From the NCBI RefSeq assembly GCF_964355755.1, contig NC_092680.1:3906001-3970000 (forward strand): 64,000 nucleotides of DNA, written 5' to 3'. Positions within the stretch are counted from its first letter, which is position 1; every line of letters begins with the position of its first letter. The notes below the pieces were generated by a model. That model had not been told where the DNA came from and searched no databases. It saw only the letters and a program-made list of their open reading frames with translations. Source of the stretch: Antedon mediterranea (Eukaryota; Animalia; Echinodermata). The translations under genes were made by a program, and so were the position numbers. Positions 1 to 64,000 of this stretch are shown in pieces.

Positions 1-248
1 CTAGAAGTTTAAAAAAAAGGCTAGCAAGCCAGCCTATAGTCAAGGATTTTTTGTTCTTCCACAAAAAGGGGCAAGTGCGAGCGTAAGCTAGTACTTTGGA
101 ACATGTAAAAAGATGTGTATGGAATATAGTTTTAGACCTAGAAATTGTGATTCTTTCAAACTCTAAAAACCCACCAGCTTGGCCAGATGGCAGATTTGTT
201 TATGCTACTGTATATTTTTTTAACTTCTTTTTATGTCACTATTTTCAG

Positions 249-389
249 GCCACTGCTACCATTGATGAGATAATTGAATACCACAAGCAAAGGGAAGCGG
301 GTGAAGTGCAGCCTGGACAGACTGGGCCTAAAACAGTCATAAAACACACAACACAGGGTGGTGGTACCCTCACTGTAAATATCAAATAA
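249..389 (+). CDS. Probable terminal coding exon of an unidentified gene entering from the left (ATATIDEIIEYHKQREAGEVQPGQTGPKTVIKHTTQGGGTLTVNIK*)
   Basis: Pyrimidine-rich acceptor ttttcag at 242-248, followed by an open frame to TAA at 387-389 with coding-like composition. Family not recognised. Confidence 0.5.
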   Translation, partial: ATATIDEIIEYHKQREAGEVQPGQTGPKTVIKHTTQGGGTLTVNIK

Positions 390-586
390 TAATTTGTAAA
401 GCCTATAGTTACCAACAGCCTCGCATCGTGCAGGACGGTCCCGCATTTCAAAGTGATTTTTAATGAAACATGCATTTTGAACAAACACATGCGTGACCAC
501 ATATTTGTCACACGTTTAGCAGAAGTATGCATGATTATTTTTTATCACAATTTGAGAGGAAATGCATTCAAATAAATTAGTATATA

Positions 587-1811
587 CTAGATGGCACGCT
601 CGCTTCGCTCGCGTACCATCTAGGTCGTGCCCACATATGGTTCTCGAATACATAGTAATTTCAGCGTAAAAAAACTGGCGATTTCAAAATGTAGGCCTAC
701 GTACCGCATGACTATAAAACATTTATTTATGTATTTATGTAGTCAACCAAAATTAGCACCGTGCGAATTACTTCCAAAAGAGAAACTTCTCACAAAATGA
801 GTCCAAATGTTTCATTTGGACTCATTTAAACAAACCCAATTTGTATTTTGTATCTAACATTATTGAGGGTTGGGTTTTTTTTTTAATAGGCCTATAAATA
901 ACATAACACTAAATAGAGTAAAACATTTCCGATTTAATAACTGTTAAAATTGTCACTGTCATAGTCGATTGAAATAGTAAAGTACATGTAACGATACACC
1001 ACCACGACGTTTATATTTTTTGTAATTATTAATCAATACAAACGTTGAGAAGCAACTGTCAGTAATAAAGTATTATATTATTATGTGTTTATAATCTAAA
1101 AGTAGGGGCTACCCACACTCACAGTAATAAAGTTTATTAGTATATTTGTTTATATTATAATAAACAGTAGGCCTACCAACGCACACAATAAGAAATTTGC
1201 GATTCAAATGGCTATCAAAAGTGGTTAATACCTATTTACAGTATTGTATAGGTTTACAATACTATTTATGTTTATTCTCAAAGGGCCCATAAATTGACCT
1301 ACTTGTGTTAAATCATGGAGGTATGCAAGCATGGTTAAACCAAATAATTTGGAATGTTCCATTCATCGCAAATCAATACATTTGTATAAACGTATATTAA
1401 ATCTATCAAAATAGTATTTTTTAAAGAAAATCGGCCTGTCTTCAACATTATGATACTCTACTCGAGCTGTTCAACCGGTTTTCAGCTATTAAAAACAATT
1501 ATCGTAGGAGGAGATAGGAAAATGCGAAGTATCCTCGTATTATTGTGTACAGGTATTTTTCATGAGGACATCCATTAGACAGTGTATACCACGATCGGAA
1601 AACACCCCTATTTGGGGCAAATGGTTGAACCTAAATTCGTTTTAATTGTCAATAACTAATTATCTAACTAAATTTAATTAGTAAACAGGGTTACATCAGG
1701 TGGTTAAAATCAGTACCGAGATTATGACCAACTTTACATACCATCGAGTACACATTCTAGAAATAACGCGCGATTTACAGAATTTTGCCCTTACGTAAAT
1801 TTATATATAGA
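587..1811 (-). mobile_element. Probable non-autonomous Helitron
   Basis: On the - strand it starts A|TCTATATATAAA (1811) and ends in the hairpin CTAGATGGTACGC-GAGCGAAGCGA-GCGTGCCATCTAG|T (587). This fits 5'-TC, 3'-CTAG, a subterminal hairpin and insertion between A and T with no TSD. That the two ends belong to one element is inferred. Confidence 0.55.
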
Positions 1812-4800
1812 TTAAAATGTATAGAACATTATGCGAATATTTATTATTATAACACAACACATATCACAAAAATAAGTAATATCAGGGAAAAAATGTATTT
1901 TTCCGCGGTCGCTAGCCGTCACAAAAGGGGAGGGGTGGGGGAGAGCTGTGGCTAAAATACTTAGTGTCCGAATCAACCGACCTACTCCCCTCCCCCCCCC
2001 CCAATAATCTGTCCTGCATTTCAAATCTCTCTGGTTGGTAACTATGTAAGTCTTGGTTATTAAGAATGTCCAATTATCAGTTTTTATGAATAATCTTCAA
2101 AGTCTTCGCATAAAGAAGCAAGCAGTAATATTGGAAAATGATATTATAATTGCATTGAGCATATAGCTTTAATTTAATAATGACGACATCACACTGTACG
2201 TGGTAAAAAATCTAATATCTATTTATATCAATACCTATTTAGGTTATAACATTATGTAAACAAATTTTTAATAAACATTGTATACATTTATGTTTTATTT
2301 ACCACAAAGTTTATAAATATGTATATTTCAGATAAGAATGTGTATAAAATGAGCATTTATGATATGATTTATATATTTATATAATATCTAGTCAAGGAAT
2401 CAAGTTTTTGATCTATTGTAGTGTGTTTTTAGATTGTTTGGAAATAAAGAAGTTTTTTTTGCCATTGAAAAATATCTAAAATTTAAAATTCCTGGATTAG
2501 CATCTTACGATTGCTTTATAATTTAAATGAAAGAATGGATTTTGTACAATATTTTGAGGGATATTAAAAATAATATAACAAGAAATATTTCTTACAAAAA
2601 ACGCGGCTCATCTCGCAATAACTACTGCCTGCATGCATCTCAATATTTATGATGTTTTCATAGACTCTCTTCCCAGACGTGCTTTGGGGTGTGCGCATGC
2701 TCAGTCCGAGTTTCCATATACCCATTTTTTCAGCCATAGTAAACTATAAGCTATCGCATGGTAACTGTTTCATAATGTTTCTGTTCTGTTGAATATTACT
2801 GCCTGAAGGAGCGGCGCGAAAATATTACCAATTTAAAACGGTTTAAAGACCCAATTGCTTCGTTCTCCAATGCAAACCTGGTCTCAATTTGATCTCGCCG
2901 CACATTTTGTCTATCTCTGTGGATAATGAGGATGTCTTTGCACAACAAACCACCAACAAATGGATTTTAAAACCAAGTAAAAATTAGGCTGAGATTTGTT
3001 AATAAAGACTGCGAAAACTGCGAGTTTTTTTTGCTTTGAGATAGAACCTCACAAGAATATATTACCATAAGTCATATCATAAACTAATCAAATACTACAA
3101 AGAAACTATTTTTTCCATGTTTGTTGTTTTATTGTCATAAGAGGTCACAACCTTTGATTACAGGTCACCAACAAAGGTCGCATCTAATTTGCATATTGTT
3201 AATAGCTTAGTGACAAATTTCATGTATTTTATATAAGTGGAAGCCAATTATGTATTTATGTTCAAACAATGTAATGAACATGTTATTGAAATATTAATTT
3301 GTTTTAAATGTGTAAAGTACACGTTGATAAATTCAAGTACAACTTTTGTGAAATAAAAAACACACAAGCTACAGAAAACGGCATTAACTTATCTTGTTAC
3401 CGAGTACACAAGGAATGATTAAAGATGAAATAAAATGTACAATTTCAAATAATATGGAAAGGCTCACAGTTAATACTCAAACGTATGTGCAAAGATCTAA
3501 ATGTGATTTTTATTTTATTTGGCATAAAAATAAAAGAAAAAATAAGCATTCTACATTTTCTTAATTCCATTTTCCGCATGCAAAGCTATATACACAGAAT
3601 TATACAATACCTGTGATAACTACAATTATATTAATTTTACAAAATTACTTTTATCTACAGTACATAATTTTTCCATAAGATTCCACATTGATTGATTTTG
3701 AATCAAGTAAATTATTATCATTTTTAAATAGGAATTTCGCCGCAAAAATAATGTAAAGATGTTATTTTTACCCTTAGAAGCGTTACGTTTTATGCAAAGT
3801 GGATTTTTAGAAATTTCATTAGGTGAATCTTCTTTTCATTGGATAACAATAGCATGTCAAACCATACAATGTTTCCAATATCTATTCTTAGGATTTAATT
3901 GTTATTATGTTGGACCAATATTAATATCAGTATTGATTTTGTAAAGTATTAATATTTTGGAATGGATGTACCACTTTTTGTGAAGGTATAAGTTCCAAAT
4001 TAATCGATATGTCAACCCCACCTGATGATGCACTGTATGTAAGGTTACATTTTGTTCACACTTGGATGCAACTCAACGATGTAGAAGTAACTCAAGTAAT
4101 TCGACCAATTACAACGAATCGTATGAACTGTTGCTTATGATTGGTTAACTCACTTGAATTGTAGGAACAAGCTTTAGGTAAAACACAATTGAAATACTGT
4201 TTGGTCCTTTTTGGGCATCAGAACACATTTTAATATATCTACAAAATGTATGTATGAACTTCAAGGAATCGAAATTCTAGTAGAAATGTGTAAAACGCCT
4301 TTTGTTAAATATAAAATTTTATAAAAAAACTATTTTCATCACTACTATTTCTGCTCTAAACATTCACATTAGAAAAATAATCTAAAATGAGAAAATCAAA
4401 ATGTAGCACAGCGCGCCCAAATACGCATACTCCCATCACCACGACCAAAAATAAGAAAAAAAGCAATATATAAATAAAAACTTGGATGTACAATAAATAA
4501 AAAATATAAATATATAAATACATATGATTTACTATTTAAAAGAGAATTAAATACATTTATTTAATGGGTGCACTGACTATTGAGGTACTGTAGTTAGTTT
4601 GTGTTCAATACTTTTCCATATCATCTAGATGATGTACAGTAAACCTTTATAAATAAGGTTGTTCCGAACAATTCCAATTTTGTTGACAAGACAACTGCCA
4701 TAATAAACAAAGATAAATTGGTTAGATTATACCATTTTAACGCTGGGTTAGTAATTAAGTCATCATGGTCGTTAATGAACTAAAAAGCAAGGTTAGATTA

Positions 4801-4936
4801 AAAATGCATAAAACTACACTCGTGGACAGTGTGGTAACCCGATTTATTTTTATAAGCTTCCTTCAGTCATATTTTTGGAAGTGGCGAGAAGACTCCATGC
4901 ATATTGGGTTGGAATTGATATTTTTCTGTATTATCT

Positions 4937-6358
4937 TTACAAGTCATCTTTATCCTTGGTTCCGTGTTTGAGAATACGTACGAACTCACGGTAGTTGAAC
5001 TTGCCGTCTTTGATCGGTGCTTCCCTGTACATTTCATCAACTTCATCGTCGTTGAAGCGATCACCCATTGTCATGAGCAATTCACGGAGGTTGTCCTCCA
5101 TTATGACACCTGGAGTAAAAAATAAAAAATCATCGATTTCAAACATTTTATAGTTTAGTTTTGCACAAATAATATTGTAAATTTTAACATTGTAATGGTA
5201 AAAATTCCAACAATTAAGTGTTTCTGCTCTTTTTTCTGTTTTCCGATGAGCTCTCATATGGGAGCCTCAAAGTGCTGGAGAACTGCACAGTGTAAATGGT
5301 TCCTCTGCTTATTTCTCATTTTTTGGTTATCTTAGGATATTTTATGGTTCATTTTTGTGTGTAAAGCACTTAGAAACACTGTATTAAGCTCTATAAAAGA
5401 CTACCATTATTATTAATATGATCACATACTGTTCAACATATTAACATTAAATTTGTAAATTAAAGATATGTGTATCTCAAGGAACTAGAAATCGTGGAAA
5501 GGGATTTGGAAAATAATAATATGAGTGCATGCTTATAATTATATACAAAAGCTTTTGACTTGCACAAATGGATTCACTTTTAGTGGAATACAGACTTTAG
5601 GATATTTACAGTAGGAGTTAAATAAATATTTTATAATACTAACCAGTTGCTTCATCATCAAAGCAGCCGAATGCATTTAGAATGACGTCTTCAGGGTCTG
5701 TACCGTTCAGCTTCTCACCAAACAGTGTCAAGAACATGGTGAAGTTAATTGGACCGGGTGCATCTTTCATCATATCATCAAGGTATGCACTAGATGGATC
5801 CTTGCCTAAAATTTCGAAAGAAAATGCAAAATTTATTATAAATCAGGTGTATAGTAAAATTTGGAGCACAGGTATAGAATTACAGTATATTTTATGTCCA
5901 ATCCCTACAGTACTATTGTATTTATTTATTCAAATTTAATTTCTTTTGTCAAAAGCTCTGTCTACACTATCAAACTAGTTATGACACAAAAAGTGTGATG
6001 TGCCTACATATGGTAATGATATGACATCATCATGTCCATACAGTATATGGGCACATGACATTTTTGTATCACATAAAGTGTAGACAGACATTTAGGAATG
6101 TCTTCTGGACATATTCATCATTATTTCTCAATAGAGAAGTGGACAATAATATTGTAATGAATTATTAAACATACCGAGTGATGCCAACATATCATGAAGA
6201 TCTTCTCGATCAATAAATCCGTCCCGATTTTGATCAATCATGTTGAAGGCTTCTTTGAATTCTTGAATTTGCGCTTGATCAAACATCGCGAAGACATTGG
6301 AAGTCGCACGTTGGGCACGCTTCTTAGTAGTCTTTCCTTTCGTCTTTCGGCTCGACAT
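4937..6358 (-). CDS. MYL9/MYL12-like: Myosin regulatory light chain, non-muscle/smooth-muscle type (MYL9/MYL12/sqh-like), 172 aa
   Basis: Exons 6358-6175, 5805-5644 and 5109-4937 have GT-AG junctions, phases 1/1, and total 519 nt. Motifs: [15 protein letters not shown] (MLCK site), EF-hand [28 protein letters not shown] and C-terminal [12 protein letters not shown]. Confidence 0.97.
5952..6093. mobile_element. MITE with TIR CTGTCTACAC...GTGTAGACAG; partial inverted second copy at ~18660-18795
   Basis: Terminal inverted repeats, an internal quasi-palindrome, and a related copy in an intron of the first GPCR gene. Confidence 0.6.
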
Positions 6359-7205
6359 GATTACTGTTTTGTTGTTGTTGTTACACTGTAGTTAATATAC
6401 CCTACAAAAAAGAAAAAAAAGAAAATAAAAGATCGATATAAATAATTAAATTTGAACTTGAAGAAATAACTAAAAAAATTGTGGGTGGATTGGGATATAG
6501 GCTTAGTCTGCTAATTAGAATCAGTTAAAAAAAGGAAAAGAAGAAATACATACACACTGTCACACTGTGTATAAAAATTTGTTATGAAAGTAGGCTACTG
6601 TATCACATTAAATTCCGAGAGTCAACTCCTCCGCCCCACAAGGGTAACTATTTCTTATGGCTAACTGCTAAAAAAAAGGTAAAAAAAGGTTAAAAAAGGG
6701 GAGTTAATGTCCATAAAAGCCATGAATTCCCATGGCCTTCCCTCCCTGATCCCAGACTTGTGACTCTATGCTCTGGTCCACAAGATTTTAATTACTATTA
6801 TTAAACAAAACTAGAAAACTGAACTCATCATAACATGACCATATGTACTTATAATTTATTATAATAATAATGAAGGTAAAAATTAAATTAAGGAAAAAGA
6901 AACATAGTACTGTATGTACAGGTACAGTAATTACCTGCATTTTCTCAGAAAAAACTACTTACTACTTTACAGTATTGTATATATTTTCCTTAATTAACAA
7001 TATCAATACCACAAGAGGTTTTAATGTGAATTGGTATGTGTAAGTTAAGTACAACAAGTGTGTCCTTTATATATGGATTCAATTCAATTTCTTTTTTAAC
7101 CTCATTGATGGCAGTTTGTTTTCTTTCAAGATTCAATACCTTTTATGTAGCAAGTGCAAAAGACCTTGAAAATAAATTTGATGAGATACCTTAACAAAAC
7201 AAACT

Positions 7206-7215
7206 CCTTATATGG
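7206..7215. promoter_or_regulatory. Perfect CArG box (SRF site) CCTTATATGG upstream of the myosin light chain coding exons
   Basis: Exact CC(A/T)6GG match. SRF is an established regulator of contractile and cytoskeletal genes. Confidence 0.5.
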
Positions 7216-8374
7216 AAGTAGGCATGATTTTTATGACATAGCTTGAATGATATATTTAAACAGTATACAAATGGGGTACTGTATGATTCAAGAAATACTA
7301 CTGTATTTAAATCCCACAACAAATTTGTATTACTTTCAATAAAATTTATAGTGGAAAACTTTTAGTGGATTTGTGCGCTATATAAATTATAATTACATTA
7401 TTTGGTTCAAACCACTATGCGTGACACGAGAATGAAAAAAAACTCAAACAATTGATTGATTTTTAATTAATCTAGTATATCATAATTTAATGTATTATAA
7501 TCCACTGCAAACATTGTTTTTTGACTAATTAATAATTAATTATTATTTATTAAAACATATTAAACTATAGCATTAATTTATTTTTTAGAATTTGATTGAG
7601 TTGTTGGTTTTTTTTTATTGGATCGGGAAATCAACGTTTCATAATTGAATTGTGTGGGTTGATAAAATAATATAATAAATTTACTCTCTACTAATTATGA
7701 AAGAATGTGTGGAATGTGTGTTTTTTTTTAGTCTCAAATCATATTTAAGGATAATTATACATATAAATTATAAACAATACTATAATACTACAAGCCATTT
7801 GTTTTTTTTAGATTAAAAAAAATATAGAATTGTGGTTGTCTTGTCCTATTCCGTATTCCCATTCTTGTGGTTTACGTAGGAAGGCATGATGTCAGCCAGT
7901 GGTGGTGTAGTCTAGTAGGCTAGGCGGCCTAGCCTAATTTTATTTTTTAGAGTAACATTAAATTAAGAAAGTACACTGACTGTAGACTTACAACAAACTA
8001 CCAAATACAAGATATGTTTAATATGAGAAATTTAAATTTAAACATAGATGACACATTTACAATATTAGGACGACATTATAACACCTGTTGTGTTGACCCA
8101 CCCACAGCCTAGCAAGACACCAAGGTCGAAATTGTAGGCCTACCGTAGCCTAGCAAAGCAGCATTGCTTGGCTGTCGAAACACGGCGCGATCTCTTTTTT
8201 ACTCTCCTCTTCTTTCAAGGTTCTCACTTGTAAACTAACTATTCTACACGCAATATACATGAGAAATGCAATCTTGATCGACACTAATAAATGATTAATG
8301 GATAGATAATATAAATACAATACATTTCTACATGAAATATTGAATTTTAATGAAATACAAACATTGATACTCAC

Positions 8375-8465
8375 CTAGGCTAGGCTACTTCCGTATCGCG
8401 GCTGTGATCTTCGATAATGAATTATTGTTTGTTTGACCAACCCAGTCATCAATACGCATGCGCCA
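8375..8465 (-). promoter_or_regulatory. Putative non-coding first exon and promoter of the myosin light chain gene
   Basis: - strand donor CTAG|GTGAGT at 8375/8374, an acceptor ttttgtag at 6402-6409 just upstream of the ATG, and an NRF1-like CGCATGCGC at 8455-8463. Confidence 0.45.
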
Positions 8466-9613
8466 TGATACCAGAACGCTGTTTACAGTAAACTAGCTCT
8501 AAAAAGTAAAGATAAGCACAGGTATTTTGTCGCCCACTTTGAAATATTTTATCATTCGAATCTTTCTAAAGAAAGAATAAATAAAGCAGAAATGGCATGG
8601 CTTAAAAGTAAATTTCGATCTCTACCATTGAAACATAAAATGAAAAAAAGGCATTAAAAAGATACAGTATTTAAAACATTCTCACACTAAGTGTCAACTT
8701 TTAATTGAGGCCTTTCATTAATTTTGTTTCTTACATGCAACAAGTAAATAGCTCGCCAATTACAAGGTGTACAAACTATCGTGATTTTTGTCTTGAGGCT
8801 TACGGCCCAGGGATAGAGGGTTGAGCCGGTTGAATGTTTGTTGGCCTAAATCTACAAACAGGCCGATCTCCAATTTATTTAAACCAATGCTAAGTGTGTC
8901 ATCTTTACTCCCTTTCAAGTATTTCCTAAAACCATCTCTCTCAAATTAGTTTTCATCAAATTTTAATTTGAAACACATTTTCAACTTTATAGTATCATTT
9001 TAATCAATTAAAAATAAATTATCCCAAACTTAGGGGAAATTTATTGGTACACAAAAAAGCAAGCACAAGCATAGCAATCATAATAAAATTGTTATTATAT
9101 AATACTTATATTATTCGTTACTTATAATTGAATTATTTTATAAGCTTCGGCTGGATGGACCACCTTCATAAAAATATAGTTGAAATAAATATATAAATAA
9201 ATATTATAACTGAAACTTCCATTAATAATAGGGATCATGATGACATGTTGTCCGTTGAGATACAATTCTAGTCTGTGTTGACGTCATATTGTTTCGAATT
9301 TCTACTGGGAGTACTATTTGGCCACCATTATTGTAATAATAGTAGTTATAATTTAATAAATTCTAAACCTGATATGACAGTTAACACAACGACAATATAG
9401 TCAAAATGATAATGATAGTTATAAGAGAGATTTAGTAACAATCAGAATAGACACCCTTTTCTGATTCAAACCAAGCACACCAGCACCGACCGCTCCTCCG
9501 GCGGCTGCAGCAAACCTTTGTAAAACAAAACAATTATTAATTAATTAATTATTAATAGCAATTCATCAAGACTGTCTCGTTTTTCTTGTGCAAGAAAATC
9601 TTCAACGTCTATA

Positions 9614-12301
9614 ATGGAAATGATATTTTATTTTTCAATATTGGTTCTATTGACAGCATTTTTTCAAGTAACCGACAGTAAGAGTTTCTTTTTAAATTTA
9701 AATTAATCTATTTAGTTAATAATTTTTAAAGAAGAACGTTTGAATATTAATTTTGTCCTAGTGTTTTTGTGTCATTGTATGCTAAAATAATTAATTTTAA
9801 CGAAAAAAAGTTATATTTGTTAATATCACGAACTTGTATAAAATAATCAATGTTGATTGAACGAGTTGCACTGTGCATTTATATACTCCAAAACGTTCAG
9901 AATTTAGGATGAAATAAATATTTATATATAGGACGACGATTAGATACCTGACTATAACGCTAAAGCTTGGTTCCCACTAGAACGTAACGCAAGGACGTTA
10001 ACGCAACGCAAGCGTTTTAACCATGACAAGCGAAGTTATAGACAGTTAGCAATCACAAGCGAATAAGCCATTGCTTGTGATTGGTCAATTCACTTGCGTT
10101 GCGTTACGTCCTTGCGTTGCGTCGCTAGTGGGACAGGACGTCGACAGGAAACCAGCCTTTAGTTTACACTAGGATGCGTAAACCTAGGTAGGGGTCCGGG
10201 ACCGCGACAGAACGAGAACGGATGGGGACCCTCTTTTATCTGTCTTGAGTGGTATGTGCACTATATAAATATTGTTATTAATATTTGTTATTATTAACGT
10301 AAAAGTAATTTGAACAATCACAAGCGATGGATTATTCGACCTTATTTGACCAACTCTCTTGCGTTGCGCTTACGTCGTTGCGTTTGGTCCAAGGTAGAAC
10401 CAAGCTTTTAGGCGGTAAAACACAATTGGAAGACTTTGGTTGGTGAACTTCAGATCTCCTGCAGTACTTTACCCAACTGAATTTTATAAAATCCACCATC
10501 TTTAGCATTTGTATCTTACAGGTCGAACATTAAAATTTTACAACACAACATCCTCATATGGTTATCTCGAATTAACGCATAATGGAACGTGGAGGTATGT
10601 CTACGATCAAGATTGGGATTCTATAGACGCACAAGTTGCCTGTAAAGAATTGGGCTATGCTGGTGTAATAGAGGAAAACAAACCTATGAGAAGTTCTTCT
10701 ACAGACAGTGGAAAAATTGTCAACAATTTCAGGTGCAGTGGAAAAGAAAAATATTTAAGGCAATGTCCATATGACTTTGTAGTGGCATCGGCTATGACGT
10801 GGCATCGTGTTTACCCAATATGTGTTCCGATCCTTACAGGTATGATAGCATAGCTTATTTCAAAATGTTAATTTAAACATAAGTTATAATAATAAATAAA
10901 AAGTAGTTTTAATAGCAACCTAATGTGTTTGTCTTACTCTAAGTCTGGAGACATGTACTGAATACTCAGTACATCTTCGAATACATAAAGACACAGCATT
11001 ACTTTTATTGGAAACTGTTGTTGATATACTAAGCATTAAGTTAACTCTGCCTAATTGATGTAATGATTATACTCAGTACATCTTAAAATACAAAAACACC
11101 GACGTACTTAGGATTTTATTTATTACAAAATGTTCTTGATATAGTAAGCATTAGGCCTAATTTAACTCTGCCTAATCAAAATTAATTTTATCATTAATTG
11201 TGCTCCGGAAAAAGACAATACAAACATATAGAGAATTTACTTCACAGCTGAAAAATACTTGCGATTCCATCCATCTGGATCAGAAATAACAAATAGATAT
11301 TGGGGAACGGTTGAGATTTTATATGACAACAGCTGGAAACCTATTCGGAACACGGGTTGGAATATAACAGAAGATATTGTAATCTGCCGACAACTTGGCT
11401 TCATAGGTGCTATAACCGGTAATCATACAAATAATACGCCTGGAAACCGCCACATAGAACCAGTCTTTGATTCCCTGAGATGTAACAGTACTGAAGACAC
11501 CGTACTGGAATGTCAACATGGAGAATGGTTAAAGAATAGTTCTAACGGAAATGCTGCTAATGTTACTTGTATTCCACTTTATAAATGTAAGATAAACATG
11601 AATTTATTCTTTCTATTCGTTAATCTTAGGATTTGTTTTTAGGGTAGATTTTATGCCAGCATCATGAACATATAGCACGTCCATATTGAAAGATGGTACT
11701 GTTTTACCTTCATAAATTTTATATATTTATTAGGCTAGATGAAAATGGTTTTAATCACGTCAGAATAATAATATTAGTTAATAAATGGACGAAAGTATGT
11801 AGTAAGTATTTTAAAGTGGTGGAAGTTTATTTGATTTCTATCTCTTTCTCCTTCAATGTAATGGGTCATCCACTATTAGATCTAAGTTTTTCTCAAGTTT
11901 GAATTATTGTTAATCAACAGCTGAAGAAAATGTACAGTTTCGATTGCTACCACAAGATTCTAGAATGACGTACGCGGGCCGTCTTGAAGTGAAGTACAGT
12001 GTTGGAGACATTTGGGGCAGCGTGTGTAACACAGAGGTGGACATACAGACGGCAGATATAATCTGTAGTCAGCTAGGCTTCTTTCAGGGACCAGTAGACA
12101 TAACGAATTATGCAGAATACGGACAGGGAACCGGGTACCATGTCTTTCAACAATTGAAATGTACAGGCAATGAGAAGAATCTGAAAGATTGTCAATTCTA
12201 TGAAGTCATAGATAGGTGGTGTCTTCATGACAATGACGTAGCCGTGACGTGTATTCCAATGACTGAAGGTCCAACAATAATTATTATAGATTCATTTTTC
12301 T

Positions 12302-12337
<36 letters not shown>

Positions 12338-15300
12338 GTTAGAATATTTTTGTGCAAATTATTTATACATTTTTATTTTTCTATTTTATCTCCACATTAA
12401 AAACCACAGAAGCAAAGCCAAACATGACTATCAAACTTGATGGTAGTACGCACTTCTACGAGGGATATGTAACAATGAAGTACAGTGACAGTACTGGTTA
12501 TGGCACTATTTGCAGCCGGGGGTTTACCAAGACTACTGCTGATTTAATTTGTAAAGAGTTGGGATTTACTAAAGGTGCCTTCAAATGGTACGTGAAGGGG
12601 AAACCATCATGGGTACCCTCAACTGGTATCATTATGATGAGCAACATTGATTGTGATAACAGTGCAACTAAATTGATTGACTGCAGATACAGTAAGCCCG
12701 GTAATTGCACTCATGCAGAGGATGTAGGCGTCGTTTGCATTCCAATAAAAGAGGGTAAGTTTCTGTGACGACGCTTAAGGTCGAAATTCGGAGGAACTAT
12801 CAGTAGCGCGATAAACATTAATGTATTAAGATCAAACAAAACTGAGCGATACTTGGAAACATAATAAAGATAGCAACACATGTAATTTTATCTGCCACTC
12901 CAGCACACATATAAATAAACCAAATCTAAACTTACGTAAATGGTTCTGAACTGATACAAACTACCAGATTAGCTTATAGCCTTCATAAAGGAAGGAGATA
13001 TTAATATGTCCTTTTATATTCCTGTTGCTTCGTATTATGCAGATTATAAGACAATGTTAAATGACGGCAAACCGGGAGGCTACGAAGGAAAAGTTGCAAT
13101 TGGAAATGCAGACGAAGTTGTTTACCTCTGCCCTGATGACTGGACTAGGTACGAGTCCTCTGTAGTTTGCAGTGAACTGCAATTTGCCGATGTACTGTAC
13201 GAAGAAAAAAACCCTTGGCAGGACAAAGTAAACCTATCATTCCCTGAACTGATTATTACCTTTGACTGTTATGATATGCAGACTAGTCTGTTTGACTGTC
13301 GGCTAATATTAAAAAACAGCACAAATTGTCAGACGAAGAAAGGTGTACGCGTTGAATGCGTACGTCACCTTCCAGCATTTTTTAACGAGTCGGCAAACAC
13401 TACTGACATATTAGAGAATGTTGACGCTTTCTTGAAAGAAACAAGTTTAGCCGGAAACCTGACGTCGGGAAGCTTTGGTTACTTCGGTAATATAACGATT
13501 CATTACCTATTGCATGCCTTAAATAATGTATGAAAGGTAGTAGTAAAGTAGTGTGCTCAGGATACCAATGATGGGATGATTTTAAGACCACAATTCTTAC
13601 TTTGGTAACGTAACCCAATAGTTAAACAATTACTGAAGAGGAGTTCCCACAGGCATAATATACATTTGTTTTGTATTCGCAGATCAAGAGGTTCACATAT
13701 ATCCTCTATGAAGTCACGCTATACTGTTTTTAATTTTATTATATCATTCGTCTTTCGATCAACTTTATTCACAGTATTTGTCAATTTCGCTTAATAGACA
13801 GACCTTCAAACAATGCTGCTAGTGTATAGCACGGGGTCTCTACTTCTTTTAGGTCAAACGCAACAACATGAACAAATATAGACGTGTTTATAATTCTTTA
13901 AGATGACCATCAACAAACTAAAGTAATTTATACAAAATAATAAATCATATAAACTGATTTTTCAGTCGTGGATGCTCCAACAATGAATGATATGAAAACG
14001 CTAGAACTGCCGTTTGGTGATCCACTTCAATATGAATTTGAAGAGAATTTGGAAACACAAATATCCAGTAATGGTTAGTAGGTCTACGCAATTTTCGGCT
14101 TTGTTCTCACTTTGGAGGCAACGGAAATACCTAAACGCAACACAAGTGAGTTGGCCAAACATGACACGATGGATCATTCAAACAGCACTGTCGCTTGTGA
14201 TTAGTCGACTCACTTGCCCTGCGTTGCGTTTATGCGCAAAGACGTAAGTAGCAACGCAAGCAAGCAATCAACAGTTATGGATTATTCGAACTGGTTGGTT
14301 GTGATTGGTCAATTTTCCTGCGTTGACTTACTTTTTTCGAGCGTCCTAGTGAAAACCAAGCTTAAATGGAGACCAAGCTTTATAATCACCTTTCATCATC
14401 TTCATAATCATCTAGAATAACATTATCATAAACATAAATCGTCAACAACGCATCATGTTGTCGACGTCGTCATAATCATTATTGTCATCATTATCAAATT
14501 GAAAACAATCATCGTAAACATTTTACGATTGCAAAGCCTAGTCTTTTTACATTGGCAAATTTTCTCGACTGACTTTGTCATGAAAATGTTTCCAAAAGTT
14601 GCTGTAGTGTAGGCAAGTTGACAAACTTCGCAGAACTACAGAAAGCAAGTTTGCAGAAGTCTACACTAGCAACGAATTAGCAAAAAATCTCGAGCAAACC
14701 CCGATTCTCAACCTGTAATTTTAACCAGTTGACTAATAGTAGGTCTAATTCGTTGACGATTGTAACTCGTAACGTAATGGCGAACGGTTTACGATTATAA
14801 CCCATAACGTTACCGTTTACGGATGTTTGTTGTTGTTTTTTCAGAAGCAATCCAGTCCACTTCGTCCTACCTATTGTCGCTTGAACTTGCTAAATTAAAC
14901 TCTTCGGATCAGGTACCCGTTGCTGAAACTAGCGATAGGTAATATTTAATATTATGATAAACTAAAAATAAATATTTATATTTGGGTGTTTTATAGTATT
15001 CATATTATGGTACCGTATTAGCATTTTTAGCCATTCTTTCAAATAGACTAGAAGTTTTTTTTACAAGTTCAATCAGCCTTCATTTTGATTTCAAGTAGAT
15101 TCCAGCTCCAATATTACATATGACACGCCATGTTTACCAAAATCTGTTTTACGAGGCATTATAGGTTGTCCATGGCATAACAAGAAAAGTATACTATGTG
15201 AATTATAAATAGAAGTAGGTAACGTTGGTAATGTCTCAAAGTTTCGATTTTTGCCAACTATACAAATAACTTTACAATATATTTTTTCTTTAAAATTTAC

Positions 15301-18300
15301 AGTATAAATGTATATGCGTATCCAATTTCACCAATATTTGGCTTGGACCTTTTCACATCAGGCGGAAACAAAACATCAACAAAAACGAGTTTTATTTTTC
15401 CTAAAACTATTGTGAGTAATCACGGTCGAATTTATACTAATAATTATAACAGAGGCAATAGAGGCATCCCCTATAATAGATAGCGAGTACTGTAAATAGA
15501 TAGTGATCATGTTAGTTGACTATGCATTATGTAACTGTAGGAAGATAGCTTACCTATTTTCTAAATTAACTTAACCTCTAAATATATCTCTTAAAATAAA
15601 AGAAAAATAATATTTATTTTCTATTAAAACAAAATCCGAAGAGCTTCGAACCACCAGAGCTAGAGCTAAGAGTACTCAACGAGCATTACCTGTTATGCCA
15701 CAAAGATACTAGTACGTGACTGAATAGTTGGCAATAGTCTATACTTATACGTGCTTTATATTACGTCATTCTAGTCGTTACGTCATAAATATGCATTAGC
15801 CATTGAAGCCGATTTTTAAGTACAGACAAACCCACCTAAAACTTGTAAATCGAATCTGGATAGTTGACATTTTAACAATACCATAATTATCGTAGATGAT
15901 TATTTTAATTGTTTTATGATGTAAAAATATCATCATCGGACAAAAATTGCCAAACTAAACTCAAACGCATGCGCACAATAAATTAACGTCACGTCACATA
16001 GGTCCTAAAAGTCGTCGTAAATTGAAAGCGGTTGATAACCGAACCGAATAAATTGTAACTAGCTACATGTTCTCCTTTTTACATAACATTGTTGGAACAC
16101 TCTTTCAACAACATAGTTTTTGGATGAAAGATATAAATTGATTTATTTTAGATACTGCCGTTTGAGGTGTCAGATAAATCGAAATTGGTCAGTGAGATAA
16201 TGTGCATGTACTTTGACTATTTAAAGAGGTAATAATATATGCATATTGTATATGATCATGATGGTAATCATCATCATCATCATTAGCATTATCAATATCG
16301 CTATATCGTTATTATTATCGTTATTGTTATCGCCGACGTCGTCATCATCATCGACAACATTGTAGACAACATGGAAAAGAACACGTAACGTTGAGTTTTT
16401 ATTTTCAAACTGCGTTCCAAGGCAGCATCTAAAGACAACAATATTTGGAAATTTGGGGCTAAGACAAACCCACCCTGCCCCTGACAGAAGAATGGCATAA
16501 CCAATCATGCCATATGGCTCTGATAGTTAGGTGGTACTATTAAAAACCAACATAGCCATCAATGCACAGAATGTACTAGGCATATTGTATTATGTATTTG
16601 TAGCTCATGGTCAACGGGAGGGATCGTCACTGCTATAGATGTAAACGGTTCAGTAACATGCAAGAGTGAACATACAACAAGCTTCTCAGTGATGATGCGA
16701 GTTACAGAGGTAGGTATTGGAATAGCAGGCGTATGCGTAATAGTGGTATGTTTACGTTATTCCGCCGGTAATACGTAATACCGGTACTGTATACGTATTA
16801 ATATAACATATATATACTTTAAGTAATACCGTATGCATACGTTACGTACCGGTATATATATGTTACGTAACACCGGTAATACATACGTTAAATAATACCG
16901 TATGCATATGTTACGTAATACCGGTATGCATACGTTACGTAACACCTGTAATGCATACAGGTTACTTAATACCGGTATTACATAATTGTGTTAACCATAA
17001 TGTATACGTAATACTGGCATATGATAAACGCAATGCTAGTTTTAACAGGGAATTTGACCCTTCTCTTGTATTAATAATGATCTGGATATTATGACTTAAA
17101 ATTAATTTAATTAACAAAAAATAATGTTCTACAGTAATAAACTTCGTAATAAATGTACCGTTGTAAATGTTTGAATTAATAATATATAATTACTCATCCA
17201 TTCTTTAAATGTTTTTACAAATGGAAACACTGCTTTAATCACAATTTTCTTTTTATAGATAAAGGATACGTTTTTTCAGCAAGTATTAAGCTTTATGTCA
17301 AGTGCATTACTTGCCGTGTCTATTGTGATGTCAATACCAACTTTTGTAGTTTTAATTTACATTAGGTAAGACTGGTACTCAATATTGTTTAGTTGTCAGT
17401 GATGGTCCTAATAATGCATAACAAGTTTTATTTGATAGACTAGAACACACTAGGAAACGTTACCCTTTTTTTGTGTTGCAAAATCGGAGTTTCCCCAAGT
17501 TTGCAAACTGAAGTTTGACTCCTGCACGCTTGTTTTCTGCTGTTTCCCGAAGCTTGTCAACTGGTCACCAGCAAACTTTTATCGGGAAAACTCAAAGTGC
17601 AAACAAAAAGAAAAACTTGCCGGTGTAGTAGAAATTTAACCATAATTCTGTTGGAAAAAGTTGTCGTTGTCTTTCAGAGAACTCAGATTTTCGACACGTT
17701 TCGTCATTGTTCGAAATACGATTTTGTGTGTTTGTATTCGAGACTGTTTGTTCATAGTGTCAAGCATGGTACCGGCAATAGACGTAAGTTAGACGTATCT
17801 TGAATGTGGTCTTACTCTGTGGTCGACCAATACTTCATGCTTGAGGTGATATTGTGTGTTCTTTTTCCTGAAAAGCGGACTCATGTGTATAACAAAGGAC
17901 ATTCGGAAGCAGGGAATAGAGTAGATTTTGTAGGATGGGATGGGGGGGGGGGGGGGGTGGGGGTTGTAGGATGGGGTGGGGAAGATTGGGGAAGGGTTAT
18001 ATGTTCTTAAATGCTATCGATGTTAATACTAAGCAGATTAGTACAATTTTGTCGTTTGTGTAAGTATATTTAAACTAGAAATAAATACATTAGTTTTGCT
18101 CTAATCATTTTAAAATTAGATTATGTGTATTGCAATCGGATCAATTCTTCACTACATGTCCATGTGTTCATTCATGTGGATGGTCATATGGTCAACTGAT
18201 ATTTGGCTAAAAATCACCTATCCTTATCGTAACCACGACGAAAATAAACGCATTTACCGTCCTCTGGCGTACCTTTCACCTGTACTCATAGTAGCAGTTG

Positions 18301-20766
18301 GTTTAGGAATATTCCAAGACGGTTATATAAGTAATGAGTAAGTTATCGCTTCCACAACATTTGTTTATCAGGTTAGTTAAACGTAGATAGATGCGGTATC
18401 ATGCCTTTGTAGTATCGCTTCTCTTTCAGTAACAGGCCTACCATAGCATATAACACTATTAACTTAACTCTAAATAATCTTTCGCTATTTCAAAAATACT
18501 ACTCTTGAGGTTTGAACATTGAGAATATATTAACAGATATATGTTATATTTCATGATCTAAATTATTTACATTGTTAATTTGACGTTGTATTTTTTAAAA
18601 TGTTATCGACTAGAATTGACTAGAATTCTAACTTTTCTTTTGATATAATTATTGAGTAACCAAAAAAAATGTGATTTGCCCATATATGGACATGATTATG
18701 TCATATCACAACCATATTTAAGCATATCGCTAACAAATTTGTGCACATCACACTTTTTTTTGTCAAACTAGTTTGATAGTGTAAACAGAGCTTTACTCTG
18801 TAAAGTTGAAATATTCGTTTTATTTTAGATGTTGGCTTGACATACAGAGTGGTTCTATTTACCTTTTCTTCATACCAGTCATCATTTGTATCATGGTTAG
18901 TATACGGTATATACCCATGGTATATCTTTCATATATTTTTAGACAGGCCTATTGATGAATTGCTTGAAACATTTAATTTGGGTTATAATCTCGACATAAT
19001 GCTTGTTTGCACGATAATGTCCACAATCTTCAAGTTTCCTCTGTCCTAATTGGAAATAGGTATCAACACACTATGTCTCCTGATTTTCAGAAAATTGTTG
19101 TTGACGTCACAAGACTCGAGTTATCTGTATCTTCAATATGGGAAAAAATAATTAAATAGCACGCCCTCTGTCGATCTTTCCCCTTGATTTATTATTTGGA
19201 AGGCCTATTCTTTACATTTGCTTTAATGTCTCTTTATTCTGTTTTTAGGTAATAGCCTTCGAATTAGTCTGTGTGGCATGGAAGACCTACAGAAAGTCAC
19301 AGGGAGCTATTCATCCTGCACATGTGCACACTAAACTGGATAATACACTGTGTGTTACTTAAAACCTTACCCGACATGTTTTATATTTGAAGATATGATT
19401 TGGTCTTTTCTTGTCATAATACTACTTTTCTTTGCGAGTTTTTTTCTAATGTGGTTCACAATTTATATCTTACTATGCATCATTTATGAGGATTTCATAC
19501 CAATCTCTTCTTCCAAAGAAAATTTGCAAACTCTAATCTTAAATATATAGAATACTTCTCCAACGACAATACATTTTTGAGTTATGGAGCATGGTGCATA
19601 GTGCAAACACAAGCAACAAGAATATTACATTATTCAACATACGTTGCATGAAACCATAAATAGATTTCCGTATATACTCAATGAAGGACTACTATTTTAT
19701 ATCATTTTGGTTAATCCCAGAGTTACCTTTTACTCTTACTCCTCGAATGAATTTCACCTATTGTCTTTTGCTAGGAACATAGCCAAGAAATTCCTACCGT
19801 TGTCCGTGGTTCTTGGCGTGACTTGGATCATCGGAGTATTAACCAGTATTCGAGGAACTTTAATATTTGACGTCATTTTCGTGTTGAGCAACAGCACACA
19901 GGGGGCCGTTATTTGTCTTACCCAGTGCCTTTTCAGCAAACAGGTTTGTATTTTTCTCTTCTTGTTCTCACGGAAAATTATTCATGAGCTTTAACAAAGT
20001 GGGCGGAGCTTACCGTGAAATTCCGTCGTCTTAACTTTTTGAGAACGATTATAGTTTCCATTTTTCCGTTTACAGAGAATGACTAAAAATAATGTACATA
20101 TAACCTTAAATATACAGTTCAATCAAATTACACTTAAATAATAAATAAATAATAATTGAAATTCTAATTTAATTGTTTAATGAAATAACATTTTTATTGT
20201 GTTATATTATTTTATTGTTTGGTAAAGTCTCTGTTGACGAGACGACCATGGCCAAGCAGATGATTCACATTTTTAGTTGCGTGGACGCGACTCAATAGTT
20301 CACTATGTCGGTCGGTCGGTCTGTCGGTCTGTCGGTCTGTCTGTCGGTCCGGTATCACTATGCGTTTTATCGCTTTTTTGTACTTTTTGAACTGTTTTGA
20401 TGTACAGAAAAGTTTTAAAGTACATTACTTTTTGAAAGTTCATTTTTTTCTGAGAGCACGCGACTTATGGCTGTTGGCCTTGTTAACACACAAGTTTGAT
20501 TCTGAATTCCCATTAAGCAATCTTTTCTGATCAAAGTTTCAGAATAATAATAAATAGAAACCGAACAAAAAGTAGTAGAAGGGCAACACTTTATAGCATA
20601 GTTTTTAAATTTAAAAATAATTTAAACTAAATCGATATGATTACGTAACAGTCTTGTTTGGTATACAGTACATTAAATTCGTGTTTCGTTTACTGAAAAT
20701 AATTATTATTTAAATTTTCTACAGGTTAGGAAGGCATTCAAAGAGCAGAAAAATCGCCGGAAATAA
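9614..20766 (+). CDS. Adhesion GPCR 1: signal peptide, 5 SRCR domains, compact GAIN, GPS, 7TM (~1051 aa, 18 exons)
   Basis: Signal exon 9614-9677 (MEMIFYFSILVLLTAFFQVTD). SRCR exons 10522-10839, 11248-11586, 11921-12268, 12410-12754, 13043-13486. GAIN exons 13966-14067, 14845-14938, 15303-15411, 16152-16228. GPS exon 16604-16709 (WSTGGI...CKSEHTTSFSVMM). 7TM exons 17259-17365, 17678-17783, 18120-18337 (LHY...FMWM), 18829-18895 (CWL), 19249-19349, 19775-19943 (LGVTW, NSTQG). Last exon 20725-20766 (VRKAFKEQKNRRK*). Phases join into one 3156-nt ORF. Confidence 0.9.
9963..10160. mobile_element. MITE family with TIR AAGCTTGGTTCCCACTAG (PIF/Harbinger-like or TA-target type)
   Basis: The same terminus and internal AACGCAA/TTGCGTT and CAATCACAAGCG motifs recur at 21399-21604 and ~40132-40321. 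Fragments lie at ~10315-10410, 14130-14363, 33980-34045 and 56134-56245. Confidence 0.7.
15634..15701 (-). other. tRNA-derived relic (possible SINE head)
   Basis: The - strand has an A-box-like TGGCATAACAGG and a B-box-like GGTTCGAAGC at tRNA-like spacing. No complete cloverleaf seen. Confidence 0.3.
16245..16360. repeat. Degenerate (ATC/ATT/GTC)n trinucleotide tract
   Basis: Directly visible; it explains the low-complexity - strand ORFs here. Confidence 0.8.
16735..17020. repeat. Degenerate minisatellite built on TTACGTAATACCGGTATGCATA
   Basis: About 8-10 imperfect copies in the intron after the GPS exon of gene 1. Confidence 0.75.
20270..20484 (+). mobile_element. Helentron-associated (DINE-1/HINE-like) element; inverted relic at ~42355-42450
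   Basis: T-run start, a repeated ACGCGACT motif, an internal (GTCG/GTCT)n microsatellite and a short 3' hairpin GGCTGTTGGCC followed by TTGTT. Confidence 0.55.
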
Positions 20767-21398
20767 ACTTGTATAGCCAGATTTCACAATACTGCACTTG
20801 TTGTTTATAGAAAGTGATTTTTTTTCCACTCGAAAATGTTTTTCACTAATCGCATGCTTGTGGCATTTTCAGTCCTTCCGTTCTAGTTTTCATATTCATA
20901 TAAAATTTTTCAAAACAAGTATATATGTATATAAATAAGGAGAGAGGTACATAGCAATACAGTAAGTCAGTTAGCAGACGTCACTTTGGTCGTAGTTAGT
21001 TACTTTTCTAGTGACAGCAATCACATATCGTTAATTTTATTAACTACTGTCATTGTATTCTACATTTCAAATGCGTGTCAAAGTTTGATTTTTAACGACC
21101 ATGTCCATTGTATAAAGCTTTTATTCAGCTAATATTAGGCGTTTTACATAAAAGATATATGGTCCCCATAAAAAAAAAATATTTTGTTAAATGTTTTTGT
21201 TGAATACCGTATGCCATTTATGCGAAATGGTCTATTGGAAGTATTTGTTTTTTTTAAATTAATTTTCATTTTCATGGTTTTGGGGAAAATACATCTTTAA
21301 CGCATTTTTTATGCGGGTAGCTCTGTGTTGCGTATACTATTTAAAATCATGTGAATCACATGGTTTTCGGCTGTCGCTCAGTGTGTGAATCAGCCTTA

Positions 21399-21604
21399 AA
21401 GCTTGGTTCCCACTAGAATGACAAGCGAAGTTATAGACAGTTAGGGACGCAAATGGACGTAACGCAATTCAAGTGAATTGACCAATCACAAGCGATGGCT
21501 TATTCGCTTGTGATTGCTAACTGTCTATAACTTCGCTTGTCATTGGTTAAAACGCTTGCGTTGCGTTTATGTCCTTGCGTTACGTTCTAGTGGGAACCAC
21601 GCTT
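21399..21604. mobile_element. Copy of the AAGCTTGGTTCCCACTAG MITE with both termini
   Basis: TA|AAGCTTGGTTCCCACTAGAA...TTCTAGTGGGAACCACGCTT|TA. Confidence 0.75.
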
Positions 21605-22283
21605 TAGATTGACACAACGCAACGATGTAGGCGCAACGCAAGAGAGTTGACCAATCATAAGTGACATTAGGATTATTGATCGCGTCGTGATTGGTTGTTA
21701 AAAGTGGACAATCTAAGTATCTTAGGTTCTCTTTGAAAAAAATGCACTGTGAAAAAGGCATGTTAAACAAATAATAAAGAACAACTCGCATGTTGATGTT
21801 AAAGTAGATATATTGATATTATTGTAATATATTTAATTGATGTATATCAGATGTCAATGTGTAATATTCAACGTTCCTTAGCTAAAGAATATTGTCGCTA
21901 TTATAATTATGGTTACCACAATAAACCTGGAATAAAGCATTATTATTATTATATTACATATGAACTTAAAATCAATATTTAGATTTACCAAATAATACGA
22001 ATTCTAGTTTAAATGTCATGAAAAGAAATGAGTAGTAAAAAACAGTAGTTTAAGATAAATCTGGAAAAAAGCACTATTAAATATCATTTAAAGTCAATAT
22101 TTGGATGTACACTACACCGATCAATACGGATTCTAGATTACATTAAATGTCACCAAAATAGAGGACTTTTGAAAGGAGAGACCGTGGTTTAGTTCTTAAT
22201 GAGCTACCGTAACTATGAGCAGATCTCGCAGTTCTTAAGTGGAAGTGTAGTGTATAACATACACAGATCTAGAGGCAATAAAC

Positions 22284-25200
22284 ATGTTACAAGTACAAGT
22301 ACTTCTCATCATGTTGATGGCTACTGTAACTTCTGGACATCTGTTATCAACAGATAGTAAGTTAACTAATTATTATTATTATTATTATTTAATCCTTGTT
22401 TTTTTTCTTATTTATAAACGAAAATTGCAACAATTGGTATAGAGTTCAGTTCATTTCGCTCGCAGGGGAGCTGATTTCCATAGGCCCTCTAATACAATTA
22501 AAAATACGAAAATTATAATCGCAAAAAAAGTACAAAACAAAAAGAAATAGACATGTAAAATAGACCATACAATTTGATAAAATATACACTAAATAACCAT
22601 TTATTTTAAGATTTTAAAAACAAAGAATTCGAAAGTTTGAAAAGAATAATTTCTTATTTGAATTACAAATTCATAATCACTGTTCACTGATTTACTGTTA
22701 GAGTACCTAGAAGTACTTGTAGAAATTTGTAAATTCAACTTTAAAAAGCTATTTTGTTTCTGTATGGTGATTATAATTTCTATATATTTATAGATAAGAC
22801 ACGACTATATAACAATGGAAACAACAATTCATACATGGGACGTCTACAAACTTCTGATGACACTGATTGGCTACCCGTATGTTTCACAAGTATTGACAAA
22901 CAATCAGCCAAAGTGGCTTGCAAAAGTTTTGGCTTTATTGACTTCGATAATTTTACAATAGTGCTCGGCGCTCAAACGGTCAATTGGACAGAAGTTTACA
23001 ATTGCACTGGTGCGGAAACTCGGCTCAGTGATTGCCAAACGATAATGCTATACAATGTGGAGTGTGCTGAGATTCAACTTATCTGTACAGCTATCGAATT
23101 AGGTAAAAAGTGCATGTGATGTAACTGATATTTCAATATTGTTTATAATGTCATAATGTGGAGAATTTGTCTTCAATCGAATACACAAAAATATAAGTTA
23201 CTATCATTATTATCAATAACACAAATTCCAAACGATTTCATAGAACGAAGCAGGTATGGTGGCACTAGTAACTTCGATAGTGTTGGTTTGAACTTGTCTG
23301 GTTGTAAAAAATAAACCACAGCAATATATTTGTTTCATTAGTTTAGACTCCTAACAACTCAATAGTATCTGTTATTTTACAATAATTATTTTTATAAGCT
23401 AATTCTCTCTGTAGATTCACAATATTTGCGAATTAACCCAGAAGATGAGCTACACAAAGGACGACTACAGTTGAAGTATAACAATGTGTGGGGGCCAGTT
23501 TTTAACAAAAACTGGGGGTTGAAAGATTCCAAAGTGGCCTGTCGTCAACTTGGATTCATTGGTGTAATTCATCATGAGCAACAACATGTAAAATCAGGTA
23601 CAGGAGTTACTCCTCCCAATGTTGATGATATCAAATGTCAAAGTTCAGAGGATTTTTTACATAAGTGTGAACATGGCGAATGGGGATTATCAGCAAGTAT
23701 GATCTCTACTGATGTCTTCTTAACATGTATGCCTATGTACAAATGTAAGTTTACTTATAAATTATTCATTTTTTTAAAATGCCTGTATTTTCAATTAATG
23801 TCATTTAGGCCTATAGAGGGAAATAATGAGTTGTGTATAGAATCATAATAAACCGCTGGGGCGCTAATTTCCTTTATGAATCATAAATGTTATACTTATA
23901 ATTGCAAACGCCAAGTTGAATTTACGAAAAGTGTTGCTAAATATCCACCTGGAAAATTAGAACATTGAAGAAGGAATACAAGGGAAATCAGTGTAAGAGG
24001 TCAAACTGTTGTAGCCCGGTGTCCGCATATTTGTTAGCTTAGCTACAACGGTGAAAACCGTAGCTCCTCCAGTTTTAAGCCAGTACAGTAGTAGGCCTAC
24101 AAATTTAAATAAAAAGTGTTCACCTGTGCATACACACTGTACATTGTACATACGATATGCTATGCGAGGCGTTGTAGACATGTATGTAGAAATTATACGA
24201 CTCTTTAATTATTTACAGCCGATAGTAATTTTGAGTTCCGTCTTATGGACAACCAAAGCCATGGCTTTCAAGGAAGGCTAGATATAAAGTACAGTACTGA
24301 TGAAAAATGGGGTAGCGTATGCAATGATGACGTCACCATTGAAACTGGACATTTCATCTGTACCAAGTTAGGCTTCTTTCAAGGGGCAGCAAACATTAGC
24401 AGAGACGCAGCATTTGGCGCTGGAATTGAAGACATTGTGCTTAGTAAATTGTTTTGTAGTGGCTCGGAACAAAATCTTATTGATTGTAAATATTCAAAAT
24501 ATGTTAGTAAGGCATGTGATCATACGAGTGACTTGTCAATTCAATGTGTTCCAATTACAGAAGGTAAGTTAACAATGTGTTTTTTAGTTTTTCTTGCTTG
24601 TGTTTTTATACGCCATGATGCCTACTTTTCGGGGAAACTGTAGGCACTAAGAAAATAGCAAAATAGTTAAAATTGAGAGATACATGTAGGCATATTTGAC
24701 GCGAAAATCAAGTTCATGTCTGTTATTTAATTATCGTAATGTTACTAAATTGTAACAAATAAACAAAATGATATTCTTGAATGGGATACGGTTCTATGAT
24801 ATCCAGCTAAATATTTCTTAAATTTTGTTCTCAGAGTCAAAACCACACATAACACTTAAACTAACTGGAGGTGTAACTACTTACGAAGGTTTGGTCCAAT
24901 TAAGCTACGTAGACAATTCTGGATTTGGAACAATCTGTGGCAAAGATTTCGACATTGGAACTGCTCACATTATTTGTAATGAACTCGGCTTCTACCAAGG
25001 AGCTTATTCATTTTCTTTGGGAGACACTGGTATGGACAGCATTATAATGCTTAATAAAATAAGATGTCAGGGAAGTGAATCTAGGCTCATTGACTGCATG
25101 TATGAGTTTGTTGACAATTGTACCCACGAACATGATGTTAGTGTCGTTTGCGTTCCAATTACCATGGGTAAAGTATTGCTTTAGTTTTTTTGGGTTGAAA

Positions 25201-28200
25201 TAGTATTTATGGTAATTCATTTTAATGACCTCATTTACATTGGTTAAAATACACACTGTAATGAATATCATTTTACACATAGGATGCAATTTTATGCCAT
25301 TTTAAATTCCATATCGTCATAATTGTTGTTTTCTTTTGGGTCGTAGAGTCCAAACAAAACATAACACTTAAACTAACTGGAGGTGTAACTACTTACGATG
25401 GTTTGGTTCAATTAAGCTACGTGGACGATTCTGGATTTGGAACAATCTGCGGAAAAGATTTCAACATTGGAACTGCTCACGTAATCTGCAATGAACTCGG
25501 CTTCTACCAAGGAGCGTATTCATTTTCTTTGGGAGAAAGTGGTACTGGAAAAGGCAGCATTATAATGCTTAATCGGATAAGATGTCAGGGAAGTGAATCT
25601 AGGCTTATTGACTGCATGTATGAGTTTGTTGACAATTGTACGCATGGACATGATGTTAGTGTTGTCTGCGTTCCAATTACTATAGGTAAAATATATTACT
25701 TTTAAAATTAACCCATTCGTGTAGGTTAAAAAACATACCATAACGCATATTGTTTTAGCATCGAATTCCTTATAAAGAATTGAAAGAGTAACATTTACTC
25801 TTTGCTTTTACTGAGTTCGCTTTATTTCCTTTATAAGAAATATAAAATAAATGAAAATACATTTTACAATAACATTTAATGACAAAAAACAAGAAGATCG
25901 ACGTTTCGGAACCATCATGGAACCATTTTCCAGATCAAGTGATCGAATTTTCTCTCAAACTTCCTAGTAGATGTTCTCCATCTATTTGATTTGGTTTGCT
26001 GTGGTCCGCTCTAGCAAACGTTGGGGGTAATGCCAGTGTTTTGACAAAGTTATAAATAAATATATATAACAACTTTGCACTGATGAAGGGCTAGTGTTGC
26101 CCGAAAGCTCTGCATATTTTCTGACTGTTTTACTTTATCGTTTTGATTTAGCTTTTTGATTTAGCTTTTTGCTTATTTTACTTTGTATCTCCATTGAGAT
26201 CCACAGTATTTTCATTTTCAGTAATTTGCCTTTCGATTTATATATATATACAACCGTTGATTGGAACAGACACTGATTCTGTACCATTCTCTTAAAGAAG
26301 GTAAACTTTGGTACGGTAGGCTACATTATATAGCACATTACTTATGTAATTGTTTTTAATTAAAAAAAATAAATAAAAACATTAAATATTAGTACAGCTA
26401 GTAGAGTTTGTTCAACCTGATGTGAAAACATTTACCGGTTTCAAGATATTTCTAAAATTGTTTTGTTTCTTTTTGTCATAGAGTCAAAAGAAATTGTAAC
26501 ACTTAAACTAACTGGAAATGTAAATACTTATGAAGGTTTAGTTCAGTTAAGCTACGTAGACAACTCTGGATTTGGAACAATCTGCGGCAACGATTTCGAC
26601 ATTGGAACTGCTCACGTAATCTGTAATGAACTCGGCTTCTACCAAGGAGCTTATTCATTTTCTTTGGGAGACACTGGTATGGATAGCATTATAATGCTTA
26701 ATAAAATAAGATGTCAGGGAAGTGAATCTAGGCTCATTGACTGCATGTATGAGTTTGTTGACAATTGTACCCACGAACATGATGTTAGTGTCGTTTGCGT
26801 TCCAATTACTATGGGTAAAGTATTGCTTTAGTTTTAAATTGTAGTATTAGTTAACTTTGATAACTCGTGTTGGTTAAACTATATAGTCTTAGAGTAATTA
26901 ATACAATGTCACCTATACGGCATAATGCTATGTCATTCTTCAAATACCAGATAGGCTTATGTCTGACATTATTGCTTTTTTCATAGAGTCAAAACAAAAC
27001 ATAACACTTAAACTCTCTGGAGGCGCAACTACTTACGAAGGATTAGTCCAGTTAAGCTACCTAAACGATTCTGGGTTTGGAACAATCTGCGGAAAAGATT
27101 TCGACATTGGAACTGCTCACGTAATTTGTAATGAACTTGGCTTCTACCAAGGAGCTTATTCATTTTCTTTGGGAGACACTGGTATGGACAGCATTATAAT
27201 GCTTAATAAAATAAGATGCCAGGGAAATGAATCTAGGCTTATTGAATGCATGTATGAGTTTGTGGACGATTGTACACATGAACATGATGTTAGTGTCGTC
27301 TGCGTTCCAATTACTTTCGGTAATACTATTGTTTGCATAGTTTTTCTTTCTATTATTACATTAATTAATAATTTTAACAAACTTAATATTTGTGTTGGTT
27401 AACACACACAGTCCTTCCGTAATTAATAATTTGTTTACCTCTATGGCACAATGATATGTCATTATTCAAATTCCAGATCTGCCTAAATTCCTATATCTTT
27501 TTTTATTTTTGCGATAGAGTCAATACAAACCATAACACTGAAACTAACTGGAAGTGAAAATACTTACGAAGGTTTGGTCCAGTTAAGCTATGTAGACAAC
27601 TCTGGATTTGGAACAATCTGCGGCAACGATTTCAACATTGGAACTGCTCACGTAATCTGTAATGAACTCGGCTTCTACCAAGGAGCGTATTTATTTTCTT
27701 TGGGAGACACTGGTATGGACAGCATTATAATGGTCAATAAAATAAGATGCTACGGGAATGAATCTAGGCTCATTGACTGCATGTACGAGTTTGTTGAAGA
27801 TTGTACACATGAACATGATGTTAGTGTCGTTTGCGTTCCAATTACTATAGGTAAGGTATTGCTTTAGTTTTTTATTATTATTAAAGTAGAGTTCATATCA
27901 TTCAAATTTCATAAACTAGCCTGTGTTGGCTGAAAACTGTAACGAATATCTTTATATCTTTCCAAATTGTCCCATGATTAAAATTATTTTTGTTGTAGAG
28001 TCAAAACAGAGCATAACAATGAAACTAACTGGAAGTGTACATACATACGAAGGCCTAGTTCAGTTAAGTTACGTAGATGATTCTGGATTTGGAACAATTT
28101 GCGGCAAAGATTTCGACATTGTAACTGCTCACATAATCTGTAATGAACTCGGCTTCTACCAAGGAGCGTATTCATTTTCGTTGAGAGACACTGGTTTGGA

Positions 28201-31200
28201 CAGCATTATAATGCTTAATAAAATAAGATGCTATGGAAGTGAATCTAGGCTCATTGACTGCATGTACGAGTTTGTTGAAGATTGTACACATGAATATGAT
28301 GTTAGTGTCGTTTGCGTTCCAATTACTATAGGTAAGGTATTGCTTTAGATTTTATTATCATTATTAAAGTAGAGTTCATGTCATTCAAATTTTATAAACT
28401 AGCCTGTGTTGGCTGAAAACTGTAACGAATATCTTTATATCTTACCAAATTGTCCCATGATTAAAATTATTTTTGTTGTAGAGTCAAAACAGAGCATAAC
28501 AATGAAACTAACTGGAAGTGTACATACATACGAAGGCTTAGTTCAGTTAAGTTACGTAGACGATTCTGGATTTGGAACAATTTGCGGCAAAGATTTCGAC
28601 ATTGTAACTGCTCACATAATCTGTAATGAACTCGGCTTCTACCAAGGAGCTTATTCATTTTCTTTGGGAGACACTGGTATGGACAGCATTATAATGATTA
28701 ATAAAATAAGATGTCAGGGAAGTGAATCTAGGCTCATTGACTGCATGTACGAGTTTGTCGACGATTGTATGCACGAACATGATGTTAGTGTCGTTTGCGT
28801 TCCAGTTACTTTGGGTAAAGTATTGAATTTAATATGTTTACTAATTAGGCATTTGTTCCTCTATTTGTATCCGTTTCGTTTTTATAAACCTCCTGTTATT
28901 GGCAAATTTCTTTTTTCTGTTTGTTGAGTTTCGAAATAAAATAAATTAAAATGTTGGTTAAATAAGCATTAATTAATTTTGATGAACTCATTTTTGTTGG
29001 TCGATATATGTATTATAGGTCTACTGTACCGGAAAACACCTTCATGGTACAAATCTATGCGATTATTATGGTTGGTGAACATCCGTGCAAAATAGAATAC
29101 GATTTAGAGAAACATATAAGAATAGTAGGTAGTAACCTCGAGCAAATAGGATCGGGAGACCAATAAAAATGAGCCTATGCGGCAGAAGGCGCGATCAAAA
29201 CCATACAAAGTACGGTATATAGTAGGGTTAGGCCTACTATTTGAACGGTAGATCTGCAGATGGCTATAATTATTACTTTTCTCTTTTGTCATAGAGTCAA
29301 AACAAAGCATACAACTTAAACTAACTGGAGGTGTAAATGTTTTCGAAGGTTTAGTCCAATTAAGCTACGTAGACAATTCTGGATTTGGAACAGTCTGCGG
29401 CAACGACTTCGACATTGGAACTGCTCATGTTATATGTAATGAAGTCGGCTTCTACCAAGGAGCGTATTTATTTTCTTTGGGAGACACTGGTATAGACAGC
29501 ATTATAATGCTTAACAAGATAAGATGCTACGGGAATGAATCTAGGCTCATTGACTGCATGTACGAGTTTGTTGACAATTGTACGCATGGACATGATGTTA
29601 GTGTCGTTTGCGTTCCAATTACTTTGGGTAAAGTATTGCTTTTACACAATACAGTAGTTATTTGGTGACCATATGTTATAATGAATTAATTTGTGTTGCC
29701 TAAAATACACATCGTAGTGAATACCTTTTACAATATAAGGGCACAATTATATGTAATTGTTAATAAAGTAGACTAAGATTGAAATGGAGAAAAATCTCTA
29801 AAATTCTTAGTATAAAGGTTCATGTAGATCTCTGAAAAGTATTAAAATAATTTTTTTGGGATGATGCAAAAGAAACAATTAATTGAATACTTTGCCAATA
29901 AAAATTATAAATTAACAAAATAATATTAGCAGGTGATAATTTCACTTGTCAATTATCCGTGTTCCAAAGTTATTTAATATTTTATCTAATTCATTAATTT
30001 ATTAATTAGGTTTTATACACTTGCTTGTTTGTATCAATAACCTATTTTCAAATATTTATGCCTAATTAATACCTGTATCAATTCGGAAAGAAATACATAC
30101 AAAAACATTGTGTTGCTCAATTCCTTTCAAACAGAATTACTTTCTATCATTTATACTGCGGATGTTGCAAAACCTAAGGTGACCAATGTACACAATATCT
30201 TTCTGAGTTTGCACCGAAAAGTTTTTTTAGGATAGGATTCCAATGCAAAATATCTGTCTAATGGTATACTATTAATTTTGTTTTTTGTCATAGAGTCAAA
30301 GCAAAGCATGACACTTAAACTAACTGGAGGTGTAAATGTTTACGAAGGCTTAGTCCAATTAAGCTACGTAGACAATTCTGGATTTGGAACAGTCTGCGGC
30401 AACGACTTCGACATTGGAACTGCTCACGTAATCTGCAATGAACTCGGCTTTTACCAAGGAGCGTATTTATTTTCCTTGGGAGACACTGGTATGGACAGCA
30501 TTATAATGGTCAATAAAATAAGATGCCAGGGAAATGAATCTAGGCTCATTGACTGCATGTACGAGTTTGTTGACAATTGTACCCACGAACATGATGTTAG
30601 TGTCGTCTGCGTTCCAATTACTTTAGGTAAAGTATTGAATTCAATGATTTGATACTGAAAATTCTGGTAGATAAAAATATTAGAAAGTTTAAACAAGCTT
30701 TCAGCACTAGATGATTTCTTTTGATGTGTTAAATGTTGAAAATTGGTTAAAAATATAATTATTTAGGCTTAACTTTCAGTTATAACAAACATGAACAATT
30801 TTTAGAAATATGCTTATAGAATACGTTTGAAGTATTTAATTTCTTTTTCTTTGTTTTTGTTTTAGAAACGGATCGAGATATTGCAGTTAAATTCACTGAT
30901 GGATGGAGAAGTTATGAAGGCTTAGTTCGTCTTAGCTATTTTGATGGTTCAGGATTTGGTACTATATGCGGTCATGAATTCAGCATTACTGTAGCCAATG
31001 TGATCTGTCGAGAGATTGGTTTCTACAAAGGAGCATATTCATTTTCATTAGGCAATGTTACTGAGGAAGAAAGTATTATCATGCTAAACGAAATACAATG
31101 CACTGGGAATGAAAGTAAACTCATTGACTGTAATTTTATTTACGTGGATGAGTGCACACATGCCGATGATGTCAGTGTCGTCTGTATACCGATTGTTAAG

Positions 31201-34200
31201 GGTAATTTATTAATTATTATATTGAAGAGTAACAATCACAACCGTGTAAGGATCAATTGATATTGGTCATTAAAATATCGAGATCTTCAATAAGATCCGA
31301 AATAATTATAACGTGATACCTGCATTCTTGCAGTTTCTGATCACGTCCTCTAGTTTTACAACAATCAGAATAGTTAATATTTAAAGTTAATTTTTAAATT
31401 AAAGTATTTATTATTTCTTACAGAGTCGTTCGTTACATTTCTGTTTGGGAAATTTGGCTTTTACGAGGGAATAGTCTCCATTTATGATGGCAAAAACTTC
31501 AACCAAATGTGCTTGGATACTTGGGGTCGTTTAGAATCTGAAGTAATCTGCAGAGAACTAGGCCACAAAGCTGTACTATATTACGATAAAAACAAGCCGG
31601 ACCTGCCTGAGCCATATAAAAACCCAATCTTCAACTTCAATTGCAATGGTTCAGAGTCGTCTCTCATTGATTGTGTGACAGCACGTGATGAATCAGGTGG
31701 TACATGCAGACGAAATGACTATGTGGTGCGTGTGGAGTGTATACGTATATTACCGGATTTCTTCAACACCAGTGCTAACACGAGTGAACTGCTGTATAAT
31801 GTAGATTACTTACTTATAGATTCCGAGGAAGCGCAAAACCTGTCATCGGCAAGCTTCGGATATTTTGGTAGTAAACTGTTTATTATAGTACACATTATTT
31901 AATCATTCTCTCATTGCTGCATTTTTTTGTAATGTTGCTCTTGTGGACGGCAATGGTGCTACTTGTTGCTACCTATGCTACTTCTGTTTCCGACGATAGC
32001 GACCTAATCACTATGCGCGACGCGACTACGTAACTTGTAGGGCTATCAATCATAATGCGCATGCTCATAATTCTATTGAAAGTACTACTCGTTATTGTAC
32101 AAATTGTACAACAATGAGACTTATCCCATTTTTTAATATTCGTAGTTCGTTTTAAATATTTCATGTTAAGTTGTATGAATGACTAGCATATTTATATTTT
32201 AGTATACATTTTTTATTCCTTTCTAGTCATTGATTCACCGACCTCAAATGTCACCAATTCACTGGAACTGGTCAATTCAGAGCCGTTTATGTATACCTTC
32301 TATCCTGAACAAAATCAATTTTCAAGTACGTATTAGTCTAATGTAGTTGTAGTTGTATTTGATAGTTTGTGTCATCTAACATTGAACGGTCCAACGAAAT
32401 TAATATTTTAATACGACAGTTAAAACCCCACGAGGTAACACCTTCCATTCGGGACTCAACAAAGAATCCCTTTAAGTGTGTCGCAGGGGTTGGATTTAGG
32501 GTTAAACCATATTACCCTTTGTTTATTTCACGCGGAAAAGTGTCCTCTGAAAATAGGGATGTCCCAAAAGAGAGTTCCAATGTAGTAGAAAATCATGGTT
32601 GACTGATAGATCATTGACTTTTCAACAAGTCATGTCAACATTATTCTTTTTTAAATTACGTAGTACGTATTGTCACAATAACATTGATTAACATCGGAGA
32701 CTTGCCCTTGCTGTCATCGATAACCAATACAATCGAATTTATTGATTTATATTATTATAATAGATTATGAATTGGTTACGTCGTCTTATCTGATGTCAAA
32801 TAGTCTTACAAAAATAAATAAAACCGGTAAAGTTCCATTTTTGGAAGAAAGGTAAACAATAAAATACATCAATCAATCAATCAAAGTAACATTTATTTCT
32901 CTTATAATTTCATAATAAATAAAAAATAACAGTAAATAGGATTAAAATAAGAGGGGCAAAATTTAAAAAAAGCGAAGCTTGTATAGGCAGCCCATAAAAA
33001 GACAAAAAGAAAACAGGACAACATGGAAACCGGAAACATACATAAAATAACAACTTAAGCAACTAACATACTACTATACTTATTCTTGACTAGGATTGCT
33101 AAGTCAAGTTATATAAGCAAAGTAATTATTATTTTGAATATCATAACAATTGTGTATTTTCTTGTTTTGTCAGCTCGAATACACATATCTACGCATATGG
33201 AGGCATCTTTGGTTTAAACGTATACTCGCCACTTGGAGAGATGTTGTCTGCAAAAGCACGTTTCACATATCCCAGAAATTTAGTAAGTAGTATGCATTCG
33301 AGTTATGAAAGAGAAAAATATGTATGCAGAATTATAGTAACTTTAACATTTTTTTTAAATTTACGTTACAGACACTTCCGTTTACCGTTGATGTTCCTAA
33401 GGGTTCAACGTTTGAACCTATATGCACGTATTTTGATCCAATTACGCAGTAAGTAACTCCTATTCTAGTTGTTTTAAAAGTTACTTATTCATTGTATATG
33501 TTGTATAATAATTAATTAGTTAATTTAGTTTTTTGTTTTTTATTTGTAAATACATCGTATAACTATGATCAATAAGTAATGATTCAGTCTTTTAAAAATG
33601 TAAAAATGGTTGATATTGGGTACAGGGCACACCTTTTAATTAAGGAACAAACAGACACAATTTTTTATAATACATAATGTCTTATTAAAGATTAACTTAT
33701 ACATGAATTTACTTTTCAGACTATCATTAATGGGCTACATAGTTTCATCAATCAATTTAACCCCTGTGTTTCAGTATATTGTTTTAAAAGTATGCATTAT
33801 TCAAGCTAATCTCAACGAATTCCTTTGATATTTATTATTTTCCTGTTAGAATTTGGTCTTCGGAAGGTTTAATAACTGAAGAAGTAAATGGAACAATTAG
33901 ATGTGAAAGTGAGCACCTGACAAGCTTCTCAATAATGATGAAAGTTACAACACATCCCCAGGTAGGCATTTTTACCCTCAAGCGTGGCTCCCACTAGAGG
34001 TGCAACGTAACGACGTAGATTTAATGCAAGCGAGTTGACCAATGATTTTATTTTATTTTCAATATTGATGAACATTACAATGCATCCCTTTATTCAATAC
34101 AACATAGCAAAATATACCTAATATTAAATTTGTAACAATCATTTTAATTTCAAAATAATACTTTTTTGAAGAGCTTTTGACGATAAATGATTGATTACAT

Positions 34201-37200
34201 TTTCCCCAAATCGCATGGAATTAAAACTTTAAAAATAATCGCATCTAATTTAATGTGCTGTATTTGTAGAAAACATTCTGGGAGACGGTTCTTTCGGTTA
34301 TGACATATCTCTGTCTTGGATTATCGATATGTGTTTCCATTCCTACGTACATATCATTCATGTATATAAGGTAAGTTTTTGCCAAAGTCACCAATTCAAA
34401 CCAATATTGGCTGTAGTTGTAAAAAAAAAGGTTTGCAAACACGTGTTTGCTAAAGTTAGGTAGTATGTTATACTAGGCTACCAATGTTTAAAATACTTCT
34501 GTTTTATTGACTGAATTCACAAACCTCAGAAAATAAGAAAAGTCCACGACCTAACGTTTGCAAACTAGTTTTCTGGTCTGCTGCAGCAAACTTTGAAAAC
34601 CTTTTCTTGCTCAACTCAGAGTTTGTAAACTAAAGTTTTCAAGTGTAGACTAGGCCTTTATACCTACTGTAGGCTGTACAATAATATTAATGTATTGTTT
34701 GGTGTTTACCAGGAAAGTCCACGTTTTCTGGTCTATTGTAGCAAACTTTGGAAAACTCAGAGTTCGTAAACTAAAGTTTACTAGGCCTGCTTACCTAGAT
34801 TGTACAATAATTTCAATTGCTCAATTTTAGGAAATGATACCTTAGAATTGGTGATAGAATTGGTGAATATGATTGAGTACGTACGATGTAGCATTATTGT
34901 TTGTCCATAATAGATATTTGTAATACTAACTAATTGTCTTATTGTAGGTTAGTATTGGTAAATAAAACCATATCATTATATATTACTGTTTTTTTAATTC
35001 TTCAGAACGCTTCGTTTAAATACAAGATTTATCATCGTACGAAACATTGTACTTTCTGTTTGCTTAAGAGATCTTATGTTTCTTTTTACTGATTTCGTCA
35101 CGAGTTTGGCAAGTAAGGTTAGTTGAAAACATTAAATACTGTATAAAAAAGTGTATCCAAATCAGATTACACTTCAAAAGTAGTACTAATGGTTTTTAAA
35201 AGAATAAACAAAAATGACCACTTTTCGTTATGCGAATGGTCTGATTATATTTATATTGGTCTGTATGTATGACCTCTACAGATTTATATTAAACTATTTC
35301 ATGCCACCACAATTGTAATACGGATTGTTAAATACTTTCACAAATACAGTTCACACAAATTAATTCACATTACACATTGGAGAATAGAAACAAAAATGTT
35401 TGTTCAAATGAAAATACTATTTTGGTGTAATACTAGTCACTAGTTTTACTAGTACTATAATATATTTACAATTGCAGCCATCGTATCTTTGTGAGGTCAC
35501 AGGTGCACTACTCCAATACATGAGCACGTGTGCGTTTCTCTGGATGTTATGCGCATCGACTGACATATGGTTGAAAGTTCACTTTCCATATTTTAACCAC
35601 GCTAACAATATATACTTCTATCGTTCTCTATCATACATATCCCCAATGTTTATTGTCTGTGCGACAATCGGAGGATTTAGAAGTGGATATGTTGATGAAA
35701 ACAGGTAAGTGTGTATAATGTAGTTCATTAAATGTTATTTTTCATAGCATTTTTGTTTATAAGTTTACCTATTTGAATAATATATACCAGTCCAACAATT
35801 ACCTAATATGAAAACCACTTGAACAGATTGTTTTCTTCCATTCCAGTCATTATGCCAATCGTTCTCAACATTTTACCAATCTTTGTGAGAAAATGTTATA
35901 TAATTATTATTTTCTGATTTTACCTTTATTTAGCTGTTGGCTCAGTATCACCAGTCAATCTATGTGGGTTTTTTACTCGACTGCGATAGTTCTGATTGTA
36001 GTAAGTATTATTGAGCTAAACTAACGATTATTTTAACCTAAAGAAATATCGCCAATTATTATTAAAAAAATACTTTTTTCTCCAATCACGTGTAATAGGA
36101 GACTTGGTTTACTAGATAGTGATTAGGTTCGGTTTTTGTTAATAATGTTTCTATCTTCATCGTATTTTTCTGTATCGTTTTGAAATAACTAAATAACAAG
36201 CATCTTTCCCAAAGGCACATACAATATGGCGTAATTAATTCTACAATGCGTATAGTATAACATGACAATCAATTCGATCAATTTCATATATTCATCAACC
36301 AAATATTTTAAAGTTCAAGAAGTTTAACTTTATTTATCTACGGTGGCTCAGAACAACACAGGGAGGTAAAAAACATTTTGATGTTTTTCAGCTTATTTCG
36401 ATAGAGTTAGCTATGGTGGCATGTAAGACGACTCAAGCGCTCAAGAATTCTGTGCAGCCCGCGAACATAGCATCAACGAAGGATCCAAAACAATCCAGGT
36501 ACCTATTTTATCTATTTTATCTATTTAATTTCTTTAAGCACATTGTTCTTATTTTGATTTTTAATTTATATTAGGAGCGCTAATATACAAAGGATATCAT
36601 AGCTTAATTGTGATTGCCTACTCCTTCTTTAAAGATGTATTGTTCCCCAAAAAACATGAAAATGAAGATTAATAAAATTAGACTATGAATAGGTTATTTT
36701 GTAATTTTAATAAAGTTAATCACTTCCGTAGGGAAAAAAACTTTTATTTATAAGATAACATAATAAATGGTTAAATTCAACAAAAAAATAATTGGCTGGC
36801 AGCCAATTTGACCTTTTTTGTTTATTTTTACATTTTCTTAAAGATGGGTCTAAATAAATGTTTGATTAGATCCAATTTTTGGTCAAAGTGGATAACTATT
36901 ATGTGACATTAAAATGGCATATTCAACAACTAAAAAAGTAAAAATTATTTTTCGTAAGTTTTTAAGTACGCTATGCAGTTATATAAAATGAACTGATAAG
37001 ATTAAGTGTTGAAGTAAGCCTAATTGATCCGAGGATCTACCGTTGGGATCAGGGGATCAGGCCATTATCCGCATGTGCATTGCGCTACCTACAAAACTTC
37101 ATAGGTTCTAAAATGATTTTACTACTTTGTAATGACTTGCACCTTTACGTGTGTATACATGTGTCTTTATTAATGTATAATGGCCTCCTCTTTCGTATAG

Positions 37201-37817
37201 AAATATGGCCAAGTCTTTCCTACCGTTGCTGGCAGTTTTTGGTATCACTTGGATTCTGGGTATTTTTCTTGTTATCGGCGGCACCATTATATTTGATTTA
37301 TTATTTGTTATTGTTAATGGTCTCCAAGGTTTCGTTCTTTTCCTTTCTCAATTTCTTTTTAGTAAACAGGTAAATATAAATTAATATTTTTTTTTTAATT
37401 TGACAATGTTATTGCTATTTCAAGCCTATGCTGTTTGTTCTTGAATTCGAGTGTTAATTAAGAGAACCACATTAGGTAAATCTTTTCATAACTGGAACTC
37501 ATAAATACACTATATAATTTCAACTTTAGCATAGACCTACTAAAAACTGTTGAGCCAAGGTAGTACATTACCATTTGTTATTAAACTGAAATTGTCTAAT
37601 TAACCGTCTTATATGAGGTATATAATTACTTATTTTTTGTTTCGGTAATATTTTCAAAAACATTTTCAATGAGATCATGAAGTAAGTCTTTAAACAAAAA
37701 CTAGATTTTTATTTTAAATTTTGAAATAAAAATTAAATGTTTATTTTAAATTTTGATACTAAGGTACATAATGCTTGGACAGAAAGCAAAGAGCGTGCAA
37801 CCACAAGGACATTATAG
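22284..37817 (+). CDS. Adhesion GPCR 2: signal peptide, 14 SRCR domains, compact GAIN, GPS, 7TM (~2053 aa if all 27 exons are used)
   Basis: Signal exon 22284-22356. SRCR exons 22794-23102, 23415-23744, 24219-24563; nine near-identical copies at 24835-25167, 25347-25685, 26482-26814, 26987-27319, 27518-27850, 27999-28331, 28482-28814, 29295-29627, 30294-30626; then 30866-31201 and 31424-31867. GAIN exons 32227-32325, 32764-32851, 33174-33282, 33372-33448. GPS exon 33850-33961 (WSSEGL...CESEHLTSFSIMM). 7TM exons 34270-34370, 35006-35117, 35478-35704, 35934-36000, 36392-36498, 37201-37369. Last exon 37764-37817. Phases join into one 6162-nt ORF. Confidence 0.9.
24835..30626 (+). repeat. Tandem array of nine near-identical SRCR exons (eight of 333 nt, one of 339 nt)
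   Basis: Each copy reads E-S-x4-5-LKL(T/S)G...GLVQLSY...GT(I/V)CG...CNE(L/V)GFYQGAY...IRC.G.ESRLI(D/E)CMYEFV..C.H..DVSVVCVP with intact AG/GT sites. The six-cysteine pattern is group A type. Confidence 0.95.
26076..26114 (+). ncRNA. Minimal type I hammerhead ribozyme motif of the Penelope-like-element type
   Basis: TGCA-CTGATGA-A-GGGC tagtgtt GCCC-GAA-AGCT-C^TGCA. It has an intact CUGAUGA/GAAA core, a 4-bp helix II and a 4-bp helix I; helix III is reduced to the palindrome AGCT. Predicted cut after C26110. Confidence 0.7.
36629..36960. mobile_element. Non-autonomous TTAA-target DNA element family (Kolobok-like); related pieces at ~38310-38520 and 57282-57555
   Basis: Termini TTAA|AGATGTATTG and GGGG(G)A(C/T)AATATATC(T)|TTAA. 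Shared internal TTTTAATA(A/C)AGTTAATCACT and GTGACATTAAAAT occur at three loci. Confidence 0.55.
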
Positions 37818-39381
37818 GGCCCTCATTAAAGAAATACGATGAACTGGAGGACAGAAATCAAAGAGCGTGTAAAAACTAGACACTTTTAGCGGTCTTATTG
37901 AAGAAATACTTTAACTGGCGGACAGAAATCAGAGAGTGTATGGCCACAAGACACCGTAATAGAATAATTTACATTCTTGCAAATAGAAATAATCTATATA
38001 TAAATAAGCAAGTAAAAAATTTACCGAATATCGTATTCGTAGATGGTTACAGCAGGGAAGAGTTAATTTTAACTCTTCCCTGGTTACAGTTACAGTTACA
38101 GTTACAGTTAAAAAACAAACCATCGTTCATTTGAATTAGTAGCTCTCCGACATAAATCAGAATCTATTAGGAGTAGGCGGAATTAGAGAACATACTTTTT
38201 AAAATAAATGGAGAAGTTGTAAGATAAGATTTAAACGATTTAGTGTCTCTGTGACGCATGTGGCGTATCAGTATGGAAAGGGTAAACAAAATGAAACAAA
38301 TATAAAAATGTATAATTTAAAAATGAAGATTAATTAAATCCGACTTTAAATAGGTTATTTTGTAGTTTTAATACAGTTAATCACTCTTGTAGAAAAAAAA
38401 AAGAACAATGTTTTTACTAATAAAATGACAAAGTAAATAACTATTAGTGACATTAAAATAGCATGTTGAACAAAAGAATGTGTTAAGAAGTCTTCTTTCA
38501 GGGGGATAATATATCTTTAAGCTACTTTTATTTCTTAGATTCGTATTACTGTAACGTACCTATATTTTCTATTTAATAATTTAGTAAATTGTATTGTAAA
38601 CTTTAGAAAAATACTTTATTTTAGTAATTTACATTTATTCTTAATGAGTAAAACTAAGAATAAAAACATGGACATTATTAAGCTCAACTAACTAGGAGAA
38701 TTGAAAACCTTGCTATAATATGCGCATCCGTATTCATATTTCCATCTATTTTTTGGCAATTTGAAAAATGGACATCAAATTAGGAATGTTGCATTCGTGC
38801 AGATAAGTTAGCCTAGTCGAAAACAAGGTTTAGATTAATGTACTACTATTAATTGTTGACTCAGATCAAGAATTGAAAACAACATCGACAACAAGTCGTC
38901 GTCAGGCTTTTCAATTCAACATAAATTGTATCTTAGACGACAACCACAACGTATTGTACACGTAGCAACGTAAACATTGCAGGTCAACAATTTAAATTTA
39001 TTAATAGTAATTAATTATTAATTATAGTCTATAGCCTAATGATCAGTATCGTATCATATTTCATTTCGTAACGATTGAAGAATCGTACTAAAGACTAATT
39101 GTCTACTATTGTTGATTTGATTTCATTGTCATTAATAAAAACTAAACGATAGCTATTGTTATACTGTAGGCCTATATTAAATTTATAAGCAAGAATTGTA
39201 ATTATCTTATCCAAGATGTAATTTCATCAAAGAATGATAGAGTGCCGACGTGCCCTTTGTCAATTGCAGTATTACTATTTAATACAATAGTTTAGGGTCG
39301 TATATTTTATTTCGCTAGTGACCATTGCCGAAACAGTTGTGGAAAGGTTAGACCTAAGTGGATACCATACATGAAATAAAC

Positions 39382-42300
39382 ATGTTACATATTATACAAA
39401 TTCATCTCGTCATGTTAATGGCTACTGTGATATTTGGAGATCTGTTATCATCAGACAGTAAGTAGTAATAGTAAGGTCTCCCTTATACTAATTTTGAATA
39501 TCAAGAGACGTTTTAATAAGCTTTTACAAATGTTTTACTTGGTGCAATATTTTTTTGTATTTCGATGTTTTTTAAGGGGCAACTGACTTTTTGAGTTATA
39601 GTAATTGTTTTGCTTTAGTTGCCCCTGACCATTGTGCTTTGTTTCTGTTCTGTATCTGTTTATTGGTCGAATAAATAAATGAAATGAAATGAAATGAAAG
39701 TCCAACTATTTGAAAGGTGCTAGTTTCACGAAAGTTACTATAGATTGTGAACATTTAGTTAAAGTTACTTTAAAGACAGACTTACATTTAAACAACTATG
39801 TGTTCTGAAATATAATATTTATTATTTGAAGTCGTTACCAGTTACATTGAACTACTACTAAGAATAAATAATTGTGGTATAGGCCTATTCATTCATTCAT
39901 TTATTTCATTTCGGATAGTACATCCATATACAAATCATACAAAACAGAGAAAACAAATCACCAGGAAATAACAGTGGCAACTTCCACAAAAACAACCTAC
40001 AGTATCCCAAAAATCAATTTGCACCAACGCTGATTGGATTGTTGATTATTATATTAACAACTATAGGCCTATACTATGAACAACTGCCATGAATTCTGTT
40101 CTTAAAAGGTCCTCCAATATTCATAGAATTCAGTGTGGTTCCCACTAGCGACGCAACGTAACATAACCCTACGACGTATTGCGTAATCACAAGTGTGAAC
40201 CGAGGACGCAACAGTGTTGCAAACATCGCAATTTGATTTCACGCAGGCGGGGGCAAACGCAGTTATTGGAAGGGCATTTTCCTACGTTGCGTATGTTGCG
40301 TCGCAAGTGGGAACCAAGCTTAAACTGTATACATGCTTATAGATGAGACCAGGCTTGTCAACGCAGACGATCACCAGTATAGAGGACGTCTACAAACACT
40401 AGTGGATAGTGACTGGTTACCGGTCTGTTTCACAAGCTTAAACGACAAATCTGCCAAAGTTGCGTGCAAGGGGTTTGGTTTTATTGACTTCGACAGTTTT
40501 ACAAAAGTAGAGGTGGCTCAAATAGCGAGTGAGACAGAAGTGTACGATTGTAATGGGTGGGAACGTATGCTCAGCAGATGCAGCACGAAAACTAAACGAA
40601 ATGTTCAGTGTGACAAAATTGAACTTATTTGTACAGCTATCGAATTGGGTAAAGTTATGCTTATATCTAAAATATATTGAGTTATAACAACAATGACTAG
40701 GGGCTTCACTAGAAGCGACGAAGACATGTTTGTTTTCGTTATTTGAAAAGAAAAACAAACTAATTTGAAATTTATTTCGGTTATTTTTATTATGTTACTT
40801 TCAGCCAGGTATGGCCCAGTGGCTTTATAAGTTCAAACTCCGTTGCAACAGTCTAAAAATTAAATAAATAGAGAAGAAAAGTTTGTAACAATGGTTTAAC
40901 GAATTACACTTATCTTTTTAGATTATTATTATTATATAGATATTTGTAAAATTACTAGGCGATCAAAGGTGGTTCAGTGATGTTGATGAGATGGTTCTAT
41001 AACCTCCATGGCTGGCTATTCTGTTAGATGTAATAACACGTACTGGAGATTGTATTCTCGATTGTATTAATACTTACAAAATGCATCAAAATTAACAAAT
41101 TTAAATATTCCTATTAATGTTTTAGAAATGTACTATATTTCACGGCAAATATACAACATAATTCATATACACTGTCCTTAATAAATTACTCTCAATTATT
41201 TTTTTAAATTTTCATATTCTTTATCTAGATTCAGAATACTTACGAATTAACCAAGCAGATGAACTTCACAAGGGACGACTAGAGCTGAAGTATAACGATA
41301 GGTGGGGGCCAGTTTTCAATGAAAACTGGGGGCTGTACGATTCCAAAGTGGCATGTCGTCACCTTGGATTCATTGGTGTAATTCACCATGATCAACAGCT
41401 AAGATCAGGTCCAAGAGTTACTCTACCCAATGTTGATGACTTCAAATGCAAAAGTACAGAAAATGTTCTACATGATTGTCAACATGGGGGATGGGGGTTG
41501 CCAGCGAGTGCAAACTCTACTGATGTGTTACTAACATGTATGCCGATATACAAATGTAAGTTTTCTCATTAAATTAATCAATTCTTTAGAACCGGAATGA
41601 CATGATGGTAATTTGTTCAGTGTGTTAAAGATGAAAGCTTATGTGATTTTAATGGTAACAGAAGCAAAATCAACTTGATCCTTTCTGATCTATGTTGAAT
41701 CATGGAGGAAAAGGCTTCTATAAGACTATGTTTTCCAATTGTCCATACAAATACAATGTTTCACAAACAAAATAATGATGCTTTTCTTATTATTTTCCAC
41801 TGCAAAAAACGACAGATGTGGATTTCATGTCGACCACCTGTCTTCTGAGCTGTTAAATTTACATGAATGTTCATTTGCTTAGCTTTCTTATTCTTAACTT
41901 TTTGTTTACAGCCGATGGTAATTTTTCTTTCCGTCTTAATGACAGTAAGAGTCATGCATTTCAAGGAAGATTGGATATAAAGTACAGTACTGAGGAAAAA
42001 TGGGGTAGCGTATGCAATGATGACGTCACTATTCACACTGGACACTTTATCTGCAACAAGCTTGGCTTCATGCAAGGGGCAGCGAACATTAGCAGAGACG
42101 CAGCATTTGGCGCTGGAACTGAAGACATTGTGCTTAGTGATTTGTTCTGTAGTGGCTCGGAACAAAATCTTATTGATTGTAAATATTCAAAATATGTTAG
42201 TAAGGCATGTGGTCATACGAGTGACTTGTCTATTCAATGTGTTCCAATTACAGAAGGTAAGTTAACTATTCTATTTTTGAATAGTGTGTTAAACGCATTC

Positions 42301-45300
42301 CTCTTCCATCTACTTTTGCCATAATTTTACAATTAATATGGTATATATATACATGGCTGCAGTCGCGTGCTCAAGTTAGTATTTACCGACTAACCGACCA
42401 CCCGACCGACCAACCGACCGACCGACATAGTGAGCTGTAAAGTCGCGTGTTGAATACATTTAAATATTTTATTGTTTTAGAAATGTACTATTATTCACGG
42501 CAAATATACAACATAATTCATATACCGTATGTCCTTAAAATAAATTTGTTTTTATTATTTGAAAAACATCATACTGTAGTAGTGAACTTTGACCGAATAG
42601 AATGTTGCATCAGTACGCAACAGTTCATTAAGACAAACATCTTTTATATTTTGTTGTAGAATCAAAACAAAACATAACACTTAAACTAACTGGAAGTGTA
42701 CATACTTACGAAGGATTAGTCCAGTTAAGCTACGTAGACAATTCTGGATTTGGAACAATCTGTGGCAAAGATTTTGAAATTGAAACTGCTCACATAATTT
42801 GTAATGAACTCGGCTTCTACCAAGGAGCGTATTTATATTCGTTAGGAGAAAGTGATATTGGAAAGGACAGCATTATAATGCTTAATAAAATAAAATGCTA
42901 CGGGAATGAATCTAGGCTCATTGACTGCATGTATGAGTTTGTTGACAATTGTACGCATGAACATGATGTTAGTGTCGTTTGCGTTCCAATTACTATGGGT
43001 AAAGTATTGCTTGTAATTTTCTGGTTAAAGTAGAATGTTTATAAATTAATTTTGATAAAATATTATATTAGTTAAAAATGATAAATTTTGATTTGATGAT
43101 ATCTTGGCAAAATTAGATCAACATCGCCAAACACACACTTTTAGAAAAATACTTTGAAATATGGAAATTTAATTTGCGTTATTTGTATTGCAGAAAGAGA
43201 AAAAGATATAGAAGTTAAATTGACTGATGACTGGAGGAGTTATGAAGGCTTAGTTCGTCTTAACTATTTTGATGGTTCAGGATTTGGCACAATATGCGGT
43301 CATGAATTCAGCATTACTGTAGCCAATGTGATCTGTCGGGAGATTGGCTTCTACAAAGGAGCATATTCATTTTCATTAGGCAATGTTACTGAGGAAGAAA
43401 GTATTATCATGCTAAACGAAATACAATGCACTGGGAATGAAAGTAAACTCATTGACTGTAATTTTATTTACGTGGATGAGTGCACACATGCCGATGATGT
43501 CAGTGTCGTCTGTATACCGATTGTTGATGGTAAAGTATTTTAAAATAAGTTTGTATATCACATAATATTATTAGCAACATCACCGATAATAGTTTTTTGG
43601 TAGTGAGGTATATATAAAACAAATTTTAAAGAAGATTAACAATAACAACTTGTACTGTACTTAAGTTTATTATGATCAATTATTGTTTTTGTACATCAAC
43701 ACACGTGATAGTAAATCAGCCAATCATATCTGTGCATTGCATGAACCTAAACTATTTGTTGTTTTCTCTCACAGAGTCGTTCGTTACATTTCTGTTTGGA
43801 AAATTTGGCTTTTACGAAGGCATAGTTTCCATTTATGATGGCAAGAATTTCAATCAAATCTGCTTAGATAGTTGGGGCATGCCCGAATCCGATGTAGTCT
43901 GCAAAGAGTTAGGCCATCAAGGTGTCCTTTATTACGATACGAATAAGCCGGACAAACACCTTCCGGAAGCCTATAAAAACCCGGTCTTCAGCTTCATGTG
44001 TAATGGTTCCGAGTCATCCCTCTTTGATTGCTACTTGTCCCGTAATGAATCTGGTGGTTTGTGCATAATACAAGATTATGTGGTACGAGTGGAGTGTATA
44101 CGTTTCTTACCAGATTTCTTCAACACCAGTGCTAACACGAGTGAACTGCTGTACAATGTAGATTTCCTACTTATTGATTCCGAAGAATCCAGCAACCTGT
44201 CATCGGCAAGCTTTGGATATTTTGGTAGTAAATTAATATACTTATTTGCTGTTTGGTGATTGTTCTGTTCTTTTCTTTTCATATACTCCCGTTACACACC
44301 TTATATCGAAGCCTGCTACTACATACTATCACTACATACCTTACTGCCGCTACTTACAGTAGGCCTACCTTACTGCCGCTACTTACCTTACTGTCATTAC
44401 TTACCTTACTGCTGTTACTTACAGTACCTTCCTTATTGCCGCTACTTACCTTACTGTCACTACTTACCTTACTGCTGCTACATACAGTACCTTACTGCCA
44501 CCCATATACCTCACTGTTGCTATTATTCATACTGCCGTTACATACCTGCTATTACACCTTTACCGTCGCTACATAATTTACTGCCGCTACAGTACTGTCA
44601 TTCCATTCTTTACTAACGTTACATACATACTGCCACTCTATTCTTTATTAACGCTACATACATACTGCTACTCCATTCTTTACTAACGCTACATACATAC
44701 TGCCACTCCATAACGTACTGATGTTATCATTATACCCCATATACCTATAGAGTAAATACCAAATATGATAAGGCATGTGGTGCGCAGACTGTCATTTCAA
44801 TCTATCACATAGTTTGGAAGCTTGTGAGAATTAGTTTTTAGTGATAGTGTTGATGATAACAATTATTTGTCAGTTACTAGTTGTAATTGTTTCATTATAA
44901 TATAGTTTCTTTTTAGTTATTGATTCACCGACCTCAAATGACACTAATTTTCTGAAATTGGTGGATTCGGAGCCGTTTATGTATACCTTCTATCCTGAAC
45001 AAACTCAATTTTCAAGTAAGTAGCACCGATTCGTTTCTATCGACTAAACTGTACTAAACTTTATTGTATCTCTTGTATCGTTTTTTACAGTGTGCTTTTA
45101 TAATCATCATTTCATCCCAATAGTGTTGTCATCAAAATTGCGGCGATCATCACAAAAACTAAGCCTTTCTAATTAATAAATTTATAAAAATAATACTTTA
45201 TTATAACAGACTTAGAATTGGCTACGTCGTCTTATCTGATGTCTCTTGATCTTTCAAAATTAAGTAAAAATGAAACCGTTCCATTTTTGGAAGAAAGGTA

Positions 45301-48300
45301 AACATCAGAATTTATTAATATAAATCAATTAAGTACAGATCGTAAAATGACAGTATCGTTAAGTTATAGAATAAACTTGTTAGACTCTTCGTGATTTAGG
45401 GGTCAATGGTCAGTTCGGCCTAGTTATTTTACCCAGATGTTATAGGCTTCAGAGACCAATTATCACCAACTTAAATAATGATCTCTAACAATCTTTCACA
45501 ATCTTGTTGAAATAGGAAGTTGTTTCCATTTACAATGTTGTTTCTAAAAATGTAGTATTTAAAAAAACTCAACCTTCAAAAAGGTGTTCAGGAAAATAAT
45601 AATGAATATTTATATAAATTAGCATAGTACGACTGATGTTTTATTTTATCAGCTCAAATACACATATCTACGCATATGCAGGCATCTTTGGTTTAAACGT
45701 ATACTCGCCACTTGGAGAGATGTTGTCTGCGAAGGCACGTTTCACATATCCTAACAATTTGGTAAGTTTATCAGTATTATTAGTTGGTTTTGTTTATTCA
45801 AAATGTATCGTAATACTATTTTTTTGTTATTTACCCAAATAATTAATTTAATTATAAGTAAGTCATTGTTGATTTAGTTTATGTTGTTATAATAACAGGG
45901 AGTTGTCTCTGATAGTAATGTGTTTACTCAAAATACTGATTTTCTCTTCTATACTTTTCTCTAAGTATATTCAACTTGTAAGCCCAACATTGGTTGTATT
46001 GAATACATATTCAAATATCTAATAGAACATTTTTAATTTACGTTAATTTATAGACACTTCCATTTACGATTGATGTTCCTAAAGGGTCGACGTTAGAACC
46101 TATATGCACGTATTTTGATCCAATTTTGGAGTAAGTTTATTTTTTTCGATTTGCAAAAGACAAGTAAATTTTTCAAAAAACATAAATATATTGAGTCGAG
46201 CATATATCATTATCATAAATTGCTAATTTGTAATCAGTAATGTTATAAATTTGTTTAAAGTATCTTAATGCATAATTATAGTTTTAAGATTAAACAACAA
46301 TGAATTTGATCTTTTTTCTGTTAGAATTTGGTCATCGGAAGGTCTAATAACCGAGGAGGTAAATGGAACAATTAATTGTGAAAGCGAGCATCTAACAAGC
46401 TTTTCAATAATGATGAAAGTTACAATACATCCTCAGGTAGGCATCGTTACACTAGAGAGACGCAACGCAACAACGTGGACTTTGATCAACTAGATTGCGT
46501 TGCCAACGCAATCTAGTTGATCAAAGACAAGTGTCAGTTTAATATAATACTATTGTGGAAAAACTGTAGTAATTAATTCACTTTCGATGCACTTTGTAAT
46601 TCCCATGATCAAATGCACATTCAAATTGAAATTATATAGGTTTATAAAAATATGTTGTTATCAACTTTAGGACACAAGCTGGGAGACGATTCTGTCGGTT
46701 ATGACATATCTCTGTCTTGGATTATCGATATCTGTTTCAATTCCTACGTACATATCGTTCATGTATTTCAGGTAAGTTTTTGTCAAAGACTCGTCACAGA
46801 ATTACATGTTTATTTCATTTCCGAATTAAAACATTACTTCATGGTTCTTGTGGTAGAATATTGCTCGGAGAAGGACTATAAACCGTAGGTCCAGTGTACA
46901 CATCTAGCTCATGTGTACTTTAAAGAACCTAGTACATCTTTCGAGATGAGTAGGGGGTTATCCCTGTGTACTATAGTACATCACAGCCATTGGTCATAAC
47001 TGGGCCCTTTGGAAGACCAGTCCTTGACTGAAGATGTCACCCAGTATAAATAAATAATAAAATACATTGGGTGGGTTTAAATAACTGTACATACATACAA
47101 TGATTAAACACCTCTTTAAAGATTTCAAGCATGTTATCATTCAAATTATATGGCCTCCCTGTTTTTTTCATTATTTTCTTCAGAGCGCTTCGTTTAAATA
47201 CAAGATTTATCATCGTACGAAACATTGTACTTTCTGTTTGCCTGAGAGACCTTATGTTTCTTTTTACCGATTATGTCACGGGTATGGCAAGCAAGGTTAG
47301 TAGACATAATTATTACAATAGAAGATACATTTTCCTATGATAATACACAGTGCCTTCTTATAACTGTCTTGCAAAGCTAATACTTCATGGCGAATAATCA
47401 TCTCAAACGCTAGTTCAACTTTAAAAAAATAGCAGATTATATTTTGAGAGGACTAAAGAAAAGAACGAAATATGGGTGTCGAGTCGGGAGTTCGGCTTCG
47501 AGATGTTATACCACACTTAGGCCTAGGCTAGGCTAGGCTTAGGGGTCGTCGGTTTCGTGTTATGGGTCGTCCAATTCGAGGTCGCCCGGGTCGTTGGGGT
47601 CGTCCAATTCGAGGTCCTCGCTTTCTACACACCCGTGTCGGGTCTGGTCCCACTGCACTCGAAATAGACTCTATTAATAATTATATGTTGACCTTATGCC
47701 CTCACAACAGTGTTACTTGTACTCGCTAAACTCCCTATGGTTTATTTTTCATTATAACATTATCTTGTATCTATTTCAAAATAATGTTATAATTTAAAAA
47801 TCAAAACTTCTAATTTATACAGTAGTCGATTTCTAACTGTTTTTGTTTTTAACTACTTTCAAATAAAAACATATCATGTCTTTTTTCATAATTACAGCCA
47901 TCGTACCTTTGTGAGGTCACAGGTGCACTGCTCCAGTACATGAGCACGTGTGCGTTTCTCTGGATGCTGTGCGCATCGACTGACATATGGTTGAAAGTTC
48001 ACTTTCCGTATTTTGATCATACCAAAAATATACACGTCTACCGCCCCCTATCCTACATAGCTCCAGTAGTGATTGTTTGTGCAACTATCGGAGGTTTTAG
48101 AAGTGGGTATATTGATGAATACAGGTAAGTGACTTTAATCTATGATTATTTTCTTATCTTTGATTGTCACACGAAGAGAAACATTAATTGTGATTTTTAT
48201 TTATTAAAATCCAACATATAAACATATATTGGCAAGATCAATTTACCGTTTCAAAAAACATTTACCTTTCAGTTTCAGCAATCATTGTGATATTTATTTA

Positions 48301-49501
48301 AGCACTATTTTATTTATTAATATTTATTTCATATTTTATCAGCTGTTGGCTCAGCATCACCAGTCGATCTATGTTTGTTTTTTACTCGACGGCGGTATTT
48401 CTGATTCTAGTAAGTTGTTATACGGTTGTCGCGGTCACGAAATGTAATTTACTATCCAAGCTATACGGACTTTCCACATATAAAACGCCCGTGTTGTAAA
48501 ATCTGACATTTTTCTATTCGATGTAAAAGGGGTCATAAAACTATTTTAAAGAGATGAGAATTATGTACTTATATGATATATGTACTTTTAAATTGTTGTT
48601 TAACATGTTGTCGTCTACTACAGAAAATTGCCTTTTGTTGTGTAAAGTCCATGCTGATTTTTTGGGGCTAAATATATGTGGAATTGAATTGAATTGATTT
48701 GGTCTTTTTCAGCTCACTTCAGTTCAATTAGCTATGGTGGCATGTAAGACAACCAAAACGCTAAAGAATGCTGTGCAGCCAACGAACATAGAAACAACAA
48801 ATCCAAAAACCTCCAGGTACGGTACTGTTGTAGTTATCTAGTAAAAGGCTTTTCCCGTCCTTTTGATTGGATGTTGTGCAGTTGGTCCCGATGGCTGCAT
48901 GGATGACCTTTCACAAAAAAAAAAATCATCTATTATTTCTCGTGTAACATCGTGTAATATGCGATCATTCTAATATTACTTTGAACATTATTTCACTGAA
49001 AATACTTTTGTTGGTATCCTATCTGGTAAAACGGAAAAAGAATGAAGTTTATTAGATTCTTTGCGATCAGAAGGGACCGATTCATTGAATTCGGATGTAT
49101 GTTTTTATTAATTTATAATGATCTCTATCTTTTTTCCTAATTTCGTATGCATTTCTTTATTAATTTATAATGATCTCTATCTTTTTTCATAATTTCGTAT
49201 GCATTTCTTTATTAATTTATAATGATCTCTATATTTTTCATGATTTCGTATGTAATTTATTCATTTATAATGATCTCTATGTCTTTCATATAGAAATATT
49301 GCGAAGTCTTTCCTACCGTTGCTGGCAGTTTTTGGTATCACTTGGATTCTGGGTATTTTTCTTGTTATCGGCGGCACCATTATATTTGATTTATTATTTG
49401 TTATTGTTAATGGTCTCCAAGGTTTTGTCATTTTCCTTTCTCAATTTCTTTTTAGTAAACAGGTAAATATAAATTTATTTTGTTTACGAATTGTTATAAA
49501 C

Positions 49502-49546
<45 letters not shown>

Positions 49547-49805
49547 CTGATTTTCCACTATGCGAATTTGTTCGCGCAAATCGAAAGCGCCAGCTTATTC
49601 GCATGCGTAGAGAGGGATATTTGAAAGATGGAAACATGAATAACGCATGCGTATAAGCTGACGCTGTCGATTCGCGCCAACAAAGTCGGCTTGTGGAAAA
49701 TCGGCCTTAGATTTTCGCTTTAAACGACTTATATTATTTTTTTCAACCAAGGTACGTAATGCTTGGAGCGAACATATAGAACGTGTCACCACACGAACAC
49801 TTTAA
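39382..49805 (+). CDS. Adhesion GPCR 3: signal peptide, 6 SRCR domains, compact GAIN, GPS, 7TM (~1165 aa, 19 exons); close paralogue of gene 2
   Basis: Signal exon 39382-39457. SRCR exons 40343-40648, 41229-41555, 41912-42256, 42660-42998 (absent from the ORF track), 43194-43529, 43775-44224. GAIN exons 44917-45015, 45210-45297, 45653-45761, 46054-46130. GPS exon 46325-46436 (CESEHLTSFSIMM). 7TM exons 46671-46771, 47184-47295, 47898-48124, 48343-48409, 48713-48816, 49294-49462. Last exon 49752-49805. Phases join into one 3498-nt ORF. Confidence 0.9.
39570..39699 (+). mobile_element. 3' end of a non-LTR retrotransposon (L2/CR1-group-like)
   Basis: Stem-loop AGGGGCAACT...AGTTGCCCCT followed by AATAAA and a (GAAAT)n tail. 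Confidence 0.55.
40132..40321. mobile_element. MITE related to the same TIR family, with a different interior
   Basis: TGGTTCCCACTAGCGACGCAAC...GTTGCGTCGCAAGTGGGAACCAAGCTT. It ends about 20 nt before the acceptor of gene 3 exon 2. Confidence 0.7.
44300..44712. repeat. Degenerate ~18-bp minisatellite (TTACTGCCGCTACTTACC)
   Basis: Directly visible; it produces the spurious LPYCRY and LLPLLT ORFs. Confidence 0.85.
46863..47062 (+). mobile_element. 5'-truncated SINE with a Deu/Nin-domain-like core
   Basis: GGACTATAAACCGTAGGTCC...TAAAGAACC...TTCGAGATGAGTAGGGGG resembles the Deu/Nin SINE central domain as I recall it. It ends in an (AAT/AAAT)n tail. Confidence 0.5.
49105..49285. repeat. ~52-bp tandem repeat (~3.5 copies) just upstream of the TM6-7 exon acceptor of gene 3
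   Basis: ATTTATAATGATCTCTAT recurs four times. Confidence 0.8.
49503..49544. repeat. (TA)n microsatellite
   Basis: About 21 perfect units. Confidence 0.95.
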
Positions 49806-50869
49806 CAACTTCATCACATATTGAAGATACTGTGAGCCAATGGATAAATCTTAAACACTCAGGGGCCTAAGAGGAATAGCAAAACGCAGTTATAATTGAT
49901 ACGACGCCTACGGTATTTTTATTGACGGTATTTAACAGAAACAGGCCATATTGTCAAAACTTCACAAACATCGTGCTTTGGTATAATACAATAACATTTT
50001 ACAGATTACATAAATAGATTATAATATGTGGATTATAAAGAAGATTATTTAGATTAAGTACTAGACATATACCAGTTGTTGATATCGTTTGAGTGAATAT
50101 TGCCTAGTAATAGTAATATGATGGGTTTTTTAATTAAGTGTAAATACCAGTTATTTATATTATTTTAGTAAACATTGCCTACTGTAGATTTAACAGCTTA
50201 GTGTAAATAGACAAATACCAGTTATTTATATCGTTTTAGTGAATATTGCCTACTGTAGATTTAACAAAGTGTAAATAGACAAATAATATAATATAAGTTT
50301 ATATAACAATCATTAAGTATAGATAGACAAATAGTGGTTATTTATAAACCTTTTCTTCCCAGATTGAATAAGATTATTATTTCAACTAAATCATTATTGG
50401 TTTAGCCTATTCATAGACAAATCGACGATATTTATAACGATTAGTTAATGATCATATATTTAATGTATAAAATACCCTCGTACATATCTTAAGATGTTTT
50501 ACTAAATTAACTTTTGTAAGTTCCCGGTTCTCCTTCAGAGTAAATACAACTTATAAAAACCATCGTAGGTTTAGAATTTGGGAAAATATGTTTTTATACC
50601 TATTAGAGCATAATAGCGCCGATATCAATATTGGATATAAGGACGGAAACAATAGACTAACTAACAAGCTACTTAGATTAAATTATAAGTGGATTTCCTT
50701 TCCGGTAAGTATTATGTGAGTGTACTTACGACTGTACTAAATAGTTGGTTAATTTACCCATGTTATTATAGTTTGTTCAAAATATAATCATTGTACTGAT
50801 TGTAAAAGATTATTTTGAGTACGAACTGTAACTTTAAAGAAAAAACATCGTCCCATCGGCACAACGCAC

Positions 50870-53800
50870 ATACTATAGTACATTTTCGGAAAATAAACAA
50901 TTTTCGACCGTTTTGTTTTTTTACCGAAACTGGTTACTATGACTCTATAAGATGATGATAACGCAATATATGCGTATATATGGCAATATTAGTGCATAAC
51001 AATTGAATCTGCGCAGAACCTAATATTCGACTCTGCGCATGTTTATTATGCTATAGTAACTATTTATATCATAAAATAAAAGGGTCGAAAAATTGCAATT
51101 TTTCGAACATTTCCCTGTACTATAGTACAGGGATTATTTCGAAAAATAGCACAATTTCGACCTTTTTATTTTCCGATAAAACTGGTTACTATAGCATAAT
51201 TAACATGCGCAGAACCCATTATTCGACTCTGCGCATGTTCATTTTGCTGCAGTAACCATTTATGTCAAAAAATAGATGAAACTGGTTACTATAGCATAAT
51301 TAACATGCGCAGAACCTAATATTCGACTCTGCGCATGTTTATTTTGCTATAGTAACCATTTATGTAAAAAAATAGATAAAACTGGTTACTATAGCATAAT
51401 TGACATGCGCAGAACCTAATATTCGACTCTGCGCATGTTTATTTTGCTATAGTAACCATTTATGTAAAAAAATAGATAAAACTGGTTACTATAGCATAAT
51501 TGACATGCGCAGAACTTAATATTCGACTCTGCGCATGTTTATTATGCTATAGTAACTATTTATATCATAAAATAAAAGGGTCGAAAAATGGCTATTTTTC
51601 GAAAATTTCCCTGTACTATAGTACAGGAATTTTTTCGAAAAATAGCAAAATTTCGAATTTTTTATTTTCCGATAAAACTGGTTACTATAGCATAATTAAC
51701 ATGCGCAGAACCCAATATTCGACTCTGCACATGTTTATTTTGCTATAGTAACCATTTATGTCAAAAAATAGATAAAACTGGTTACTATATCATAATTGAC
51801 ATGCGCAGAACCTAATATTCGAATCTGCGCATGTTTATTATGCTATAGTAACTATTTATATAATAAACTAAAAGGGTCGAAAAATTGCAATTTTTCGAAC
51901 ATTTCCCTGTACTATAGTACAGGGATTATTTCGAAAAATAGCACAATTTCGACCTTTTTATTTTCCGATAAAACTGGTTATTATAGCATAATTAACATGC
52001 GCAGAACCCATTATTCGACTCTGCGCATGTTCATTTTGCTTTAGTAACCATTTATGTCAAAAAATAGATGAAACTGGTTACTATAGCATAATTAACATGC
52101 GCAGAACCTAATATTCGACTCTGCGCATGTTTATTTTGCTATAGTAACCATTTATGTAAAAAAATAGATAAAACTGGTTACTATAGCATAATTGACATGC
52201 GCAGAACCTAATATTCGACTCTGCGCATGTTTATTTTGCTATAGTAACCATTTATGTAAAAAAATAGATAAAACTGGTTACTATAGCATAATTGACATGC
52301 GCAGAACTTAATATTCGACTCTGCGCATGTTTATTATGCTATAGTAACTATTTATATCATAAAATAAAAGGGTCGAAAAATGGCTATTTTTCGAAAATTT
52401 CCCTGTACTATAGTACAGGAATTTTTTCGAAAAATAGCAAAATTTCGAATTTTTTATTTTCCGATAAAACTGGTTACTATAGCATAATTTACATGCGCAG
52501 AACCCAATATTCGACTCTGCGCATGTTTATTTTGCTATAGTAACCATTTATGTCAAAAAATAGATAAAACTGGTTACTATATCATAATTTACATGCGCAG
52601 ATCCTAATATTCGAATCTGCGCATGTTTATTATGCTATAGTAACTATTTATATCATAAACTGAAAGGGTCGAAAAATGGCATTTTTTCGAAAATTTCCCT
52701 GTACTATAGTAGGCCTACAGGGATTATTTCGAAAAATAGCAAAATTTCGACCTTTTTATTTTCCGATAAAACTGGTTACTATAGCATAATTAACATGCGC
52801 AGAACCCAATATTCGACTCTGCGCATGTTCATTTTGCTATAGTAACCATTTATTTTATTTTATTTTTATTTTATTTTATTCAATCAAAACCAACAGCGAT
52901 AAATACCGCCACTAACAGGTTTGAAACATAAAACAATACAACATCAAAAACGGTTAACAATAAAATACAGATAAAAAAATAGATAAAACTGGTTACTATA
53001 GCATAATTGACATGCGCAGAACCTAATATTCGAATCTGCGCATGTTTATTATGCTATAGTAACTATTTATATCATAAACTAAAAGGTTCGAAAAATTGCA
53101 ATTTTTCGAACATTTCCCTGTACTATAGTACAGGGATTATTTAGAAAAATAGCACAATTTCGACCTTTTTATTTTCCGATAAAACTGGTTACTATAGCAT
53201 AATTAACATGCGCAGAACCCATTATTCGACTTTGCGCATGTTCATTTTGCTGTAGTAACCATTTATGTCAAAAAATAGATGAAACTGGTTACTATAGCAT
53301 AATTAACATGCGCAGAACCTAATATTCGACTCTGCGCATGTTTATTTTGCTATAGTAACCATTTATGTAAAAAAATAGATAAAACTGGTTACTATAGCAT
53401 AATTGACATGCGCAGAACCTAATATTCGACTCTGCGCATGTTCATTATGCTATAGTAGCTATTTATATCATAAAATAAAATGGTCGAAAAATGGCCATTT
53501 TTAGAAAATTTCCCTGTACAGGGATTTTTTTGAAAAATAGCAAAATTTTGACTTTTTTATTTTCTGATAAAACTGGTTACTATAGCATAATTAACATGCG
53601 CAGAACCCATTATTCGACTCTGCGCCTGTTTATTTTGCTATAGTAACCATTTATGTCAAAAAATAGATGAAACTGGTTACTATAGCATAATTAACATGCG
53701 CAGAACCTAATATTCGACTCTGCGCATGTTTATTTTGCTATAGTAACCATTTATGTCAAAAAATAGATAAAACTGGTTACTATAGCATAATTGACATGCG

Positions 53801-54665
53801 CAGAACCTAATATTCGACTCTGCGCATGTTTATTATGCTATAGTAACTATTTATATCTTAAAATAAAAGGGTCGAAAAATGGCAATTTTTCGAAAAATTT
53901 TATAGTAAAGGATTTTTTCGACAAATTGCAACATTTCGACCTTTTTATTTTCCGATAAAACTGGTTACTAAAGCATAATTAACATGCACAGAACCCAATA
54001 TTCGACTCTGCGCATGTTTATTTTGCTATAGTAGCCATTTACGTCAAAACATAGATAAAACTGGTTACTATAGCATAATTGAAATGCACAGAACCTAATA
54101 TTTGACTCTGCGCATGTTTATTATGCTATAGTAACTATTTATATCATAAAATAAAAGGGTCGAAAAATGGCAATTTTTCGAAAATTTCCCTGTACTATAG
54201 TACAGAGAAATTTTCGAAATATGACCAAATTTCGACCTTTTTATTTTTTACCAAAACTGGTTACTTTAACTCTATAAGATAATGATGACGCAATATATAC
54301 GCATATATGGCAATATTATTGCATAATAATTGCATTTTAAAAAGTGGACATTTTGGCCACTTTTGGAAAAATCCCTGTACTACAGTACAGGTAAATTTTC
54401 GAAAAAGGACCAAATTTTGACCCTTTTTTTAAAACCAAAACTGGTTACTATGACTCTATAAGATATACACGCATATATGGCAATATTATTGCATAATAAT
54501 TGCATTTTAAAAAGTGACAATTTTGACCATTTTTGGAAAATCTGGAAATTTTCAAAAAAAGATCAAATTTCGATCCTTTTATTTGTTGACAAAACTGATT
54601 ACTATGACTATAAGATTATGATATGTGCATTTAAAACAATATTATTGCATAATAATTGAATTTTA
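50870..54665. repeat. Higher-order tandem array of two palindromic units (100-bp unit A, ~96-bp unit B) with a third unit type at both edges
   Basis: Unit A is GGTTACTATAGCATAATTAACATGCGCAGA-14 nt loop-TCTGCGCATGTTTATTTTGCTATAGTAACC (~23 copies). Unit B is an imperfect palindrome centred on CTGTACTATAGTACAG (~10 copies). There is a 792-bp superperiod (for example 51500 versus 52292). Confidence 0.95.
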
Positions 54666-54861
54666 AAAAGAGACTTTGGCCGTTTTTTAAATACATGGAA
54701 ATTAAAAAACAAAATGTGAAAATTTCAACCCTTTTAATTTGTCTATAAATTCCTCTACTGTACACACATTATTCATTGCGTCAATGCTAATGTAGTTGCC
54801 ATATTTATACAAAAATCCCTTAATTGAGTTATTAATTAGAAATGGAGGGATTCTGCATTAT

Positions 54862-55076
54862 CATGGCAATCTAACAACAGGATTCTGTACTTCACAGATC
54901 AAAGTGTTTATCTGTGGCTGCGACATGATCCGTTCCTTAATAGATCTGTAAAGAATATGTACAGTACAGTACTGTTAGTACAGTATTTGTCGCAGCCAGA
55001 CACAAGATCAAAGGGCTGTTACGAATTTCTATCTTGGCGAGGCGAGCTCAGGATCCTGTTGTTAGATTTCCTTGGT
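54862..55076. mobile_element. MITE-like element with TIR AATCTAACAACAGGAT; right-end fragment also at ~56445-56540
   Basis: Inverted termini and a second partial copy containing GGCGAGCTCAG...CCTGTTGTTA. Confidence 0.55.
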
Positions 55077-55164
55077 AGATAATTATTAATTCTAGTTCCA
55101 TAGGCTATAAACCGAAAGCTATTTTTTAGATGATAAAAGTAGAATAAATTCAATATTGTAACAA

Positions 55165-58100
55165 TTATTGATAGAACAGAGATATAAGGACCAGTGCCGT
55201 TATAAACACGTTTCTAACATTAATATTTAGTCTAGTGGCGCTATTATTACCAGTTTCCATGACGTCACCCCATCGATCACGTGATCCGTTGTTTGGCGCT
55301 GGATCCAGATTTAAAATCTCGCACATCATTGGATAGATATCGACCTGTCAAAATGAATGTTCAAACGTTCTATAACACAGTTGACAAAATGCAATGTATG
55401 TGAACATATTGCATAATAATTTAGTTCTGAAAAAAATCCGTATTAACATAGAGATATAGTAAATTTTAATCTTAGTATCGCTAAAGACTGAGGTGCATAG
55501 CACAGGATTTTTTAAAAAGGAAAACATTTCGAAAGGTCGAAATCTTGGGTTTGGACCGGACGGGATGACACGCAATCTACTTTGGTGATTTTTCACAACT
55601 TTTCATATTGTGGGTCATTTTCTAATAATACTGCACACGATATTCTAAGAAAAAAAAAATTTCTTCTTGCTAGACATGAAACCGCACCAGAATCAGTTAT
55701 AATATCAATATTACGGTACTTACTCCTTCAAAAGGGGCTGATATGTGATTCTTTTTGAACCTCGGTCCCATTGCGTAGAAGATAGGCTGCATCGATTGCT
55801 CGTGATTGTCAAAGCCATGGTCTCCAATAACACTGTTTACCTTTTTCCACGCCTGTATGCAAATTTGTATGAAAATTCAATAACATATATTTTGATACAA
55901 TATACATGTGCTTTTTATTTCCAAATCTCCTAAAAATAATTCTATATCAGTATTTAATTAATGATGATCCTAGTTAACCTAAACTTACGATACATTATGT
56001 TACCCTTTCACAGGTAAGATTGTGATTGTATACGATGTATGCAAATTTAAGCCATTTTTGTGTATATATTTATATATATAAACACAACAGGCAAAGAACA
56101 TTAATTCTAACCGCCCGGTGATATACTGAAATTCACTAGGACGCAGTGCAAAGAACTAAACGCAAGCGAGTTGACCAGTGACAAGCGACAGTTCGAATAA
56201 TACATCGCTTGTGATTGGTCAAATCCTTTACGTTACATTGCGCCCCGTAATTTAGAATACGTACGGTGTGAACGTGCCATGTTAGGTCAACGTATCCAAC
56301 TATTGGTAGAATTCTGTCGTTGTTTGAGTAATGGAAATGCTGTGGCAATTCTTCTTTCCAATACACATGCATATGTTCGTGGGCATGCTTGAGATTATTA
56401 TACACCTTTAAGATAAAAAGTAAAACAAAAGGTACATAGTACAGTACTGTTGGTATTTGTCGCAACCAGACATAAGATCAAAGGACTGTTACGTGTCTTG
56501 ATTAGGCGAGCTCAGTGTCCTGTTGTTAAATTTGCCTTGGTATTATCAAGAGTGCCTATGTTGATGTTTCTACAGAAAAGGTAAGGTTGCCAAAAGCTAC
56601 TGGGAAACACTTTTATTCGGGCGGATGGATAGTGGTTTGTGATAGCACATAGATACTGTTACTGCTGACTATTTTACCTCATTCATTTTATCTTGTTTCG
56701 GTAGTAACTGGAAAGTTGGTCCATAATTAGCCATCATAAAATCCATATCGTCTCTTCTGACGTAACTATTAAGTTCAATATAGTTTTTATAAACATAATT
56801 ATGGAATCCATGGTCGGCAGTGATGATTATGTTAACATAATCCAGCATGTCCTCTTCCTTCAACCTGTCCAACATATGCTTCAATAAATCGTCAATTATT
56901 TTCAGGCTATTATTTGCGCGCGCAGAACCAACTCCAAATTTATGTAATTTATCGTCTGGTTCTCCAAAATACGTCATCACTAAGTCTAGATCATCCTTTT
57001 TTAGCCAGTCTATCGCCATGTCCATTTTAGACGTAAACGGAATTTCTTCTGAAGAGTTTACACGTGTTGGTCGTATTCCTTTAATGGAAACATCTCCTCC
57101 AGGATATCGCATAGTTCCAGCCGTTAGACCTAAACAATATGTATACAAATATCAACATTATTTGCATATAAAACTATCATTAACGCATGATGACATATAT
57201 TTTGTTGCTGAATTTTATTTCTAAAAAGTACGAAAACTTAAATTGTGTTAATGTGTTTCTTGGTTTCTTAAGACTCCCCATTTAAAGATGTATTGATTAA
57301 TTAAATCAAACTTTGGATAGGTATTTTGTAGTTTTAATAAAGTTAATCACTTCCATATTCACTTATAAAATGACAAATAAATGGTTAAATTTGACCAAAA
57401 CCCCACTGCCAATTTGACTATTTTTTGCTTAAATTACTGTTTTTTAGGTAAATACATTTTTTTCGGTGAAATTGTTTTGTCAAAGACGATAACTATTATG
57501 TGACATTAAAATGGAATATCTAACAAAAAATAAAAGGGGGACAATATATCGCTAATATATTTCTAAAACACTGGAGATAAATACACGAGCATTACTGCAC
57601 TACAAACAAATATAATTATGATGTATACCAGTATGCAAAACGACAAATATCACCTTGTTGTATCGCTGTAACCCAGATTGGTTCAGCTCCTGTGTCAAAC
57701 CACTTTTGAACAGTTAGCGATGCAGAATATGTCAAGGTTCGGTTACCAGTTTCGGCATCGAATGCTAAGTTATGAATAGCACCATGACTTTCAGCGTATA
57801 ACCCTAGTTAGTTTACAACGATAGACACAACATATCATTATTTAAATTGACAAATTGTTTACTCTGGAAAGTCAACCAAAAGGTGTTCCTTTTAGTATAA
57901 AAAGAAGAGACATCCCGTCATGTCTTGGTTTCTGCTCCAGCTTTATTGTGATGATGGGCATTGGCATTTTGAAACTCCAGTTCCATGAGATACAGTAGTC
58001 TACGACCCCGAGTACAACTACCCTTTACCAATTCTACCTACTGGGCCACCTGATTATTCTTGTTTTACTATTATTATGTACAGTCTGGTTTTTAAGAAAC

Positions 58101-58815
58101 CAGGATCATTGGTGACGGTTTAGCACATCAACGCATGCGCAATATTAAATGTATTCTTTGTAGGCCCGTATGAAGAAAGACAAACAACACCGTCGCCACC
58201 TTGTTGTCGTAGGCTTACTTACCTGTGGCAATCGTGTACATATTCGGTAGTGACATCGTCGGGAACACTGGAATCAAATATTCTGCCTTCACCCCCATTT
58301 CTTCAATGTATTTAAATGTCGGTAAGTCATTACCGAATAAATCCCATCGCATTCCATCTGATAGAACTAATAGAATCTTATCCTATAGTAAAATAAGAGC
58401 AAGCCTATATGATACAGTTTTATTATCTTATTTGTATATTAAGTTATTTTTATAAATAAAAGAATTATGTTCGCAATCAAACTGAGTAATTCTCGTACGT
58501 ATGCCTGGGCAGAGACAATACAAATATGGCTTAAACTAACCATAATATCTGTCTCACTATTATTGTAATGACGACGTTTTTGCGAGAAAATGTCGAAGAA
58601 TGTTCAAAACGAAAGAGAGATCTTGACAAGTTTATGGACTGAATCTCACCTGTGGGTATCCTATGTTTATTATTTCCAAGATCAATAACTATAATCATAA
58701 AATAACAATACTGTAGGCCTATTACATACTTATGTGTTTTCTTCTTACAGGTGGAAACGCCCAAAAAACACACACAGTGAACTAATGTTATCGTTGTCAC
58801 ATACAATGACTTCAT
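55165..58815 (-). CDS. ENPP7-like: Ectonucleotide pyrophosphatase/phosphodiesterase, ENPP7 (alkaline sphingomyelinase)-like, copy A (~433 aa)
   Basis: Exons 58815-58726 (signal peptide, donor less certain), 58382-58223 (LSDGMRW, FPTMSLPNMYTIATG), 57803-57654 (ESHGAIHN, EPIWVTA), 57129-56678 (YFGEPDDKLH, TADHG), 56405-56265, 55852-55724 (DHGFDN), 55344-55165 (hydrophobic C-terminus). All metal-ligand motifs are present. Confidence 0.88.
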
Positions 58816-60036
58816 GCCACCAAATGGCATTAACTCTCCACAACAATAATATAAGTATATATATAGTTATTATCTAATAATATTACTGTAATAGCAAAAA
58901 GTTTGACTATACCTTCGAATGAACACCGTGTGCTGCTGCCAATATTATCAAAGCGATTTGCAAAACCTGTAAATGGCTGGCCATTTTTGTTTGAACAGGA
59001 AGTATGAGCAATGTTCATTAGAAAATAAATGTCTTATCCTGAATCAAATACCAGTACAAATGCCGAACTGTACTGTTTCCACTTGCTTTCAGGTTAAAGT
59101 ACAGTAAATTAAATAATACTTGAAACGTGCTAATTGTACGGATGATTACTTTTATCTTTATTAATCGGGCACATGATAGAGAAATTGCTTATTTGTTCAT
59201 ATTGTTATCAAAAGCATTGTGAAAAATTATCAGCAAAAACAGAGTACACAAAATAATCGCCGGTGAAGAGGAGGAAGCTTGTCAGTAAAACAATTAGGGC
59301 TACCAGACAACACACATACCTGTAGGCCTATACCGTTGTGTATGCATGCTTGCAAAATGTATTATAATCAGCAATATATATTTTAACTATCTAGTCTAGT
59401 ATGTAAACTGTTATATAACACTCTCCATTTAGTTACCCATCCATTAGTAATACAAGGAATATATTAATATGTCCATATGCTTAATTGTTGAAAGAAGAAC
59501 GTATGTAGTACTCCTTCAACTTTGCACGTTTAGAGATTTGGAGATTCATCTTAATGAAAATGAAAGAAAAAGGAACAATATTATAGGCCTAACACTACTG
59601 TAATATTAATCGGTTAGGTTCGAATACGAACATAAACACGATGACGATGATAATAAAGTTGGTTTATTTGTTTCACTACCGTATATCTGATACTACTTAT
59701 CTGATGAGATAAAAATACAAAAAGGTGTAAGCACTATTACACTCACTAGTTATGTGACCATGAATATTTGTTACTTAACAAAAGGTACCTTTGTTTGATT
59801 GTCGCATGTATGATTTTTGCACGATAACCTCACACTTGTCAAGTTATCTTTCTGAATTTAATAACTACACATTATTGTGTTGCTGACGTTACAAAACAAA
59901 AAAATCTCGAGTTATCTGTATCTTCAAAATCAATAAATTGCCCGCCCTCTGTCGGTCCAGAATTTCCAATATTATTTTCTCTCATTATCATTATCGAAAT
60001 ATAACAATAGCCTACACTACAGTATTACACCATAAC

Positions 60037-62731
60037 TTAAACTAATGCTAAATAAAATAAAGCGATAACTATGAAAGCTCTAAATGCAGAGTCGTGAACA
60101 TAGTCTGCCGAATTGGTACCTATTTGTAGCATGTTGACGTAGTTGCCTCTTGAACCGTTGTTGGCAGAAGGAATGATCCCCAGGAGCTCACACATCAATG
60201 GGTACACATTTACCTGTGAATGATAACACATTTAAAAGACACCTTTTTAAATTATAACTGTTATATTGTAATACCAAAAGTAGAATTAAAACAAAGAATG
60301 TTACTGTTTTAGCAATTGTAATTAATTGATTAATTAATTAATAGACTTGTTTCTTATATTGTATTGATAGGTTCTATTTCTTTATGAGTACATTTCACTA
60401 AAAGTTATTTGAGGTAGTCGCGGAAGCTACTACCACGCAGATTGCTCATTACGCATGTTGAAGATTGCAACAATTTATAAAAATTATCAAAGAACCTCAT
60501 TCAATAGAAACATATAAACATCAAGAAACACAACTTAATTTCATAGCAGTTAAGAAACTGAATTGAGAAAAGAATGTTTACCGATTCAAAGTTTGGCGAT
60601 CTAAAGCCCGACTTAAAAGCAGGACCTTTGGCATAGAAAATGGATTTCATCAGCATCCATTGATTATCGTATCCGTGATCAGACTTCCATCCGTCGTCTG
60701 GTGTAGAATTCTAATCAAATAATCAGAAAACATAATAATTTTTTTTAAACTCATGCTAAGTTAGTGTTAATGGGTAAGTAACTCTTTGTATTTGCCTAGA
60801 AAAAAGATTGGAAATAATATGAAAAAAATAAACGATATGAATGCGATTAAAAAAAACACCGTTTATATATTTTTTAAGAATGGAACTTCCAAGCAAGTTT
60901 TATTGAAGATAAAAGTAATGAAACATTGTACATTGTCATTTTACTACTAACTACCACAATTTTACTACTACCATTTTCTCCTGTGTGTTTTAGTCTCCGA
61001 ATATATGATACATCTCATCTACTGAATACGCATGTGAATTGACTAAATGATGTTATTCAATTGACCATTAAAAGTTGTATTAATTAAATTATTTAATCAC
61101 CGGGCGGTGTAGAATCCATTTCTATGCATCTCGTGTACTTTAGTCTTTTTACATCAATAGAAAAAGCAAACTTACTAAATGGAGACTCCATCCGATATCG
61201 ACAAATCCAATTATTGGTAGAATTCTAGGGTGGTTGGCATAATGGAGACGCGTAGGAAAATCTTTTTTTTGGAAAACATATAAGGCAGGATGAGCATTCG
61301 ATAGTTGTTCATATATCTGATAAAACAACATAATTATGTACACATTCAAAGAACAATGGGTATTTAAGTTATGATTTCTATTTAAAATCTATCCCTCTTT
61401 AAGTTTTTGTTACACTTCCCTAAGTCTAGTTATTGAAAGTGAATTACTATGCATATTTGTTCGCAACTGATTTCAGCTCAAGTATATACGTATCTAGATT
61501 GGATTTGCTACAAAAATATTAAGTTTTCTTCCATTCTAGCATGAATACTGTTAATATTCCTTCCCCCCTCCCCAATAATTTCCTCTTAACATAAAACATT
61601 GATAACAATTGTATACCTTATCGAGGCGTCCTTCCTTGGGCATAATTTGTACAATTGGTCCATAATCACCAACTACAAATTCGAAATCACCTTCATCTAC
61701 GTAGTCGTATAACATCACGTCTTTTTTGACGTCTTGATTCACGTGACCATGGTCGCTAACAATTATTACATTCAAAACATTAGTCAGAGACGCTTCATCA
61801 ATTTGCTCGAACATGTAACCTATTACGTCATCCACTTCGCGTAATTGAGCATCTGTTCTGGGGTCCCCAATACCATATGAGTGAAGGGCGCCATCAGGCT
61901 GGTTAAAGTACAACATAACCAAGTCAAAGTCGTCGTTGGTTAACCAATTGATAGCGTCATCAACACGTTGCTTCAATCCGTAATGTTGAAATGCCCACCA
62001 CGTGTTTGGAATATCTTTCGTCGGTTTTACGCCTTTTATTGCAACACTTCCACCAGGGTAGTTTATTGTACCAGCTTTAAGACCCTGGTTGATTGCTGTC
62101 ACCCATATTGGTTCACAAGACCCTGTGTCAAAAAACTCCGTAACATTCAGCGTGTCAAAAAATCCAGAAGTCCTATTCTTGTATTCCACATTCCAATAGA
62201 CGTTATGAACTACACCATGCGACTCTTGGTATAATCCTAAAACAAACCAATAAGCGGCACAGTAGAATGAAAATGTCTGAATCACGGCAGTAGAAAATAC
62301 TACAATTGCCGCAGTCAATAATCACTGTCGAATAAGCGCCGCGCCGCAAGTGCACTCAAAAGAAGTAACCCATCGCCGTTGATAAGCACTGAACACTCTA
62401 CTGAAACTTTCCATTATTATTAACGCTGCAACGATCATTTGATAATCTAATATTATTGTACGTACTACGATACACATGGAGTATAAACATGAGCGGAATT
62501 GTACTAAGATGGGTTTTTTTTTATACTATATGCCTATTATTTGTTCATTGTTATGATTGGTTTACCTGTAGATATCGTTGTCATACTCGCTGAAGACAGG
62601 GTAACAAACGAACCGTCCATCCAATCAGCTTTCACTCCGGTGTCTTGGATATTCTTAAAATGTGGCAAATCGAGTCCATAATGATCCCATCTCATTCCAT
62701 CTGATAGTACGACCAGCACTTTGGACTTTTC
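60037..62731 (-). CDS. ENPP7-like: ENPP7-like phosphodiesterase, copy B (signal-peptide exon not located)
   Basis: Exons 62731-62566 (LSDGMRW, FVTLSSASMTTISTG), 62236-61617 (ESHGVVHN, YFNQPDGALH, VSDHG), 61316-61176, 60710-60582 (DHGYDN), 60213-60037 (hydrophobic C-terminus). Phases are consistent. Confidence 0.88.
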
Positions 62732-63708
62732 CTATTAAATGTACAGGTAAATAATTTGGATTATAAATAAGTGCACAAATAGTGAGAAATATTTGAATAT
62801 TACATGGCACGATGTTAAAGTTAGCAAAGCGCGCCTGCGTACGCCCGGTCATGTTGTTCTGAAAAGGCCCAACACCGTACTTTTCATATCTACCTAAGGT
62901 ATAAACAGTGCTGGCCCGGGAACAAAAAAGATTTTACCAGAAAGTTTGAATTACAAGCTAATAAACCCGGAAAATATTGTGTATGATAATAAAATACTAA
63001 TGTTTATTTAAACGGGTGGGTTCATAGTATTCAATACGAAATAATCATTAAAAAAAATCGGCCATTTTAAACTCATCTTACCAATTGTAAAATGGTATAC
63101 TGTAGGCCTATATTCCGTCTTTTTAAATGCAACAAAAATACCCAACTATATCATGATTATTATACACTATTTGAATTATAGTTTTTAAACCTGTCAATGT
63201 TTGCAAGTCATGGAAAATTAGATTCTTTAACACTCGGCCTTCTGTACCATCAGAAAAACAATTTCAATCATAACGTGGGTTGTTTTCATGCAACGGCGTA
63301 TCAATGCTTTTAAAATGATATAGCTGTTTTATGATATTTAAACCCTGTAACTAACCTTGTAGAATGATTCTAAGAAAGAATATGAACAAACAGTTTATGA
63401 TTATGGATTAGGACTAAGGTAATGTCAATGGACTACCACAATAAACACCGGTGACAAAAAAGAAATAAAGAAAGAGGAAAACTAAACAAACCCTATTGTT
63501 GCAGAGTTTGATGTCATGAACAACCCGAATTGAAACATAGAAAAAGAAGAATACACTAAAAAACTGCACAATGAATGCACACTGAACTTGAAATCAATAC
63601 TATTTTTTATGTTATATGCTCTGCATTTTCCCTATTATTATCATTTTTGAAAAGCTACCATTCACGGCACTTTATGCGATTTTCCATTCAACGAATCAAT
63701 TGAATGTT

Positions 63709-64000
63709 GAATGCAGCTTTATTCATACATGTAGGTTACCCAGTGCTATGCACTCTGTCTTAAATAAATACGATGTTACGAAACAAGAGGGAATGCAGCT
63801 TTATTCATACTTGTAGGTTACCCAGTGCCATGCACTCTGTCTTAAATAAATACGATGTTACGAAACAAGAGTGAATGCAGCTTTATTCATACTTGTAGGT
63901 TACCCAGTGCTATGCACTCTGTCTTAAATAAATACGATGTTACGAAACAAGTGTGAATGCAGCTTTATTCATACTTGTAAGTTACAGTGTTATGCACTCT
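63709..64000. repeat. 82-bp tandem repeat, at least 3.5 copies, running to the window end
   Basis: GAATGCAGCTTTATTCATAC starts at 63709, 63791, 63873 and 63955. Confidence 0.95.

Follow-up and report, generated by a model that had tools for sequence, protein, structure and literature searches.

Adhesion GPCRs that carry SRCR domains have been described in a sponge and in amphioxus. In Amphimedon queenslandica, Aq712029 and Aq715659 are adhesion GPCRs with multiple SRCR repeats, as the preliminary description of the DNA analysed here had correctly indicated; in the portion of the source consulted (PMC4302439) the two genes are known from gene models only, an immune role is suggested and one of them is basal to human groups I and II. 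Their likeness to the crinoid genes reported below, SRCR repeats on an adhesion GPCR, is drawn from description. In Branchiostoma floridae, like Antedon an invertebrate deuterostome, the available part of the account (PMC2246102) names SRCR as one of the domains found N-terminally in adhesion GPCR(s), and here too the comparison is one of descriptions. The SRCR-adhesion-GPCR architecture, with these precedents in sponge and amphioxus, is thus not new.

DMBT1/SALSA, CD163 and MARCO share the SRCR fold with the Antedon genes, and also the tandem arrays with one domain per exon, but are devoid of a 7TM; the crinoid domains differ from theirs by an incomplete calcium site and by six or four cysteines. 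Human ADGRD1 (GPR133), which the 7TM matches best among solved structures (E 1e-21), has the agonist strand, the toggle tryptophan and the kink glycines in common with the crinoid receptors, but it lacks SRCR domains, the similarity is low and several core residues differ. The RefSeq name ‘ADGRD1-like' is a best-match label only. Within the echinoderms, 37 SRCR loci have been reported in holothurians, with models that are often split or mislabelled, and the term ‘GPCR' does not occur in the consulted part of that study (PMC13228809). A crinoid SRCR adhesion GPCR was not found in the open-access literature, and subscription papers, figures and supplements may list echinoderm cases; ‘SRCR' does not appear in the first 300,000 of the 412,554 characters of a 2026 review, and none of the SRCR adhesion GPCRs encountered in the literature search has a ligand assigned to it.

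Gene models, relatives and transcripts

The window comprises 64,000 nucleotides of Antedon mediterranea (RefSeq assembly GCF_964355755.1, contig NC_092680.1, positions 3,906,001 to 3,970,000 of the forward strand), to which all coordinates refer. Six-frame translation combined with Pfam identified three + strand genes at 9614..49805, an interval proposed at the outset that runs exactly from the ATG of Gene 1 to the stop codon of Gene 3. The SRCR-bearing frames lie in blocks of 5, 14 and 6 (Genes 1, 2 and 3, respectively), and all 25 are above the PF00530 cut-off. Exon borders, read by hand from the sequence and then checked by script, gave the following features.

9614..20766, + strand: Gene 1, 18 exons, 1051 aa
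10522..13486, + strand: Gene 1, five SRCR exons, the fifth also carrying the start of the GAIN region (Pfam, gene model); slots B, B, C, D, E in the SRCR tree
16604..16709, + strand: Gene 1, GPS exon encoding the predicted cleavage site and the strand of the tethered agonist (PF01825, 23.9 bits, cut-off 22.5)
17259..20766, + strand: Gene 1, 7TM and tail exons (Pfam, gene model)
22284..37817, + strand: Gene 2, 27 exons, 2054 aa, 14 SRCR
24835..30626, + strand: Gene 2, array of nine tandem slot-D SRCR exons (81-94% aa identity)
33850..33961, + strand: Gene 2, GPS exon (translation; near-identical to the Gene 3 GPS exon)
34270..37817, + strand: Gene 2, 7TM and tail exons (the RefSeq model is limited to this part)
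39382..49805, + strand: Gene 3, 19 exons, 1166 aa, 6 SRCR (A, B, C, D, D', E)
43194..44227, + strand: Gene 3, SRCR5 and SRCR6 exons (gene model; junction contig of run X8)
46325..46436, + strand: Gene 3, GPS exon (PF01825, 25.0 bits)
46671..49805, + strand: Gene 3, 7TM and tail exons (Pfam, gene model)

The products share the order signal peptide, (SRCR)5/14/6, short GAIN/GPS region and predicted 7TM. This is the plan that the preliminary description had proposed for three same-strand genes, and it is borne out by the models and Pfam and, for GAIN, by the predicted fold of a relative. All SRCR exons are phase 1-1. Across the three genes the final 13 exons have identical intron phases and differ in length by no more than 12 nt, in line with the matching post-SRCR exon structure noted earlier. 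The models contain no internal stops and all introns are GT-AG, confirming the reported lack of disabling lesions; pseudogene status was rejected on these grounds. In-frame alternative donors 3 nt apart occur in Gene 2 (31867 or 31870) and Gene 3 (44224 or 44227). After the SRCR domains Gene 3 is 86% identical to Gene 2, and Gene 1 is about 45% identical to both. The genes are spaced about 1.5 kb apart, and tblastn of the three models over the window returned no SRCR, GAIN or 7TM match beyond the modelled exons. Genes 1 to 3 are intact, tandemly duplicated crinoid adhesion-GPCR genes.

RefSeq proteins from two crinoids correspond to parts of these models. P0001, an Antedon mediterranea ‘ADGRD1-like' protein that was the sole match of the Gene 3 TM3-4 exon among 11 candidates, is identical to residues 1787-2054 of Gene 2, showing that RefSeq models only the 7TM part of this gene. 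P0002 (XP_033095245.1, Anneissia japonica ‘DMBT1-like', 929 aa), the sole match of the last SRCR exon among 165 candidates, is one chain with a signal peptide, six SRCR domains, GPS and TM1, after which it ends, and is 58% identical to Gene 3 over 932 columns. P0002 is independent support for SRCR, GAIN, GPS and TM1 on one chain, and together with the identity of P0001 it indicates a crinoid family. A second Anneissia protein, P0152 (XP_033126232.1, ‘ADGRD1-like'), is a TM5-7 piece that groups with Genes 2 and 3. The Anneissia pieces match the Antedon genes in the slot order of their SRCR domains and in having GAIN, GPS and TM1; unlike Genes 2 and 3, they display their own slot-D duplication and an H-T/T GPS, and are annotated as two partial proteins.

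In run X8, which is presumed to be RNA, an SRCR5-type exon is followed directly by the first base of Gene 3 exon 7 in record 25 (depth 5), with no intron between them, indicating splicing at the predicted SRCR5-SRCR6 site. Among the contigs listed, this is the one exon junction of the three genes that the RNA provides. The upstream piece of this record was placed on the twin exon of Gene 2 with 5 differences, the Gene 2 and Gene 3 twins themselves differing at 8 sites; it may be an allele, a mosaic or a hybrid, all of which fit. Between 44124 and 46724, Gene 3 is tiled by DNA contigs of run X1 that overlap by short stretches, in agreement with the assembly.

A possible alternative to a continuous receptor is that the loci work largely through split products: a 7TM with a start of its own, alongside either a secreted SRCR protein or an SRCR-GAIN-TM1 protein that crosses the membrane once, the two maybe pairing in a Cirl-like manner. 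Functional 1TM isoforms of Drosophila Cirl are described in the part of the source consulted (10.1101/2023.01.11.521585), and in each of the two RefSeq models the break falls at the TM1 exon, the Anneissia model ending at the donor of this exon and the Antedon model starting at a Met inside it. The Anneissia pieces, however, sit on separate contigs of 170 and 392 kb, and fragmentation could explain the break in this species. An X8 contig (44113-44482) crosses the donor of Gene 3 exon 7 into the intron, but further unspliced contigs are present in X8. The introns between TM1 and TM2 are short (312-635 nt), GT-AG and keep the frame in all three genes. A stop follows immediately at 12 of the 15 phase-2 donors in the window, and thus the one past TM1 is not special; it was rejected as a selected feature, and annotation accounts for the RefSeq break just as readily. 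Split products are considered rather unlikely. The predicted arrangement is an SRCR-to-7TM link in one transcript, based on the in-frame GT-AG anatomy of the genes and on P0002.

Copy number and cation site of the SRCR domains

An IQ-TREE phylogeny of 35 SRCR domains, from Genes 1 to 3 and their relatives, sorted the domains by position into five slots (A to E). Of slot-D domains, Gene 1 has one, Gene 3 two and Gene 2 ten (nine close copies and the partner of the second copy in Gene 3), and Anneissia has its own, separate doubling of this slot (support 98/93). Slots A, C and E show no duplication. Gene 1 contains two slot-B-like domains on long branches and no slot A, which means that the outer domains are subject to some change as well. 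Copy-number change is confined to the penultimate SRCR in both genera, bar one extra copy in Gene 1, and has occurred separately in the two, a pattern that suggests a spacer. On this anatomy the repeated slot D is likely a spacer that sets the reach of the receptor.

Within the Gene 2 array the introns after the copies are 148-796 nt long, and two adjoining units are 92.8% alike across 842 nt, intron included. Although such similarity might point to an artefact of assembly, the copies differ at 6-19% of residues, the intron lengths are unequal, and pairwise dS is 0.13-0.45 with dN far lower, a bias towards synonymous sites that errors would not favour. The artefact was rejected on copy divergence, dN/dS and intron lengths, and is almost certainly not the explanation of the nine-repeat array.

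Comparison of Genes 2 and 3 gave dN/dS values of 0.12-0.44 in 14 of 14 partitions, and the ratio pooled over the nine Gene 2 repeats is 0.23. These data show purifying selection. Positive selection on the SRCR domains was rejected from these values, which are partition averages only and not the output of site models. The preliminary description had viewed the genes as a lineage-specific, diversifying family: restriction to a lineage is upheld by the crinoid clade described below, but the ratios do not support the second attribute at the level of residues, and diversification in these genes is by exon copy number. The dS between Genes 2 and 3 ranges from 0.08 (TM6-7) to 1.5 (SRCR1), an unevenness that suggests patchy gene conversion. 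The selection acting on the repeats fits multivalent binding equally well as a spacer.

The domains contain six cysteines, as in the group A type of the SRCR superfamily, in 21 cases and four in the remaining 4. A predicted model of Gene 2 SRCR4 (pLDDT 82; two of the five models above 80) matched DMBT1, SCARA5 and CD163 at a TM score of about 0.8, DMBT1 domains being the best matches. In DMBT1 SRCR8, residues D1019, D1020 and E1086 form cation site 2, mutation of which abolished the interaction with hydroxyapatite, with heparin and with a streptococcal protein, and the same site is present in MARCO, CD6 and CD163 according to the section of the study consulted (PMC7043408). The DMBT1/MARCO-type recognition envisaged initially is not supported, as the acidic calcium site is incomplete in all 25 Antedon domains. 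None of the site-2 acids is found in 14 domains, one in 11 and two or more in none, with a register set by the preceding Cys, by the CD163 alignment and by a DMBT1 sequence context that we in part take as given, the third position being uncertain in gapped domains. The six Anneissia domains are alike poor in these acids. Nearest to site 2 is slot C of Genes 2 and 3, with N-D where DMBT1 has D-D. The slot-D domains of the same genes carry a net charge of -4 to -12. The fold is thus scavenger-like, but the chemistry through which such domains have been proven to bind is not retained.

These features bear on the proposal that the receptors are microbial or polyanion sensors, in which SRCR arrays bind bacteria or surface polymers, additional copies add avidity and the 7TM drives immunity. 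The confirmed fold, with DMBT1 as its closest match, and the tandem cluster with varying copy number are consistent with such a role, as is the response of sponge and echinoderm SRCR genes to microbes (PMC6208332, in the part consulted). In the sponge challenge, however, microbial patterns induced an SRCR gene and a GPCR gene that are separate genes. Asparagine is counted among the cation ligands in the consulted section of PMC7043408, which lends some weight to the N-D of slot C, but loss of D1019 alone abolished DMBT1 binding in that work, and the equivalent position is acidic in only 1 of the 25 domains. Against the proposal are also the lack of any domain with more than one acidic site-2 residue, the strongly acidic nature of the expanded slot-D domains and the lack of partition-wide positive selection. 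An immune-sensor reading is possible and gains no support from dN/dS or the calcium site; sensing of microbes or polyanions through the arrays is considered unlikely.

GAIN region, GPS and 7TM

The GPS profile (PF01825) was above its cut-off in exons of Genes 1 and 3, and the Pfam GAIN profile (PF16489) had no match in the window frames or the Anneissia relative. Between the final SRCR cysteine and the predicted cleavage site lie 189-192 residues, compared with about 320 in a classic GAIN. GAIN domains with a short helical subdomain that still cleave are known (PMC13197933, from the portion of the text consulted). The post-SRCR region of P0002 was modelled, at modest quality (pLDDT 67.7, pTM 0.51) and from an input alignment composed of adhesion GPCRs, as a long helix followed in description by a pair of short helices of low confidence and a series of strands. 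In VIA-align the top nine rows for this model were all adhesion-GPCR GAIN chains, the best with Z 11.3 and an rmsd of 3.0 over 158 aligned residues and the ninth with Z 7.8; Foldseek found nothing at E<=0.001 (best E 0.006). By extension from the model of their Anneissia relative, Genes 1 to 3 are predicted to have a GAIN fold in which the helical subdomain is reduced.

The predicted GPS motif is H-L/T in Genes 2 and 3 and H-T/T in Gene 1 and P0002, the published form being H-L/I-S/T; the H-T/T variant accounts for 31 of 117 motifs among the matches. Two of the four GPS cysteines are lost. Cleavage at the predicted sites of Genes 1, 2 and 3 would give N-terminal fragments of 771, 1762 and 875 residues, signal peptide included. 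The strand after the GPS reads T-x-F-x-x-M-M, with M for L relative to the published TxFxxLM. By analogy with the adhesion-GPCR family, self-cleavage at the GPS, tethered agonism and activation by force or ligand would be expected of these receptors.

PF00002, which like PF00530 and PF01825 had been named in the preliminary description as a profile to be sought, matched P0001, and hence the corresponding part of Gene 2, at 97.8 bits over positions 7-249 of 250; exon matches were also obtained in Genes 1 and 3. All three genes retain W6.53, G6.50, G7.50 and the TM3-ECL2 cysteines. Strongly conserved 7TM columns, with the same residue in at least 70% of 148 relatives, number 58, and 17 of these are changed in all three genes, suggesting that G-protein coupling may be atypical. 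From the ADGRD1 alignment we take the replaced residues to include the E-G pair of TM3, the W of TM4, the N of TM5 and the P of TM6, each found in 120-141 of the 148 relatives.

These replacements raise the possibility that the proteins are full-length receptors without the usual G-protein coupling, acting as adhesion or scaffold molecules or as decoys with a 7TM that has drifted. The cytoplasmic tails past the last TM exon, of only 13-17 residues, would fit such a role. Drift, however, is hard to align with purifying selection on the 7TM (dN/dS 0.26, CI 0.18-0.38, Gene 2 versus Gene 3) or with the retained toggle tryptophan and both kink glycines. The TM3 change, moreover, is common to nine of nine sister receptors among those listed, and adhesion GPCRs are without the canonical class A/B activation motifs according to the part of a review consulted. 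A non-coupling scaffold is considered quite improbable.

Family position and a putative mechanism

A FastTree phylogeny of the 7TM included 152 of 158 rows (P0002, P0155, P0003, P0153, P0154 and P0156 were omitted), is unrooted and is without sponge, amphioxus or named human rows. A clade (SH 100) unites Genes 1, 2 and 3 with the TM5-7 piece from Anneissia; within it, Gene 1 splits off before the divergence of Antedon and Anneissia and the duplication that gave rise to Genes 2 and 3 is later; SRCR slots C and E agree. The SRCR receptor clade joins ten further receptors (SH 99), and the five of these with names are all crinoid. Ectodomains among the ten include F5/8, MAM+CUB and MAM+HYR. The simplest reading of this unrooted tree would be that ectodomains were shuffled as a group of crinoid receptors radiated and that SRCR domains were gained separately.

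Of the 150 best 7TM matches, many of which are fragments, one (P0105) also contains SRCR domains. P0105 resembles the Antedon genes in having SRCR, GPS and 7TM on one chain, with 4 SRCR, Methyltransf_FA, GPS and 7tm_2, and the position of both its 7TM and its SRCR domains outside the crinoid clade points to a separate fusion. A P0001 search of proteins of 470-2000 aa matched none of 1286 candidates, which is weak evidence. In the ESM Atlas, where the search covered clusters of at least 50 and all feature scores were under 0.9, no SRCR + 7tm_2 cluster was present among the matches listed for P0002 580-929 or P0105.

We propose that the genes encode self-cleaving, tethered-agonist receptors with an outer SRCR head and a slot-D spacer, a proposal that as a whole has about an even chance of being correct. 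The receptor would be secreted and then cut itself at the predicted GPS, with the N-terminal fragment staying on the agonist strand. The outer SRCR domains may bind a cell-surface protein or a matrix ligand without the canonical calcium bridge, while the slot-D repeats would set the distance between the SRCR head and the membrane receptor, both roles being suggested by the anatomy of the array. A pull on the ectodomain, or its shedding, would then expose the tethered agonist to the 7TM and elicit a signal. That the genes instead specify a crinoid-specific pattern-recognition GPCR, in which a non-canonical SRCR head for microbes or settling particles is combined with a tunable spacer, a small GAIN, a rewired 7TM and possible single-pass partners, is thought improbable, to much the same degree as a non-coupling scaffold.

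The fusion of SRCR domains to an adhesion GPCR is per se no surprise to the specialist; the crinoid genes add a case that is likely independent. The models reunite a family that RefSeq has split, in two crinoids, into ‘DMBT1-like' and ‘ADGRD1-like' pieces. The 189-192-residue stretch before the predicted cleavage site could mark a lower size limit for self-cleavage. Finally, the three genes provide a natural series of 5, 6 and 14 SRCR domains, in which the signalling halves of Genes 2 and 3 are 86% identical, with which to address how ectodomain length tunes signalling.

Genes and repeats around the receptor cluster

The following features lie within, between and beside the three tandem receptor genes.

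87-386, plus strand: open frame in the six-frame translation, exon-like in its 3' half
4940-6391, minus strand: exons of an EF-hand protein (Pfam EF-hand match), upstream of gene 1 and on the opposite strand to it
~9960-10410, ~21400-21610, ~40130-40320 and ~46440-46530: short interspersed element copies of inverted-repeat character, within introns and spacers
37777-37936: 72-bp tandem duplication overlapping the last coding exon and 3' end of gene 2
51175-54141: satellite built from 100-bp units and showing a higher-order period of 296-396 bp, immediately 3' of gene 3
56139-57151 and 61152-62321, minus strand: two type I phosphodiesterase/nucleotide pyrophosphatase genes in tandem (PF01663)

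The EF-hand protein resembles a myosin regulatory light chain. A Pfam search with the 87-386 frame returned zero matches, and the frame is possibly the tail of an adjoining gene. Contig depth was very high in some of the bins that hold short interspersed element copies.

Shared patches in genes 2 and 3

Genes 2 and 3 have intron sequence in common (30276-31875 with 42642-44232, and 37166-37394 with 49256-49485), and dS between them is low in patches. Together, these two features of the sequence suggest gene conversion between the genes.

A possible read-through and breaks in gene models

One contig from X8, a sequencing run guessed to be RNA, spans 44113-44482, crossing the exon-7 donor of gene 3 and continuing into the intron; it may represent pre-mRNA or DNA. 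Read-through at this donor would meet a stop about 10 residues on and, if genuine, would yield a predicted secreted protein consisting of SRCR domains only. For each of the two crinoids, the RefSeq gene model is interrupted at the TM1 exon (34270-34370 in the window): one species' model begins there, and that of the other, P0002 (the Anneissia japonica 'DMBT1-like' protein), has its C-terminus there.

Sister receptors

P0004, P0005 and P0095, which are sister receptors in the 7TM tree, carry F5/8, MAM plus CUB or MAM plus HYR ectodomains, and loss of the TM3 glutamate is common to all three. The crinoid adhesion-GPCR radiation that they represent deserves separate study.
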